Shown: in pieces, positions 1-64,000 of the stretch | Layout: every line of letters starts with the position of its first letter | Numbering within the stretch: the first letter of the stretch is position 1 | NCBI GenBank assembly: GCA_965116875.1 | Contig: OZ220733.1 | Span: 4,416,001 to 4,480,000 of the forward strand | Direction of reading: 5' to 3' | Origin: Candidatus Latescibacterota bacterium | Lineage (GTDB): Bacteria; Latescibacterota; UBA2968; GCA-2709665 | Length of the DNA stretch: 64,000 bases | The notes under the pieces: model-generated | Told to the model about the DNA's origin: nothing | Seen by the model: only the letters and a program-made list of their open reading frames with translations | Databases searched by the model: none | Program-made: the position numbers and the translations under genes

Positions 1-1258
1 CGTCCGACCAGGGGTTGTACACCAGCAGGTCCTCGCGATCGTCGCCGCACAGGTTGGCGGGTACGGCGTGATACCAGCCCATTTTCTCAGGACCGGTCGG
101 AGGCGGCAGGTCCGGAAGGACCACCGCGGGATCGCCATTGCCGTGAAAGAGAATCCCGCCGTTGTACAGCATTGCGGGCGAGTCGAATCCGTTCCAGTAA
201 ACCGTTTCCATCCCTGTTTCGTTCGGCGACCGGTTGAGTCGGAATCGCCGTACGATCTTTCCGCCGTTATCCGCCAGAAGAACGTCGGGATGGTGCCCGA
301 GATACCGGATGGCCATTTGAGGCGCAGGTTCGTCCGGCAAAAAGGCGGCCACCCTGACTTCCTGTCCGTGCGGGACCGTACCTTCGCCCAACGCCAGAAC
401 GGTCCTGCCGTTTTCGTCCAGTACGTGACCGCCGCCTGAACAGATGGCGCGCATTCGTCCGTTGTCCCACGGCTGGATGCAGACGGAGTCCATATTGGGC
501 GCAAGCTGGCATTCCCAGCGGGGCGCGCCGTCCGAATCCAGAATGAAGTACCCGCCCAGGACCTCGTCACGCCCGTCGCCGGTCAGGTCGCCCACGGCGG
601 GAATGTACGCGGAGCAGCGGCCGTATTCGTTCCACGGGATGACGTAGTCCCACAGAAGGTCCAGGTTCTGGTCGAACGCAAGGACCCGATCACCCAGCTT
701 GACGACGATATCCCGGGCAGCGGCTGTGCCTCTCAGGTTGGCAATCAACAGGCGCTGATGAAACCAGTTGGCGCCCCAGCCTTTGCATGCCTTGAGAATC
801 TCCGGTCGGGACTCCAGCTTCAGCGCACCGGTCGCGCCGTCACGGATCTGGACCGTTACATCCTCGAGGGACTCTTTGGCGGTGGCGCCGTCGGGGCGAT
901 GGAAGAAGCAGATGACCTCGCTCCTGCCGTCGGCGTCAATGTCATGGATCGACACGGAACACGGACGAAGGGGTTGTACGCCGCCTCCGCCGTCACTCCA
1001 GAGAATGTCACCGTCGAGGGTAAAGGCGCCCAGAAAACAGGGTTTGAGTTCACTCGCCTGATCGCAGCGGTAGACCAGCAGATCGGCGCGCCCGTCTCCC
1101 GTGAGATCGCCCAGCCGGAGATCCCCGCCAAAGCACAGATTCCGGCACTCGAACCCGCGGTGCGTGAGGAGCGCGTCCGGAATCCGGACTCGCCGGTAGA
1201 GAACGGCCGGGGCGGCGTGGTACTTCATCCGGCTGCCGGCCGAATGCGATAAAGGCAT
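1..1258 (-). CDS. FG-GAP/rhamnogalacturonan lyase (PL11)-like beta-propeller protein, 3' end runs off the window
   Basis: Missing from the ORF track because there is no stop in the window. Manual minus-strand translation from ATG 1258 gives MPLSHS...GDLTGDGRADLLVY...IHDIDADGRSEVI...; the left end reads ...ANLCGDDREDLLVYNPWSD in the same frame. Repeated DxxGDGxxE/D Ca-binding blades. Confidence 0.7.
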   Translation of the reverse strand, partial: MPLSHSAGSRMKYHAAPAVLYRRVRIPDALLTHRGFECRNLCFGGDLRLGDLTGDGRADLLVYRCDQASELKPCFLGAFTLDGDILWSDGGGGVQPLRPCSVSIHDIDADGRSEVICFFHRPDGATAKESLEDVTVQIRDGATGALKLESRPEILKACKGWGANWFHQRLLIANLRGTAAARDIVVKLGDRVLAFDQNLDLLWDYVIPWNEYGRCSAYIPAVGDLTGDGRDEVLGGYFILDSDGAPRWECQLAPNMDSVCIQPWDNGRMRAICSGGGHVLDENGRTVLALGEGTVPHGQEVRVAAFLPDEPAPQMAIRYLGHHPDVLLADNGGKIVRRFRLNRSPNETGMETVYWNGFDSPAMLYNGGILFHGNGDPAVVLPDLPPPTGPEKMGWYHAVPANLCGDDREDLLVYNPWSD

Positions 1259-1275
1259 GTGAGCTGTTTCTGAGG

Positions 1276-1341
1276 GTAGCAGCCCGTTGAAAAAGTCCAT
1301 CCGGCCTCGCCTGCAGAGCGACTTTATCAACGGACTGGTAG
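1276..1341. mobile_element. 58-bp miniature inverted-repeat element (MITE) with 4-bp GTAG target duplication
   Basis: CAGCCCGTTGAAAAAGTC (1280-1297) and GACTTTATCAACGGACTG (1320-1337) are 16/18 inverted repeats, flanked by GTAG at 1276-1279 and 1338-1341. Confidence 0.65.
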
Positions 1342-1354
1342 CGAAGCGCGAGGA

Positions 1355-1660
1355 CTACTCCTGCCGGTCCGCCTCGTGCTCTCGCCGAAGTCGGAGCACG
1401 CGATCGAATTTTTCAGACAGGCTTTCTCCGGGTCGGGAAAACCGGAGCATGGTCTCGTGAGACATCACCATCATCGTGCCCAGTTCCGGGTCGGGATACC
1501 GGCAGAAGCTGTGTTTGACTTCCTGTCCGGTAACGCAGCAGTGGGTTTCGAGGGGAAATTCGAAATCGCCGTCGAGCAGACTGCCTGATTTGCTGCCAAC
1601 GTCCGAATCACTTTCGGCAGGTATCTTGTAGTCGGGGTAGAACTGGTCCTGGTCAGACAT
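1355..1660 (-). CDS. small hypothetical protein (101 aa, HCC...C motif)
   Basis: ORF with good RBS (AAGGAG) upstream; fills the gap between genes. Confidence 0.7.
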   Translation of the reverse strand: MSDQDQFYPDYKIPAESDSDVGSKSGSLLDGDFEFPLETHCCVTGQEVKHSFCRYPDPELGTMMVMSHETMLRFSRPGESLSEKFDRVLRLRREHEADRQE

Positions 1661-2018
1661 CTGATATTCACTCCTTGAACTTGGTTCCAGGTTGCCTCCG
1701 GGGGTTTCCCCGGCCGGTCGAACCCGATGAACCTCGGCTGGTTGATGCGCGCGATGAAGAGCAGAGAAATATATGCTTCCGGACCGTCGTTTGTCAACAG
1801 AAACAGACGGATTTCCCGAGACCGTGTGCGAAAATCGCCGGTTTGGCGGGCAATCCGGTGCGCCGGCAGGCCGGCGGACCCGGCTGGAGATCAGGCGGGT
1901 TCGGGTGCCTCCCTCCGGCCCCGCGCGAGTGCTTTGGGCTTGATTTCAGCATCCGGAATTGCTTATTTTTGTGTTGAACCTTTGTGGTCCTGAGGAGGAA
2001 CCGAGTGGTGGAGGGTTG

Positions 2019-3539
2019 ATGGAGATTGAATTGCTGATCGACTGGCTACAGTCGGCATTGCTGATCCTGTATGGCGTTACCCTTGGTCTGTTGCTGATCT
2101 TCAGTCTGCACCGGCACGTGATGGTGCGATTGTATTACAAGAATCGGCGCAAGCGTCCCGCCCCGGCCGGCCGGTTCGAGGAATTGCCGCGCGTGACGGT
2201 ACAGTTGCCGGTCTACAACGAACTGTACGTTGTGGAACGTCTGATCCGGGCGGTGGCGGACTTCGACTATCCGCGGGACCGCCTGGAAATCCAGGTCCTT
2301 GACGATTCAACGGACGAGACCACCGAGGTGGCCAGGCGCTGCGTGGCGGAATTGAGAGCGGCCGGACACAATATCGTCTGCCTGCATCGAACGGACCGCA
2401 CGGGCTATAAAGCCGGCGCTCTTGGTGAGGGCCTGCGAGTTGCCGGCGGCGAGTACGTGGCCGTATTCGACGCCGATTTTCTGCCGCCCAGAGAATTCCT
2501 CAAAAAGACGATCCACTATTTTACCGATGAGGGAGTGGGTCTGGTGCAGGCCAGGTGGGAGCACCTGAACCGGGACTATTCACTGCTGACGCAGGTACAG
2601 GCTATTTTCCTCGACGGGCATTTCGTCATGGAACACGGCGCCCGCAGCAGATCCGGGTTTTTCTTCAATTTTAACGGCACGGCGGGAATATGGCGCAGAA
2701 CGTGCATCGACGATGCCGGTGGATGGGAGAACGACACGCTGACGGAAGACCTGGACCTGAGCTATCGTGCGCAACTGGCGGGGTGGCGGTTTCTGTTTCT
2801 GGATGACCTGGCTGCGCCGGCGGAATTGCCGGTTGAGATGAATGCGTGGAAGACACAGCAGTTCCGCTGGTCCAAGGGCTCGGCGCAGACCGCCCGCAAG
2901 CTGATCGGGCGCGTCCTGCGTGCGAAATTGCGGTGGCGCGTAAAGCTCGAAGCGCTGATCCATCTCAGCGGCAATTTCGCTTATCTGCTGATGGCTATGC
3001 TGGCCGCTTTGATCTTTCCTGCCGTACTCGCCCGTCTCGAACTCGGGTGGTTTCGTGTTGTCTTCGTAGACCTTCCTCTGTTTGTTTCCGCGACCGGGGC
3101 GGTATCCCGGTTTTATATCTATTCGCAGAAGGAACTCTATCCGGACTGGATCCGCCGCATCAAATATATGCCGTGCGTGCTGGCCGCGGGTATGGGAATC
3201 TCGTTCAACAACGCCCGGGCGGTACTCGAAGCGCTGGCGGGGCACCAGACTGAATTTACGCGCACGCCGAAGTACCAGGTCGTGGACCGCCGTGACACCT
3301 GGCGCGGCAAGCGATACGCGGTGAACAAGAATGTCCTGTCCGTCGTCGAACTCGCCGTTGGATTGTATTTCCTCTGGGTGATCGGCTTTGCGATCGACAA
3401 TGCGATCTATTTCCCGGTACCCTTTCTCGCGCTCTTCAGCCTGGGTTTCTTCTACGTGGGATGGCTGTCGCTGTTTCAGGGGCGTTTTGAGCGACTGCGT
3501 GCCGCACTCTCGAGAACGGAAGCACCCGCTGCCGATTAA
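2019..3539 (+). CDS. processive glycosyltransferase family 2 (cellulose synthase-like)
   Basis: QLPVYNE, LDDSTD, GYKAGAL, FDADF, TEDLD and QQFRW motifs; N- and C-terminal TM helices; start refined to ATG 2019 after GGAGG. Confidence 0.9.
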   Translation: MEIELLIDWLQSALLILYGVTLGLLLIFSLHRHVMVRLYYKNRRKRPAPAGRFEELPRVTVQLPVYNELYVVERLIRAVADFDYPRDRLEIQVLDDSTDETTEVARRCVAELRAAGHNIVCLHRTDRTGYKAGALGEGLRVAGGEYVAVFDADFLPPREFLKKTIHYFTDEGVGLVQARWEHLNRDYSLLTQVQAIFLDGHFVMEHGARSRSGFFFNFNGTAGIWRRTCIDDAGGWENDTLTEDLDLSYRAQLAGWRFLFLDDLAAPAELPVEMNAWKTQQFRWSKGSAQTARKLIGRVLRAKLRWRVKLEALIHLSGNFAYLLMAMLAALIFPAVLARLELGWFRVVFVDLPLFVSATGAVSRFYIYSQKELYPDWIRRIKYMPCVLAAGMGISFNNARAVLEALAGHQTEFTRTPKYQVVDRRDTWRGKRYAVNKNVLSVVELAVGLYFLWVIGFAIDNAIYFPVPFLALFSLGFFYVGWLSLFQGRFERLRAALSRTEAPAAD

Positions 3540-3596
3540 CCCCATCGTTGTGTCAACGAACTGTTGGAAACCTGTTGACCAGGCGGATTCCCGGTC

Positions 3597-4490
3597 ATGG
3601 CAACCATCGGACGATTATTCGCGAATCGTTATACGCTGGCATACGCGGCGGCGCTGGCTGTACATCTGCTGTTTTTTGTCTTCTACGTCCCCCTGTTGAG
3701 CCTTGTGCCGGAACCGCTTCTCGACGCGGCCGTCCCCGAGTTCAGTCCGATGTCGTTCGAGTTCGTCGAACTGCCCCGCACGGCGCCGGACGAACAGCCG
3801 CCCGACGAGACACCGTTGCGGTCAGACCGGGTCTCGCGGGCGAAGGACATGGCCGACGCGGACCTGCCCGCATCGCACCTTCCCTACGCCGCCGGTCTCG
3901 CGCAGTCACCCTCAGAGCCCCGGACCGGGATCGGTCTGGAGGGCGAGGGAGGTGCGCGCGGCGAGGCCGATGCCCGGGCGGACGTCGACCCCGTCCGGCG
4001 TACGGACGCGGAAGACGAGACGAATCTCACGGATTTCGCGTCCGAGTTGAAGGAACGGAATGCGTGGTCCCCGGAACCATCCGGGCGTGCACTGTTCGGA
4101 CGTCCGGACGCGCCGGGCGTCATTCCCATGAAGAACCTGCAAAGCCACGCCCTTGAGCAGGGAGGCCTGCAACTGAGCACGTATGACTGGGAATTTGCGC
4201 CGTACCTGGCATACCTCAAACGCCATATTGGAGACCACATTCATCCGCCGGCCGCATTTACGAAACTGGGCATTATTCAGGGCCGGACCCGGCTGAAATT
4301 CAGGATAATGCCCGACGGCCGCCTCGCGTATCTGGAGGTGATCGACTTCGACGGCAGCCCGTACCTGCGGGATACCAGCATTCGTGCGGTGGAGCTGTCA
4401 GCCGATTTCCGACCTCTGCCGGCGCATTTTCCGGACGACTTTCTGGATATCTCCGCCCTGTTCCACTATCTGATACTTGATCCCCGATAA
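3597..4490 (+). CDS. TonB/TolA-family energy transducer
   Basis: N-terminal TM helix with His (LAVHLL), acidic Pro-rich linker, C-terminal TonB_C-like domain (FRIMPDG...FRPLP); lies upstream of exbB/exbD. Confidence 0.75.
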   Translation: MATIGRLFANRYTLAYAAALAVHLLFFVFYVPLLSLVPEPLLDAAVPEFSPMSFEFVELPRTAPDEQPPDETPLRSDRVSRAKDMADADLPASHLPYAAGLAQSPSEPRTGIGLEGEGGARGEADARADVDPVRRTDAEDETNLTDFASELKERNAWSPEPSGRALFGRPDAPGVIPMKNLQSHALEQGGLQLSTYDWEFAPYLAYLKRHIGDHIHPPAAFTKLGIIQGRTRLKFRIMPDGRLAYLEVIDFDGSPYLRDTSIRAVELSADFRPLPAHFPDDFLDISALFHYLILDPR

Positions 4491-4505
4491 CACCGGAGCT
4501 GCCGC

Positions 4506-5129
4506 ATGGGATGGGAGCTGTTCGAGCAGGGTGGTCTGATGATGTATCCGCTTTCTCTTTGTTCGATCCTCACCCTGGCCATCACGCTTGAGCGGGCGTT
4601 CAGTCTGCGCCGCCACCGGATCATCCGGGGGGAGATCGTCAGCGTGATCGAGAACATAAAGGGCCAGGCGGACATCGGTCTTGCGGTGTCCGTGTGCAAC
4701 CAGTACGAAGGACCCTTCGCCCAGGTTGTTCGCACGGCGCTGGAAAGCCGCCACCTTCCTCCGGATGAGATTAAGGAGAGCATTGTGGATCAGGGCCGCC
4801 AGGAAATGGGCAAGTTGCAGAAGGGGATCGTCATCCTGGAGACCGTTGCCAGTGTTTCCCCGCTGCTGGGTCTTCTGGGTACCGTTCTCGGGATGATCAA
4901 GGTTTTTCGTGAAATATCGGAAGTGGGCATCGGACAGGGCAACCTGCTTGCGGGAGGTATCGCGGAAGCGATTCTGACAACCGGCGCGGGGTTGTTTATC
5001 GCGATACCGGCACTGGTCTTCTTCAACTATTTCAGCAGCAAGGCGGAGAGTCTTGTTCTCGAGATCGAGAAATATTCCAATACGCTTCTGAAGAAGCTAC
5101 GCGGCTTCCAGGTTCGCGAACCCGAATAA
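4506..5129 (+). CDS. exbB: MotA/TolQ/ExbB proton channel protein
   Basis: SPLLGLLGTVLGMI and GIAEAILTTGAGLFIAIPA motifs. Confidence 0.9.
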   Translation: MGWELFEQGGLMMYPLSLCSILTLAITLERAFSLRRHRIIRGEIVSVIENIKGQADIGLAVSVCNQYEGPFAQVVRTALESRHLPPDEIKESIVDQGRQEMGKLQKGIVILETVASVSPLLGLLGTVLGMIKVFREISEVGIGQGNLLAGGIAEAILTTGAGLFIAIPALVFFNYFSSKAESLVLEIEKYSNTLLKKLRGFQVREPE

Positions 5130-5142
5130 TAGTGGCGGCGCC

Positions 5143-5556
5143 ATGCAGTTTTATCAGAAACCGAAACGTCGGCCGTACATCAATATCACGTCGCTGATCG
5201 ACGTGCTGTTCCTGCTGCTTACATTCTTTCTTGTGACGACGTCTTTCATCGAGCAGTCCGCGTTGAAGGTGGAACTGCCGTCCATGGAAAACGCGGACCG
5301 GGTTCAGCAGCCGAAACGTTTTGTGCTGGACGTGGATCCGGATGGCGGGATCCAGTACGACGGCCAACCGGTGGAGCGTGCCGGGCTCGGGGTACGGCTG
5401 CAGGCGGCTTCCGATGAGATCAACGCCTCCGGCGGCCTTGTGCTGCGCGCCGATCGGGATCTTCCGCATGGCGAGGTGGTTGGCGTTCTGGATATTATAC
5501 GGGGGGCCGGGATCCGGCGTTTCGTTATTGCAACGGAGACCGCCGGACCCGGATGA
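5143..5556 (+). CDS. exbD: ExbD/TolR biopolymer transport protein
   Basis: INITSLIDVLFLLLTFF, LRADRD and VVGVLD motifs. Confidence 0.9.
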   Translation: MQFYQKPKRRPYINITSLIDVLFLLLTFFLVTTSFIEQSALKVELPSMENADRVQQPKRFVLDVDPDGGIQYDGQPVERAGLGVRLQAASDEINASGGLVLRADRDLPHGEVVGVLDIIRGAGIRRFVIATETAGPG

Positions 5557-5621
5557 GAGTCTTCCTCTCGCAACGTCTTTGGTTGGGCGATCTGCCCGGG
5601 TCAGGTTCTACAGGAGGAGGC

Positions 5622-6944
5622 ATGCCCAGTTTTCAGCGATGGTTCGTCATTGGCGTCATTGCGGTTCTGGCGGGGTGCGGGGAGGATGAGAGAGGACCGT
5701 CACGCCGTGGCGGGCAGCGACGGGGCGCGGCGGTACCCGTGAAGGTGGAACCGGTGAGTCGTCGCGATATTTCGAGTTCAATTCTGGCCAATACGACGCT
5801 GGAGGCGTTTCAGTGGGTCGAGGTGCGTTCCAGGACGTCGGGACAGGTCGTGGCAATCCACAGAGAAGAGGGTGACCGCGTAAGCCCGGGCGCGGTGCTG
5901 GCGCGTCTGGATTCCACGGAGCCGGCGCTGCAGGTCAGACGCATGGAGGTGGCCTACCAGGACGCGCGCCGCGCTTACGAGAGAGACGAAAAACTGTTCA
6001 AGCGGGAACTTCTCAGCAACGAGATGTATGAGAATTCCAGGGGGCAGATGGACCGGGCGCAGACCGAACTGGAGCAGGCGAAGCTGAACCTGAGTTATAC
6101 CTCCATCGTTTCGCCGCTTGCCGGCACGGTGACCATTCGAAGCGTGGAGGTCGGCAACATGGTCACCGCGAATCAGGCCGTGTTTTCGGTGGCGGACTTC
6201 GACCCGCTGCTGGCGCGCATCAGGATCCCGGAGAAGAATATGGGCAAAGTCGCGATCGGCCAGGGCGCGAAGGTCTCGGTGGAGTCCGATCCGGGCCGGC
6301 TGTTCCGCGGCGTCGTGAAGATGATCAGCCCCGTTGTGGATCCGGAAAGCGGGACCATCAAAGTCACCATCCAGATTCCAGGCGGCGGAAACGGAATCCT
6401 CCGGCCCGGCATGTTCGCATCCGTACACATCATTACCGAGGTCCACAGGAACACGCTGGTAATACCCAAGAAAGCGCTCGTCCTGGAGGGGGAAGGAAAT
6501 CACGTGTTCGTATATGAGCCGGACGGGGAGCAGGGTGGAGGAAAGGCGGTTCGCAGGAAGGTCGGTATGGGGTTTGCGGACAATGAGCACCTGGAGATTC
6601 TGAAGGGCCTGGCCGAAGGCGAGCGGGTCATCACCGTCGGTTACGACGGCCTGCGCCCGGGCACTGCCGTGCGGCTTGTCGGCGAAGGGGTTCCGGAAAC
6701 GGCCGCGGCCGGCGCCGCGCCGGGCGGAGGGCGCGAAAGCGGGCGGCCTGCGGGGGGTGATAGCGGTCAGCTGAATGCAATGAAGGAGAGGATGTTCGCC
6801 CGGTTTCCCGATCTGAAAAAGGCCTACGACGCACGCGTGAAGAAAGACCCGGACCTCGCGACAAGCGGTGAAAAGTGGCGCGCGTTCATGGGTGAGATGC
6901 GGCGGCAGGGCATCCTTCCGGCAAGAGGCGGGAGACCGCAATGA
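5622..6944 (+). CDS. RND efflux periplasmic adaptor (MFP) lipoprotein
   Basis: Lipobox VLAGC; lipoyl/hairpin motifs (EEGDRV, IVSPLAG, LRPGMFA, LVIPKKAL); RBS AGGAGG before ATG 5622. Confidence 0.9.
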   Translation: MPSFQRWFVIGVIAVLAGCGEDERGPSRRGGQRRGAAVPVKVEPVSRRDISSSILANTTLEAFQWVEVRSRTSGQVVAIHREEGDRVSPGAVLARLDSTEPALQVRRMEVAYQDARRAYERDEKLFKRELLSNEMYENSRGQMDRAQTELEQAKLNLSYTSIVSPLAGTVTIRSVEVGNMVTANQAVFSVADFDPLLARIRIPEKNMGKVAIGQGAKVSVESDPGRLFRGVVKMISPVVDPESGTIKVTIQIPGGGNGILRPGMFASVHIITEVHRNTLVIPKKALVLEGEGNHVFVYEPDGEQGGGKAVRRKVGMGFADNEHLEILKGLAEGERVITVGYDGLRPGTAVRLVGEGVPETAAAGAAPGGGRESGRPAGGDSGQLNAMKERMFARFPDLKKAYDARVKKDPDLATSGEKWRAFMGEMRRQGILPARGGRPQ

Positions 6945-9900
6945 AGCTGATCGAGTTTTCGACGCGCCGACGGGTTACGGTTACGATGTTTGTCGTCGCG
7001 GCCGTGATCTTCGGTCTGGTTGCGTTCCGCAGGCTCGCGATCAATCTGCTGCCCGACATCACGTATCCCACGCTCACGGTGCGGACGGAATACGAAGGCA
7101 CGGCGCCGTCGGAAATGGAGCGCCTGGTGACGGAGCCGGTGGAGGGGGCAATCGGGGTGGTGACGAATGTCGTCCGGGTGAGTTCCACGTCCCGCCCCGG
7201 CGTGTCCGAGGTGATCGTGGAGTTTTCCTGGGGTACGGACATGGACTTCGCATCCCTGGACGTGAGGGAAAAACTGGACCGGTTGCAGCTTCCCCAGGGA
7301 GCGGAAAAACCGGTCCTCTTGCGTTTCGATCCGTCACTGGACCCGATCATGCGGATCGGGCTGTACGGGCCCGAAAGCCTGGTCGCGCTTCGGCTGTTGG
7401 CCGAGGAGCACATCAAACTGGACCTGGAAAGCCTCGAGGGGGTCGCCGCGGCGCGCGTGAACGGAGGGTTGGAAGAGGAAATACACATTGAAATTGATGA
7501 ACCCAGGCTGGCGGCGCTGCGCATCCCGGTACAACAGGTCGTGGCGCGCCTGGGACAGGAGAACGTGAATCTGACCGGCGGACAGCTTAAGGATGGCGAG
7601 GCGGAATATGTTGTGCGCACGGTGAACGAGTTCCGTTCGGTCGAGGAGATTCGGGACATCGTTGTGGGCGAACGCCAGGAGGCCGCGATTACGCTTGCCG
7701 ACGTGGGCCGCGTGTTTCGGGGGCACAAGGAACGGAAAGTCATCAACAGAATGAACGGGCGCGAAAGTGTGGAACTGGCGGTGTACAAGGAGGGCGACGC
7801 CAATACAGTGACCGTGGCCGCGCGGGTTTCCACAGCGCTGGAACGATTCAGGAAAGAGGCGGGCGCGGTGCCCGCGGGCACCCGAATCGAGGTGGTTTTC
7901 AGCCAGGCGACGTTCATCAGGGCATCTGTCGGTGAGGTGCTCAATACTGCAATTCTTGGCGGGATCCTGGCGGTGGTGGTGCTTTATCTGTTCCTGGGTA
8001 ATCCCGGAAGCACGGCGATCATCAGCCTTTCCATCCCGATTTCCGTCGTATGCACCTTTCTGTTGATGTTCAGTTCGGACGTCAGCCTGAATATCATGTC
8101 CCTCGGCGGGTTGGCGCTGGGCATCGGCATGCTGGTGGACAATTCTATTGTCGTGCTCGAAAGCGTTCAGCGGTACCGGGAGGAGGGTCTGGCGTCCCGG
8201 GAGGCGACGGTCAAGGGAGCCGGTGAAGTCGGGAAAGCGGTCGTTGCATCCACCCTGACTACGATCTGCGTCTTCGTGCCCATCGTCTTCGTGGAAGGAA
8301 TCGCCGGCCAGTTGTTCCGGGACCAGGCGCTGACCGTCACGTATTCGCTGGTCGCCTCTCTACTGGTGGCGCTCACCCTGATCCCCATGCTGGCGTCGAT
8401 CGATTTCGGCCGGAATGACCCGGCGTCGGGAACCGCCCACGGCCGCCCGCGCCCGGACGTCAATCCGGGTCTCGCGACCGTATTCCGCACTTTTCTGCGC
8501 GTGGGCAGGGCGCTGGGGAAAGTGGTGATCTCCCTGCTGAACCCGGTTTTCTGGCTCTTCGACCGGATATTGGGGAGTGCGTACCGGCTGTATCCCCGGG
8601 TGATCGGCTGGGCGCTGGGTCATCGCGCGGTGGTGCTCATTGTCGCGCTGTCGCTTGCCGGGGTGTCAGGATTGCTCGCAGGGTTTCTCGGCAGCGAGTT
8701 GATTCCGGAGATGAGCCAGGGCGAATTCAGCATCTCCGTGACCATGCCGGTGGGTACCCCTCTGGTCGCCACCGAACGGGCGATACGCGGCATGGAACGG
8801 ATTGTCCAGGCTCAGCCGGAGGTGGAACTGGTTTACAGTACCGTGGGCCTGAGCGGGTCGTCCGACGGTTCGGCCGGAGAGGAGCGCGAGAACGTCGGCC
8901 AGATCCACGTGGCGTTGAAAGACGGTATCATACGGGAGCGGGAAGACGCCGTGATGGAACGGCTGAGGAGTGCGTTCCGGGGGATGCCGGCCGCGGAGAG
9001 CAAATTCGCCCGCCCGTCGTTTTTTTCCTCACGGACGCCCATCGAGGTTGAGATATCGGGATATAACCTCGGCACGTTGCGGACGCTTTCCGACGAACTT
9101 GCGGGCCGGCTCGAGAACCTCCCCGGCCTTGTCGACGTAAAAACAAGCGCGGAGGGTGGCAATCCGGAGGTGCAGATCCGGTTCAATCGGAAATGGGTGG
9201 CGCAGATGGGGACAAGCATCAGCGAGATTGGCAGGCTCGTGAGGAACAAGATCCAGGGCGAGGTGGCCACGGAGTTCGCCCGGGGCGACAGGAAGGTGGA
9301 TATTCGCGTGCGTGCGGACGAGCGGCACCGTGCGACCGTGGACGATCTCAAACGTCTGATTGTGAGTCCGCCGGGTGCGTCGGCTCCCATCCCCCTCGAG
9401 GTGGTTGCCGACCTGTCCGTCGAAATGGGTCCTGCCGAGATCCTGCGGACGGACCAGGAGCGCGTCGCAGTCGTCTCCGCAAACCTCGAGGGACGGAGTC
9501 TGAGCGAGGCGGTGGCCGACATCGAGTCCTTGATTCGGGATATAGTCTATCCTCCTGACTATCATGTCAAAATCGGCGGTCAGAACGAGGAGCGCGAACG
9601 GTCGTTCGAGAGTATGCGGCTGGCCATCCTGCTGGCGGTCTTCCTGGTGTACCTGGTGATGGCTTCCCAGTTCGAGTCCCTGGTCCATCCATTTGTCATC
9701 ATGTTCTCGATTCCGTTCGGCCTCGTCGGCGTGGTCTGGATGTTGCTGGTTACAGGTCAGACGGTGAGCGTGGTCGTGCTGATCGGGCTGATTATGCTCG
9801 CGGGAATCGTCGTAAATAACGCGATTGTTTTAATTGACTACATCAATGCCCTGCGCAGGGAGCATGGAATGGGGAAGCGGGAGGCCATCGAGCGCGCATG

Positions 9901-10207
9901 CCAGGTACGGCTGCGTCCCATTCTGATGACCACGTCCACAACGGTGTTGGGTCTGTTGCCCATGGCCCTCGGCATCTTCGATTTCAGGCCTTTCGTGGCA
10001 AGCGTGGAATCCGGCCTGGCCAACCTGCTGCCCGGCGGAGCGCCGGATTCAATCATGGGGGCCCTGAACGTCGTCTTCCCCGTGGGTCAGGGCGCGGAAA
10101 TCCGCGCCCCGATGGCGATCACCGTAATTGGCGGCCTGGTGATTTCGACCCTGGTCACGCTGGTCTTGATACCCACGCTCTATTCGCTCGTCGACCGCAA
10201 GGAGTGA
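6941..10207 (+). CDS. AcrB/AcrD/AcrF-family RND efflux permease
   Basis: GMLVDNSIVVLE, GIVVNNAIVLID and RLRPILMTT motifs; 1088 aa; ATGA overlap with the MFP gene. Confidence 0.95.
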   Translation: MKLIEFSTRRRVTVTMFVVAAVIFGLVAFRRLAINLLPDITYPTLTVRTEYEGTAPSEMERLVTEPVEGAIGVVTNVVRVSSTSRPGVSEVIVEFSWGTDMDFASLDVREKLDRLQLPQGAEKPVLLRFDPSLDPIMRIGLYGPESLVALRLLAEEHIKLDLESLEGVAAARVNGGLEEEIHIEIDEPRLAALRIPVQQVVARLGQENVNLTGGQLKDGEAEYVVRTVNEFRSVEEIRDIVVGERQEAAITLADVGRVFRGHKERKVINRMNGRESVELAVYKEGDANTVTVAARVSTALERFRKEAGAVPAGTRIEVVFSQATFIRASVGEVLNTAILGGILAVVVLYLFLGNPGSTAIISLSIPISVVCTFLLMFSSDVSLNIMSLGGLALGIGMLVDNSIVVLESVQRYREEGLASREATVKGAGEVGKAVVASTLTTICVFVPIVFVEGIAGQLFRDQALTVTYSLVASLLVALTLIPMLASIDFGRNDPASGTAHGRPRPDVNPGLATVFRTFLRVGRALGKVVISLLNPVFWLFDRILGSAYRLYPRVIGWALGHRAVVLIVALSLAGVSGLLAGFLGSELIPEMSQGEFSISVTMPVGTPLVATERAIRGMERIVQAQPEVELVYSTVGLSGSSDGSAGEERENVGQIHVALKDGIIREREDAVMERLRSAFRGMPAAESKFARPSFFSSRTPIEVEISGYNLGTLRTLSDELAGRLENLPGLVDVKTSAEGGNPEVQIRFNRKWVAQMGTSISEIGRLVRNKIQGEVATEFARGDRKVDIRVRADERHRATVDDLKRLIVSPPGASAPIPLEVVADLSVEMGPAEILRTDQERVAVVSANLEGRSLSEAVADIESLIRDIVYPPDYHVKIGGQNEERERSFESMRLAILLAVFLVYLVMASQFESLVHPFVIMFSIPFGLVGVVWMLLVTGQTVSVVVLIGLIMLAGIVVNNAIVLIDYINALRREHGMGKREAIERACQVRLRPILMTTSTTVLGLLPMALGIFDFRPFVASVESGLANLLPGGAPDSIMGALNVVFPVGQGAEIRAPMAITVIGGLVISTLVTLVLIPTLYSLVDRKE

Positions 10208-10240
10208 GCGTTGGTCTCCGGGGGGTCTGCTGGAGAGGAT

Positions 10241-11011
10241 ATGGCAACCGGTGACGAAAGGGGCCCGGAGGAAATCGCCTACGAGGACCGCATCCGGTCC
10301 AGTTCGCTGTCAGAACTGGAAGACATGTCCGCCCAGGTGGACCGTGGGGAATTTCCGTTGCGGGCCAGGAAGCTGCTCGAGGAGATCGGGCGGCGGCGTG
10401 CGGGTCCGGAGCGCCGATCCGAACGGAGGGCCCCGGAAAAGGCGGTGCCCGCGGGCGTGTCCCGGCGTCTCTGGGCAAGCCTGATCGATCTCTTCATTCA
10501 TCTCCTGATTCTGGGCGCGCTATTTCTGGCAGGGTGGTCGGCAATTCAACTTGTCTCGAGCCTCGGAAGCGACGAGCCGCCGCCCGCCGCCGTCTCCGCC
10601 CGCCGGGGTCCATCTCCGCTGCGACAGTTCGCCGCCGGACTGCTTGCCGGCGACCCGGCGGCCTGGGGGAACCGGGAACGGTGGATTCAGGTGGGTCTGG
10701 TTACCCTGGGATTCCTGAATTTCAGGGCGCTATTCATGGTACCGGCCTGGGGGCGAACGGGCAGTACGCCGGGAATGCGTGAGGTCGGCATCAGGCTTGT
10801 CCGGACGACGGGGGAATCCGTCGGTGTGAAGCGGGCGCTGATACGGTTCTGGGGGCAGTGTGTGCTATTCGTGCTGACGCTGGGCGTCAGCACGTTCTGG
10901 ATGATCTGGGACCCGCGAAGACAGGCGTTTCACGACAAACTGACGGACACGTGCATCGTGCGGCAACAACGCACGTGGGAAAAGACCGAAGAAGATCGTA
11001 TCTATGATTAG
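10241..11011 (+). CDS. RDD family membrane protein
   Basis: RRLWASLID, TPGMR...GIRLV and RQAFHDKLTDT motifs. Confidence 0.85.
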   Translation: MATGDERGPEEIAYEDRIRSSSLSELEDMSAQVDRGEFPLRARKLLEEIGRRRAGPERRSERRAPEKAVPAGVSRRLWASLIDLFIHLLILGALFLAGWSAIQLVSSLGSDEPPPAAVSARRGPSPLRQFAAGLLAGDPAAWGNRERWIQVGLVTLGFLNFRALFMVPAWGRTGSTPGMREVGIRLVRTTGESVGVKRALIRFWGQCVLFVLTLGVSTFWMIWDPRRQAFHDKLTDTCIVRQQRTWEKTEEDRIYD

Positions 11012-11204
11012 CCTCAATCCGAAAAAACAGCAACGCGGCGACGCGATAAAACCCTCCGAAATAGGTCGTTATCGACGTAAAGAAAGACGTTTTTTCCCTT
11101 CACGTCCAGTGACCTGGTGTATCCTGGTAATCAGCAGTTGAATCGCCTTTATTTACAATCACATAATCGAATTAACGTCCCCGAAGACTTACGAATCAAG
11201 GTTA
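11009..11204. mobile_element. ~200-bp dispersed repeat/MITE-like element, copy 1
   Basis: Homologous along its length to 16130-16326; ends TAGCCTCAAT...ATCAAGGTTA; core 11099-11153 is 53/55 identical to 16221-16275. Confidence 0.75.
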
Positions 11205-11487
11205 GGCGAATGCGGCATGGCGTTTTCCGGTTGCCTTCCGTCACCTGTTTTGTTATACTTTTCCGGGTTTTTCCTCCATGGTCACCGCCTTTCTGCGGCA
11301 CCTTCCTTCCGCAATGAAATCATTTCCAGGCTCTATCGAATTTCAGGCATCCGTCGAACGGCCCCCGGGGTCGCGGCATCTCCGGAAAGGAATTCGCGTG
11401 TGAGGAGAATCCGCGAAACTTTTGGACGTTTCATGTTGTCTAAGTTTACTGACGGGAGAACGGTGTTCGATTTGCAGGAGTCCGACG

Positions 11488-11925
11488 ATGCGTAAGCGGT
11501 TTCCACAGACCCTATGGTTCCTTGTTGCAGTTGCGGTTGGACTGACCGCCGAACCGGTTCAGGCGAAGTCTTTCTTTACGTCCCGTCGAACGTTCGGCGT
11601 ACTCTTTCTGGGCGGAAGCGCGTTCATGGCCAAGAAGGCCGTTGATTTCCGCCGGGACGCAAACAGGATCTACGACGACTACAAACTTGCTCGAACTTCC
11701 GATGAGGCGGAGCGTCTGTTCGACCGTACGGGCGAATACGATACCAAGAGCAAAATGAGTGTCGGGCTCTCTATCGTTCTGCTTGCCAGCGGGTTGCGTC
11801 TGATTCTCTCAAGCGGCGTGGACGAGGGCTCCGCGAAGATTCGTCAGAAGAAGAAGCTCAAATTGGACATGACGAGCGACGTCAACAAGAGAATGGTCAA
11901 ATTCGCAGTCAAGAGACATTTTTAG
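11488..11925 (+). CDS. secreted/membrane hypothetical protein
   Basis: RBS AGGAG; signal peptide ending VQA; two hydrophobic segments; C-terminal Phe. Confidence 0.75.
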   Translation: MRKRFPQTLWFLVAVAVGLTAEPVQAKSFFTSRRTFGVLFLGGSAFMAKKAVDFRRDANRIYDDYKLARTSDEAERLFDRTGEYDTKSKMSVGLSIVLLASGLRLILSSGVDEGSAKIRQKKKLKLDMTSDVNKRMVKFAVKRHF

Positions 11926-11995
11926 TCGCGGCGGCCGGGCTGGTCTGCCGGCGGGCCGTATATATCAGCAGTTCTTGTGCATGAAGGAGAGGTTT

Positions 11996-14272
11996 ATGGC
12001 GCGTCGGAAATTCAGCCCGGTCCGACTCGGGGTGTGGGGTATGCTGGTCATTGTCCTCGCCGGGGCGGGGCGTTGCGGTCGTGAGCGGGAAAACCCGGTC
12101 GATCCGAATTTTCCCGGAGGCGGGGCGCTCCAACCCCCCGGAAACATACGTGCGCAGGGAGACATCGGCCGAATCCTGCTGACCTGGGACGCCGTAAAAA
12201 TCAACGAACTTGCAGGGTACGGCGTCTGGCGCGCCACGTCGGCCACGGGCGATTATACCCGGCTGCGCGGCGAGTCGAACGATTCGAATGTAACCACCGG
12301 CCGCACGGTCTTTGTCGACTCCACGATGGACGTTTCGGGTTCAAAGGTTTATTTCTACCGGCTCACCACCGTGGATGTGAACGGACAATCCAGCGAAAGG
12401 TCCGCCTTTGTCAGCGCCGAGGTACACGAGGACAAGAGGCCGCCGGCTTCCCCCGTCAATCTTTCCGCAGTCAGAAACGAAAACACCGATCACATAGCGC
12501 TTGTCTGGGACGCGCCGAAAACGGACGCAGACAACCTGGATCTGACCGGACTGGAGGGCTACCGGGTCTTCAGGGCAAAAGACACCGAAGACTCGTACGT
12601 ACAGATTGCTACGGTTCCGGCCACGCGGACGACATTTACGGATACCACGCAGCTGGATCCGGATTTCCGGTATTTCTATCAGGTTTCCGCAATCGACCGG
12701 TTCAACAACGAAAGCGCGCGTTCCCGTTCCGCGTCGGTGAGCGCGCCGGAAACCGGGGTCCTTCCACCGGGCGGCTTGCGGACCGTAAGCAAGGTTGGCA
12801 AGATCGAGTTGCATTGGAATCCGTCGAACGAAGACAACCTCCTGGGATATCTGGTGCTTCGTTCAACGTCCACCCAGGCGCCGTTCGAGCCGGTATCGTC
12901 GAATCGTCCGTATACAACGGCCCAGACCGTTTATATGGATACAGATGTACAGGTCGACGTTGTTTATTTCTACCGGATTCAGACGGTTGTACATGATCCC
13001 GACCGCGGAATTGTCGCGGGCGAAGCGTCGCCCTTTGTCGACGGACAGGCCGAACCGGATGAATCGCCGCCGGCCGCGCCGTCAGACTTGAGCGTGAGTC
13101 TGGACGATGAAGATGCCGGCGTTGTACAACTCAATTGGGCGCCTCCCACAAAGGATGACGGGGGCGACGAACTGACAGGGCTTTCCCACTACCGGATCTT
13201 CCGATCGAAAGAGACGGCCAATTCATTCGTGGAGGTGGCGCAGGTTCCAGGCACGCAGACCCATTTCCGGGACACAACGGTGGAGCCGCTTACCCTTTAT
13301 TATTACACCTTGAACGCGGTCGACTTCGAGAAGAATGGCGGACCGCGTTCCGCGCCCCTTTCCGTCAGCACCCCCGGTCTTGCCACGCCTGAACGGGTTA
13401 CTGCGATTGCCGGCAAGGCGAAAATCTCGCTGGCATGGGCGCCGAACCAGGAGCAGCAGCTGAGCGGGTACGAAGTGTTGCGTTACAGCGACCCGCTCCG
13501 GCCAGACCTGTTTTCTACGTTCATCACCCCGTGGCCGGCCTATGTGGATTCGCCTCTGGTCGGGGGCAAGACCTATGCGTACCGCGTGCGTGCATTGGGC
13601 TCGGGCGGGCTGAACAGCAGATTGTCAGATTTCGTATTGGCAACCGTAATGGACGACGACCTGGCGCCCGCTCCTCCCGAATTCCTGTACGCGAAGTTGT
13701 CGGGGAATACGGACATCGAACTGAGTTGGCGCGCTTCCACGACCGATGAGGACGGATCCGAGCAGACAGGCCTTCATCAGTACAGGATCTACAGGTCGGA
13801 AGCGTCAGGATCAGCCGGGTTCGAGTGGCTGGCGACTGTGGACTCTACCACGCTGAACTACGTGGACAAAGACCTGGAGCCATCCACAACGTACAGTTAC
13901 CAGGTGCGAGCGATCGACGCCAATGGAAACGAGGGCCCGGCATCGAGTACCGTGTCGCTGCAGACCGGACCGGACAGCAGAATTGGCAGGCCGACCAATG
14001 TCGCCGCGGTCGTGCGAAATCTGCCGGAGGAAGGCACCGTCGTGATCGTTACCTGGAGGGCGCCTCCCGGCATCACGCAATTCCGTGTGAATCGTCAGCG
14101 GGTGGGCGCGCGATCCAGCGACGTTTTCGAGACCGTGTCATACCAGCTGAGAGACAACAAGTATATCGACGCCAACGTCGAATCCGGCAGCACGTACATC
14201 TATCACGTGGTTTCCGTTAGAGGAGAGGACATCAGTCGTCCGTCGGATCCGGTCGTTGTTTCGGTGCCGTAG
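11996..14272 (+). CDS. fibronectin type III repeat (about 7 FN3 domains) secreted/lipoprotein
   Basis: Repeated LxW...GYxVxR...YxYxVxAxD...ES motifs; N-terminal signal with Cys followed by RENPVDP. Confidence 0.85.
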   Translation: MARRKFSPVRLGVWGMLVIVLAGAGRCGRERENPVDPNFPGGGALQPPGNIRAQGDIGRILLTWDAVKINELAGYGVWRATSATGDYTRLRGESNDSNVTTGRTVFVDSTMDVSGSKVYFYRLTTVDVNGQSSERSAFVSAEVHEDKRPPASPVNLSAVRNENTDHIALVWDAPKTDADNLDLTGLEGYRVFRAKDTEDSYVQIATVPATRTTFTDTTQLDPDFRYFYQVSAIDRFNNESARSRSASVSAPETGVLPPGGLRTVSKVGKIELHWNPSNEDNLLGYLVLRSTSTQAPFEPVSSNRPYTTAQTVYMDTDVQVDVVYFYRIQTVVHDPDRGIVAGEASPFVDGQAEPDESPPAAPSDLSVSLDDEDAGVVQLNWAPPTKDDGGDELTGLSHYRIFRSKETANSFVEVAQVPGTQTHFRDTTVEPLTLYYYTLNAVDFEKNGGPRSAPLSVSTPGLATPERVTAIAGKAKISLAWAPNQEQQLSGYEVLRYSDPLRPDLFSTFITPWPAYVDSPLVGGKTYAYRVRALGSGGLNSRLSDFVLATVMDDDLAPAPPEFLYAKLSGNTDIELSWRASTTDEDGSEQTGLHQYRIYRSEASGSAGFEWLATVDSTTLNYVDKDLEPSTTYSYQVRAIDANGNEGPASSTVSLQTGPDSRIGRPTNVAAVVRNLPEEGTVVIVTWRAPPGITQFRVNRQRVGARSSDVFETVSYQLRDNKYIDANVESGSTYIYHVVSVRGEDISRPSDPVVVSVP

Positions 14273-14301
14273 GATTCTCTTCGATAAAAAAGGGTATATA
14301 T

Positions 14302-14344
14302 ACAGCAGAGCGCCGTAACGGATTGCGCTCTGCTGTTTCTTGTT
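14302..14344 (+). terminator. rho-independent terminator
   Basis: 12-bp perfect stem ACAGCAGAGCGC/GCGCTCTGCTGT followed by TTCTTGTT, just after the FN3 gene stop. Confidence 0.7.
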
Positions 14345-14566
14345 AGAGGGAAGCGCCGGGGTCGGGGCCCACGTCCGGCTTTCCGTCCTTGAGACGGCTT
14401 CTCCTGGTTGGGCCATTGACGCACGGCGCACGACGGTCTCCGTGTGATCTGTCCTGTATTGCCCGACAGTCGTTCGAGATCGGCCGTGTTCGTGTCATGA
14501 GAACGATGGGTACTGGTTCCTGTAAACACGGTACTTGCGGTTTTTCGTTTGCTGAGCGCGTCTGTC

Positions 14567-14583
14567 CGGCACGCGGACTGCAT
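14567..14583 (+). promoter_or_regulatory. putative sigma54 (-24/-12) promoter
   Basis: CGGCACGCGGACTGCA: GG-N10-GC spacing, close to the TGGCACGNNNNTTGCW consensus, ~55 bp upstream of ATG 14636. Confidence 0.55.
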
Positions 14584-14635
14584 AACCACCAGGAGTTCAT
14601 CGGTGGTGTACGGGTCACGAAACGGAGGATGGTCT

Positions 14636-15958
14636 ATGCAGCGCGTGCTTCTGTTGGATGGCGACAGTCGATTCCGGAGGGAAATGAAGGACCGTTTGAC
14701 GCGGCGCGGCGTGAGCGTCGCGTGTGCGGGGACCGCCCGCGAGGGTTTGAGACTTTACAGGCGCGGCCGTCCCGCATGTGTGTTTGCCGAGGCCGAACTC
14801 CCGGACGGGAGCGGATTTCCGGTACTTGAAGAAGCGCACCGCCATACGCCGGTGGTTATGGTGAGCGAGGGGTTTTCTCCCGACAAGGTTTACACGGCCA
14901 TCTCGGGTGGCGCTTTTGACTGTCTTTCCAAGCCCGTTGATGATCCCACCCTGGACGGATTGCTGTACCGGTTGCGCAACGAGCGGGAACCGCCGCCGAC
15001 AGAGACGGGCCCGGCCGGACCCGTCCCGGACGCCGGCGGCGAAATGGTTGTGGGACGTTCCCAGAAAATGGTTGAGGCGTTAAAGACGGTTGCCGCGGTC
15101 GCCGGTACTTCGGCCACGGTACTGGTCTGCGGCGAAAGCGGAACCGGAAAGGAGTTGATGGCCAGGGAAATCCATCGTGCGTCGCGAAGGCCCGGGGCTT
15201 TCGTGGCCGTCAATTGTGTGGCGGTTATGGAAACCCTCACGGAGAGTGAACTGTTCGGGCACGAGCGAGGCGCCTTCACGGGTGCGGCGGGGCGGCGTGC
15301 GGGGTATTTCGAACAGGCGAACCACGGCACGCTTTTTCTGGATGAAATCGGCGACGCGCTTCCGGGTTTTCAGGCCAAGTTGCTTCGCGTGCTGGACCAG
15401 GTTGAATTCCGTCGCGTCGGCGGCCAGGAATCGATCCGCCCGGATGTGCGGGTTGTTGCGGCCACGAATGCCGATCTGGAAAATCAGGTGGCGAACGGTA
15501 CGTTCAGGGCGGATCTCTATTACCGGCTGAGCGAGGTGACCGTCCATTTGCCGCCGCTGCGTGACCGCCTTGCGGACATTCCCTTGCTTGTGCGGCGCAC
15601 GCTTGGCGAGATCCGGCACCGTACCGGCCGGAGCCTGGGTGGCGTTTCTCAGGAGGCCATGCACAGGCTGATGGACCATCCGTGGCCGGGAAACGTCAGA
15701 GAACTGCAGAATGTTCTTGTGAGGGCGGCGCTTCATTGCCGGGGATGTACGATCCAGCGTAATCACCTGAAGGATCTGATCTCGGGCGAGTCACCCGACA
15801 ATGACGAATCGCTGTCCCTGTCGGACGTGGAACGCCGGCACATTGAGCAGGTTCTGAATGCTACAGGCTGGAACCGGGGCATGGCTTGCGAGATCCTGGG
15901 CGTGTCGCGTCCCACGCTCCGGAGGAAGATCAGGGACTATGGACTTCACGGAGGGTGA
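14636..15958 (+). CDS. sigma54-dependent Fis-family transcriptional activator (NtrC-like) with atypical receiver domain
   Basis: GESGTGKE, GAFTGA, LFLDEIG and WPGNVREL motifs, C-terminal HTH; N-terminal REC-like domain. Confidence 0.92.
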   Translation: MQRVLLLDGDSRFRREMKDRLTRRGVSVACAGTAREGLRLYRRGRPACVFAEAELPDGSGFPVLEEAHRHTPVVMVSEGFSPDKVYTAISGGAFDCLSKPVDDPTLDGLLYRLRNEREPPPTETGPAGPVPDAGGEMVVGRSQKMVEALKTVAAVAGTSATVLVCGESGTGKELMAREIHRASRRPGAFVAVNCVAVMETLTESELFGHERGAFTGAAGRRAGYFEQANHGTLFLDEIGDALPGFQAKLLRVLDQVEFRRVGGQESIRPDVRVVAATNADLENQVANGTFRADLYYRLSEVTVHLPPLRDRLADIPLLVRRTLGEIRHRTGRSLGGVSQEAMHRLMDHPWPGNVRELQNVLVRAALHCRGCTIQRNHLKDLISGESPDNDESLSLSDVERRHIEQVLNATGWNRGMACEILGVSRPTLRRKIRDYGLHGG

Positions 15959-16018
15959 GGGCGTCCTTGTGCGGGAATGCACGTTTGGCGACGCCCCGGA
16001 CCCAACCCGCGCCGGCGC

Positions 16019-16046
16019 TTGACTTCCTGGGAAGTTGTTTTAAAAT
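16019..16046 (+). promoter_or_regulatory. putative sigma70 promoter
   Basis: TTGACT-N16-TAAAAT upstream of repeat copy 2 and thrC. Confidence 0.5.
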
Positions 16047-16129
16047 TACCGGTGAGCTCCCGAGCGCGAGCGAAAAAGTGGCGGTTATGAGGCGCGAGGG
16101 GCGCACAGCGCCGACCTGTTTGCCGTCAT

Positions 16130-16326
16130 TAACCTCAATACTGCAAAAGCCGCAACGCGGCACCGCGACGAAACCCTTCAAAACGGACTGAAATGGTCGT
16201 CAGGAAGGACATTTTATCCGTTCACGTCCAGTGTCCTGGTGTATCCTGTTAATCAGCAGTTGAATCGCCTTTATTAACTCGCACATATTCGAATGAACAT
16301 CCCCGAAAAATGATGAATCAAGGTTA
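16130..16326. mobile_element. ~200-bp dispersed repeat/MITE-like element, copy 2
   Basis: Ends TAACCTCAAT...ATCAAGGTTA (8/10 inverted repeat); homologous to copies 1 and 3; ends 2 bp before the thrC RBS. Confidence 0.75.
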
Positions 16327-16338
16327 ACAGGAGGATGG

Positions 16339-17529
16339 ATGGGATACCTGGTGGACCTCATATGCACCCGCTGCGGCCGAAGCCACGACAAACGGAGACT
16401 TTGGAATCTGAGCGCCTGCTGCGAGGCGCCGCTCTTCGCCCGGTACGATCTGGAGAAAGCGTCGAATGCCCTCAGTAAAGAGAATCTACCGGAACGGGAG
16501 CCGACGATGTGGCGGTACGAGGAAGTGCTGCCCGTCGAACGGGCTGCACACCGGATCAGCCTGGGTGAGGGATTTACGCCGTTGCTGAAGGCGGGCGCAC
16601 TGGGGGCGCGGGTCGGCGTCCCGGACCTCTTCGTCAAGGATGAGGGTGTCAATCCCACAGGATCGTTCAAGGCGCGTGGGTTGTCGGCTGCGATATCCAG
16701 GGCCGTGGAATTGGGAGCGGATGCCGTGGCCATCCCGTCGGCCGGGAATGCCGGCGGGGCAACGGCGGCGTACGCGGCGAGGGCCGGGATGGAGGCGTAC
16801 ATTTTCATGCCAACCGATGCTCCCGAGGCAAACATGGTGGAGTGCCAGCGTCTGGGTGCGCGCCTGACGCTCGTGGACGGTCTGATTACGGATTGCGGGA
16901 AGATGGTGGCCGATCGAAGAGTCGCTGAGGGCTGGTTCGACGTCTCGACACTCAAGGAGCCGTACCGGGTGGAAGGAAAGAAGACGATGGGATACGAACT
17001 CGCCGAACAGTTTAACTGGGAGTTGCCGGACGTCGTACTCTACCCGACCGGCGGCGGTACCGGCCTGATCGGAATGTGGAAAGCGTTCGACGAGATGGAA
17101 GAAATGGGGTGGATCGGCTCCGCGAGACCCCGAATGGTGGCTGTACAAGCGGAGGGCTGCGCGCCTGTTGTCAGGGCGTATGAAACGGGCGCCGAATCGG
17201 CCGAGTTCTGGGAAAACGCCGAAACCGTTGCATCGGGACTCCGGGTGCCTGGCGCCGTGGGTGATTTTCTTATGCTTGGAGCCATCAGGGAAAGCCGCGG
17301 CACGGCTATTGCCGTTACCGACGGCGCCTTGCTGGCCTGCGTCGACGAAATGGCCTCGTTGACTGGCATTTTCCCGGCGCCTGAAGGCGCGGCGACGCTT
17401 GCCGGGCTGAAAGAACTCGTGGGAGACGGGCGGGTCTCTTCCGGGGAGCGGGTGGTGCTGTTCAATACCGGGACGGGGTTGAAATATATCGAGGCCATGG
17501 GCGCGGCGGACCACACGGTCGGCCGATGA
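16339..17529 (+). CDS. thrC: threonine synthase (PLP fold type II)
   Basis: ISLGEGFTPL, NPTGSFKARG, SAGNAG, EGKKTMGYE and PTGGGTG motifs; N-terminal Cys/Zn-ribbon. Confidence 0.88.
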   Translation: MGYLVDLICTRCGRSHDKRRLWNLSACCEAPLFARYDLEKASNALSKENLPEREPTMWRYEEVLPVERAAHRISLGEGFTPLLKAGALGARVGVPDLFVKDEGVNPTGSFKARGLSAAISRAVELGADAVAIPSAGNAGGATAAYAARAGMEAYIFMPTDAPEANMVECQRLGARLTLVDGLITDCGKMVADRRVAEGWFDVSTLKEPYRVEGKKTMGYELAEQFNWELPDVVLYPTGGGTGLIGMWKAFDEMEEMGWIGSARPRMVAVQAEGCAPVVRAYETGAESAEFWENAETVASGLRVPGAVGDFLMLGAIRESRGTAIAVTDGALLACVDEMASLTGIFPAPEGAATLAGLKELVGDGRVSSGERVVLFNTGTGLKYIEAMGAADHTVGR

Positions 17530-17665
17530 TCCGTTTGACCCGGGGGCATGCGTTCCGTGCCGGATTTTCACCGGGGCGGACGCCGGGAGTTGCCGTGGGA
17601 AAACGAAATGATCCACCGGCACGGCGGAGGGTCGTCACCGGTGCACGAAAGGAGGTACCCGGCCA

Positions 17666-18055
17666 ATGAAGAGGCGAGAGATCGGGAGATTCCAGAGTTT
17701 CATTCTTGAGGAAGAGGATACAGTCGTGGTGATGGGTAACCTGAACGCCCATGCGGACTTCCTCACGCGGTGCGGGTTCAGCCGTCACCCCGATACGGGC
17801 GAGTACGTCGGCACTGGCGCCAATCTCTACGCAATGGCTCCCGGTGATTTCTACGACCGGTTCAGCGCGCGTACCGGCGCGGATCCGGAACTGACCGCGC
17901 AGGCTTACGACGGGGAGGACTTCTACCAGATCGACGGACTGCCGCTGGCCGCGGTGGATGCAGAGGGCGATCCCTGCATCGAGGGAATCACCGCCGTAGA
18001 CATCGAGACCCGGGTCTACATCGAACAGGGGATAGCGAACTTCAGGGTCGGTTAG
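17666..18055 (+). CDS. acidic hypothetical protein (129 aa)
   Basis: Strong RBS AAGGAGGT; convergent 4-bp overlap with hpnE; no recognisable motif. Confidence 0.75.
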   Translation: MKRREIGRFQSFILEEEDTVVVMGNLNAHADFLTRCGFSRHPDTGEYVGTGANLYAMAPGDFYDRFSARTGADPELTAQAYDGEDFYQIDGLPLAAVDAEGDPCIEGITAVDIETRVYIEQGIANFRVG

Positions 18056-19392
18056 ACGTGAACGCGTCTTGCTTTCAGGTATTCCAGAGTGTGCGCCGCC
18101 GCCCGGTATCCGCTTTCCACGGCGCTCTCAACCGTGGCCGGGAGGCCGGTGTCGGTCCAGTCTCCTGCGATATAGAGTCCCGGCGCGGCCGTACGGTTCG
18201 GCGGGGGAGAATGACCCTTTGGTAGTGCGAATGTAGCATGCCGTTCCCGCACAACCAGATGGCGTTCCAAGGGGATGTTTCTGGTTTCCGGCAGGAACTT
18301 GTGGATATCACCCATCGCAATCTCCACGAGTTTTTCCTCATGCTGGTCCACCAGACCGTCGGCGGCGCTGGCAACCATCGTTACATGTCCGGGTGATGCT
18401 TTGTCACGACCGTTGTACAGCATCGGCTTATTGAATATCCAGTCCATACGACCATTCAGGAGGCCGACGAAAGGCCGGTTCAGGACGGGCGCCCGAAACC
18501 AGAGGTTAACGGACAGGATCGGGGAAGGATAGAAGGATTTCAAGCGAATCTTGAGATTGTCAAGCCCCTCCGGCAGCAGGCGAGACAGTGCCGGCGGCGT
18601 GATCGCGCAGATGGCGGCATCGGCCGTCACAGCCGCGCCGGACCTGAGTCGGATCCGTATCTTGCCGTTTTCGGCAACGCGCAGCTCCGTGGCCGCTTCG
18701 CCGACGTGGCATGTGCCTCCGTGCCGGTGGATGAAGTTCCTTGCCGCGTCCGTGTACATCGCGCTGAGCCCCACGCCGGGATAGCCCATCAGGGTTGAGT
18801 CGGCGTGCCCGAGAAAGGCGAGTTTCAGGACGGAAGCCAGGTGCCGGGCCGGGGCGGAATCGGGATGTTGATTCAGCGCGGAGATGCAGAGCGGGTCCCA
18901 GAATGCCTGCCGGATGGCTGGAGACTGTCTGCATTCCTCCAGCCATTCATGAACCGTGATCCCGCATGGCAACGACGCCGCCAGGGCCGTCCTGACGCGC
19001 CTCAGCCCCATGACGTCCCCAAGGTTGACCGGTCTGTATCGCATGAAGCCGGCCAGCAGATTGAGGGGGGGCGGCAGCAATCCGGGAAACCTGAGGGCAG
19101 AATGGCCCAGCTCGGGATGTAAAAAATCCAGACGGAACTCTTCCTGAAACCGCAGGCGGTCCCCCGTGCCAATGGTCTCCAGGAACTCCCTGGTCTGGAG
19201 ATAACATTTCATGAAGAGGTGCTGGCCGTTGTCTACGGTATCGCCCGTCGCTCGATCGGCAAATGAATACGCCCGCCCGCCCAGATGTTTCCTGCGCTCA
19301 AACAGGTTGACGACGCACGCGCCCCGTTCCGCAAGGCGAACGCCCGCGGCGAGACCCGCAAATCCGCCGCCGATTATGATCACGCGGCTCAC
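18052..19392 (-). CDS. hpnE: hydroxysqualene dehydroxylase (FAD-dependent)
   Basis: GGGFAGL, LGGRAYSF, VDNGQHL and AGDWTDTGLPATVESAVESG motifs; downstream of hpnD. Confidence 0.92.
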   Translation of the reverse strand: MSRVIIIGGGFAGLAAGVRLAERGACVVNLFERRKHLGGRAYSFADRATGDTVDNGQHLFMKCYLQTREFLETIGTGDRLRFQEEFRLDFLHPELGHSALRFPGLLPPPLNLLAGFMRYRPVNLGDVMGLRRVRTALAASLPCGITVHEWLEECRQSPAIRQAFWDPLCISALNQHPDSAPARHLASVLKLAFLGHADSTLMGYPGVGLSAMYTDAARNFIHRHGGTCHVGEAATELRVAENGKIRIRLRSGAAVTADAAICAITPPALSRLLPEGLDNLKIRLKSFYPSPILSVNLWFRAPVLNRPFVGLLNGRMDWIFNKPMLYNGRDKASPGHVTMVASAADGLVDQHEEKLVEIAMGDIHKFLPETRNIPLERHLVVRERHATFALPKGHSPPPNRTAAPGLYIAGDWTDTGLPATVESAVESGYRAAAHTLEYLKARRVHV

Positions 19393-20249
19393 GGCGGCTT
19401 CTCCCGTATTCCAACCCGGTTACGAAGGCAGAACCCAAGCGCGATGCCCAGCTTTTTCAGGTTGTTTACACGAATCGGATGATGGTACACGTTGTAATTA
19501 ACGGCTTCGATGCGGCTGAGAAGACGACTGTAGATACAACCCATGATTTCGGCCGCAAACAGGCTCTGGCGATCCTCTCTTGGCAGGCATTGCGCCGCTT
19601 TCCTGTAGTAGCTCCGCGCCCGATTGCACTGGAATCGCATCAGCTTCCGGAACCTGGATGTGGCGATTCCGTTGAAGAGGTCTTCTTCGGTGTAGTTGAA
19701 ACGCTGCAGGTCTTCCAGCGGGAGATAGATACGGTCTCTCTTTGCATCGGTCTTGATGTCCCGGAGGATGTTCGTAAGTTGCAGTGCAATCCCCAGATTG
19801 ACGGCGTAATCCCGGGATGCCCGCCTGGTGTAGCCGAAGATCTCAATGCATATCAGGCCGACAATGGAGGCGACGCGGTAACAGTACTCGTACAGATCGC
19901 CGAAGGTCTGGTAGCGGTTTTTCACCAGGTCCATCTCCACGCCGTCTATCAGCTTGAGAAAGTGTTCTTTCGGTATCTTGAAGCGCTTGAGCGCTTTGTG
20001 CAGGTTTACGGTAATCGGGTGCTTTGGCCTGCCGTCGAAGCAGGCGTGGGTTTCGGCGCGCCACTTCGCGAGATTTCGGGTGGCGGCTTCCGGCGATGCC
20101 GCGTCGTCGACCAGGTCGTCGGTGTGCCGGCTGAAGGCGTACGCGGCGAAAATGGCGTCACGCTTGGACCGCGGCAGAAAAACGAACGCGTAGTAAAAGT
20201 TGCTGCGCGCGTTTCGTACGAGCGCCGCTGTGTAGGATCTGATGTTCAT
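19389..20249 (-). CDS. hpnD: presqualene diphosphate synthase
   Basis: SNFYYAF, DDLVD, YCYRVAS, LQLTNILRD and RIYLP motifs. Confidence 0.9.
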   Translation of the reverse strand: MNIRSYTAALVRNARSNFYYAFVFLPRSKRDAIFAAYAFSRHTDDLVDDAASPEAATRNLAKWRAETHACFDGRPKHPITVNLHKALKRFKIPKEHFLKLIDGVEMDLVKNRYQTFGDLYEYCYRVASIVGLICIEIFGYTRRASRDYAVNLGIALQLTNILRDIKTDAKRDRIYLPLEDLQRFNYTEEDLFNGIATSRFRKLMRFQCNRARSYYRKAAQCLPREDRQSLFAAEIMGCIYSRLLSRIEAVNYNVYHHPIRVNNLKKLGIALGFCLRNRVGIREKPP

Positions 20250-21175
20250 AGGGTACGGATGCTGGAACTGTCGCGAACACGCGGGTTCCTGAAGAGGGCT
20301 CGGAAGAACAGGCCTGGAAGTTCCCGTTTTTCAATTTTCGGACGACAGTTGAATACGTCGCATCCGCCCGTAAGGAGCTTGTCCAGAATTCGCATCCCGC
20401 CCAGCCAGGTGAGTCGAAGTTCGTATTTGAGGCGGCCGGAGACCAGATCCGGCAGTTCGGCGCCCCGTCGAAAGAGCATCCTCGTTCGTTCGATTTCGCA
20501 GGCCAATAATGACCTGAAGCCGTCGGTAGCGCGGCCGTGTGCCAGGTCGTCCTCCGTAACGTCGAAACGGTCCATATCGTCCTGGGGCAGGTAGATACGA
20601 CCTCGGGAATAGTCAATTGCAATGTCCTGCCAGAAGTTGGCCAGTTGTAGCGCCGTACAGATCCGATCGGAAAGCAATCTGCGGCGCTCGTCCGTGTAGG
20701 AAAACAGGTGCAGAATGAGGCGCCCCACCGGAGCAGCGGAATACCTGCAATAGGACAGCAGATGGTTGAAAGTCCTGTGCCGCTGCGTGACGACGTCCAT
20801 CTTGAATGCGTGGAGCAGATCGTGCAGATGCCGGCGGGGTATATGCCGCGATCGGATCGTTTCTCCGAGGGCGGTCAGTATGGGGCCTTCCGGCGCGACC
20901 GTGCAGGACGCGAGTCTCGCATCCCACTCATCCAGCCGCTGCGTGCGTTCGGCCGGAGCCAGGCCGGGTTCGTCCGCAAGGTCGTCGGCGGTACGCGCGA
21001 AGGCATAGATGCTGTACACGTGGGGCCGTATCCCGGCGGGAATCATACGGGATCCCACCGGGAAGTTTTCATAGTGACTGCGCGTAAGGGCTTCGCAATA
21101 GGCGAATGCGTCATCGAGTGACGTCGTCGCGCGTAAGCCGGATGACGCGGCGGCCCGATCTGCAGAGGTTCCCAT
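20246..21175 (-). CDS. hpnC: hydroxysqualene synthase (squalene synthase HpnC)
   Basis: HYENFPVGS, FARTADDLAD, YCRYSAAPVGRL and LQLANFWQD motifs. Confidence 0.92.
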   Translation of the reverse strand: MGTSADRAAASSGLRATTSLDDAFAYCEALTRSHYENFPVGSRMIPAGIRPHVYSIYAFARTADDLADEPGLAPAERTQRLDEWDARLASCTVAPEGPILTALGETIRSRHIPRRHLHDLLHAFKMDVVTQRHRTFNHLLSYCRYSAAPVGRLILHLFSYTDERRRLLSDRICTALQLANFWQDIAIDYSRGRIYLPQDDMDRFDVTEDDLAHGRATDGFRSLLACEIERTRMLFRRGAELPDLVSGRLKYELRLTWLGGMRILDKLLTGGCDVFNCRPKIEKRELPGLFFRALFRNPRVRDSSSIRTL

Positions 21176-21275
21176 ACGTAAAAGATAATTGATAAGTATC
21201 GAATTCGCCAGAACCAGGCGCCCGGGGGAAGGGTACCGGATTCAATTTCAAATTTCGGCAAGAGGCGACATACGG

Positions 21276-21887
21276 ATGGCAAAGCAGAGACGAACACCAT
21301 CGGGACCACGAGTCATACCACCGGCGCACGGTGAAGAACGCGTTCATCAGGCTCACGTCTATTACGGTTACGGCAAGGGCAAGACGACATGTTGCGTCGG
21401 GCTGTCAATCCGTGCGGCCGGGGCCGGGAGGAAGGTAGCCCTGGTGCAGTTCGACAAGGGGTACGACGGAGAGACAGAGCACTATTCCGAACGCCACGTC
21501 CTGAGGCGGATTGACGGGATCGAGTTGCATCCGACCGGATGTGAACGAATGATGCCGGACGGCTCGTTTCGATTCGGGGCGGAGCCCCGGGACATTGAGG
21601 AAGCGCGGCGCGGACTCGAAACCGCCCGCCGGCTGCTTCGGAAGGGCGCTCAGGATCTGCTGATTCTGGACGAGATTCTCGCAGCGGTCGCCTATGGTCT
21701 GCTGCGGCCGGAGGACGTGATGGGCCTGCTCGATCTGTACGACGAGGAACGCCGGTGCGAACTGGTGCTGTCAGGCCACAAGGTCTGGGACGCGCTTGTT
21801 GAACGCGCAGACCTGGTGACGGAGATGCGCAAAGTCAAACACTATTACGCCAGGGGGGTACCGGCGCGTGAAGGCATCGAATTCTAG
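21276..21887 (+). CDS. btuR: ATP:cob(I)alamin adenosyltransferase (CobA/BtuR type)
   Basis: YYGYGKGKTT P-loop, LILDEI, ADLVTEMRKVKH and AREGIEF motifs. Confidence 0.88.
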   Translation: MAKQRRTPSGPRVIPPAHGEERVHQAHVYYGYGKGKTTCCVGLSIRAAGAGRKVALVQFDKGYDGETEHYSERHVLRRIDGIELHPTGCERMMPDGSFRFGAEPRDIEEARRGLETARRLLRKGAQDLLILDEILAAVAYGLLRPEDVMGLLDLYDEERRCELVLSGHKVWDALVERADLVTEMRKVKHYYARGVPAREGIEF

Positions 21888-22027
21888 TGTACCATGGCCT
21901 GGACCTGATACCGGTCGTACGAGTACGGCGCGTATCCCGTATTGCCGAGGGTACAGGAAAAGTGTTTGTTTCGTCCTGACCGTGCAATTATCTTGAGGTC
22001 GCAACGCATGATGCGCTTTGTCGATAG

Positions 22028-22067
22028 AAAACAGACCCCCGGATCCGCGTTCCAGAGGTCTGTTTTT
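22028..22067 (+). terminator. putative (bidirectional) rho-independent terminator
   Basis: AAAACAGACC/GGTCTGTTTT 10-bp stem with a 19-nt loop. Confidence 0.5.
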
Positions 22068-22116
22068 GGTGTATCGCGACTCATACCCGTAATTGAATGA
22101 CTGGGGATGCCGGCTG

Positions 22117-24516
22117 ATGCGGAATAAGAACCTGTTTCACACGGGTCGAGTGAAGATCATCGGATCCGCCCCGCCCAACCTCGCGTGCCTGTGGGACGGG
22201 AACATCGAAACCGCCGTAAACTGGTCGCAGGTGTCCGGAGAATGCGGGTTCGACGTCCGGTTTGACGGATCCGTCGTGTGCCGGGTGGTGGTGCTGAGAT
22301 GGAAGGCGATGCCCGCGGATTACGATCTCGCCGTTCGCCGGTCCCACAGGTGGCAGGTGCAGGATTCGATTCGAAACAACGTCGTCATCGGGCCCAGGGT
22401 GAAGCTCCATTTGCTCGACGACGTCCGGACGGACGGGCTGCGCGTCCGGATTGCACGTTCTGTCAGTGAAGACCTGCACGGCAGAAGGGCAAACCCGGGT
22501 GAGGAGGTCGCCCTGTACGGGGTGGAAGCGTACGCGGCGGACCGGCTTCCGTCATACATTCAGGCATTTCTGAATCGGGACACGCCGAGGCTGGGGTCCA
22601 CGTCGGGCGATCTGTCGAAACGCAACCATGAGACGCCGGACCCTTCTCTTCTGGATGTCGAGGTCCCCGCCTGGGCGCCGATTCCGAAGCGTCTCTACAA
22701 CGGGCAAGAGACCGGGCGGGCGGTCAACGAAAAGGATTCCGCGAGACGGACGATGCTTCAGGGGTGCGCGGGCGCTTTTGCACGGACCGGCGACCTGCGA
22801 TTTGCGTTGAAGGCGCGGGAGGTACTGCTGGCGAATCTGGACCATTACGACAGGTACCAGTCGTTTCGGTTTACAGGAATAGCCTGGAAGGCCGTCACCT
22901 TTCAGGATCCGGCGTACAACCTCAGGGAGATGATGGCGTCGTACGACATGCTCGTCGCTTTGCCGCTCCTTGAGTTGCGCGACCGCATGCGTTTTCTCTT
23001 CTTTCTGCTGGACCTGGGTGAGTTCCAGTACCTGGCGATGCGGGACCGTTTCGAGGCACGGGAAAACTGGGCGTCGTGTTCGCTGGCCGAGATGGTCTTT
23101 CTGGCTTACTATCTGGAGGATTTCCCAGAGGTCGGTCGCTGGTTGAAGCTGGCCGACGAGCGATACGGGTCCTGTTTCGAACCCTTTCTGGACGACGGAT
23201 ACTGGTGGGAATGTTCGCCTTCGCACTCGGTTTATATGATCAGGGGCATGTGCAGGTACGCGCTGGGCAAACATCTGATCGGGGATCCGGTCTGGTCGAA
23301 GGCGTATCACGGTAAATCGCTGGCGTACGTGTTGGAGGCGCTGTGCAAGACGCTTACGCCCTTCGGGGAAGTGCCCTCCATCAACGACTCCAACGGAAAC
23401 GACGGCCATCTGCTCACGGACTATCCGGAACTCCGGGTCCCGCTGTACCTGATCGGCCGCGGGGATCTGTTGCGGATGGCAGGGGATTCAGGAATCGCGC
23501 CTTCCATGCCCGGCGTGGAGTTAAGGCCGGTCCCGCAGGAAGACCCTCCCTATACCTCTGTGATGTTGCCCGACGCAGGCTTGGCGGTGATGCGGGACGG
23601 ATGGTCGAAAGACGACGCGTATCTGATTCTTGATTTCGGGCCGCACGGAGGCGGGCACGGACACCCTGACAAGCTGAGCTTCGTTATGTTCGCCAACGGG
23701 CACCACTGGATTCCGGATGCGTCGAATTCGCCGCATTATTCCATCTTTCCGGAACAGTACACCTGGCACAAGCAGACCATTTCGCACAATACCGTGCTGG
23801 CGAATCACGGGAGTCAGAACGAATGCACCGGTCAACTCGTGTTCTGGCATACCGATGACGACGTCGATATGGTCTGTGCGTTCCACGACGAGGGCTATGA
23901 AGGCCTGGTGCACCGGCGTACGATCGTTCATCCCCGGCACGGATATTTCCTCATCCACGACGAGCTTCGCGCCGAAGCGAACGGATTCGAACTGGATTGG
24001 CTCTTGCACGTCTATGGCGAGGTCGAGTCGCAGGCGGCAGGCAGGGTGTGTTTCAGCAACGGCAGCGGGAAACAGCGTCTGTTGTGGTGTTCCGAGGATA
24101 TTGGAACCACGCCCATGGCCGCTTCCCGCGGCCTCTGCGGCGGGTTCCGGAAACAGGACTGGACCGGTCGCGGGTACCCGCCGAAAGGGGGGCCGGGCTG
24201 GGTCTACATCCCGTATTTCCGGCTGCCGGCCCGGATCGAGCCGGGTGGCGGGCGCGCCGAGTTTTTTTCAGTTCTCTATCCGTTTGCGGGAGACGTACCG
24301 GATGTGGCCTTCGAACGCGTCGGCGACAGGCGGGGGCGGGCGTCCGGAATCAGAATCAGCTTCAATGGGCTTGTGGATTTCTATGCCGGCGCCGATTCCC
24401 TCTACGACGCGGGGCGGGACGGCGACTTCAGGTGCGGGGGCCTGACCGGACGCTGCAAAGCCGTATTCGAGCGGCGCGATGGCGCGGATCTGGTCTTTCG
24501 GAAGGAATGTGACTGA
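22117..24516 (+). CDS. heparinase II/III-family polysaccharide lyase-like protein
   Basis: DDGYWWECSPSH, PSINDS, AGLAVMRDGW, GHGHPDKLSF and TISHNTV motifs; no signal peptide; start uncertain (22093 or 22117). Confidence 0.8.
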   Translation: MRNKNLFHTGRVKIIGSAPPNLACLWDGNIETAVNWSQVSGECGFDVRFDGSVVCRVVVLRWKAMPADYDLAVRRSHRWQVQDSIRNNVVIGPRVKLHLLDDVRTDGLRVRIARSVSEDLHGRRANPGEEVALYGVEAYAADRLPSYIQAFLNRDTPRLGSTSGDLSKRNHETPDPSLLDVEVPAWAPIPKRLYNGQETGRAVNEKDSARRTMLQGCAGAFARTGDLRFALKAREVLLANLDHYDRYQSFRFTGIAWKAVTFQDPAYNLREMMASYDMLVALPLLELRDRMRFLFFLLDLGEFQYLAMRDRFEARENWASCSLAEMVFLAYYLEDFPEVGRWLKLADERYGSCFEPFLDDGYWWECSPSHSVYMIRGMCRYALGKHLIGDPVWSKAYHGKSLAYVLEALCKTLTPFGEVPSINDSNGNDGHLLTDYPELRVPLYLIGRGDLLRMAGDSGIAPSMPGVELRPVPQEDPPYTSVMLPDAGLAVMRDGWSKDDAYLILDFGPHGGGHGHPDKLSFVMFANGHHWIPDASNSPHYSIFPEQYTWHKQTISHNTVLANHGSQNECTGQLVFWHTDDDVDMVCAFHDEGYEGLVHRRTIVHPRHGYFLIHDELRAEANGFELDWLLHVYGEVESQAAGRVCFSNGSGKQRLLWCSEDIGTTPMAASRGLCGGFRKQDWTGRGYPPKGGPGWVYIPYFRLPARIEPGGGRAEFFSVLYPFAGDVPDVAFERVGDRRGRASGIRISFNGLVDFYAGADSLYDAGRDGDFRCGGLTGRCKAVFERRDGADLVFRKECD

Positions 24517-24612
24517 TCGCCGCCGCGCGCCGGGCACCCTTGGATGCGCCGTCGGGCTGCGGCTGACGAAAACCGGTCTTGCCAATGCCGGAACCGAACA
24601 CCGGGGAGGAGG

Positions 24613-25413
24613 GTGCGCATTTTGAACGACGAACACGTCTTTGGTGGGCTGGACGGCCGCCGTCGGTCGCGAAAACCCCGGGATGTGGGGTTGACCATGG
24701 TGGTGGACTGGGGTCTTGGGTCGGGGGCGCAGTCTGATCTTATAGAGACCGCGGCCCCCTTTTTTGATTTCGCAAAGGTGGCCGTTGGGATTTCGAGGCT
24801 GCTGGCCGGCGAATTGCTCAAAGCGAAAATCAGGGACTATCTGAAGCATCGTATCGAACCGTTTCCGGGAGGGCAGTACCTGGAGTATGCCGAGGTGCAC
24901 GGCACGGCCCACCTGTATCTTCCCGCCGTGGCGGAAGCAGGGTATCGTTGGGTGGAAGTGTCGGACAATCTCGCCGCGGTAACGCACAGATGGAAGTTGA
25001 AGATGATCCGTGAGGCGGTGGAAGTCCACGGGCTGACGGTGCTGGGCGAAGTGGGGCAGAAGGAGGGGCTGGATGCGGGCATCCCCATGGCCGACGACGT
25101 GAAGGCGTGTCTCGATGCGGGGTCCCATGTCGTTCTGCTGGAGGCGGCGGAACTGGTGGACGAGGATGCCGGCACGGCGCGGCAGGTTGAGCAGGCCGTG
25201 GAGGCGGCCGGTCTGGATAAAGTCATGTTCGAATTGCCGGGACCATGGATAGAGGGCGTGCATCCGCACGACGTCCACCGGATGCGGCGGACCCTCGTCG
25301 ACCGGTACGGTCCGGAGGTGAATCTGGGCAACGTGCTTCCGGATGATCTGATGACGCTGGAAGCCTATCGCCGGGGATTGGGCGTCAACGCGGGAAGCCA
25401 GGAGGTGGAGTGA
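24613..25413 (+). CDS. comA: phosphosulfolactate synthase (ComA) family protein, divergent
   Basis: KPRDVGLTMVVDWG, FPGGQYLE, VEVSD, GEVGQK, VMFE and GPEVNLGNV...LEAYRRGL motifs. Confidence 0.8.
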   Translation: MRILNDEHVFGGLDGRRRSRKPRDVGLTMVVDWGLGSGAQSDLIETAAPFFDFAKVAVGISRLLAGELLKAKIRDYLKHRIEPFPGGQYLEYAEVHGTAHLYLPAVAEAGYRWVEVSDNLAAVTHRWKLKMIREAVEVHGLTVLGEVGQKEGLDAGIPMADDVKACLDAGSHVVLLEAAELVDEDAGTARQVEQAVEAAGLDKVMFELPGPWIEGVHPHDVHRMRRTLVDRYGPEVNLGNVLPDDLMTLEAYRRGLGVNAGSQEVE

Positions 25414-25416
25414 ACG

Positions 25417-26601
25417 ATGAGACTCGAGGATGCCGGCATTGAGATCGATGACGAGTTTCCGTGCGGCAGCGCGGGTGAGATGCGTATCACGACCGACGGC
25501 CGCTATGAGATCGGCTACCAGCCCGAGGAGATTCCACGGTGGTTTCAGGACCTGCTGGATGAGTTGTTCGACGGGGCGGGTGTCCCAAAGGAGTACATGG
25601 CCCATGTGCGCGTACGCAACACGGGCGATGCCCCGCGGCGCGCGAAGCTCCGGTTTCTGCTGAGCCGAAAGGGCTCGAATTATATGTACCCGCCGTGGTG
25701 GGTGTGGCGGGAAGATAGTGGTTGGGCCTGGCTGCCGCCGGAAGACACGGACTATCGCGAACACGAGTATATGGACGCGCAGGTTGACGTTCGACCGGGG
25801 GAAGCCGTTCGAATCGCCTCGGCGCCGTATGAGACACCGGATGCGGTACTGGAGAAGGCGCGCCGGCTGGCGGAAAGTTCAGACGTCTGGACATACCGGG
25901 AGATCGGGACGTCCGCGCAGGGTCGGCCCCTTCCGGTTCTCGAGTCGCCGCCGCGCGAACTGAAGCTTCTTGTGGATGCGACCATGCAGTCCTGTGAGCC
26001 GGTTTCGTGGGGGATCATGCACGTCGCCCACTGGTTGACCATTCCATCGGCGCGGGCGCAACGGCTTCTGGAGAATGTGCAGTTCTGCCTCTTGCCGATG
26101 ATGAATCCGGATGGCGTCTTCGTGGGCCACAGCGTGACAAACGCGGTCGGGGAGGTGCCCAAGTTCGGGATCAACAACCTCGTTGAGGGCAGGGGCGCGG
26201 CCAGGGAAACCGAGGCACTCTGGAAGTACCTGCTGGACACCCGGCCGGATGCCGCGATCGAGGTGCATGCCCACTTCACCCGGGCGGGATTCACCCGGAG
26301 TATCGGAATGCACGACAAGGAGGCCCTGCCCCGTCATCTGCGAGAAAAAGGCGCCGTCATCGAGGCGTCGATCACGGAGAATTATCACACCCCGCCGCTC
26401 GAGAACCGGCGGGTACTGATCGACCCTCGAGAGCCGGAGCTCAACGTATATGGCGACAGGTACGTGAGCGAGCATGCGGGTACGATCCGGACGTTTCTTC
26501 AGGCCGTCCCCGACAGCATCGAGTCCCATTGCGCCGACGTAAGAGAAATGACGGAAACAATCGGGAACGCCCTGATTTCGTGGAAGACGCCCCACACATA
26601 G
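25417..26601 (+). CDS. M14 zinc carboxypeptidase-like protein (atypical Zn motif)
   Basis: IGTSAQGRPL, QSCEP (in place of HxxE), PMMNPDG and IEVH motifs. Confidence 0.7.
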   Translation: MRLEDAGIEIDDEFPCGSAGEMRITTDGRYEIGYQPEEIPRWFQDLLDELFDGAGVPKEYMAHVRVRNTGDAPRRAKLRFLLSRKGSNYMYPPWWVWREDSGWAWLPPEDTDYREHEYMDAQVDVRPGEAVRIASAPYETPDAVLEKARRLAESSDVWTYREIGTSAQGRPLPVLESPPRELKLLVDATMQSCEPVSWGIMHVAHWLTIPSARAQRLLENVQFCLLPMMNPDGVFVGHSVTNAVGEVPKFGINNLVEGRGAARETEALWKYLLDTRPDAAIEVHAHFTRAGFTRSIGMHDKEALPRHLREKGAVIEASITENYHTPPLENRRVLIDPREPELNVYGDRYVSEHAGTIRTFLQAVPDSIESHCADVREMTETIGNALISWKTPHT

Positions 26602-26670
26602 GCTGCCGGAAGGAGAACCGCGTCGCGCGTCTCGGAAGACCGGGCACGGGTTCATCACGAGGAGAAGAAC

Positions 26671-27462
26671 ATGAAAATTGGTGTAACGCAGATCATTCTG
26701 GGCCGGTTTTCGCTGGACGAAACGCTGGAGCTGTGCGGGACAGCCGGATACGAGGCGCTGGAGCTCGTGTTCAGCGAAGGCGGCGATCCGGATGTGAATA
26801 TGAGCGACGACGAAATACGGTCGACACGCCGGAAGTGCGAAGCCGCCGGACTCGAAATCGGCAGTTCGATAGCGCAATATGCGGATCGGGGAAACTTCCT
26901 CAGCCTGCATTCGAATCACCGCGAGCAGGGCGTCCGGTGTCTCGCCCGGTCCATTGAAATCGCGCATGTTCTGGGAACCGACGCTGTGCTGTTGCACCCC
27001 GGCCAGCTCACTGCCGAAGGAACCTATGAACAGGCCTGGGACCTGATGCTGGGCGCGCTCCGGGACCTGGCGCCCCTGGCCGAGGAGAAGGCCGTGTCCG
27101 TGGGCATCGAGAATGTCTGGAACAAGTTCCTCTTGAGCCCGCGGGAGATGGCGGCGTTTGTGGACGCCGTGGGAAGTCCCCGGGTGGGAACCTATCTCGA
27201 CACCGCGAACATGATGGCCTACGGCTATCCGGAACACTGGATTCGCGGTCTTGGGAGTCGCATCGTACGCGTGCATTTCAAGGATTTCAGCCGCAGCGAA
27301 CACCGATTCGTGGATCTCCTGGACGGAGATACCGATTGGCCCGCGGTCATGGCCGAACTGCGCGCCATCGGATATGGTTCTCCGGTCGTACACGAGGTTT
27401 CGGGAAATCGCGAGGCGCAGATCGAAACGGCGAGACGAATGAGGACGATCGTGGCGATGTGA
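26671..27462 (+). CDS. sugar phosphate isomerase/epimerase (xylose isomerase-like TIM barrel)
   Basis: IENVWNKFLLSP, YLDTAN, VHFKDF and GDTDWP motifs. Confidence 0.88.
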   Translation: MKIGVTQIILGRFSLDETLELCGTAGYEALELVFSEGGDPDVNMSDDEIRSTRRKCEAAGLEIGSSIAQYADRGNFLSLHSNHREQGVRCLARSIEIAHVLGTDAVLLHPGQLTAEGTYEQAWDLMLGALRDLAPLAEEKAVSVGIENVWNKFLLSPREMAAFVDAVGSPRVGTYLDTANMMAYGYPEHWIRGLGSRIVRVHFKDFSRSEHRFVDLLDGDTDWPAVMAELRAIGYGSPVVHEVSGNREAQIETARRMRTIVAM

Positions 27463-27520
27463 CTGCGATTGCCGTTGCAGTTGAAGATCCACTGTAATGA
27501 TGGGGTTTGAAGGAGCATCG

Positions 27521-29533
27521 ATGGCTGAACCGGACAGGATTTCCTCACGGGGTCTGGCCCGGCTGGCGAGAAGTCCCGTGGACGTCGCAGTCGAAGACAG
27601 GGGAACGACTGTACGGGCGCTGATTTTCGGGCTGTGTCTGTCCCTCGTCATCAGCGTTCTGGGAAACGTCGTACGGTATATTCTCCACTCATCATTTATG
27701 GCGTACAGCCATATGCCAATGGGCAACCTGATTGTCTGGCTGCTGTCGATCCTGCTCTGTGCGGCGCTGGCAAAAGTGTTCGGCCGAAGGTTCGTGTTTT
27801 CACCCAGCGAATGGATCACGGTCTTCGCAATGGGGTTTATCGCTTCGCTGGGGCCCACCTACGGCGTTAGCGGCTATCTCGTGGGTGTCATCGTGACACC
27901 CTATTATTTCGCCACACCCGAAAACCGCTGGGCCGAATTCCTGCATCCGTACCTCCCGGAATGGATGATCCCAACCAACAAGGACGGGGCAATGACCTGG
28001 TTTTACGACGGGTTGCCCCATGGCGCCCCCATTCCGTGGGAAGCCTGGACGATGCCCCTGTTCTGGTGGTTTACGTTCGTCTGTGCGGTCGCGCTTGCGT
28101 GTCTGTGCGCGTCGGTGATCATCCACAGGCAGTGGTCCGAGAACGAGAAGATCGTGTTTCCCGCGATGGAACCCATCGTGGAGATAGCGGCAAACGCAGG
28201 CAAGGGCAGAAGCTGGCTCCCCGAATTCATGACCGGCAAGGCGTTCTGGACGGGATTCGGCATCGTCTTTTTTGTGTTCAGTTGGAATATCATCGGGTGG
28301 TTCAAACCGGGTTTCCCCGTTTTTCCAACGGCGAGGGGGACCTGGATACCGCTGGGGCAGGCCTTCCCGCCGCAGTGGATTTTCGTAAGCACGGTCGTCA
28401 TCTGTTTTTCCTATTTCGCCAGCCTCGAGGTGTTGTTCAGTCTCTGGTTTTTTGACCTGGTCTTCATTTTCGAGGGCGGATTCCTCAACCGGCTCGGCGT
28501 CGAGGCGATTTCACCTCACTATATGACGGGTCGCTACGGCTGGCAGACGGCGGGCGCCTTCGTCGGAATTGCCGTCTGGTGGCTGCTGGTATCCCGGACG
28601 CATCTCTGGCAGGCGTTTCGCAAGGCGCTCCGGCCCGATCGCAGCCCCATCGACGACCGTCGGGAACTGATATCCTATCGTGGGGCGTTTATCTGGCTGG
28701 GCATCTCCACGGCTTATACGGTCGCCTGGCTGTCCCAGGCGGGAATGGACCTCAAGATTATCTGTCTCCTGATTCCCACCATGTTCCTGATCTATTTCGG
28801 CGTGGCTAAAATACTGGCCGAGACGGGGCACATATATATTGGATCGGCGACCAGGGGATGGGAGCTGGCGGCGGCGGCGCTCGGCGGCGCCAGGGCCGTT
28901 CCCGCCGCCACCCACGCGGTCATGTACCCTGCGTCGGTATCCATCAACCACTTTCGCGCGTACACGTTTTCTCTGGGGATGCACCTGAATCGGCTGGGAG
29001 ACTTTCTTACCGGCGGGCACAGGGGGTTCTTCGGCGGCGTTTTCGGCGCGTTTGTCGTGGGTGTCGTGGGGTCCACGCTGTTTACGGTCTGGCTGGGATA
29101 TACGATCGGCGGGTACAACTTCCAGCCAAACTGGCTGATCATTCGCGCGGGCGTGGGGGGCTATCAGCGGGGCGTGAACGATATTCTCTCGCCCGAGCCG
29201 ACCGAAGTGGAGGACTACTGGTTCTTCCTGGCCGGCTTTATCGCCATGATGGCGTTGAATCTGCTGAGATACCGCCTCAGCTGGTGGCCGGTCCATCCGG
29301 TGGGATTCGCCATCTCGGGCGCGTGGCTGACGCGGCTGACGAGTTTCACGCTGTTTCTGGCGTGGCTGGTGAAGTTCATTCTGTTAAAGCTGGTCGGCGC
29401 CGGATTCTACAGGAAGTCGCGTCCGTTCTTCATCGGTGCGCTGACGGCATATATCCTGGTTACAACGCTCGGGTTGATCGTGGACGCCGTATTCTTCGGA
29501 AAACAGGGGCACACGCTCCACAAATGGTATTAG
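27521..29533 (+). CDS. DUF6785/DUF6784-type polytopic membrane protein (putative transporter), paralog 1
   Basis: YFATPENRW, RQWSENEKIVFP, LEVLFSLWFF, WWPVHPVG and RPFFIG motifs; many TM helices. Confidence 0.75.
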   Translation: MAEPDRISSRGLARLARSPVDVAVEDRGTTVRALIFGLCLSLVISVLGNVVRYILHSSFMAYSHMPMGNLIVWLLSILLCAALAKVFGRRFVFSPSEWITVFAMGFIASLGPTYGVSGYLVGVIVTPYYFATPENRWAEFLHPYLPEWMIPTNKDGAMTWFYDGLPHGAPIPWEAWTMPLFWWFTFVCAVALACLCASVIIHRQWSENEKIVFPAMEPIVEIAANAGKGRSWLPEFMTGKAFWTGFGIVFFVFSWNIIGWFKPGFPVFPTARGTWIPLGQAFPPQWIFVSTVVICFSYFASLEVLFSLWFFDLVFIFEGGFLNRLGVEAISPHYMTGRYGWQTAGAFVGIAVWWLLVSRTHLWQAFRKALRPDRSPIDDRRELISYRGAFIWLGISTAYTVAWLSQAGMDLKIICLLIPTMFLIYFGVAKILAETGHIYIGSATRGWELAAAALGGARAVPAATHAVMYPASVSINHFRAYTFSLGMHLNRLGDFLTGGHRGFFGGVFGAFVVGVVGSTLFTVWLGYTIGGYNFQPNWLIIRAGVGGYQRGVNDILSPEPTEVEDYWFFLAGFIAMMALNLLRYRLSWWPVHPVGFAISGAWLTRLTSFTLFLAWLVKFILLKLVGAGFYRKSRPFFIGALTAYILVTTLGLIVDAVFFGKQGHTLHKWY

Positions 29534-29580
29534 CGCGATGGCGGGCGGTATTTCCTTTCACGCAAGTCGAGGGCTGATCC

Positions 29581-31584
29581 ATGCCTGAAAGCGGTGCGGC
29601 GGTTACACGGGCCGCACAACCGGATCCCGAAACGTCCGTGGCGGCAGCCGACCGGGGCGTCACGCTTCGATCGATCGCGTTCGGACTGTGTCTGGCCGTG
29701 GCGGTCAGTCTTCTGGCCAACACCGTACTCTATCTTGTTCATGGCTCATTGATGGCGTACAGCCATATGCCAATGGGCAACCTGATACTGACCATGCTGT
29801 CCATGGTTGTCTGTTCAGTACTGGCCTTTCGATTCGGAAGGCCCTTTGTGTTTTCGCGAACAGAGTGGCTTACGGTTTTCACCATGGGATTCGTGAGTTC
29901 GCTTGGGCCCACGTACGGCGTGAGCGGATATCTGGTGGGTGTGATCGTGTCCCCGTACTATTTCGCCACACCCGAGAACCGCTGGTCGGAGTTCCTGCAT
30001 CCCTATCTTCCGGAATTTATCTTTCCCCAGAACAGAAAAGGGGAAATGAGCTGGTTTTACAACGGATTGCCTCCCGACGCCGCCGTGCCATGGGAAAGCT
30101 GGGCCGGGCCGCTGTTCTGGTGGTTTACCTTTATTGCGGCGGTGGCATTCGCCTGTTTCTGTGCGTCGATCATCATCCACCGCCAGTGGTCGGAATACGA
30201 AAAGCTCGTCTTTCCGGCGATGGAGCCGATCGTGGAAATCGCTTCGCAGGGAGGCTCCGGGAAGCGGCTGCTTCCGGAATTGATGCAGGGCCGGATGTTC
30301 TGGGCCGGATTCTCGGTCAGCGCCTTCATCTATTGCTGGAACATGATCGGCTGGTTCTATCCCGCATTTCCGAGTTTTCGCATGACGCCGGGATGGTACC
30401 TTCCCCTGGCGCGCGACTTTCCCGCGCTGTGGATTTCTTTCAATACGTTCGTGATCTGCTTCGCGTATTTTGCCAGCCTGGAAGTCCTGTTCAGTCTCTG
30501 GTTTTTCGACCTCTTTTTCGTGGTGGAATCGGGTATCCTGACCCGGCTGGGCATGCCGTCCTGGCATTCCTACCGGTCCGCCGGCCCGTACACATGGCAG
30601 ACCACCGGCGCATTCGTGTGCCTGGCGGTCTTCTGGGTGCTGATTTCGAGGCGTCATCTCAAGGACGCTTTTTTGAAAGCGCTTAGACCGCAAAGCAAGC
30701 ATATAGACGACAGTCGCGAACTCATCTCCTACCGCGGGGCGTTTCTCGGCCTTGGAATCGCATGCTGTTACGCCGTCGCCTGGCTCTGGAACGCCGGGAT
30801 GGATACCGGCGTGATCGCGCTGACCATTCCGACCATGTTTCTCGTCTATCTGGCGATGGGCAAGATCCTTGCGGATTCAGGGCTGGTTTTTCTGAGTTCG
30901 CCCACGTCGGCCCGAAATCTTGTACAGGCTGCGTTCGGAGGGGCTGGCGGTATTCCGGCGGCGACCCACGCCTTATTCTATCCGACCGCGGTGGCATTGA
31001 GCCACTTCAAAGGAACCATATTCACTTTCGGTATGCATGCCAACCGGTTGGGCGACTTCATCTCAGGCAACAAGAGACGGTTGTTCTGGGCGGTATGCGC
31101 CGCGTTTCTGGTGGGGCTGGTGGCATCCACGCTGTACGTCGTCTGGCTCGGATACACCGTTGGCGGGTACAACTTCGAGCCGAACTGGCTGGTGACGCGG
31201 GCCGGACACAGCGGTTTCCAGGGTGCCGTCAGCGACATCATCTCGCCCAAACCGATGCAGTCCAGCGAGTATGTGTTCTTCATCGTCGGTGCGGTTGCCA
31301 TGGCGGCAATCACGTTCATGCGGTACCGGTTTACGTGGTGGCCGTTTCATCCCATTGGCTTCGCGCTTTCCGGCTCCGCCCTTTCGCATCTGACGGGATT
31401 TACGATTTTTCTGGCGTGGAGCCTGAAGGCGATTCTGCTGAGGTTTTTCGGCGCCGCGTTCTATCGGCGCTCTCGTCCGTTTTTTATCGGCCTGCTCATC
31501 GGGTATATATTCGCGATCGCGCTGGGACTCGTGCTGGATGCTGTCTGGTTCATGCCGCAGGGCCACCGCATCCATGTGTATTGA
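29581..31584 (+). CDS. DUF6785/DUF6784-type polytopic membrane protein (putative transporter), paralog 2
   Basis: Same motifs as paralog 1, with shared identical peptide blocks (MAYSHMPMGNLI, SLGPTYGVSGYLVGVIV). Confidence 0.75.
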   Translation: MPESGAAVTRAAQPDPETSVAAADRGVTLRSIAFGLCLAVAVSLLANTVLYLVHGSLMAYSHMPMGNLILTMLSMVVCSVLAFRFGRPFVFSRTEWLTVFTMGFVSSLGPTYGVSGYLVGVIVSPYYFATPENRWSEFLHPYLPEFIFPQNRKGEMSWFYNGLPPDAAVPWESWAGPLFWWFTFIAAVAFACFCASIIIHRQWSEYEKLVFPAMEPIVEIASQGGSGKRLLPELMQGRMFWAGFSVSAFIYCWNMIGWFYPAFPSFRMTPGWYLPLARDFPALWISFNTFVICFAYFASLEVLFSLWFFDLFFVVESGILTRLGMPSWHSYRSAGPYTWQTTGAFVCLAVFWVLISRRHLKDAFLKALRPQSKHIDDSRELISYRGAFLGLGIACCYAVAWLWNAGMDTGVIALTIPTMFLVYLAMGKILADSGLVFLSSPTSARNLVQAAFGGAGGIPAATHALFYPTAVALSHFKGTIFTFGMHANRLGDFISGNKRRLFWAVCAAFLVGLVASTLYVVWLGYTVGGYNFEPNWLVTRAGHSGFQGAVSDIISPKPMQSSEYVFFIVGAVAMAAITFMRYRFTWWPFHPIGFALSGSALSHLTGFTIFLAWSLKAILLRFFGAAFYRRSRPFFIGLLIGYIFAIALGLVLDAVWFMPQGHRIHVY

Positions 31585-31750
31585 CTCAATTTGAGGCGAT
31601 GTTACCGGAAAATCGGCCACAGGAGTCCTGAATGCGGGGAGAAGGTAGAGGCGAGAAAACCCGGGTAGACGGGAGAAGAAGCCTTTGCCGGTCTGTTCTT
31701 CCGACTTGCCCGCAGCCCAAGAGGAGAACCGATACGGCAGGCAATCTCTT

Positions 31751-31785
31751 CCCTCTCCCGCGGGAGAGAGAGCCGGGGAGAGAGG
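31751..31785. repeat. CCCTCTCCC..GGGAGAG-type palindromic REP-like element
   Basis: Perfect 16-bp palindrome CTCTCCCGCGGGAGAG (31753-31768) followed by GCCGGGGAGAGAGG in an intergenic spacer. Confidence 0.5.
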
Positions 31786-31810
31786 TCCCGTACACAAAAG
31801 GAGAAATGGT

Positions 31811-32857
31811 ATGCCACAAGGTTTGCGCAAGGTAGCAGCCAAAGACGGCGCCGGTCGGATTGTCATGATCGAGGAACCGATTCCACGGCCTGGACCCGGA
31901 CAGGTCCTGGTTGAGGTCCGAGCGAGTTTTGTGAGTCCGGGTACGGAACTGGGCGCCGTGGCGAGGACCCGTAAGAATCCCGGAAGCGCACCGCCGCGTC
32001 CCTTCGGGTATTCCAATTCCGGCGTGGTAATCGGTCATGGAGAAGGGTGTGAAGATATCACGACGGGGACCCGGGTGGCGTGCATGGGCGGCGGTTACGC
32101 GCTCCACGCGACCCACGCCTGCGTTCCCAGGAATATGGCCGTCCCGATGCCCGACGCCGTTCACTTTGAGGATGCGTCGGCCATTCATCTGGTCGCGACC
32201 GCGTTGAATGCCGTCCGCCGGGCTGAGTTGACGCTTGGCGAATTCGTCGCGGTCGTGGGACTCGGCCCCGTGGGACAGTTCTCCTGCCAGTGGGCGCGGT
32301 TGGCAGGCTGTCACACGCTTGCGCTGGACAGGCTGCCGATGCGACTGTCGGTGGCGGAGAAGACGGGCGTGAGCCGGAGCGTGAACGTGGGCGAGGAAGA
32401 TCCCGTTGAGGCGTCAGGGGACTTTACGCGCGGATACGGTATGGATGCCGGCATAGTGGCCTTCGGCGGGGACGGCACCGAGGCTTTCAAGACCCTGGTG
32501 GCGATGATGAAGCGGGCGCCGGACACACACCAGATGGGCCGGATCACAATCGTCGGCGGGGCGAAGATCGAGCACGTATTCGCATCGAGCCTGGGTAACC
32601 TGGACGTGCGGAGCGCGGCCCGTACGGGACCCGGATACCACGATGAGGCATGGGAACACGGCAGGGATTATCCGCCCGTCTTCATGCAGTGGACGACCGG
32701 GCGAAACCTTGAGGAGTGTCTGGAGTTCATGGCGTCCGGCGGTATGCTGGTCGAACCGCTGATCACCCACCGGGTCGGTCTTTCGGATGCGCCGGAGGCC
32801 TGCGAAGACCTGATTCAGCGTCCCAACAAAGCGCTCGGCGTGGTATTACTGCCCTAG
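31811..32857 (+). CDS. medium-chain (Zn-type alcohol) dehydrogenase family protein
   Basis: VSPGTE, FGYSNSG, VVGLGPVG and PLITHR motifs; start refined to ATG 31811. Confidence 0.85.
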   Translation: MPQGLRKVAAKDGAGRIVMIEEPIPRPGPGQVLVEVRASFVSPGTELGAVARTRKNPGSAPPRPFGYSNSGVVIGHGEGCEDITTGTRVACMGGGYALHATHACVPRNMAVPMPDAVHFEDASAIHLVATALNAVRRAELTLGEFVAVVGLGPVGQFSCQWARLAGCHTLALDRLPMRLSVAEKTGVSRSVNVGEEDPVEASGDFTRGYGMDAGIVAFGGDGTEAFKTLVAMMKRAPDTHQMGRITIVGGAKIEHVFASSLGNLDVRSAARTGPGYHDEAWEHGRDYPPVFMQWTTGRNLEECLEFMASGGMLVEPLITHRVGLSDAPEACEDLIQRPNKALGVVLLP

Positions 32858-32900
32858 CCGCGTTGCGCTTGAGGGACCTGGAAGCGATAGGAGACCTGCA

Positions 32901-33983
32901 ATGTCTGAAAAACAGTACAGAGGCGGCGCCATCGGCCGCACGGGCCGCGGCGGTTACGGACACGGCCTTCATCTCGGATTGGCGGCGGCGGACGCGGTGG
33001 ATCTGGTGGCCCTGGCGGATCCGGACCCGCGCGGACGGCGCGAAGCCGCCGAGGCAGCCGGTGCGAATCGGACCTACGAAGACTACCGGGAGATGCTGGA
33101 AAAGGAAGCGCTGGAGATTGTAACCGTGGGTCCCCGCTGGGTGGATTGCCATGAAGAAATGGTACTGGCGTGCGTGGAAGCGGGCTGCCACGTCTACTGC
33201 GAGAAACCGATGGCCCACAGCCTGGAATCGGCGGACCGCATGGTGTCCGCGGCGGAACGTGCGGGCGTCAAACTGGCCGTGGCGCATCAGGGTGTTTATC
33301 TGCCTCAGGTTCACGCTGCGAAGCGCATGCTGGACTCCGGTGACATAGGCCCGCTGCAGGCGATTCATGCAACCGGCAAGCAGGACCATCGCGGCGGCGG
33401 CGAGGACATGATCGTGCTGGGTACGCATCTGTTCAATCTGATGCGGTTCCTGGCCGGCGACGTGGCCTGGATGAGCGCCCGGGTCATGGCGAATGAGCGG
33501 GAACTGCGGCCGGGTGATGCCCGCGAGGCGGCGGAACCGGTTGGCCTGATTGCCGGTGACTGTATTCACAGTTGTTTCGCATTTGAAAGCGGCGCCGCGG
33601 GGTCCTTTGTGTCCCGGGCGAATCAGCCCGGAAACGGGCAGTGTTTCGGTCTGGAACTGGTCGGGCGGGACGGGCGGCTCATGTTCAGGGGCGGCGCGCC
33701 GACCCTGATCGCCGCCTATCCGTACCCCGTCTGGCTGCCGGAGGACGAGTCGCAGGCCTGGAAGGTTCTGGACCTGGAAACCGCTCCGTTTACCGACGGC
33801 AATCGGTTGGCGATTCTGGATCTGATCGATGCGATCGAGCGCGACCGGCAGCCCCTGTCCAGCGGCGCGGATGCGGTGAAGGCCCTGGAAATGGTGCTGG
33901 GCGCCTATGCATCGCAGATCTCGGGCAGTCGTGTGACGTTTCCGATGTCCGAACGGAACCATCCACTCGAGGGATACGTATAG
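32901..33983 (+). CDS. Gfo/Idh/MocA family oxidoreductase
   Basis: YEDYREML, HVYCEKP and GTHLFNL motifs. Confidence 0.9.
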   Translation: MSEKQYRGGAIGRTGRGGYGHGLHLGLAAADAVDLVALADPDPRGRREAAEAAGANRTYEDYREMLEKEALEIVTVGPRWVDCHEEMVLACVEAGCHVYCEKPMAHSLESADRMVSAAERAGVKLAVAHQGVYLPQVHAAKRMLDSGDIGPLQAIHATGKQDHRGGGEDMIVLGTHLFNLMRFLAGDVAWMSARVMANERELRPGDAREAAEPVGLIAGDCIHSCFAFESGAAGSFVSRANQPGNGQCFGLELVGRDGRLMFRGGAPTLIAAYPYPVWLPEDESQAWKVLDLETAPFTDGNRLAILDLIDAIERDRQPLSSGADAVKALEMVLGAYASQISGSRVTFPMSERNHPLEGYV

Positions 33984-34124
33984 CCGACCGCTCAAGTACG
34001 GATGCTGTGGACATCCCACTGGATTGTCGTATATTATCGTGAGTGGATCCGGTTTCAACCGGATTGCATCGGTTTCCGGCCTGTACACAGAGCAAACGGA
34101 CCCCGGCCCGGAGGTGGAATCAGG

Positions 34125-35087
34125 ATGAATGCGAGAATAACCAGAGATATCTCGGATCGGATGCGTCCTTCGATCATGCTGGCCGCATGGCCTGGCATGG
34201 GAAGCGTAGGCGTTGGGGCGCTGGATTACCTGCGCCGGAAACTCGACGCTATGCCGTTCGCGGAAATAGACATGAGCGAGTACTTCGCCCCGGAGGCGGT
34301 GGTTGTGGAAAAGGGACTCGCGCGTTCGTTTTCGGACCTGCCCAGCCATGTCTTCTACTACGTTGAAGAACCGCCGCTGATTATATCCGAGAGTGAAGCG
34401 CAGATACCGGGTATGGGAGGCACGGTCCTCATGGGCCACATGCTCGACCTCGCGCAGCGGTTCAAGGTGGAAGCCATCTACACCGGCGCGGCGTACGCAA
34501 TGCCCATCAGCCACAACGAACGCGTCCAGGTCCTCGGCGCGGCCAACCAGGAGGCCCTGCGCGACGCGCTCGAGAAGTACGGCGTGGAGATCCTGCAGGA
34601 AGGACACATCGCGGGTCTGAACGGGCTGTTGCTGGGTTCGGCCGGGCTTCGAAATATCCGGGCGGCATGCCTGTTGGCGACAATGCCGATGTACGCCCAG
34701 ATGATGCCGAATCCGAAAGCGTCGCGGGAGATCGTCCGCGTCTGGGCGAAGATGCTGGAACTGGATGTGAACATGTCGGAAATCGACCAGGCGGTGGAGC
34801 GCATGGACGACACCATGTCCCAGATAGAGGAAAAGATTCGCACCGCTTTCTCCACCATGGAGCACGAGAACGAGGATGAAATCGAACTCGAGAAAGTCGA
34901 CGAGGAGCAGGTGCCCCAGGTGGTCATGGAGCGGATCGAGCGCCTGTTTGGGGAGGTCGAACACGACACGTCCAGGGAAAAGGCCGCCCTGTTGAAGCGG
35001 GAACTGGACCGGTGGAATCTCTACGGATTTTACGAAGACCGGTTCCTGGGTCTGTTCCGGAAGGACAGCGGCCCCAATCGAGGTTGA
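34125..35087 (+). CDS. PAC2 family (proteasome assembly chaperone-like) protein
   Basis: AAWPGMGSVG, IAGLNGLLLG, ACLLATMP and PNPKAS motifs; acidic helical C-terminal tail. Confidence 0.8.
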   Translation: MNARITRDISDRMRPSIMLAAWPGMGSVGVGALDYLRRKLDAMPFAEIDMSEYFAPEAVVVEKGLARSFSDLPSHVFYYVEEPPLIISESEAQIPGMGGTVLMGHMLDLAQRFKVEAIYTGAAYAMPISHNERVQVLGAANQEALRDALEKYGVEILQEGHIAGLNGLLLGSAGLRNIRAACLLATMPMYAQMMPNPKASREIVRVWAKMLELDVNMSEIDQAVERMDDTMSQIEEKIRTAFSTMEHENEDEIELEKVDEEQVPQVVMERIERLFGEVEHDTSREKAALLKRELDRWNLYGFYEDRFLGLFRKDSGPNRG

Positions 35088-35254
35088 ACCCTCCCGTTCC
35101 ATCGTCTACCACCCGGAACGTGGCGAATCCCGGTTCCATCGTTCCGCTCCGCGCGAGCCGACTGCCCCGCGTCAATCCGCTGAATCCTGCCTCCGGCTGA
35201 TCCGGTCGCATCGTTCCCGCCCGCCACAACTGCAGGAAATATAAGGAGATCAAA

Positions 35255-36331
35255 GTGTATCCGGAACCTGTCGACAGTTCCCTGTTGAAAATCGACCTGT
35301 ACAGCGATACGGCAACCAAGCCCACCCGCGAAATGCGCGAGTTCATGTGCGCTGCGGAAGTCGGCGATGAGCAACGCGGCGAAGACCCGTCCGTGAACGA
35401 ACTGCAGGAGATGGTGGCTGAAATGCTGGGCAAGGAAGCCGCATTGCTGCTGCCTTCAGGCACAATGTGCAACCAGATTGCATTTGCGGTACATTGCCGC
35501 CCGGGCGATATGGTTCTCCTGGAAAGGAACGCACACCCGCTGCATTCAGAAGCCGGCGGCGCGGCGGTGCTCTCCAGCGCAACCCTGTACCCTGTCGACG
35601 GGGTCAACGGACAGTTTACGGCGGCGCATGTGGCGGAAGAGGTCCAGCCTGCGACCCGCTACTGGCCGGGCTTTCGCCTGGTCGCCGTCGAGCAGACCAC
35701 GAACCGGCCGGGCGGGCGGGTCTGGCCACTGGAACAGATGCGCGAGGTCTGCGATGCGGCCCACGAGCGAGACCTGCAGACGCACATGGACGGCGCCCGC
35801 CTGTTCAACGCGGTCGTCGCGTCGGGAATCCTGGCGGGGGACTACGCGGAAACCTTCGACTCTCTCTGGATCGATCTCAGCAAGGGCCTGGGCGCGCCAA
35901 TCGGGGGCGTGCTGGCCGGCTCGACCGGGTTTATCGAAGCCGCATGGCAATGGAAGCAGAGGATCGGCGGCGCCATGCGGCAGGCCGGCTTTGTCGCGGC
36001 CGCGGGGATATACGCGTTGAAACACAACGTCGACCGGCTCGCGGAGGACCACGCCAACGCCAGGAGGCTGGCCGTGGGTATATCCGACGCGCCGGGAATT
36101 CACGTGAATCCGGACGAGGTCGAGACCAATATGGTGAAATTCGACGTGGGAGGTACTGGAGCGAGTTCAAAGGAGTTCGCGGGCCGGCTGCTTGCCGGCT
36201 GGGGTGTCCGGGTGAGCACGCCGGGGCCTACCGCGATTCGCGCCATACCGTACCTTGGCGTCAGCCGGGACGACGTCGACGAGGCCACCCGCGCGATCTG
36301 CACACTTGCCGAGGAACTGGCTAAGAACTGA
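35255..36331 (+). CDS. ltaE: low-specificity L-threonine aldolase family (beta-eliminating lyase)
   Basis: DLYSDT, PSGTMCN, HMDGARLFNA, SKGLGAPIG and GGAMRQAG motifs. Confidence 0.88.
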   Translation: MYPEPVDSSLLKIDLYSDTATKPTREMREFMCAAEVGDEQRGEDPSVNELQEMVAEMLGKEAALLLPSGTMCNQIAFAVHCRPGDMVLLERNAHPLHSEAGGAAVLSSATLYPVDGVNGQFTAAHVAEEVQPATRYWPGFRLVAVEQTTNRPGGRVWPLEQMREVCDAAHERDLQTHMDGARLFNAVVASGILAGDYAETFDSLWIDLSKGLGAPIGGVLAGSTGFIEAAWQWKQRIGGAMRQAGFVAAAGIYALKHNVDRLAEDHANARRLAVGISDAPGIHVNPDEVETNMVKFDVGGTGASSKEFAGRLLAGWGVRVSTPGPTAIRAIPYLGVSRDDVDEATRAICTLAEELAKN

Positions 36332-36352
36332 TCAATGACTCTCCAACGTCTT

Positions 36353-36377
36353 GTAGGGGCGTCCCTTGTGGGCGCCC
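36353..36377. repeat. GTAG-type REP element
   Basis: GTAG followed by GGGCGTCC-CTTGT-GGGCGCCC imperfect palindrome, just after the ltaE stop. Confidence 0.6.
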
Positions 36378-36506
36378 GGGTTAACATGCGGTGAGGGTTG
36401 TCCGTAGCGAATTAAGGTTCGGCAATTTACGACCCGGCGTACCCTGTGCGACGTTCAATCCGAATCCGCGCGCGGAACATGCGGTCCTTCCGTTGGAGTC
36501 GGAATA

Positions 36507-38027
36507 ATGAAATTGGCCACATATTGCGGGTTATTGGTTGTCCTGTTAGCCGTAATTGCCGACTCCTCCGTGAGCGCTCAGAATCTCCCGGCAATCCGCG
36601 CGAGGGCGAGGGCGCTGGAAGCGCAGGTCGCCGAAATCCGGGGACGAGAGTTCAAACGGGCCGTCGAGCTGGAGCTGAATGGAAGGTCGGGCTACAGCGC
36701 CCATCTCGAACGCAAGGCGCCGCTGCCGGGCCCGGTATTGTACCTTGAAGACCTGGACCGCTACGTTCGAAAGCTGGGCCTGTACAGGGGAGATGTCGTG
36801 CTGGAACGATCGTTCCTTCTGGGCGTAACCGCAATTGGAGTTGTCGCGTATTTCGACTTCGACGCGGACACGGTATTTCTGCTCGGCGATGACGTTGCCG
36901 TCGAACACTTGGAGGGCCGTCTGGCAATAGAGCTGTATCATGGCCTGCAAGACCAGTACTTCGACCTGAACGAATTCTTTCCGGACAAGACCGCTTTGAA
37001 CGCCGACGCGTTTCTGGCGCGAAGGGCCGTCGTCGAAGGCGAAGCGAGATACATAGATGAGATCCTGTGGCAGATGAAATGGAATGGCCATCTGCCCTCG
37101 CTGGGCCAGTTACAGGCGGCGATCCGCAATGACCTGAATGCAGATGCACAGCGAATACGAAGGTGGATGTCGCACGGTCCAACGGGGGAGAGCGAATCGG
37201 TTGCGGCCGCGAGGGCGGCGAGGATGGATTCCATACCGGGATTTGCCGTTCTCCAGCGCGTTCAGGTCCCTGCATTCGGGATGAATATCGTCAATCACAT
37301 CCGGAAGCAGCATTCAAACTGGAAGCGGGGATGGGAGCAAGTCGATCGGCTGTTTACCGATCCGCCGGTCTCCACCGAGCAGGTTCTGCATCCGGAGAAA
37401 TGGCTGGCCGGCGAGACGCCGGACCGGCTCGCATGGCCGCCGTTTGAAGAAACGGATCTGTTCGATGAGTGGGAATTGATACATGAAGATTCGATTGGCG
37501 AGTTGACGTGGCGTATCATCTTCGCCGAATTTGACTTGGCAACTGCCGGTGAACCGGCGGCGGCGGGATGGAACGGGGACCGCTTCGCGATGTTCCGATC
37601 TCCGGACGGCAAGGCGCTATTATACTTGCTGTATACAAGTTGGGACACCGACAAGGATGCAGTCGAATTTCAGGATCTTTACCGGGAGGTGCTGGCGTTA
37701 AAATATCCGTCAGACGGTACCCGCCACACCTTGACACGAAATAGACGCGACGTGTTGATTGTCGAAAGCGACCTGGACGTCGACACCGAAAATATCCTGG
37801 CGTTTATGAGATCGGTGCGAACCTGGGATCTGGAGGCGATCGGTGCTGCGGATTTCGACGGCAGCGGGATGGTCGACTTCAATGACTTTTTGCTGTTTGC
37901 AAGAAACTTCGGCAAGGACGAGCTTGCTTCGGATTACGATCCGGTCTACGACCTGAATCAGGACGGTCAGGTCAATTTCCCCGACTATCTGGAGTTTGTC
38001 AGGCATTTCGGATTGTCGGCTTCCTGA
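36507..38027 (+). CDS. secreted zincin-like protein with C-terminal dockerin/EF-hand pair
   Basis: Signal peptide; ELYHGLQDQ...VEGEA; PPVSTEQVLHPEK; AAAGWNGD; C-terminal ADFDGSGMVDFNDF and DLNQDGQVNFPD. Confidence 0.75.
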   Translation: MKLATYCGLLVVLLAVIADSSVSAQNLPAIRARARALEAQVAEIRGREFKRAVELELNGRSGYSAHLERKAPLPGPVLYLEDLDRYVRKLGLYRGDVVLERSFLLGVTAIGVVAYFDFDADTVFLLGDDVAVEHLEGRLAIELYHGLQDQYFDLNEFFPDKTALNADAFLARRAVVEGEARYIDEILWQMKWNGHLPSLGQLQAAIRNDLNADAQRIRRWMSHGPTGESESVAAARAARMDSIPGFAVLQRVQVPAFGMNIVNHIRKQHSNWKRGWEQVDRLFTDPPVSTEQVLHPEKWLAGETPDRLAWPPFEETDLFDEWELIHEDSIGELTWRIIFAEFDLATAGEPAAAGWNGDRFAMFRSPDGKALLYLLYTSWDTDKDAVEFQDLYREVLALKYPSDGTRHTLTRNRRDVLIVESDLDVDTENILAFMRSVRTWDLEAIGAADFDGSGMVDFNDFLLFARNFGKDELASDYDPVYDLNQDGQVNFPDYLEFVRHFGLSAS

Positions 38028-38086
38028 TGACCCCTCGCCCGGAGAGTTTCACGGATTCCTGGCACGCTCCAGAGACGACTTATCGT

Positions 38087-38905
38087 ATGCGTATCATTGA
38101 TCCTCACGTTCACGTCTGGGTGAACGACCCGGCATACCCATGGGCCCCGGACAATGCGAACCCGCCCGCGGAAGATGCGACCTGTGAGCAGTTGCTCCAA
38201 CAGATGGCGCGTCACGGTACGGAGAAGACCGTACTCGTGCAGGTGATTCACTACAAGTGGGACAACCGGTACGCGGGGGATTGTCTGAAGAAATACCCGG
38301 ACCGTTTCGAAGGGGTCTGCCGCGTGGATCCGGAGAGTCCGGAAGCCGCCGACGATCTGAGCCGGTGGGTGGAGGAATACGGTTTCAGGGGCGTGAGGTT
38401 GAGCCCGGGCGCGGGGCCGGAAGGCGACTGGTTCACACGCAGTGACCTGGATGCGCTGTGGCGGCGAACCCGCGAACTGAAGGTGCCCATGTGCATCCTG
38501 ACGGTGCAGGAGCGGCTGCCGGACCTGGAGCGTTGGATTCGGCGATACGAAGACGTGCAGGTCTGCGTGGACCACATGGCAAGACCGTATGTCAACAGGG
38601 CCGACGGCGCCGCGAATCTGCTGCAACTCGCACGATATCCGCAGGTCTACGTGAAAATATCGGGCGCCTGGGCCGTTTCCGGTGAATCCTATCCGTACCG
38701 GGACACCCACGCGGTTGTGAAGCAGGTCTACGACGCATTCGGGCCGGAACGGCTCATGTGGGGCACCGACTGGCCGCTCGTCGAACAGAAATGCGGCTAT
38801 GCCGGCGCGCTGGATCTGGTTAGAAAACAGTTCGCTTTTCTGAGCGACGCGGACCGCGAATGGATTCTGGGCAGGACAGTGCTCAGGCTCTGGCCGTTCG
38901 CCTGA
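38087..38905 (+). CDS. amidohydrolase_2 family protein (L-fuconolactonase-like)
   Basis: IIDPHVHVW, VDHMA, YVKISG and RLMWGTDWP motifs. Confidence 0.88.
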   Translation: MRIIDPHVHVWVNDPAYPWAPDNANPPAEDATCEQLLQQMARHGTEKTVLVQVIHYKWDNRYAGDCLKKYPDRFEGVCRVDPESPEAADDLSRWVEEYGFRGVRLSPGAGPEGDWFTRSDLDALWRRTRELKVPMCILTVQERLPDLERWIRRYEDVQVCVDHMARPYVNRADGAANLLQLARYPQVYVKISGAWAVSGESYPYRDTHAVVKQVYDAFGPERLMWGTDWPLVEQKCGYAGALDLVRKQFAFLSDADREWILGRTVLRLWPFA

Positions 38906-38929
38906 CGGACGGACACGGAGGAGGCGTTC

Positions 38930-39748
38930 ATGTACAAAGTGTCGTACGACGGTTCGAACAAGAAGGTCCTCTGGCAGGAGATGTGGCGGCACGAGTTCGA
39001 AGAGGCCCTGAAACACGATCCCGTGGTGATACTGCCCACCGGTTCGGTGGAACAGCACGGCCCGCACTGCCCGATGGACGTGGATATTGTGGGCCCGTTC
39101 TATATGGCCGTGCGGGTGGCGCAGCGGGTGGATGACTTCCCCGTCATCGTCGCGCCACCGATCTGGTCCGGATTTACGCACTACAACAAGGGGTTTGCCG
39201 GCACGATCAGCCTGAGGATCGAGACCTACCTGAACCTGGTTGGCGACGTGTGCAGGAGTATCTGTGACAATGGCTTCAAACGCATCGTGATGGTGAACGG
39301 ACACGGGGGCAATATGGCGCCCAACCACGTGGTTCGGGACACCATCGCGGAAGAGAACGTGTTCGTGGTGGCCTACAGCTGGTGGCAATCCGTCGCAGAC
39401 GAAATGCTGGCGTGGAGCGATGCGGACAACGGGAGCGTGGGTCATGGCGGTGAGTGGGAGACGTCGGTCATGCTGTATCTGCGGGAGCATCTCATCGCGA
39501 AATCCCTGATGAACGACGATATCTTTCCAAATCCGTTCAGCGAGGATCTGCGGCACTTCGGCGGATTCTCCGAGCGCCGAAGGGATACCCGCGACGTCAC
39601 CGGCACGATGGGCAGTTCCAGCGCGGCAAGCAGGGAGAAGGGTGAGAAGGTCTTCAACCTGGCCGTAGAACGCCTGGAGCGCCTGGTCAGGGAGTATCAC
39701 GAACAGCCGGTCAGGCAGTACAAGGAGTTCGGCTCGCATTGTCCGTGA
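38930..39748 (+). CDS. creatininase family amidohydrolase
   Basis: GSVEQHGPH, VNGHGGN and GHGGEWETS motifs. Confidence 0.9.
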   Translation: MYKVSYDGSNKKVLWQEMWRHEFEEALKHDPVVILPTGSVEQHGPHCPMDVDIVGPFYMAVRVAQRVDDFPVIVAPPIWSGFTHYNKGFAGTISLRIETYLNLVGDVCRSICDNGFKRIVMVNGHGGNMAPNHVVRDTIAEENVFVVAYSWWQSVADEMLAWSDADNGSVGHGGEWETSVMLYLREHLIAKSLMNDDIFPNPFSEDLRHFGGFSERRRDTRDVTGTMGSSSAASREKGEKVFNLAVERLERLVREYHEQPVRQYKEFGSHCP

Positions 39749-39817
39749 GAGCCGGCGTCCCTGTGCAGGCGATGCAGGAGGTGTCGCGCTCAGTGACTTG
39801 CCTGGAGGTTCAAGAAT

Positions 39818-41434
39818 ATGTCGGATCTGCTTTATTTTGATTGTCACGCGACCCTTGGGCAGCGGCCCATGAAACATCCGCGGGTGCGCTGGTCTACGGA
39901 ACACCTTCTCGAGGACATGGACCTGGCCGAGATATCCGGCGCGCTGGTCACGCACGGCGTGGCCCGGAGTTATGATCCCGTATACGGAAATCGACGACTG
40001 CGGGAGGAAAGGGCCAGGGCGCCTGAGCGACTGTTCCCGCTGTGGTGTATCGTTCCGCTGGGAGACCCCGGTTTCTTCGCCGAAGGCGACGCGCTGATCG
40101 AGGCGATGGATGAGGAGGACGTCCGCGCCGTGCGCGTGGCGCCGGGCGGGTTTTCCATGCATCCGGAAATCGTCGGCCCCACGTTCGAGGTGCTGCAGCA
40201 TCATGGCATCCTGACGCTGCTGGAAGTGGGATGGGGAATGCCCGATATATTCGGGTTCTTCCACGAGTTGCTGTCCCGGTACCCGCGTTTGCCTGTACTG
40301 CTGACTGACCATGTATGGAGCCAGCAGCGCCACGTCTACGCCCTTATGCAGCGGCACGAAAATCTGCACCTGGAATTCTCTTCCTACCAGATCAACCGGG
40401 GTATTGAAAAGTACGTGGCCGACTTCGGAGACGAACGCCTGCTGTTCGGAACGGGGGGCACGGAAAAGTCGCCGGGCGCGGCGCGTTTTTACGTGGATTA
40501 CGCTCAGATTCCCGAAATGTCCAGGCGCCGGATTGCGGGTGGAAATCTGAGACGGCTTCTGAAGGGGCAGGGACCGGCCCAACCCGCGCCGCCCTCGAGC
40601 AGGGCGGACGGAATCATGGCCGAGGCCAGAGCGGGGCAGACGCTGTCCGTTCCGGTACTGGACGCGCACTCCCACGTCCTGCACGAAGGCGGTCAGACGG
40701 CGGGTGTGAACTATCTCATGTACGATGGAGACGCCGAACACATGCTGGCCCTGAACACGCTTTGCGGAATCGACCGGACGGCCATGATGAGCTGGAACGC
40801 GCCGGTTTGCGTGGATGCGCAGGACGGCAACGAGATCGTCAGGCGCGCCATGCGGAAATTCGGCGATCAGGTGGTCGGCGTGGCGGTTATCGACCCAACC
40901 CACATGACACCGGCGGAGATCGATGCGGAGATCCGGCTGAGGTATATCGACCAGGGATTCGTTGGAATGAAGCCGTACGTGCGGATGAACCTGAACTACG
41001 AACACGACGGATTCACACCCTGGTGGGAGTTTGGAAACCAATATCACCTGTACGCGTTGATGCACGTGGCCGGTCACACCGGCGGGGTGGCCGGCATCGG
41101 ACGGCTGGCGGACAGGTTCCCCAACGTAAGCTGGCTGATCGCGCACGCGGGGGGCAGTTATCCGTTCGCGGAGGAAGTGGCCGCGTGTATCGTGGATCAC
41201 CCGAACGTGTACGCCGAAATTACGCTCACCCCCGTCACGAATCGCGTGGTGGAGTTTCTGGTTGCGGCAACGGACGAGGACCACGTGCTGTTCGGCACGG
41301 ATGCGCCGATGAGAGACCCCCGGCAGCAACTCGGCTGGGTGGTCTGGGCTGATTTGCCGCTGGCAGTTAAAAAGAAAGTACTGGGCGGGAACTTCCAGCG
41401 GATACTGGATCGCGTGAAACTGCCTCGTCGGTAG
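39818..41434 (+). CDS. tandem two-domain amidohydrolase family protein
   Basis: Two TIM-barrel repeats: FDCHATLG...LLFGTGG...IAGGNL and LDAHSHV...VLFGTDAP...VLGGNF. Confidence 0.82.
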   Translation: MSDLLYFDCHATLGQRPMKHPRVRWSTEHLLEDMDLAEISGALVTHGVARSYDPVYGNRRLREERARAPERLFPLWCIVPLGDPGFFAEGDALIEAMDEEDVRAVRVAPGGFSMHPEIVGPTFEVLQHHGILTLLEVGWGMPDIFGFFHELLSRYPRLPVLLTDHVWSQQRHVYALMQRHENLHLEFSSYQINRGIEKYVADFGDERLLFGTGGTEKSPGAARFYVDYAQIPEMSRRRIAGGNLRRLLKGQGPAQPAPPSSRADGIMAEARAGQTLSVPVLDAHSHVLHEGGQTAGVNYLMYDGDAEHMLALNTLCGIDRTAMMSWNAPVCVDAQDGNEIVRRAMRKFGDQVVGVAVIDPTHMTPAEIDAEIRLRYIDQGFVGMKPYVRMNLNYEHDGFTPWWEFGNQYHLYALMHVAGHTGGVAGIGRLADRFPNVSWLIAHAGGSYPFAEEVAACIVDHPNVYAEITLTPVTNRVVEFLVAATDEDHVLFGTDAPMRDPRQQLGWVVWADLPLAVKKKVLGGNFQRILDRVKLPRR

Positions 41435-41503
41435 ACGATCGCCCGTACCGTTGGCCGAATGGTGAGGAATTTTCGGGACAGGACAGCAGGAGGAACAGGA
41501 GAT

Positions 41504-42577
41504 ATGGACGGCATTCGAGTCGCTCTGTTCGGGTTGACGCACCCGCATGCCCTTGGGCACCTGAAGACACTGCAGTTGTCCGATCTGGTGAGTGGCATCG
41601 TCCTTTTTGACGACGATCCACGGGTTGTTGCGGAGGTTCAGGAGGGAATGGGACACAAGGTCCAGGGTGGTTATGACGACCTTGATGAGATGCTCGATGG
41701 CGAAACCTTCGAGGTGGGCATCGCGGACTTCCAGAATCACCTGAATGGGCCGCTCTGCCTCAGGCTGATCGGGAAGGGCATCCACGTGATCAGCGAGAAG
41801 CCGGTTTCCAACTCCACGGAAGAGCTGTCCCGAATTGTCGACGCGGCGTCGGGGCAGGGTGTGAAGCTGGGGGTGATGTACCAGAACCGGTACCACCCCG
41901 TTGCACGGGAGGCGCGCCGTCTGGTGGCGGACGGCGTCATCGGGCGGGCTACCGGGTGTGAGGCCAGGATGATCACGTCGCAGGTCAGATTCAGAAATCC
42001 CGGTCACTGGCTGTTCGACAAACGGAAAGCGGGCGGCGGGATTCTCTCCTGGCTGGGATGCCACTATATCGATCTGCTGCGTTACGTCCTGGATGACGAC
42101 GTGGTGGAGGTATCCGCGATTGCCGATACCCTGAGCGGTGAAGACATCGACGTGGAAGACGTGGCGTCACTTGCGTTCAGGTTCGGAAGCGGAGCCATCG
42201 GCAGTCTGCACGCCGGGTATCAGCTTGCGATGAGCATCCCCGGTTATACCGGGGCCACGTACGACACCTTCGTGGGCTTTCGGGGTACCGAGGGAAGGGT
42301 GTACTGGAATCCCGTCGACCGGCCGCCGGTATTGCACGCCGAGAGCGCGACCGAGGACTGGCGATCCTCGCCCGTTCGCACCTTTCACTACGCGCTGCCC
42401 GAGGTGGACTGTTACGGGGGCGCGTTCGGACTTGCGTTCCTGGAACGGTTTTTCCATTCCGTGAACGGAGACGGCGAGCCGGTTGCAACCGGTGAAGACG
42501 CGCTCCGGGTCGCCAGGACAATCGATGCTGCATACACATCCAGCGAAACCGGACGACGGGTCGCAATCCCTTCCTGA
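41504..42577 (+). CDS. Gfo/Idh/MocA family oxidoreductase
   Basis: HVISEKP, AGGGILSWLGCHYIDL and DVEDVA motifs. Confidence 0.9.
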   Translation: MDGIRVALFGLTHPHALGHLKTLQLSDLVSGIVLFDDDPRVVAEVQEGMGHKVQGGYDDLDEMLDGETFEVGIADFQNHLNGPLCLRLIGKGIHVISEKPVSNSTEELSRIVDAASGQGVKLGVMYQNRYHPVAREARRLVADGVIGRATGCEARMITSQVRFRNPGHWLFDKRKAGGGILSWLGCHYIDLLRYVLDDDVVEVSAIADTLSGEDIDVEDVASLAFRFGSGAIGSLHAGYQLAMSIPGYTGATYDTFVGFRGTEGRVYWNPVDRPPVLHAESATEDWRSSPVRTFHYALPEVDCYGGAFGLAFLERFFHSVNGDGEPVATGEDALRVARTIDAAYTSSETGRRVAIPS

Positions 42578-42598
42578 GGCTGTTGGTCCGGACAATTC

Positions 42599-43429
42599 AT
42601 GACCGATTCCAATGAAATGAAGACGTTGGCCGGGGAACCGGTGCGGCCGCTGGGGCTTGCCGGCGCGCCCGACTCGCAAAGCGGGTTCGCATCCATCGCT
42701 TTCGGGGCCGGGGTGAATTTCTTTTTCTTTTACGGCCTGAACGTAGACGGTATGGTGGACGGGGTGAAACGGCTGCTGCGTCACCGCCGGGACGAGGTAT
42801 TCGTCGCCACGGGGACGGAATCCCGCGATCCGTCGCAAATGCGGGACTATCTGGACGCTGTACGCGGGACGCTGGACGTGGATGCGATCGACCTGTTCTT
42901 CGCGGAATACGTGTCCCCTGCGGATGATCCGGACGACGTGCTGGGAGAGGGCGGGGCGGTCGATGAAATCCGGAAATGGAAGGACGAAGGCAGGGTCCGC
43001 TACGTAGGCGCAACCGCACACAGCCGACCGCTTTCGCTGTCCCTCATCGAGAGCGGTCGGATCCAGGTGCTGATGCACCGGTACAATATGGCGCACCGGA
43101 AGTCGGAGGAAGAAGTGCTTCCCGCCGCCATCGACGCGGGGGTTCCGGTGGTTGCGTTCACGTGTACGCGCTGGGGGTCGTTGCTCGAGGGGCATGCCGG
43201 CTGGCCGGGACAGGTCCCCCGGGCGGCGGACTGCTACCGGTTCGTGCTGCAGCACCCGGCCGTCGCTCTGGCATTGACGGCGCCGGCAACGGAAAACCAG
43301 CTGCGACGAAATCTCACGGTGCTGTCGGAGCCTTATCAACCGGCTCCGGAAGAGATGTCTGCCTGGAAGGCATACGGCGACCTGGTCTACGGAGAAGGCG
43401 GCGATGCATTTGAAACGCGTTGGCCATAA
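42599..43429 (+). CDS. aldo/keto reductase family protein (divergent)
   Basis: DAIDLFF, GRVRYVGATAH, RYNMAH and YRFVLQHPAV motifs. Confidence 0.8.
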   Translation: MTDSNEMKTLAGEPVRPLGLAGAPDSQSGFASIAFGAGVNFFFFYGLNVDGMVDGVKRLLRHRRDEVFVATGTESRDPSQMRDYLDAVRGTLDVDAIDLFFAEYVSPADDPDDVLGEGGAVDEIRKWKDEGRVRYVGATAHSRPLSLSLIESGRIQVLMHRYNMAHRKSEEEVLPAAIDAGVPVVAFTCTRWGSLLEGHAGWPGQVPRAADCYRFVLQHPAVALALTAPATENQLRRNLTVLSEPYQPAPEEMSAWKAYGDLVYGEGGDAFETRWP

Positions 43430-43442
43430 AGAAACGGTTCCT

Positions 43443-44210
43443 GTGAATCCATTACGCCTGTTGCTGATCGCGTTTTTGGCCGTCGCGTGCGCATCTGACG
43501 TTGAGAATCCGCCGGCGGCCGGCTTCGATTCCGCAGGTTCGGACGCAAGGGCGATTGAGATTGCAGACGCCGTTATGAGGAAGATGGGCGGTCGGTCGAA
43601 CTGGGACCGTACCCGGTACCTCACCTGGAGATTCTTCGGCCGGCGGCTGCACGTGTGGGACCGCTGGACCGGCGACGTGCGGTTTGAAGAGGCCGATCGC
43701 ATCACCCTGATGAACGTCCACAACAGGACGGGACGCGTCTGGAAGGCAGGGGTGGAAATCGCGGAGTCGGATTCTCTGAAGAAATACCTCGACCGGGGAT
43801 ACCGGGCATGGATCAACGATTCCTACTGGCTGGTGATGCCCTACAAGCTGAAGGACACGGGCGTGACGCTGACGTACGGAGGCGAAGCAGAGATGGAAAA
43901 TGGGCGGAACGCGTACGTGCTGACGCTTACCTTCACCGGCGTGGGCGTGACCCCGCAGAACAAATACGACGTTTTCGTGGACAGGGAACGCATGCTGGTG
44001 GAACAATGGGCCTTCTACCGAAACGGTTCAGATGAGAAGCCGCGCTTTACCGGCCCGTGGACGGGCTGGAAGCAGCACGGCAGGATCCTGCTTTCCGCCG
44101 GGCGCGGCACAAGAGCCCATTCCGACGTGGCGGTTTTCGATGACCTGCCCAGGGCCGTCTTCGAAAGCCCCCATCCGGTGGATATGATGGCGTTCGACAA
44201 AGCCGGGTGA
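43443..44210 (+). CDS. conserved hypothetical lipoprotein
   Basis: Lipobox-like LAVAC; NPPAAGFD...AIEIADAVMRKMGG; WINDSYWLVMPYKLKDTGV; GVGVTPQNKY. Confidence 0.75.
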   Translation: MNPLRLLLIAFLAVACASDVENPPAAGFDSAGSDARAIEIADAVMRKMGGRSNWDRTRYLTWRFFGRRLHVWDRWTGDVRFEEADRITLMNVHNRTGRVWKAGVEIAESDSLKKYLDRGYRAWINDSYWLVMPYKLKDTGVTLTYGGEAEMENGRNAYVLTLTFTGVGVTPQNKYDVFVDRERMLVEQWAFYRNGSDEKPRFTGPWTGWKQHGRILLSAGRGTRAHSDVAVFDDLPRAVFESPHPVDMMAFDKAG

Positions 44211-44281
44211 AGTGTAGCCATACGTTTTTCGGGAGTTGCGGCTGGCTGGCCCTGTATTCACCGCATTGACATGCAGGAATG

Positions 44282-44313
44282 AAAGAGGCCCTTCGTTCGG
44301 AAGGCCTTTTTTT
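44282..44313 (+). terminator. rho-independent terminator
   Basis: AGGCC(C)TTC/GAAGGCCT hairpin followed by a T run. Confidence 0.7.
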
Positions 44314-44357
44314 GTTGCTGGCGCCGCCGGAACGTGTCTGGCGCGGGCTCGGGTGTC

Positions 44358-44386
44358 TTGACTTGCCTGGTCTATTTTCTTATGTT
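44358..44386 (+). promoter_or_regulatory. putative sigma70 promoter
   Basis: TTGACT-N17-TATGTT, ~175 bp upstream of ATG 44561. Confidence 0.5.
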
Positions 44387-44560
44387 GTGAAGACTTTCCG
44401 CAGACGAATTTGCGCCGAACCGTTCACGCGGCGATGATCTTGTCTGCAGGGCAGAGGGAACCATAGAAAAGGCCGTTCGGTCGTCAGTCCGTTCGACGGA
44501 ACACCCTCGCCATTCTCACGATCAAACAGGCAGAGATAACCAACTCAGGGGAGGGCGGCT

Positions 44561-45583
44561 ATGCGTTTCTTTTTGAGATGGAATATCGTTGGATTGCTAT
44601 TGATGTGGCCGGTAATCGGGCACGCACAGCTGATGGATAGCGGGTCGGAGAAACCGGAAGGAAAGGGCGGCGACCCTGCGGGCGCGTGGATGGCCGACTC
44701 CACAGCGTTGCCGGTATGGGCGTCTGCCACACTGTTGGGTTTGGTCCAAGATGAGTCCATCGACGGAACCGTATCCGGTACTGTGAAGCTGGATACCAAT
44801 TCCGGCGCATACGAGACGGACTACGTCACATCGGTCAAGGTTTCGCTGACGATACAAATGTTGGGTGCGAGCATCGACAGCACCTTTGTCGACACATTCA
44901 AGCAAGCGGGCACGTTCAGTGTCGAGGATACCAGTTTGATACTGACGCCGACGGTTGAGGAAGGAGAGACGGCGGTCAGCGATACGCTTGGTTTTACCGC
45001 CAGAGACGATTCGCTGTTTCTGATACAGGTTGTATCTCTTCCCCCTCAATATGCGACCATCATGGCGTCGATGCGGCTGGAAGCGCCGCTGGCAATCCTG
45101 GGCTTCGCGAAGGCGGAGGGGGAACCCGATCCACCAACTCCCCCTGAACCACCGCCGACAGGAACGTCGGCCGACTTTAATGGCGACGGGAAGGTGGACT
45201 TCTCGGACTTTCTTGCATTCGCGGGCAGTTTCGGCTCTAACCGTGGCGATGTCCGGTATGAAGTGCGGTTTGATCTGGACGGCGATGGGTCCGTCGCCTT
45301 TTCGGATTTTCTGATCTTCGCCGGCGCGTTCGGCAGTGAGGTTCCGCCCTCCGGCGGCAATCTTGGCGCGTGCAGAGCGGGTCTGGTGGTGAATCCTGGG
45401 GCAACTTGCACTTACAAAGGTCAAACCTTCTCGGTTTCGAGTTCGGGCCGGGGATCTATCGCGTTCTTCAGCGCCGGTACCGGTATAGACGCCAGAGGTT
45501 CCACCATTAACGGTGTACGGTGGAACTTTCATGCCACGAAAAACAGTGGCAGCAACGCCTGGACGATTCATACTGCCGATTGA
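44561..45583 (+). CDS. secreted multidomain protein with dockerin/EF-hand pair
   Basis: Signal peptide; beta-rich N-terminal domain; Pro linker; ADFNGDGKVDFSDF and FDLDGDGSVAFSDF; small Cys-pair C-terminal domain. Confidence 0.8.
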   Translation: MRFFLRWNIVGLLLMWPVIGHAQLMDSGSEKPEGKGGDPAGAWMADSTALPVWASATLLGLVQDESIDGTVSGTVKLDTNSGAYETDYVTSVKVSLTIQMLGASIDSTFVDTFKQAGTFSVEDTSLILTPTVEEGETAVSDTLGFTARDDSLFLIQVVSLPPQYATIMASMRLEAPLAILGFAKAEGEPDPPTPPEPPPTGTSADFNGDGKVDFSDFLAFAGSFGSNRGDVRYEVRFDLDGDGSVAFSDFLIFAGAFGSEVPPSGGNLGACRAGLVVNPGATCTYKGQTFSVSSSGRGSIAFFSAGTGIDARGSTINGVRWNFHATKNSGSNAWTIHTAD

Positions 45584-45904
45584 GCGTTTCCGTCAGCGGC
45601 GGGGCCTTCAGAAATATCGGCAGCGGCTGATACAATTATACGCCGTTCGGTTCGGGCACGTTTTGCAGTGCGACTTTCAACCTGAACGGATTGCAGGGCA
45701 CCCGTGAAGGTGATAATTTTCGGATTACCGCCGTTCCTTGATTCCGGAGCAAAGCCGAATGTCGACACTGAACGAAGGACCCGAATCCTGTGGGCTCGGT
45801 TTTGCCGGAATCGGCGCCAACCGCTCGCTATTGCTCTTATCAACCCATACGCACCCCAAAGTGGCTTTCTGCTCAACAAACAACCATACTCGATTATTTA
45901 AGGA

Positions 45905-46675
45905 CTACGGGACGCCGGTGAGGAGGAGGCCGCCGTCCACCGGCAGTGATGCGCCGTTGATGTTCGCGGCGTGGGGGCTGGAGAGAAAGACCACGGCGCG
46001 TCCGATGTCTTCCGGTGTGCCGTATCTTCTCGTCGAAATGAAACCGCTGAGCCGTTCCGGCGCGCTGCCCCGCGCGGGCGGTGGCTCGCCGAAGTCGTGT
46101 TCGGTGTCCATATAGCCTGGCAGGATCGCGTTACAGCGAATGCCGAGGGCAGCCAGTTCATAGGCCATGCTCATGGTAAGCCGCAGGATCCCCGCCTTGG
46201 CTGTGCCGTAACAGGTGTCGTTTGCCCACACGGCCTGTGCGTGTACCGATGAAATGCTCACAATGCTCCCGCCCTCGCCCCGTTCCGCCATGTTTCGGGC
46301 GGCCGCCTGGCTGCAGAGGAAATACCCTTTCAGGCAGACGTCCAGCGTGCGGTCCCAGTCTGCTTCGGTGATTTCCAGAAACGGCCGGTTTTGGGAAGCG
46401 TAGGGGTTGTTGACCAGAATATCGACGCGGCCGAAGCGATCCAGGAATTCCTCAAACATCCGATTCACCGCCTCCGTGCTCGAGATATCGGCGTCGAAAT
46501 AGGCTGCCTTGCGGCCCGCTTCCCGAACGAGGTCCAGGGTTGTTTCGGCATCGGCGTCGCGCTCGACGTCGTTAATGCCCACGTCGCATCCGGCATCCGC
46601 CAGAGCCTGGGCGATTCCCCGTCCAATGCTGCGCCTGGCGCCGGTAACGAGTGCTTTCTTTCCTTCGAGCAACAT
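45905..46675 (-). CDS. short-chain dehydrogenase/reductase (SDR)
   Basis: ALVTGARRSIG, DILVNN, YGTAK, NAILPG and VDGG motifs; start refined to ATG 46675. Confidence 0.9.
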   Translation of the reverse strand: MLLEGKKALVTGARRSIGRGIAQALADAGCDVGINDVERDADAETTLDLVREAGRKAAYFDADISSTEAVNRMFEEFLDRFGRVDILVNNPYASQNRPFLEITEADWDRTLDVCLKGYFLCSQAAARNMAERGEGGSIVSISSVHAQAVWANDTCYGTAKAGILRLTMSMAYELAALGIRCNAILPGYMDTEHDFGEPPPARGSAPERLSGFISTRRYGTPEDIGRAVVFLSSPHAANINGASLPVDGGLLLTGVP

Positions 46676-46777
46676 AGAGAACCTCGCTGGAGATGGAGCG
46701 TTGAATGGCATGCGAAACTGACGCATGAAATACGAATTCGATTTTCGGCTGTCAAACAGAAAAGGGGGGAGGTAACG

Positions 46778-47542
46778 ATGCCTTCCGCCTCTGGTTTGAA
46801 CGATGGGTTCTACGCGCGGCCTCGCTGCAGGAGAACTCCATTGAAACGAACGGCGATGGTTGGTTTCATTCTTTTCGGGTTCCTGTTTCAAACCTCGAGT
46901 CCGGAATCGAATCCAGTCGTACCGGCATTGGAAGACAGCCTGTACATTGCCGCGGACTCCGTGGCAACACTGCTTGCGCCCGAACTGCACGTGGCCGCGG
47001 CGGCCATGGAAGCGGGAGACTATTCGCTGGCGGCAGCGAAACTCGAGGCGCTCGCCCGGCGCGATACTTCCAATGTCGGTGTGCTTCGCGTGCTCGCGAG
47101 CGCCTATCTGAGACAGGAGGCGTACGCATCAGCCGTGCCGGTGTGCGAAAGGATTGCCGTGCTGGATTCGACTGACTCGGGGGTCCGGGTGGCCCTGGGT
47201 TTCCTGCACGGGAAGATGGGAGATGCGGACCGCTCCATGGCGGCGTATCGGGACGCGATAGACGTGAATGCCGAAACAATTCAGGCATATCAGGGTCTGG
47301 GATGGATACATCTGCATCGGCGCGAACTTCAGGAAGCCATGAACATGATCGCGAAGTCCACCGAACTTGCGCCGGAATACGCCCCGAATTACGTGTTGAT
47401 GGGTCGGGTCCTGACGGCGCAGGGCTTTTACGAAAATGCCCGGCAGGCCTTTCAAACCGCATTCAGGCTGGAGCCCGGATTACGGGAACAATATGGCATT
47501 CTGCTGCAGGAACTGGTCCTGAGGCACGGTCTTGAGCCGTAG
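46778..47542 (+). CDS. tetratricopeptide repeat (TPR) protein, probably exported
   Basis: Repeated LASAY/ALGFLH/GLGWIH/LMGRVL helical TPR pattern after a hydrophobic N-terminal segment. Confidence 0.75.
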   Translation: MPSASGLNDGFYARPRCRRTPLKRTAMVGFILFGFLFQTSSPESNPVVPALEDSLYIAADSVATLLAPELHVAAAAMEAGDYSLAAAKLEALARRDTSNVGVLRVLASAYLRQEAYASAVPVCERIAVLDSTDSGVRVALGFLHGKMGDADRSMAAYRDAIDVNAETIQAYQGLGWIHLHRRELQEAMNMIAKSTELAPEYAPNYVLMGRVLTAQGFYENARQAFQTAFRLEPGLREQYGILLQELVLRHGLEP

Positions 47543-47675
47543 CGGAATCCGGAGGGTGTTCTCGCAGGGGCGCGCGGTCGGGTCCTGTCTCTTCCACAGC
47601 CGGAATGCAGGAAGGCTTGTCCGGTGAACGTGTGCGGATGTCGCGGGGTGTGCGGACGCAGTACAGGGAAGGGGT

Positions 47676-48434
47676 TTACTTGAGGGAAAAGCCGATGGGC
47701 ATCACCATCCAGACCTTGCGTTTTTCTCCTTCGTGCTTTCCGGGGCGAAAACGGAACTGGCGGGCGGCCGCGATGGCATTGCTTCGAAAGATCTCGGGTC
47801 CGCTGACGACTTCCACCTTCTCCACGCGTCCACGCTTGTCCACAAGCACACGGACCTTTACTGTGCCTTCCAGCTTCTGTTTGTGGGCCTGACGGGGATA
47901 CTCGGGCGCCACGATACGGATCGGGTGGGGTTTGTATTCGATGTCGAACTCGTCCATCGGGGCGTCGGACGGAGGGCCCGTGGCGATCGGCCCCCTCAGG
48001 CGCAGATCCAGCGGGAGCGCGTCAAGGTCCAGTTCGGTTGTTTCGATCGTGACGTCTTCGGGTATTTCCTCCCCTTCCACCTCGATCGGCACGGCCGGCC
48101 GCGGCGGCGGCGGCGGACGTTTGGCCTGGGATGTTTCGGGAATCTGTGCCCACTGAACGACGTCGACCTGGGGTTCGTTCAGCACCACGGTGGGGATGTG
48201 TTCGGGATAGATGAGAACGGTGAACAGCATGAAGAGAAAGGACGCACCCAGCGACTTCAGAAAGCGGGTTCCGTAGTCACGCTTGAGGTCCACGTCCGGA
48301 TTCTTGGAGCGCACCGAAACACGAATACCCGTTGGATGATCCTTCAGGAGACGCAGGAACCTCTCCTGGCGCTCACGATATCGCGCCAGTTGTGCCAGAA
48401 GCGAATGACTGAAGCGATGGTGAACGATATTCAT
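47676..48434 (-). CDS. tonB: TonB family energy transducer
   Basis: TM helix, PPPPPRP linker, PEYPRQA...EGTVKVRVLVDKRGRV...FRFRPGK C-terminal domain. Confidence 0.85.
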   Translation of the reverse strand: MNIVHHRFSHSLLAQLARYRERQERFLRLLKDHPTGIRVSVRSKNPDVDLKRDYGTRFLKSLGASFLFMLFTVLIYPEHIPTVVLNEPQVDVVQWAQIPETSQAKRPPPPPRPAVPIEVEGEEIPEDVTIETTELDLDALPLDLRLRGPIATGPPSDAPMDEFDIEYKPHPIRIVAPEYPRQAHKQKLEGTVKVRVLVDKRGRVEKVEVVSGPEIFRSNAIAAARQFRFRPGKHEGEKRKVWMVMPIGFSLK

Positions 48435-48802
48435 TGTTCAGATGACTGAGGTTATGTTCAGATTGAAAATGGGGTGGCGCCGGGGGCGATTCGTTCCGGA
48501 TGACTGGTATCACCCCGGAGAATTGGTCGCGGACGCCGACGCCGGTGGGGATTGGCCGGATTCGGCTCTTTTCAACTTTATACAAATGGAACGGGAAAAG
48601 GTTCCGGGCCGACGGCTTCCCTCAGCCCGGCCCGGCAGATGCTGAGACGGCATGATCTTTACAGGTGACCGATCGACCCGCTGCGATCGCGTAGATGTAC
48701 CTGTTGGCCATAAACCACTAAATTAGTCCAGACATACGAAAAGTCAAGCCCAAACTTGAAAACGGGCCGCGAATCCAAAGCTGCCCGGCCTGTTGCGGCG
48801 TT

Positions 48803-49138
48803 ATGAACGATCAAATTGGCATTCCCGTACGCATCGACGTGAAGCGGGACGACGGAGAGATGGAAATCGAGTGGCGGGGAGGCCGCGTCGACAGTCTGCC
48901 GCTTTCCGTGTTGCGGCGATGGTGTCCTTGCGCGTTGTGTTCGGACCGACGCGAACAACAGGCCAGGGGCAGGGGATTGCACATGCTGACACCCGGGGAG
49001 CGCGACGCAACGGCCGACGTTGCGGATGTGGTACCGGTGGGGCGGTACGCCATACAGATCAGGTGGGGAGACGGTCACGATACGGGAATCTATACGTACG
49101 ACTCCCTCAGAAGAATGGGTGAAGAGCAGACGGGGTGA
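48803..49138 (+). CDS. DUF971 / GBBH-N-like small Cys metal-binding protein
   Basis: LRRWCPCALC and VGRYAIQIRWGDGHDTGIYTYDSL motifs. Confidence 0.88.
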   Translation: MNDQIGIPVRIDVKRDDGEMEIEWRGGRVDSLPLSVLRRWCPCALCSDRREQQARGRGLHMLTPGERDATADVADVVPVGRYAIQIRWGDGHDTGIYTYDSLRRMGEEQTG

Positions 49139-49256
49139 ACGGCGCCGGCCGGATGCCGCCTGTTGCATCTGTATTTGACAGTGCCCGCATTGTGAAGTCA
49201 TATTTGGGGCATGGGAGACAAGGAACGCGGAGAATCCTCATTATCGGGAGAATGCC

Positions 49257-50180
49257 ATGGCTCGGTCCGTTGAAAGTGTTCCGGTTGCAGCTTCATCAAA
49301 GCGTCAAACGAAGCAGTTGCCTCAAAGGGTGTTGGGAAAAACCGGCGTGCGTGTGCCAATCCTTGGCTACGGATCGGCTCCCGGCGGAATCGGCATGGAT
49401 GACGATGAAGCCATTTCGCTCTGCCACGTGGCGATCGACCATGGCGTGACGTTCATCGATACTGCGCCAGGATACGGCCGTGCGCACCTTCAGTTGGGGC
49501 AGGTCATGGCCGGCCGCAGGGACGAGGTTTTCCTGGTTACCAAGACGCCGGCAGACGACGCGGACTCGGCGCTTTCGATGTTGGAGAAAGGCCTGAGAGA
49601 TCTGCAGACCGATCACGTCGACCTGGTCTATGTACATTCGATGGGTAATCGGGACGTAGACAGGGTGCTGGCTTCCAACGGCGCGCTCGAGGGCCTCAGG
49701 GAAGCGCGCCGCAGAGGTTGGACACGGTTTATCGGAGTGACGGCGCACAACGCGCCCTGGCGAACAGCCCGGGTATTGAAGGAAGCTGAAATCGACGTGG
49801 TAATGCTTGCCATGAACATCGCGGACCGATATACGTACAACTTCGAAAACGAAGTACTCCCGATTGCCTGTGAACAGGACGTTGGAGTTGCGGCAATGAA
49901 GGTCTATGGAGGGGCGTTGGACATGAAATACGACAATCCGGCGCCTTCGGCCCTGGCCGCGCACGGGCCGCACGATCATGAGGCGGCGCTGCGGTACGCG
50001 CTGGGGCTGCCCGGGGTCGGTACGGCGGTTGTGGGGGTGTTTTCGGAGGCCGAACTGTTGCAGAACGTGGAATTGGCACGGCGGATAACGCCGCTGGATG
50101 GAGCGGACAGCCTCGCTGCGGAGCGCATCGGACGGCAGGTGGCCGCAGACTGGGGACCGCATTACGGGGCGGTGGAATAG
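49257..50180 (+). CDS. aldo/keto reductase family protein
   Basis: RVLGKTG, IDTAPGYG, FLVTK, DHVDLVYVH and AAMKVYGG motifs. Confidence 0.9.
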   Translation: MARSVESVPVAASSKRQTKQLPQRVLGKTGVRVPILGYGSAPGGIGMDDDEAISLCHVAIDHGVTFIDTAPGYGRAHLQLGQVMAGRRDEVFLVTKTPADDADSALSMLEKGLRDLQTDHVDLVYVHSMGNRDVDRVLASNGALEGLREARRRGWTRFIGVTAHNAPWRTARVLKEAEIDVVMLAMNIADRYTYNFENEVLPIACEQDVGVAAMKVYGGALDMKYDNPAPSALAAHGPHDHEAALRYALGLPGVGTAVVGVFSEAELLQNVELARRITPLDGADSLAAERIGRQVAADWGPHYGAVE

Positions 50181-50196
50181 AAGGCGATCAGAGAAC

Positions 50197-51333
50197 ATGA
50201 TATCCAACTGCTATTCACGCGCGCGTTTCGGTATACCGGCGGTCTGCGCCCGGAGGGTTCATCGCGTCGTATGGCGCGTCATCGCTGGAGCAACTCTGTG
50301 CGCGTGCGGGGTTGACGAGGGGGGGTCGCCGCTGGGGAGTATCGCGCCCAGGTCCTTTGGCGCGGTCGGCCCCATGGTTGAACCCAGGCGGGACCACACG
50401 GCCACACGGCTGTCCGACGGTACCGTGTTGGTGGCCGGAGGGATACACGTGGTTACCGCGGGCGTCGAAGAGCCGCTGACGAGCGCAGAGGTCTTCGATC
50501 CGGTCACGGGGAGGTTCCGGCGAACCGGCGACCTGCCGGAAGGGCGCAGCGGGCACGTGGCCGCCCTGTTGAGTACGGGCAAGGTACTGATTGCCGGAGG
50601 AGGCCGGCAGGCACTGGTCCTGTACGATCCTGAATCCGGTACGTTCGCGGGCAGTTCGGCAGGCAGCAGAATCCAGCGCCCGAGTTCGGCGACGGCATTG
50701 CGGGACGGGAGGGTGCTGCTGCTGGGTAACCTGACCTTCCTGGCGGAGATTTACGACCCGGAATCAGACAGCATTGTTAAGACCCTCAACGTGGGCACAA
50801 GGCGCATTCAACAGACGGCGACGCTGCTCAACAGCGGAGACGTGCTCATCGCGGGCGGCGCCCGCAGTCTTGCCGAGTTGTTCATCGCCGCGAATGATTC
50901 CCTGGTTGCGTGGAGCGCCGGCCTGCAGGTCGTCAGATTCGGGCATACGGCAACGTTGCTGGAAGACGGACGGGTGCTGCTGGCAGGCGGCAGCGCGGAG
51001 TTCGGGGCAAGCGTGTTCAGCCCCGTGAGCAGCACGGAGACTTTCGATCCCAACCTCCCGTCATTCCGGGATCCGGGAAGCATGCAAACGCCGAGATTTG
51101 GACACTCGGCCACCCGGCTGCGTGACGGAAACGTGCTCATCGTCGGCGGTGCGGCGGCCGACGCGGAGATCTACGATCCCGATACGCGGGTCTTTCAGTT
51201 TGTCGGCGGTGACGCGGGCAGGATCAGAAGCGGCGCCACCGCCACCCTGCTGAACGACGGGCGGGTGCTCCTGGCCGGGGGTGTGGACGAGGAGTTCCTG
51301 TATCTCGAGCGTGCGCTGGTGTTCAATCCCTGA
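50197..51333 (+). CDS. Kelch-repeat beta-propeller (lipo)protein
   Basis: About 7 repeats of R..HTATLL.DG.VL.AGG...AE.YDP; LCAC lipobox candidate. Confidence 0.85.
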   Translation: MISNCYSRARFGIPAVCARRVHRVVWRVIAGATLCACGVDEGGSPLGSIAPRSFGAVGPMVEPRRDHTATRLSDGTVLVAGGIHVVTAGVEEPLTSAEVFDPVTGRFRRTGDLPEGRSGHVAALLSTGKVLIAGGGRQALVLYDPESGTFAGSSAGSRIQRPSSATALRDGRVLLLGNLTFLAEIYDPESDSIVKTLNVGTRRIQQTATLLNSGDVLIAGGARSLAELFIAANDSLVAWSAGLQVVRFGHTATLLEDGRVLLAGGSAEFGASVFSPVSSTETFDPNLPSFRDPGSMQTPRFGHSATRLRDGNVLIVGGAAADAEIYDPDTRVFQFVGGDAGRIRSGATATLLNDGRVLLAGGVDEEFLYLERALVFNP

Positions 51334-51371
51334 CCATACGGATATTGGAGGATACAGCACGACAGTACGCT

Positions 51372-53369
51372 ATGAGTCAGCCCGAGTCCCTCAATCACGT
51401 CCCGCTGTCGGAAGATTCCACGGCCTCCGCCGAGGAAGGATTGCGCGGAACCGTAATCGCCCTTTCGGTCGCAGTGCTGGTCTTCGCCTGTGTCGCCGCG
51501 ACGTTTCTGGAGTTCAGATCTCGCTCCGCACATATGGCCATGGCGAATCTGCCTCTGGCGGTGTTGCTTCCCTTTGTCGCGTGGCTATTTGCCAATACCC
51601 TGCTGAAGCGGTTTGTACCCTGGCTGTCCCTGACGTCGGCGGAGTTGAGGATGGCCCTGGGGATGCTCTGGGTGGGCGGTTCATTTGCCGGATACAACTG
51701 GATTACACAGTGGGTTGGCGCAATGGCGGCCCCCAGGTATTACGCCTCCCCGGAAAACAGATGGCGGGAGTTGATTTTCGACTATCTGCCCTGGTGGATG
51801 TTTCCGTCGGATTTTCCCGGCGTCACTGAAGGGTTTTTCCTGGGTTTCGAGAAGGGCGCCGGGGTGCCTTGGGGGGCATGGCTGGGACCTGTTTTCTGGG
51901 CGATGTCCGCCGGCGCCGCGATGACGGCGATCGGGGTGGGGCTGACGGCGGTGTTCCAGAAGCAGTGGGTCCGGCACGAACGGCTTACCTATCCACTGGC
52001 ACAGGTGCCGGTCGATCTGACGGAAGGCTTCGACCGGAAGCGTGGCTGGCCTCCGTTTGCGCGTCAGTGGTTGTTCTGGACAGGTTTTGCTATCTCAGCC
52101 GTTCCCCTCCTGTGGAATCTGATCGAGTACTGGAGTCCCGGATTTCCCCGGCTGGCGATTTTTGACGCGTACTATGGTCCAACCGGGCCCAGAGGCGCAG
52201 AGCTGTCCCGCTATCTTCAGCCGTTCTCCTACCGGATGTTGCCCACCGTCCTTGGCTTTACGTTCCTGTGCGATCTGGATATCCTGTTCAGCATATGGAC
52301 GTTGTGGCTGTCCGGACAGCTGGGCCTGTATGGCATGTCCCGGGTTGGATTCTCGGTGGGCCTCGCGGGGCAGGAAGCCAAGCCTTCGACCATTCTGGGC
52401 CTGTTCACGCACGGCGTCAGCATGGGCATGGTGGTCTGGACCCTCTGGGCCGCAAGGGGTCACCTGAAGCGTGTTTTTCGGCAGGTGGCGAGGCCGCGAA
52501 AACACGAAGAGCCGGAAACCGCGATTCTGTCTCCTCGCCTGGCCATGATTGCCATTCTGGCCGGCGGCATCTATATGGTTTTCTGGTTGAGCAGGGCGGG
52601 TTACAGCGTCACGGTGGGTTTGGCCTGGCTATTGCTGTTCTGGGCGAGTATCCTTGTTGTGATGAAATTCCTGGCCGCGAGCGGGTTCGCCTATCTGTTT
52701 CCCAGCTTTCCAACTTCGATCCTGAATATGACCGTGGGCGCGAACCGGATGAACGAATCCACGCTTGTGGGGCTGCGCCTCGTGAACTGGAGGCTGCTGG
52801 CAGGATGGCGGCTGCCGGCGGCGCTCCCTCACGTGGAACGTCTGGCCGGACGGCCGGGCCGTACGGGATGGGTCGTGGCTGTCAGCCTTGTCGTTGGCAT
52901 GCTGGCGGCGATCCTCTATACGGTCTCCATCTGTTACCAGGAGGGGGGAAGCACGTTTCGCACCTGGTCTCTGGTTGGCGCTCCGAGAGGGATGTACGAG
53001 GGTATCGCAAAAGCGGTTGCGGACACCGACCCCGAGGTTACCGATCCGGGAAAAATAAGCGTGTGGCTGCTCGGCGGCCTGACCGCGGGCGCCATACAGC
53101 TGATGCAGAGCCGGTTCTCCTGGTGGCCGTTTCATCCCCTGGGCGTCATGCTGATGTCGAGCGGGTACGTCCGGCTGTACGTGCTGGATATATTCCTGGT
53201 GTGGCTGGCCAAGTTGATGGTCCTCCGTTTTGGCGGTATTTCCCTGTACCGGCGCGTAAAACCGGTCTGTTACGGGTTGATTGTCGGGTACGTATTCGCT
53301 GTCGGGTGTTCCTTCCTGGTGGACCTGATCTGGTTTCCCGAGGGCGGCCACTATATTCACGGGTACTAG
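51372..53369 (+). CDS. DUF6785/DUF6784-type polytopic membrane protein (putative transporter), paralog 3
   Basis: YYASPENRW, KQWVRHERLTYPL, LDILFSIW and WWPFHPLG motifs. Confidence 0.75.
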   Translation: MSQPESLNHVPLSEDSTASAEEGLRGTVIALSVAVLVFACVAATFLEFRSRSAHMAMANLPLAVLLPFVAWLFANTLLKRFVPWLSLTSAELRMALGMLWVGGSFAGYNWITQWVGAMAAPRYYASPENRWRELIFDYLPWWMFPSDFPGVTEGFFLGFEKGAGVPWGAWLGPVFWAMSAGAAMTAIGVGLTAVFQKQWVRHERLTYPLAQVPVDLTEGFDRKRGWPPFARQWLFWTGFAISAVPLLWNLIEYWSPGFPRLAIFDAYYGPTGPRGAELSRYLQPFSYRMLPTVLGFTFLCDLDILFSIWTLWLSGQLGLYGMSRVGFSVGLAGQEAKPSTILGLFTHGVSMGMVVWTLWAARGHLKRVFRQVARPRKHEEPETAILSPRLAMIAILAGGIYMVFWLSRAGYSVTVGLAWLLLFWASILVVMKFLAASGFAYLFPSFPTSILNMTVGANRMNESTLVGLRLVNWRLLAGWRLPAALPHVERLAGRPGRTGWVVAVSLVVGMLAAILYTVSICYQEGGSTFRTWSLVGAPRGMYEGIAKAVADTDPEVTDPGKISVWLLGGLTAGAIQLMQSRFSWWPFHPLGVMLMSSGYVRLYVLDIFLVWLAKLMVLRFGGISLYRRVKPVCYGLIVGYVFAVGCSFLVDLIWFPEGGHYIHGY

Positions 53370-54143
53370 ATGGCAGATCGCGCGATGGATAGTCTGGCCA
53401 TTGACGTCTGCGGCGTGAGCAAGGTGTTCGAGAGTGACACCGGGCGGGTGGAGGCCTTGAGGGACGTGAAACTTCAGGTTCCCCAGGGCGTTTTCGTAAG
53501 CGCAGTCGGACCGTCCGGTTGTGGAAAGACCAGCCTGATGCGTATCGTGGGCGACCTGGAGGTTCCCACGTCCGGGACCGTTCGTGTGAACGGGAAGTTG
53601 CCCGCGGAAGCCAGGAAGGCCCGGGAAATCGGGGTGGTCTTTCAGAGTCCCGGGTTGCTGGGCTGGCGGACGGTGGAAGAGAACGTCGGGCTGCCTGGAG
53701 AGATATTCAACGATTCCAACGTGGCGGCCAGGGCCCGTGAAATGGTTCGAACGGTAGGCCTGGAGGGCTTCGAATCCGCCTATCCGAGGCAGCTGTCGGG
53801 GGGAATGCAGTCGCGGGTGGCCATCGCCAGGGCGCTGACGTACCGCCCCGACATATTGCTGATGGACGAACCGTTCGGCGCGCTGGACGAAATGACGCGA
53901 GAGCGCATGCAGCTGGAGTTGCTGCGCATCTGGAGGGGTACAAGACCGGCCGTGCTGTTTATTACACACAGCATCCCTGAGGCTGTTTTGCTATCGGATC
54001 GGGTGGTGGTGATGTCGCCACGTCCCGGCAGGCTGATTGGAGACGTGGCGGTGGATTTTCCAAGGCCCAGAAACGTGGGTTTGCTTTCTCATCCGCGTTT
54101 CGTCGAGATGGTGGCGCACCTGAGAGCCCTGATGGCGGGATAG
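53370..54143 (+). CDS. NitT/TauT-family ABC transporter ATP-binding protein
   Basis: GPSGCGKT, LSGGM, LLMDEPFGALD and FITHS motifs. Confidence 0.93.
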   Translation: MADRAMDSLAIDVCGVSKVFESDTGRVEALRDVKLQVPQGVFVSAVGPSGCGKTSLMRIVGDLEVPTSGTVRVNGKLPAEARKAREIGVVFQSPGLLGWRTVEENVGLPGEIFNDSNVAARAREMVRTVGLEGFESAYPRQLSGGMQSRVAIARALTYRPDILLMDEPFGALDEMTRERMQLELLRIWRGTRPAVLFITHSIPEAVLLSDRVVVMSPRPGRLIGDVAVDFPRPRNVGLLSHPRFVEMVAHLRALMAG

Positions 54144-54157
54144 CGGGAGTTCCGAAC

Positions 54158-54201
54158 CTTTATCAACGGACTGTTAGGGGCGCCTGGCATGAGGGGCGCC
54201 C
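54158..54201. repeat. orphan MITE end plus REP-like palindrome
   Basis: CTTTATCAACGGACTG (54158-54173) is identical to 1322-1337; followed by TTAG and GGGCGCC...GGCGCCC. Confidence 0.55.
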
Positions 54202-54232
54202 ACCCGCCGCCAGGGAGTACGAACCGTCGTGT

Positions 54233-55204
54233 TCATGGAGCCGGGGGAAGCATATCGGAAACGAAGAGCCCGGAAACGTCGATCTTGCGGTCGACCAGAC
54301 CCAGATCGAACAGAATATCCCGGGTGTGTGTCCACCGTTCGGCGGTCTGTGCGCCCAGCCCCAGGCGTTCCACGTCCGGGCTCATCAGGATGGGGATGAG
54401 CTTTTCGAAATTCGCCCGGTTGAATTCGGCGTCGCTTTCCGGGCGTTCGGCCATGTATGCCGCCACCGCGTCTTCCGGGTTATCAACGGCGTAGCGCCAG
54501 CCCTTCATGCTGGCGTGGACGAATTTTCGCGCAACGTCCGGGTTCTTCTTCAGGTAGTCGGCATTGACAATGATATTGGTGCTGTAGAGGTCGATGCCGT
54601 ATCGGGCAAAGGAGATTCGGGTTACCGCCCGACCCCGGAGTTCGACGGTTACCGGCTGATCTTCGGTATAACCCAGCATGGCGTCGACCTTGCCGGCAAG
54701 GAGCGGTGCGGGACTGGATTCCGTCATTCCCATTACCCGCACGCTGTCTTCATCGATACCCACCTTCTTCAGAAAAGCCTGAAATTCCCGGTGCTTCGTT
54801 CCTCCGATATTGACGCCGACCCGTTTGCCGATCAGATCCTCCGGTTTCCGGATGTTATTCTCTTCCAGCGCATACACCACAACCGGCGAATGCTGGTTGA
54901 TCACGGCGAGAGAGACCACGGGAATGTCCCTTGTGCGCGCGATCAGGGTGGCTGATCCGCTGGAAACCCCAAGCTGATACTTGCCGCTGCCGACGAGTCG
55001 CGCCGTTGTGGGCGCACCGGTACCTTCGAGAATCTCAACCGATATCCCCTCGGCTTCGTAGAATCCCTTTGCCTTCGCCGCGAAGAAACCGGCGTGTTCC
55101 ATCTGCGCTTTCCAGTCCAGAAGCAACTGGATGCGTTGTAGCGTCTCGGGTGGTTTGCCGCAGGCAACCAGAATTGCAAGGAACAGCCAGACAAGGCGGT
55201 TCAT
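54233..55204 (-). CDS. NMT1/THI5-like ABC substrate-binding lipoprotein
   Basis: Lipobox ILVAC; LDWKAQMEHAGFFAAKAKGFY; PEDLIGKRVG; FVHASMKGW. Confidence 0.88.
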   Translation of the reverse strand: MNRLVWLFLAILVACGKPPETLQRIQLLLDWKAQMEHAGFFAAKAKGFYEAEGISVEILEGTGAPTTARLVGSGKYQLGVSSGSATLIARTRDIPVVSLAVINQHSPVVVYALEENNIRKPEDLIGKRVGVNIGGTKHREFQAFLKKVGIDEDSVRVMGMTESSPAPLLAGKVDAMLGYTEDQPVTVELRGRAVTRISFARYGIDLYSTNIIVNADYLKKNPDVARKFVHASMKGWRYAVDNPEDAVAAYMAERPESDAEFNRANFEKLIPILMSPDVERLGLGAQTAERWTHTRDILFDLGLVDRKIDVSGLFVSDMLPPAP

Positions 55205-55239
55205 CGGATTCCCCCTGTTCACGATTCCGGATTGATGTT

Positions 55240-55459
55240 TAACCTCAGTTTGAAAAAAGACAACAGTCGAATTGGCCACAAAAAGCACAAAAGGCACAGG
55301 AGAGACCGGTGCCAATTGGGGTATCGAGGTCGTTCATAAGGATTGTATTTTCGATCACGTCCAGCGACTTGGTGTATCCTGGCAATCCGCAGTTTAATCG
55401 CCTTTGTCAACTTGCATATACTCGGTTTAACGTCCACGAAAACATACGAATAATAGTTA
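55240..55459. mobile_element. ~220-bp dispersed repeat/MITE-like element, copy 3 (diverged)
   Basis: Starts TAACCTCAGT and ends ATAATAGTTA; core 55354-55408 is 47/55 identical to copy 1; contains extra CCACAAAAAGCACAAAAGGCACA motif. Confidence 0.7.
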
Positions 55460-56248
55460 TCGCCGGAGCGGTTCGTGAAAATCGCCCCAACGCTTGAGCA
55501 GAAGTTTTTCCAGGCCTTCCACAATCAGGAAGAGGAGCGTACCCATCGCGCCAAGCACGATCAGCGCGGCGAACATGAGATCCGTAGCCAGCTCGGAGTT
55601 GGCCAGCCGCGTAAGGTGCCCCAGACCGGCGCTGGCGCCGACGAATTCTCCAACAACCGCACCGATCACACTCAGGGTGACACAGATTTTCAGGGCGGCG
55701 AAGAGATAGGGAATGGCGTGCGGCAGGCGGACTTTGATCAGTATCTGGCGGCGACCGGCGGAAAGCGCGCGCATCAGGTCCAGAATGAGCGGGTCCACGG
55801 ACAGGAGGCCGCGCGTGGTGTTGATTATGACTGGAAAGAAAGAAATGAGCGCGGCGATGACCACCTTGGGGAAGAGCCCGAGGCCGAACCAGACGATAAA
55901 CAGCGGGGCGAGCGCTTCTTTCGGAAAGGTCTGGGAGGAAATGACGATGGGGTACAACATCCGCTCGATGACCGGAGAGCGAGCCATGACGATGGCGCCT
56001 GCCACGCCCGTCCCGGCGCCGAGTAGAAACCCCCATAGCGCTTCCTGCAGCGTCACCCAGGCGTGGCCCAGGAGGGTGTATCGCGCGGAGATCAGTTTGC
56101 CGAAAATACGGGACGGCGCCGGGAGGATATAATCCGCGACGTCCCACGCATAGACCAGCAGTTCCCAGATACCAAGCGTGACGAACACGAAGACGAAGGA
56201 GAGGCCGTACTCCCGGATGAGAACTCTGACGACGTTTGCGAGAATCAC
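55457..56248 (-). CDS. NitT/TauT-family ABC transporter permease
   Basis: YILPAPS, APLFIVWFG, LPHAIPYLFAALK and IGAVVGEF...GLG motifs; GTG start overlapping the upstream TGA. Confidence 0.9.
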   Translation of the reverse strand: MILANVVRVLIREYGLSFVFVFVTLGIWELLVYAWDVADYILPAPSRIFGKLISARYTLLGHAWVTLQEALWGFLLGAGTGVAGAIVMARSPVIERMLYPIVISSQTFPKEALAPLFIVWFGLGLFPKVVIAALISFFPVIINTTRGLLSVDPLILDLMRALSAGRRQILIKVRLPHAIPYLFAALKICVTLSVIGAVVGEFVGASAGLGHLTRLANSELATDLMFAALIVLGAMGTLLFLIVEGLEKLLLKRWGDFHEPLRR

Positions 56249-56622
56249 TGCTCGAACAGAATGATCTGGGCCTGAATCGAGCCGGCCTGGTTCTGGTATT
56301 CGGGGTTTTCGTTCATTGCCATAAACAGCGGTCCTTCGTAGGGTGAGAAAAAGTCGAAATAGACTCCTGCCGCCATGGACGGGTTTTCCGGTCCGACCCT
56401 GCAGATCAGGGCGCCCACGTTGGCGCCTGGCAGAAGGTAGTCGCCTCCGGCCAGGAGGCCTTCGATTCCGTTCGCGCCGCACCAGGTGATGGTTGCAGGA
56501 CGCATCTCGGGCGACCAGATGCCTTCAGCGGATATGACGAGGCGCTGGCCCTCGCGAACCCGCAGATACATCTCCTGCCAGATTGCATTCGGCCGGATGG
56601 TCTTGTTGATGGTCAGCGGCAT
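56245..56622 (-). CDS. LecA/PA-IL-like lectin-fold protein (125 aa)
   Basis: Pattern G..L.I.AEG.WS...W.G..G...GALI.RVG...G.L....NE....Y.N..GS resembles PA-IL; no signal peptide. Confidence 0.6.
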   Translation of the reverse strand: MPLTINKTIRPNAIWQEMYLRVREGQRLVISAEGIWSPEMRPATITWCGANGIEGLLAGGDYLLPGANVGALICRVGPENPSMAAGVYFDFFSPYEGPLFMAMNENPEYQNQAGSIQAQIILFEQ

Positions 56623-56764
56623 CGGGACGTTTCCCTTTTCCGGGCATGAAACGGAAACCTGAATGGCAGGTACAAGATAGGACCTCTCAGCGCCAATGTC
56701 AAGGCGGGAGGTCCTCACGCAAGATCCCGTTGCGGAATCGGCCGGGACTTCGAAAGGCCGCACA

Positions 56765-58519
56765 ATGGAATTTCATATGACCCTGGATTTCAGGGACGAT
56801 TTCACCGCGACGCCGGTCCCGTGGACCGCTGAACGGTTGCGGGAATATGTCCGTCTTGTGGCCGATCTGGGTATGAAGGGTATCCATTGGGTTGAGATGG
56901 GGGACGGGGAGATGGGCAAGTGGGACAGGGGTTCCTCCACGGATCTGAGGGGCGGGGCCCGCGCGTTCGTGGAAGCCGTTCCGGATCCACTCGCGTTGGT
57001 GTGCGAAGAGGCCCATCGCGTCGGATTGAAAGTCTACGCGGTGCACAAGATCAACGATATGGCCAGCTTCGGCCCGGGACGGTTCTATCCTCTTGGAACG
57101 GCGCCTGACGTGTTACCGGGCATACCCCAGATCGGCGGCTCGGGCCAGATGGCGTTCCGTTGGCTTCGCGAACATCCCGACGGGCGCGTGGAAATTCACC
57201 CGTCTTTATTGGAAGCCCACGGTGTTCGCAAACCGGTGCGGACCGTTCGCCTCTGGCACGAAGCCGAGCGCCTGCAAGGGGTCCCCGATATTGAATTGTT
57301 CGTCAGCGAGACGAATTCGCGATACACGCCCTATCGGGGCGGCAGCCGGGTCGACGTTTCCGTGCGCAGAAGAAGACCGCCGGTATTTTCGCCCGCGCCC
57401 GAGAAGCGTTTCGGCAACGAAGGGGAATTTGCATGCATCGAAATCTCCGGCCTGGAAATATCTCAGCCGTTCTTCTGTCTCCGTTTTTCCGGCGCGGTCG
57501 GCCTGACGAACACACTGACCGCGCTCCTGGAAGTCGAGGACGTAGCGGGTGCGCCCGTCGTTTTCACCTGGGGATTCTCTCCCAGGTCCGATTACTCCAG
57601 GTCTCTCGGTACGTTTGAGGAGGCCGGCATCGGGTTCGACGCGAACTGGCTCGTTCCGTTCGAAAACCATCCGGGGGGACACGACTGGCAACACTCCGCC
57701 GGAAGGTACAGGCTGAACGTGGACAGGGTACCGTTCATCGGAATCGCACGGGGAAGAAACCGGTTTCTGACGTCAGTGGTCGAACTCGGGTATCCGGATG
57801 TCAGACAGTGGCTGCTCGACGTCGTGCAGTATGAAATCGACGCGGGCTGTGACGGTGTGGACATCCGTGTCGAAAGTCATACGCAGAATATGGATTTCGA
57901 GAACTACGGATTCGGGAAACCCGTTGTCGAAGCGTTTCGCGATCGGTATGGCGTGGACATTACGCGCGAATCGTTCGATCGGGGCGCCTGGAGGGCATTG
58001 CGGGGGGAGCATTTCGATCTGTTCCTGAAGGCCGCGTCTGAACTGATCCGGTCTCATGGAAAGGAATCATGGATCCATCTCACGGCCTATCCGAGCATGG
58101 ATCGGGAGCCCCGGCAGCAAAGCCTGGATCAGATTTACTGGAACTGGCGGAGATGGCTGGCGGAAGGCTGGGTGGACGTCGTGAATTTCAAACGGTTTCA
58201 GGCAAGAAACCTTTCAGCCGGGCAGCAGGCGGCAATCGACCGCTTCTATCGAAAGGCGTTGAATTTCTGCAATGAACTTGGACTGCGAATGGCCTACACG
58301 CCCAATCCGAGATTCGAGGGCATGCGCGACGAGGAATTCGTGGATATGGAACTGCGAAATATCCGTCGTATCGCCGCCGACGGATTCGCCGTCTACAACT
58401 TCTATGAGGGTTGCACGTACATTCGTCTGACCGAAACAGGCTTTAAAGTTGATGCGAAGAGATTGTGGCGAGAGGTCCGTGAATGGAACCGGAATGCCGG
58501 TATTTCACCGGGTCCATGA
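56765..58519 (+). CDS. glycoside hydrolase-like TIM-barrel protein (GHL10/DUF187-like) with insertion
   Basis: DPLALVCEEAHRVGLKVYA, WLREHP, YPDVR, GCDGVD, FRDRYG and NWRRWLAEGWVD motifs. Confidence 0.65.
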   Translation: MEFHMTLDFRDDFTATPVPWTAERLREYVRLVADLGMKGIHWVEMGDGEMGKWDRGSSTDLRGGARAFVEAVPDPLALVCEEAHRVGLKVYAVHKINDMASFGPGRFYPLGTAPDVLPGIPQIGGSGQMAFRWLREHPDGRVEIHPSLLEAHGVRKPVRTVRLWHEAERLQGVPDIELFVSETNSRYTPYRGGSRVDVSVRRRRPPVFSPAPEKRFGNEGEFACIEISGLEISQPFFCLRFSGAVGLTNTLTALLEVEDVAGAPVVFTWGFSPRSDYSRSLGTFEEAGIGFDANWLVPFENHPGGHDWQHSAGRYRLNVDRVPFIGIARGRNRFLTSVVELGYPDVRQWLLDVVQYEIDAGCDGVDIRVESHTQNMDFENYGFGKPVVEAFRDRYGVDITRESFDRGAWRALRGEHFDLFLKAASELIRSHGKESWIHLTAYPSMDREPRQQSLDQIYWNWRRWLAEGWVDVVNFKRFQARNLSAGQQAAIDRFYRKALNFCNELGLRMAYTPNPRFEGMRDEEFVDMELRNIRRIAADGFAVYNFYEGCTYIRLTETGFKVDAKRLWREVREWNRNAGISPGP

Positions 58520-58573
58520 CCGCTCCTGACCGTTGGTTTTCGCCGTCGGCCGAAATTGGAGGAAGGTAGAGAG

Positions 58574-60121
58574 ATGTCAAATCAAATACTTGACGTGGGA
58601 TCCGGAAAGCAACTGTTCGTGGATTCGAAGTTCGTCGAATCCGGCGCGGGTATCGCATTCGTCATGAATCCGCCCTATCAGGCGGACGAACCGGTACTGG
58701 AGCCGGACGCGGCATGGGAGCAGCGGCCCGGAGCGAGTTACGGGATTTACAGCAGCATTCTCAAGGACGTCGACGAAAAGATCCGCGCATGGGTTCACGT
58801 TCGCATCGGCGACTACCGGTCCGGCCGTGACGAGGCCCACGTCGCCTACGCCGAGTCTGCCGACGGCATCCGTTTTTCCAAGCCGGTCCTGAACCTGTTC
58901 GAATCCGGCGGGACATCCGAGAATAACATCGTGATACCGGGGGATATCGGAGGAAGTTCCGTCTGGATCGATCCTCACGCGGCGCCCGATTCCCGATACA
59001 GGAACCAGGCGAAGGTGTATTCGCCGCCCGAGGTATGGGGCCATCTGCACATGCACGGATCGCCTGACGGGATACACTGGAAGCTGGCGCGGGACATCCG
59101 GCTCAGCCGCGGAGGGTGGGATACGCAGACCGTCGTGTTCTGGGACCCGCCGGTCCGGCGCTACGCGATGTATACACGGCACTGGTTTGCGAAGCGGCAT
59201 GGCACCGCCGGGGGCAATCTCAACTACCGGACGGTACGCAGGCTGGAGTCCGAGGACCTGAAGGCGTGGGGCAATCAGCGAATCGTCATGCGGCCCGACG
59301 ACGCGGATATGGATTCTTATGAGACGCCTTCTCCCCTCTGCCCCGAAGGACCGGAGAAACCTTACGGAAGGGTACCTGTGGACTATTACGGCGCTCTGGT
59401 GTTCAAATATCCGGACCCCGATGGCGTCTATATCATGCTGGCCAACGCGAACTGGTACTGGTTCGACCGCGAGCCGATTGTCACCGTTGTGCGTGACGAT
59501 ATGGGCGTTGCGCGGGAGGAGACCCGGAGAATCTACGGCCCCAGTCGTTTCGACGCCCGGTTATCCGTAAGCCGGGACGGTATCGACTTTCAGCGATGCG
59601 GCGGGCGCAAGGCGTTCCTCAAGCCCGGCAGGGAGGGGAGTTTCTCTTCCCGCATGGTCTGGGCGATGCCGCATCCCGTACCGATGGGCGACGAGTTGTG
59701 GATCTATTACAGTGGAACGAACCGGGACCACGATGGCGTGGTCGACCCGGCTGCGGGGAGGCATCTCAGCGGAATCGGCCGCGCCGTGATGCGGCTGGAC
59801 GGCTTCGTATCGGCGGATGCAGGCTACGGAGGCGGCGAGCTTGTCACTCCCGCGATTCGATTCGAGGGCACGCGGCTGGAGTTGAATCTGGATACAGGGG
59901 GAGGAGGTTCCGTAAGGGTGGAGTTGCAGGATCATCACGGCCGGCCGATCGGGAATTACGCCGAAGCGGATGCGTCTTATCTCTGCGGAAATTCTGTCCG
60001 GATGCCCGTGCGCTGGGGCGGCCGGACGGACGTTGGCAAACTGTCCGGAAGGCCGATCAGGATACGTTTCGTCATGCGCGACTGCAAGTTGTATGCGTTT
60101 CAGTTCACCGCGCCAGGGTGA
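58574..60121 (+). CDS. five-bladed beta-propeller glycoside hydrolase-like protein
   Basis: KQLFVD, AYAESADGIRFSKP, DTQTVVFWD, SRDGIDF, GDELWIYY and RLDGFVS motifs; C-terminal beta-sandwich (LYAFQF). Confidence 0.75.
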   Translation: MSNQILDVGSGKQLFVDSKFVESGAGIAFVMNPPYQADEPVLEPDAAWEQRPGASYGIYSSILKDVDEKIRAWVHVRIGDYRSGRDEAHVAYAESADGIRFSKPVLNLFESGGTSENNIVIPGDIGGSSVWIDPHAAPDSRYRNQAKVYSPPEVWGHLHMHGSPDGIHWKLARDIRLSRGGWDTQTVVFWDPPVRRYAMYTRHWFAKRHGTAGGNLNYRTVRRLESEDLKAWGNQRIVMRPDDADMDSYETPSPLCPEGPEKPYGRVPVDYYGALVFKYPDPDGVYIMLANANWYWFDREPIVTVVRDDMGVAREETRRIYGPSRFDARLSVSRDGIDFQRCGGRKAFLKPGREGSFSSRMVWAMPHPVPMGDELWIYYSGTNRDHDGVVDPAAGRHLSGIGRAVMRLDGFVSADAGYGGGELVTPAIRFEGTRLELNLDTGGGGSVRVELQDHHGRPIGNYAEADASYLCGNSVRMPVRWGGRTDVGKLSGRPIRIRFVMRDCKLYAFQFTAPG

Positions 60122-60225
60122 TTCCGACAGCGCCGGTGGAAATTCCACAGTGAACGTGTGAATCCCTGCAGACTGCTATGTGCGTTCGGGTGAGCTTCGA
60201 TCGGTTTGAGGCGGGACGACAACCC

Positions 60226-60696
60226 ATGGAGGATGATTTGGCTGGTTACGAAATCGAGATCAAGTCCGTCGCACCGGTCCTGGTGGCGTCCCGGCGCGAA
60301 ACCATTCCGGACTACGGCGCCATCGGTTCGGCCGTGAACCGTATGTACAATGACGTCGTCACGTATGTCGGAGAACAAAACGGGAATATCCTGGGGCCGG
60401 GAATCACAATCTGGCACGGTCCCCTGGACGCGGAGGCGGCGCTGCCGATTGACAAACCACTGCGGGAGGGCGATCGTGTCACAGTTCGGAATTTGCCGGG
60501 CGTTGAGATGGCGTTTGTGGTTCACCACGGCCCTTTCGACGGGTTCCGCCATGCATACGAAGCCGTACGACGATGGATCCGGAAAAGCGGCTATCGGACT
60601 GCCGGTCCGAGCCGGGAAGTCTACTTGCATTTCACGCCCGGTGGAGACTCGAAGGACTTTGTGACCGAAATCCAGTTTCCCGTCACAAGTGCGTAG
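60226..60696 (+). CDS. GyrI-like small-molecule binding domain protein
   Basis: VHHGPF...AYEAVRRWI...GPSREVYL...VTEIQFPV. Confidence 0.85.
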   Translation: MEDDLAGYEIEIKSVAPVLVASRRETIPDYGAIGSAVNRMYNDVVTYVGEQNGNILGPGITIWHGPLDAEAALPIDKPLREGDRVTVRNLPGVEMAFVVHHGPFDGFRHAYEAVRRWIRKSGYRTAGPSREVYLHFTPGGDSKDFVTEIQFPVTSA

Positions 60697-60741
60697 ACGC
60701 CAGGTTTTGTCGTTCATGCAGATGATTCGATGGTCGAACGC

Positions 60742-61560
60742 TCAGGCGTGTTTTTCCAGGAGCGCTTTGCTCTTCAGCACGCCTTCGTGGTCGTCTGTCT
60801 TCCCCTCGTACTCAATACCGAACGGGTTGTCGTAGCCCGCGTCCCGCAGGATGCCGACGGCGGCGGCGCAGTCGATCTGCCGCGACTCGCCGTCCCCCGA
60901 GAAGCTGAGGAATTTCGCGTGGGTCGCCCAGGCGTACGGGGCGACCCGCTTCAGGTTTTCCAGCTTGTCGTCTTCCGGCGGCCAGTTGAGGAAGTCGGCG
61001 AGGACCCTGCAATAGTCGCTATCTACGGAATCCATAACGCGCAGGATGTTGTCCGCCGACACCGAAACGCCCCCGTGATTCTCCATCATCAACCGGATGT
61101 CCGCCCCCGCGCAAAGATCCGCGAGTTCGCCAAAGCTCTCGATGCATTGTCCAATATGGGTTTCGGTAACCGCCTCGCCCCAGCCGGGGCCGCTGTTGGC
61201 CCGAAACGCGTTGCATCCCAGGGTCAGGCAGGCGTCGATCCACTTCTTGTGGTTGTCAACAGCCTGTTTTCGATCCCTTTCGTTCGGTGAGGCAAGGTTG
61301 CCGTGGCCGTCCACGGCGACGTTCAGCAGGCGCACGCCGGCATCCCGGGCGCGTTGGCGAAGTTCGACGAGATACCCTGCGGCCAGTCGACTCCTCGCGG
61401 GGTTGTCCGGGTCGGCATAGTCGAAGAAGGGGCTGTTGAGTTCCAGCAGACGAATGTCGAATTCTTCAACGGCGAGAGCGGGAAAGTCAAGAAGAAGCAG
61501 GGGGTTCTCGGAATCCCTGAACCGCCGGTGAAGACTCCATCCCGCGAGTGAGATTTCCAT
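60742..61560 (-). CDS. sugar phosphate isomerase/epimerase family protein
   Basis: ISLAGWSLHR, MENHGG, DFLNW, THAK and GIEYEG motifs; RBS AAGGAG. Confidence 0.88.
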   Translation of the reverse strand: MEISLAGWSLHRRFRDSENPLLLLDFPALAVEEFDIRLLELNSPFFDYADPDNPARSRLAAGYLVELRQRARDAGVRLLNVAVDGHGNLASPNERDRKQAVDNHKKWIDACLTLGCNAFRANSGPGWGEAVTETHIGQCIESFGELADLCAGADIRLMMENHGGVSVSADNILRVMDSVDSDYCRVLADFLNWPPEDDKLENLKRVAPYAWATHAKFLSFSGDGESRQIDCAAAVGILRDAGYDNPFGIEYEGKTDDHEGVLKSKALLEKHA

Positions 61561-61892
61561 GGGGTTGTCTCCTTCGTTGTATCGGGTTTGCGCTTGCTTT
61601 TGGAGTGGCGCGGGAATATAATATCCCGCCGCATGCTTTGCCAGCGCTACGTTTTCGTCCTGCGCGCGGCGCCTGAAGCTGACCTGGCTGTTCACCGGTC
61701 CCGATTTTCCTGTGCAACGCCACTTATCGGCCTCAATTCGATATGAGAAAATCGCTGAATCAAAAAACCAGAAAATGTAACGGTGCGAAACGGCGTGGGT
61801 CGTAACGCCGTGACCCTGCAGTTCGTTCCCTGTTATACGTCCGGTAACAGGATGTACGTGGATTCTCGGCCTGACAACTGAAAGGATATTCC

Positions 61893-63461
61893 ATGAAGGG
61901 CATGGTATCAGCGCCCCAGCCGCTGGCGGTGGACGCCGGCGTCCGGGTACTGGCCGATGGCGGGAATGCCGTCGACGCGGCTGTGACGGCGGCATTTGTC
62001 CAGATGGTGACCACGCCGCGCAGCTGCGGTGTCGGCGGCTTCGGGATGATGTACATCCATACGCCGGAATCCGATACGATACTGGATTTTCACGGGAAGG
62101 CGGGCGCGCGGGTTCGGCCTGAAATGTGGGAGCATGAGATTCTCCAGGAGAATGCCACGGGCTACGGATACACGCTGAAGGGTCAGGTCAACGAACGCGG
62201 TTACGGCGCGGTGACAACACCCGGAACGGTGGCCGGACTCCACAGGGCCCAGGCCGACTACGGGACCATGCCGTGGCGGGCGACCCTTCAGCCCGGCATC
62301 GCGGTTGCAACCGGCGGTCACGAGGTGACCCGTGCGGCGGCGGCGGCGTGGAAGCAGATTCCAACTCCCGAAACCACACCCTGGACAACGGTAGCGGCGT
62401 CGCCCCGCGAGGGCGGGGGCGAGCTGATTGCCAACCCGGATATGGCCAGGACATTTTCTGTTCTGGCCGAGGGCGGAGAAGAGGCATTCTATCGCGGGGA
62501 GATGGCCGAGACAATCGCCGGAGACATGGAGAAGGGCGGCGGCTTCGTGACGCTGGAAGACCTGAACCGGTACGAGGTGACGGTAACCTCGCCGCTGCAA
62601 TCCCGTTTTCGTAACTTCACCGTTGCCTCCAACCACCCTCCCGGCGGAGGGTTGACCATTCTGCAAATGCTCAACATCCTGGAGGGTTACGACCTTTCGG
62701 AAATGGGACACCTTTCGGCGGAATACGTGCATACCGTGTCGATGGCGATGAAAGCTGCGTGGACGGACCGGGCGAATCTGATTGGAGACCCCGCATTCGT
62801 GGACGTTCCCGTGGAGGATCTGCTGTCCGAAGAACGCGCCGCTTTCTGGCGCCGGCGCATCGATTCCAGGGAAGAAATCACGATCCCGCGATGGAACCCG
62901 CAGGAGCCGCCCAGTACCACCCATATCTCCGTTGTGGATCAATGGCGCAACGTGGTGGGGCTCACCCACTCGCTGGGGTCGGGTTCGGATGTCATTACGC
63001 CTGGACTGGGCTTCATGTACAATAACTGTATGAATTGTTTCAACCCCGTGCCCGGGCAGGCGAATTCAATCGAACCGCGCAAGTCGAGAACGACGGGCAT
63101 GGCCCCGACGCTGGTGAAAACGGGTAACCAGCCCTTCTTTACAGTTGGCGCGCCCGGCGGTACGCGGATTGTGACCGGGATTCTGCACGCCATTCTGAAC
63201 GTGATCGACCACGGAATGTCGGCCACCGAGGCGATCGCGGCCCCCAGGTTCGATTGCCAGAGCGACGTGATCGTCGCCCACTCCAGAATCGCGCCGTCCG
63301 TCTGCGAGGGCGTCAGGGCGATGGGCCACGAGGTCCACTCCCTGCTGGACGGATACGGCGGAATTGCGTCGGTACACGGCATCATTCTCGATCCGGAAAC
63401 CGGAACGCTCGACGGAGGGGCCGATCCCGGTTCTCCGGGGATGGCGATGGCCGCAAACTGA
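61893..63461 (+). CDS. ggt: gamma-glutamyltransferase family protein (no signal peptide)
   Basis: GGNAVDAAV, GVGGFG, TTHISVVD (nucleophile Thr), GAPGG and GGADP motifs. Confidence 0.92.
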   Translation: MKGMVSAPQPLAVDAGVRVLADGGNAVDAAVTAAFVQMVTTPRSCGVGGFGMMYIHTPESDTILDFHGKAGARVRPEMWEHEILQENATGYGYTLKGQVNERGYGAVTTPGTVAGLHRAQADYGTMPWRATLQPGIAVATGGHEVTRAAAAAWKQIPTPETTPWTTVAASPREGGGELIANPDMARTFSVLAEGGEEAFYRGEMAETIAGDMEKGGGFVTLEDLNRYEVTVTSPLQSRFRNFTVASNHPPGGGLTILQMLNILEGYDLSEMGHLSAEYVHTVSMAMKAAWTDRANLIGDPAFVDVPVEDLLSEERAAFWRRRIDSREEITIPRWNPQEPPSTTHISVVDQWRNVVGLTHSLGSGSDVITPGLGFMYNNCMNCFNPVPGQANSIEPRKSRTTGMAPTLVKTGNQPFFTVGAPGGTRIVTGILHAILNVIDHGMSATEAIAAPRFDCQSDVIVAHSRIAPSVCEGVRAMGHEVHSLLDGYGGIASVHGIILDPETGTLDGGADPGSPGMAMAAN

Positions 63462-63540
63462 GCGCTCGACGGGACATGAGTTGGCCAGACCCCGGTCTGA
63501 CCGGCGTCACTCGATGTACGGTTGAAGAATCGATACCGGC

Positions 63541-63568
63541 CCACCCCGACGTCGGGCGGGGTGGTTTT
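63541..63568 (+). terminator. rho-independent terminator
   Basis: CCACCCCG/CGGGGTGG stem followed by TTTT, after ggt. Confidence 0.6.
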
Positions 63569-63663
63569 ACCGGGATGCAGACCACAGTCATTCGTCATCC
63601 ATCGCGAATGTCAACCTGGAGTTTACCGGCAAGTTCACAGCCAAAATCCGGAAAGGAAAAAGG

Positions 63664-64000
63664 ATGTTCGAAACGCTTGAGAAGGCCCCCGCGGACCCGA
63701 TTCTGGGGTTGACCGCGGCATACAACCTGGATACGAATCCCGACAGAATCAACCTCGGCGTGGGTGTGTACAAGGACGGCGACGGCAACACGCCCGTTTT
63801 CAACTCCGTACAACGCGCCGAAGCCCGGATCCTCGACCGCCAGACCACCAAAGACTATCTGCTGATTTCGGGCGCGCCTGAATATGCGGCGGCAGTACAG
63901 GCCCTGTTGTTCGGACCGGAGCACGAAATCGTCGCCGGACAACGGGCGGCGACGGTTCACGCGCCTGGGGGGACCGGTGGACTGCGCATTGCGGGCGATT
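63664..64000 (+). CDS. aspC: aspartate/aromatic amino acid aminotransferase, 3' end runs off the window
   Basis: Manual translation MFETLEKAPADPILGL...INLGVGVYKD...PGGTGGLRIAGD; RBS AAGGA. Confidence 0.9.
   Translation, partial: MFETLEKAPADPILGLTAAYNLDTNPDRINLGVGVYKDGDGNTPVFNSVQRAEARILDRQTTKDYLLISGAPEYAAAVQALLFGPEHEIVAGQRAATVHAPGGTGGLRIAGD

Follow-up and report, generated by a model that had tools for sequence, protein, structure and literature searches.

Within a 64,000-nucleotide window of a Candidatus Latescibacterota genome (contig OZ220733.1, positions 4,416,001–4,480,000 of the forward strand; positions below are those of the window unless stated otherwise), three similar stretches of about 200 bp share their ends and a 55-nt core. 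The locus raises the questions of what these stretches are, what moves them, and whether the conserved core does anything for the host. A preliminary description, made from the letters of the window, had proposed a non-autonomous MITE with TA-flanked, IS982-like ends whose core might be a structured RNA or a protein-binding module.

Three copies of a short non-coding element in the window

All three copies are present where they had first been placed, on the plus strand and with sharp ends, and their boundaries are better redrawn as a body with a 4-bp target duplication on either side. The 190-bp body of copy 1 (type A, 11012–11201, plus strand) extends from the left end CCTCAATCCG to the right end CGAATCAAGG and is flanked by TTAG at 11008–11011 and at 11202–11205; the TAG of the left duplication serves the upstream ORF (10241–11011) as its stop codon. 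Copy 2, which belongs to a second subfamily of type A, has a body of 191 bp (16133–16323, plus strand) between TTAA duplications at 16129–16132 and 16324–16327, and only 15 nt separate its right end from the ATG of the following ORF at 16339–17529. Copy 3 is of type B. Its 214-bp body (55243–55456, plus strand) has a different and longer left arm, follows the family profile from roughly its position 53 onward, up to the right end (match at 4471312–4471459 in genome coordinates), and ends in a degenerate AATAG in place of CAAGG. The left duplication of copy 3 is TTAA (55239–55242) and the right one TTAT (55457–55460), a match at three of four positions; on the minus strand, the TTA of the latter is the TAA stop of the ORF at 55457–56248.

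The bodies, 190–214 bp in the window and about 190 bp in general, are non-coding, and the only ORF of at least 60 aa that touches copy 1 (11117–11317) extends beyond the element. The G+C content of the family is about 45%; the three copies, at 0.44–0.47 against 0.60 for the window, are indeed AT-rich. The MITE starts with CCTCAATTC and finishes with GAATCAAGG, an imperfect inverted repeat of CCTYRATTC that is conserved over 59 full copies. This terminal repeat is short, about 10 nt, with 8 of 10 positions matching between CCTCAATTCG and the reverse complement of the right end CCTTGATTCG.

Pairwise comparison of the copies reproduced the contrast between core and left arm that had drawn attention to the locus. 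The core is identical at 53 of 55 positions between copies 1 and 2 and at 47 of 55 between copies 1 and 3, against 64 of 89 and 63 of 113, respectively, for the left arm. The corresponding values for the right arm are 37 of 48 and 34 of 48.

A repeat family of the genus with a 4-bp target duplication

A profile search with nhmmer (E ≤ 1e-3) returned 134 matches in the 5.45-Mb genome, 60 of them full length, which bears out the large genome-wide family suspected from three copies. The matches are distributed over both strands (75 plus, 59 minus) and all break off at identical bases. Given these 134 matches and genome-wide BLAST E-values of 1e-41 to 1e-98, the similarity is far beyond chance. 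The closest pair of copies in this genome is 97% identical by BLAST and no pair is identical, so that a very recent burst is not indicated. The MITE was detected in 13 of the 14 species of the genus, with 10–196 candidates per genome in those 13, and in none of the 26 genomes searched from other genera. A scan with an 18-nt degenerate core gave mostly chance hits among the matches listed; the records with multiple hits were labelled Candidatus Latescibacterota and, in some cases, Gemmatimonadota.

Gene context throughout was taken from rough gene calls made for this analysis. By these calls, 119 of the 120 matches that reach the right end lie between genes, and the spacers that hold the MITE are tandem, divergent and convergent in 85, 25 and 10 cases, roughly as in the genome as a whole (1134, 370 and 141). 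A called stop codon is contained in 8 of 66 left and 18 of 114 right target duplications. This enrichment is modest, 12–16% compared with 9.3% of all non-coding TTAR/YTAA sites, and no claim is made of it.

The earlier term 'TA-flanked' proved too short by half, as the duplication comprises 4 bp at TTAA/TTAG-like (YTAR) tetranucleotides. When the flanking 4-mers of the 59 full copies were taken from the profile columns, left and right 4-mers were identical in 37 copies; in 5000 shuffles this number averaged 17.9 and never exceeded 29. At the fourth base (A or G), the two sides agree in 51 of 59 copies, compared with 29.4 expected, and rare 4-mers are paired across the element (TCAG/TCAG, TCAA/TCAA, TTGA/TTGA and TTTA/TTTA).

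The site of copy 1 also exists without its insertion. A contig from a related population (run X3) joins position 11007 to position 11202, skipping 194 letters, and four letters at the joint fit both sides. This was the one empty-site joint among the contigs of four runs, which otherwise gave only repeat-inflated depth. The check for empty sites in relatives was likewise positive: six congeners (G002, G004, G009, G011, G012 and G013) carry a single [T/C]TAG without the element at the copy 1 site, and the flanks of this site abut, by alignment coordinates, in G005 and G008. Most congeners lack the element at the copy 1 site and, again by alignment coordinates, at the site orthologous to that of copy 2. 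Nested insertions, in which one copy sits inside the internal TTAA or TTTA of another, were found at 3632226–3632620 and 10714–10962 of the genome.

An IS1380-family insertion sequence with matching ends

The autonomous partner that the preliminary description called for was found outside the window, as an insertion sequence with the same ends and a 4-bp duplication. It is 1553 bp long, is present as one copy in this genome (G000:C1:242801–244353) with CTAA on both sides, and reaches up to seven copies in congeners. Between its CC...GG ends, it contains a single ORF for a 459-aa DDE transposase, which matches the NF033539 model 'IS1380 family transposase' over positions 1–417 of 419 with 211.5 bits (cut-off 180) and PF13701 DDE_Tnp_1_4 with 105.3 bits. 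The IS982-like parentage first considered is not supported. Seven distinct transposases stand behind the 14 DDE_Tnp_1 matches, and none reaches the IS982 cut-off; the best, an IS5-family protein, scored 53.5 bits against 130.

The ends of the partner, CCTCAATGCGAAAATAA and CCTTAATTCCGCAAAA, were read from the flanks and from comparison of multiple copies, and match MITE left ends at 15 of 17 and 15 of 16 positions. The MITE right end, CCTTGATTCGTAAG, fits the partner of this genome less well than the left end does. Variants of the partner in G001 and G005 start with CCTTGATTC, which is the right-end form of the MITE. Across seven species, all 14 partner copies examined have identical 4-mers on the two sides (TTAG, TTAA, CTAA, ACTA or TTCA). 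Similarity between the partner and the MITE ends after the terminal 16–17 nt; the MITE interior is therefore not a deletion derivative of the present insertion sequence. The core shares an exact 12-nt match, CACGTACAGTGA, with the start of the partner transposase gene; this borderline match was treated as chance, being equalled in 2–3 of 300 shuffles over 12 comparisons.

The partner is found in 8 of the 14 congeners (E ≤ 1e-20), and at the same threshold a transposase homologue is absent from the MITE-rich congeners G003, G008, G010 and G014 (76–132 candidates each). Movement of the MITE in these four has either ceased or, if it still occurs, requires a different enzyme. Besides the partner, the genome under study (G000) carries 11 IS1380-family genes that fall into four other types; their CC ends and YTAR duplications are similar, and any of them might cross-mobilise the MITE. 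Its partner copy occupies the same site in G002 and G009, which means that this copy is old and may be inactive.

The repeat family, its ends, the 4-bp duplication, the empty sites, the nested insertions and a partner with matching ends are all observed, and the three stretches are read as copies of a non-autonomous MITE with inverted ends, as first proposed, most likely moved in trans by the transposase of the 1553-bp IS1380-family element. We put the probability of this reading at roughly 0.9.

The conserved core and what it may do

The claim that the core (11099–11153 in copy 1, plus strand) is more conserved than the termini holds in part. Over the 59 full copies, mean identity to the consensus is 0.86–0.95 in the core and 0.85–0.90 at the very ends; the left and right arms have 0.72–0.89 and 0.82–0.91. 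Selection on the core of inserted copies was not borne out. Among 348 private differences in 36 copies of three subfamilies, the core has 0.042 substitutions per site and the left arm 0.039; the right arm has 0.062 and the ends have 0.056–0.071. Once a copy has inserted, its core decays no more slowly than its left arm. It appears conserved because it opens a right-hand module of about 110 bp (to 11201 in copy 1) that is common to at least three element types (A, B and C) with differing left arms. Conservation of the core does not signal a function for the host.

Core and right arm could still be a cis-acting site that transposition needs, with putative additional sites that the transposase or a DNA-bending protein of the host would bind, conserved in the master copies and not by the host. 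The module is the part that types A, B and C have in common despite their different left arms, and the subfamily consensus sequences differ in 30 of 80 left-arm columns, compared with 10 of 70 in the core and 9 of 50 in the right arm. About 35 nt from the right end there is an 8-bp palindrome, ATTCGAAT, which resembles the terminal motif ATTCG, and piggyBac, a relative of IS1380, requires asymmetric subterminal repeats. However, the partner shares nothing with the module past the terminal 16–17 nt, and common descent of the module, followed by exchange of left arms, accounts for the pattern with no cis requirement. A cis-acting role is possible though less likely than not.

Less probable still is a mobile promoter, that is, an outward sigma-70-type promoter in the element or its right module that drives or rewires the gene to the right, as in ISEcp1 and ISPme1. 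A promoter-like site, TTGAAT-18-CATAAT, is predicted in copy 1 (11138–11167, plus strand) from a consensus match at 9 of 12 positions; it faces the right end, and the equivalent place in copy 2 reads TTGAAT-18-CATATT. Of the copies in tandem-gene spacers, 51 are directed toward the downstream gene and 34 away from it, and many sense copies finish 2–30 nt ahead of a start codon, as copy 2 does. Passages of PMC9330008 report strong outward promoters in ISEcp1 and ISPme1 and give that of ISEcp1 as TTGAAA-18N-TACAAT, a parallel to the predicted site of copies 1 and 2. The orientation bias is weak, however (p ~0.08 by a binomial estimate), and comes from rough gene calls. The -35 hexamer varies among subfamilies (TTGAAT, TTTAAT, TTAAAT and TCTAAT), and within the core, private substitutions are most frequent at profile positions 131–140, which include it (0.078 per site). 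The gene that copy 3 faces lies on the opposite strand, with its 3' end toward the element. A single promoter-like match is also unremarkable, since a scan of the region gave four such sites compared with 1.7 ± 1.3 in shuffles.

The proposal that the core is a structured RNA, either an sRNA or a cis-regulatory leader carried by the element, is largely refuted, and we consider it very unlikely. The CCAG/CTGG hairpin, described from three copies as varying only in its loop or to a G-U-compatible pair, keeps its inner three pairs in 39–41 of 41 aligned copies, with two G-U variants, but its outer C-G pair is broken in 16 of the 41. A 3-bp hairpin of the left arm has U-A exchanged for A-U between subfamilies (19 U-A, 13 A-U). 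Against these features, two of the nine pairs of the second helix fail to form in 26 and 37 of the 41 copies, and covariation over the four helices examined is 0.033 compared with 0.038 in shuffles, 467 of 500 shuffles scoring at least equally. The RNAalifold consensus of 41 copies is weak (-4.28 kcal/mol, 11 pairs), and that of 59 copies is -0.57 on the plus strand and 0.0 on the minus strand; copy 1 does not fold better than its shuffles, with z values of +0.59 on the plus strand and -1.37 on the minus strand. Rfam yielded no match, whether the window was searched at gathering thresholds or copies 1 and 3 at E ≤ 5. The core's decay at the left-arm rate and the presence of copies in both orientations relative to adjoining genes argue in the same direction.

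An IS630/Tc1-mariner-type MITE with a TA duplication, to which the copy 1 empty site could be fitted as gat-TA-ggc and for which one IS630-family (DDE_3) element exists in the genome, is ruled out for practical purposes by the 4-bp duplication, in that the base after TA and the rare TCAG and TTGA flanks co-vary across the sides and the run X3 joint shares four letters and not two, and by the quite different 35-nt ends of that only DDE_3 element, which start with CACTAGTGG.

Discussion

The MITE reported here has no transposase of its own and would most likely be moved in trans by the DDE transposase of its IS1380-family partner, inserting at TTAA/TTAG-like (YTAR) sites and duplicating 4 bp. 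Bacterial MITEs moved in trans by resident insertion sequences include Correia/NEMIS in Neisseria, RUP in Streptococcus pneumoniae and Nezha in cyanobacteria. Like these, the present element is short, non-coding, intergenic and A+T-richer than the genome, with terminal inverted repeats and a target duplication of fixed length; it likewise occurs in tens to hundreds of copies with presence/absence differences and has a partner with the same ends. It differs from them in that its partner belongs to the IS1380 family, its inverted repeat is imperfect and about 10 nt long, and one right module is combined with several left arms. Within the texts reached by a full-text literature search, no description of an IS1380-derived MITE was found.

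IS1380 members, as ISfinder and Siguier et al. in 2015 are said to describe them, are about 1.5–2 kb long, with one ORF, CC ends and a duplication of 4–5 bp. The partner, with its 1553 bp, one 459-aa ORF, CC...GG ends and 4-bp duplication, agrees with this description, and it resembles ISEcp1, IS1247, ISPme1 and ISSsu5 in its single DDE transposase, with a full-length match to NF033539. Its transposase is only 22–25% identical to those of the named plasmid-borne members, and its duplication of 4 bp at YTAR differs from that of IS1247 (1672 bp, 5-bp repeat) as listed in Table 2 of PMC3281130. The window itself, unlike IS1380 insertion sequences, holds only the non-autonomous derivative. Passages of PMC3281130 and PMC9330008 describe IS1380 members that misread surrogate ends and thereby move adjacent DNA (TMos). 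Such misreading would fit the mosaic left arms of the MITE, for which the transposase may have paired the true right end with a surrogate left end.

The ends of piggyBac begin with CC and finish with GG, and the CC...GG ends and TTAA-type 4-bp duplication described here are like those of piggyBac and its MITEs. The present element is bacterial and, unlike eukaryotic piggyBac, has a looser target (TTAA, TTAG, CTAA and others); the likeness lies in the ends and the target site. Passages of PMC10813416 use IS1380 transposases as the prokaryotic outgroup of piggyBac trees. A bolder reading would see in this genus a bacterial piggyBac-like clade of IS1380 elements and their MITEs, with a right module that is functional both as a cis-acting site for transposition and as an ISEcp1-like outward promoter. 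We give it an outside chance; if it were true, dozens of genes just past right ends would be transcribed from a mobile promoter.

On the preferred reading, as a MITE with an IS1380-family partner, the element is ordinary selfish DNA. Its roughly 130 copies in spacers, which often lie no more than 30 nt from a start codon or overlap a stop codon, should be masked in these genomes before promoters, sRNAs or terminators are called. The copies also break short-read assemblies, as in G006, where a contig ends at the copy 1 site. For an uncultured, sponge-associated genus of Latescibacterota, the family provides a complete example of a MITE and its IS1380-family partner, with ends, target, empty sites and nested insertions. 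The TTAA/TTAG target and the CC...GG ends echo piggyBac, to which IS1380 transposases are the closest relatives among prokaryotes, and this pair of MITE and insertion sequence could serve comparative work on target choice.

A large MITE family in the genome

The three ~200-bp copies (copies 1, 2 and 3; bodies at 11012–11201, 16133–16323 and 55243–55456) all lie on the plus strand and can be aligned end to end. As reported in the preliminary description, the 55-nt core is identical at 53/55 positions between copies 1 and 2 and at 47/55 between copies 1 and 3; the corresponding values are 64/89 and 63/113 for the left arm and 37/48 and 34/48 for the right arm. The AT-richness of the copies is also genuine, with a G+C content of 0.44–0.47 for the three bodies versus 0.60 for the window.

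The host genome (G000) is a single contig (C1) of 5,453,092 bases with 59.6% G+C. Copy 1 as a query returned at least 42 matches in it, 40 of them at E≤1e-41 (40 of 123 candidates scored), and the likeness among the copies is not due to chance. A separate BLAST search gave 155 matching places. A profile built from 59 full-length copies (cut-off E≤1e-3) revealed the large genome-wide family that had been predicted: 134 matches, 60 of them full length, with 75 on the plus and 59 on the minus strand. In the 59-copy alignment, similarity is lost sharply at the same bases at both edges of nearly every copy. Two copies at G000:C1:16647–16847 and 19549–19747 share ~40 nt of near-identical left flank, and are thus parts of a larger duplication, not independent insertions.

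Empty sites and distribution

With a 7-kb segment covering copies 1 and 2 as query, the orthologous region was recovered from all 14 other species of the genus. An empty copy 1 site, containing a single [T/C]TAG with the flanks joined, was found in G002, G004, G009, G011, G012 and G013; this reading left out G003 and G007, which matched on the other strand. Judged by coordinates, the copy 1 flanks are also adjacent without the element in G005 and G008. The G006 contig ends at the site, and G010 and G014 have ~200 bp of different sequence there. At the copy 2 site, right-flank matches of nearly all species start at query 6125–6131, the right edge of the element, and the target gaps of 60–130 bp are too short to accommodate it; only G012 has a match extending into the element. 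At two places in G000 (3632226–3632620 and 10714–10962), one copy is nested within an internal TTAA or TTTA of another, and the tetranucleotide is duplicated.

The MITE is present in 13 of the 14 other species (10–196 first-look candidates per genome) and was not found in G011, whose genome is 95% complete. No copy turned up in 7 genomes from other genera of the family or in the 19 genomes searched from the sister family. Among the matches listed in a scan with an 18-nt core pattern, multi-match records were labelled Candidatus Latescibacterota and, for some, Gemmatimonadota; most of the remaining rows are chance matches.

The element ends and the 4-bp target duplication

The body starts with CCTCAATTC(G/C) and ends with (C/G)GAATCAAGG, the ends forming an inverted repeat matching at 8/10 positions (CCTYRATTCG). 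Statistics over the 59 full copies define a target duplication of 4 bp. The flanking 4-mers are identical in 37/59 copies (5000 shuffles: mean 17.9, maximum 29), the fourth base of the duplication (A or G) agrees in 51/59 copies where 29.4 are expected, and rare variants occur jointly at both sides (TCAG/TCAG, TCAA/TCAA, TTGA/TTGA and TTTA/TTTA). Furthermore, a contig of run X3, from a related population, connects window 11007 to 11202, with 4 letters compatible with either side; the 194 letters skipped correspond to the 190-bp body plus one 4-bp repeat. A TA duplication, suggested by the empty copy 1 site (...gat-TA-ggc... in six congeners), is ruled out by the 59-copy statistics; together with the run X3 joint, these replace the earlier view of the copies as TA-flanked.

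The preferred target is TTAA or TTAG, accounting for 28 and 20 of 66 left duplications and 53 and 24 of 114 right ones, respectively. These targets contain a stop codon (TAA or TAG), and some duplications also serve to end a neighbouring gene: that of copy 1 supplies TAG to the ORF at 10241–11011, and that of copy 3 supplies TAA to the minus-strand ORF at 55457–56248. A stop codon is contained in 8/66 left and 18/114 right duplications; for comparison, the value is 9.3% for all non-coding TTAR/YTAA sites.

A probable IS1380-family partner

The genome contains 14 DDE_Tnp_1 matches. Local alignment located both MITE ends, in inverted orientation, beside one of them, identifying a probable autonomous partner with matching ends, of the kind that had been sought. 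This partner IS (G000:C1:242801–244353) is 1553 bp long, is bounded by CTAA at both sides and has the ends CCTCAATGCGAAAATAA and, on the other strand, CCTTAATTCCGCAAAA, which agree at 15/17 and 15/16 positions with the left ends of the two principal MITE subfamilies. Its single ORF encodes a 459-aa product that reaches 211.5 bits against the NCBIfam model NF033539 ('IS1380 family transposase'; threshold 180; positions 1–417 of 419) and also matches Pfam DDE_Tnp_1_4. The partner shows the tested features of the IS1380 family, whose members have CC ends and a 4–5-bp duplication. For IS1247, Table 2 of PMC3281130 gives a 5-bp repeat. The partner transposase differs from named plasmid-borne members such as ISSsu5 and ISEcp1, with only 22–25% identity.

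Homologues with 81–93% amino-acid identity occur in 8 of the 14 congeners; G007 carries 7 intact copies and G012 carries 5. All 14 partner-type copies examined, from 7 species, have identical flanking 4-mers (TTAG, TTAA, CTAA, ACTA, TTCA), and the G001 and G005 variants start with CCTTGATTC, the right-end form of the MITE. The G000 partner (locus L178/L182) has an intact ORF, and G002 and G009 carry it at the matching site between shared flanks (~94% DNA identity); the insertion is therefore old and has been inherited vertically.

The 14 DDE_Tnp_1 genes comprise twelve IS1380-family members, which fall into five types that all have CC-type ends and YTAR-type duplications, and two others assigned to IS1182 and IS5. 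The suggested IS982 parentage is not supported, since none of these genes reaches the IS982 cut-off and the partner is of the IS1380 family. An IS630-type (DDE_3) partner was also rejected: the only such element in the genome (G000:C1:4554443–4555704; locus L170:770–2031) has 35-nt inverted ends unrelated to the MITE. The transposase of this element is encoded in two frames that overlap (ORFs 867–1160 and 1087–1998 in locus coordinates), pointing to a frameshift, whether programmed or accidental. Another IS1380-family element, with a 467-aa transposase, occurs six times (G000:C1 511188–512591, 1940984–1942387, 2759149–2760552, 4238301–4239704, 4281578–4282981 and 5378550–5379953), with identical flanking regions over the stretch compared; the copy at 4281578–4282981 has inserted right next to a MITE copy, abutting its target duplication.

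A right-hand module shared by mosaic elements

About 60 further profile matches share only the right part of the element, starting at profile position ~53 or ~90 and running through the right end. Copy 3 belongs to those starting near position 53 (type B, 214 bp). Type C elements of 310–400 bp have the same left end, followed by an internal inverted repeat rich in G+A and, after it, the sequence from the core to the right end. This long G+A-rich/C+T-rich repeat, with units like GGGGAGACGGTAGAGG, varies in length (for example, G000:C1 1096383–1096785 and 2756938–2757329) and could fold into a long hairpin, growing and shrinking from copy to copy. Since the right part is common to several element types, the core is the inner edge of a ~110-bp right-hand module, and the right-part-only matches explain the conservation difference between subfamilies. 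According to PMC3281130 and PMC9330008, IS1380 members can combine a genuine end with surrogate ones and so mobilise neighbouring DNA. By analogy, the mosaic left arms may have arisen by misrecognition, in which a true right-hand end was paired with a surrogate one. A less likely possibility is that transposition requires the module in cis.

Evolution of the core

Rfam searches of the window with gathering thresholds, and of copies 1 and 3 with a relaxed limit of E≤5, returned no match. Folding of copy 1 is no more stable than expected from shuffles (z of +0.59 on the plus and −1.37 on the minus strand). For the 59 copies, RNAalifold gave −0.57 kcal/mol on the plus and 0.0 kcal/mol on the minus strand; for 41 copies from 10 species it gave −4.28 kcal/mol with 11 pairs. 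In the 41 copies, pairs were counted over four helices, the two proposed previously and two added ones. The fraction of pairing cells (80.2%) is the same as in shuffles, and covariation is 0.033 versus 0.038, with 467/500 shuffles at least equal. The outer pair of the CCAG/CTGG hairpin, thought to be preserved, is broken in 16/41 copies, and in the nine-pair GTTNAATCG/CGNNTNAAC helix two positions fail to pair, in 26/41 and 37/41 copies.

Private differences were counted for each copy against its own subfamily consensus after clustering the 59 full copies (three clusters, with 20, 12 and 4 members; 23 in singleton or pair clusters excluded; 348 differences over 7163 sites). The rates per site are 0.039 for the left arm, 0.042 for the core, 0.062 for the right arm and 0.056–0.071 for the ends, duplication columns included. 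These similar rates indicate even decay of inserted copies. Subfamily consensus sequences differ at 30/80 columns in the left arm, 10/70 in the core and 9/50 in the right arm. The greater conservation of the core therefore holds between subfamily consensus sequences but not within subfamilies, and a conserved functional core is not supported by the decay rates, the covariation or the Rfam searches.

Genomic setting and a possible outward promoter

Rough gene calls from a codon-usage score (4070 genes, 85% of G000) place 119/120 matches reaching the right end between called genes. The spacers are 85 tandem, 25 divergent and 10 convergent, compared with 1134, 370 and 141 among all G000 spacers >150 bp; the element thus occupies spacer types in about their natural proportions.

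As a minor alternative, the right module could carry an outward-facing promoter. A sigma-70-like match in copy 1, TTGAAT-18-CATAAT, points to the right end and resembles the ISEcp1 outward promoter (TTGAAA-18N-TACAAT, as quoted in PMC9330008), and many sense copies terminate ≤30 nt from a start codon by the rough gene calls. However, the −35 hexamer varies among MITE subfamilies, private substitutions within the core are most frequent around it (0.078 per site), and the bias toward the downstream gene in tandem spacers is weak (51 copies toward, 34 away).

Directly upstream of copy 2 lies an unrelated ~67-nt repeat (window ~16031–16097) with ~100 BLAST matches in G000 and no Rfam match at gathering thresholds. 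Its contig depth is hundreds to thousands in all four runs, with many loose contig ends at 16031 and 16085. A promoter-like TTGACT-16-TAAAAT at 16019–16046 overlaps its start.

Relation to known elements

The identification as a MITE holds on every feature of bacterial MITEs tested. In the full-text literature searched, which does not extend to most subscription journals or ISfinder, no description was found of an IS1380-derived MITE or of repeats of this kind in Latescibacterota. The TTAA-type target and CC...GG ends recall piggyBac, for which IS1380 is used as the prokaryotic outgroup in PMC10813416. The appeal of the finding had rested on a conserved functional core, a proposal that is not supported; the finding itself is real and well defined.
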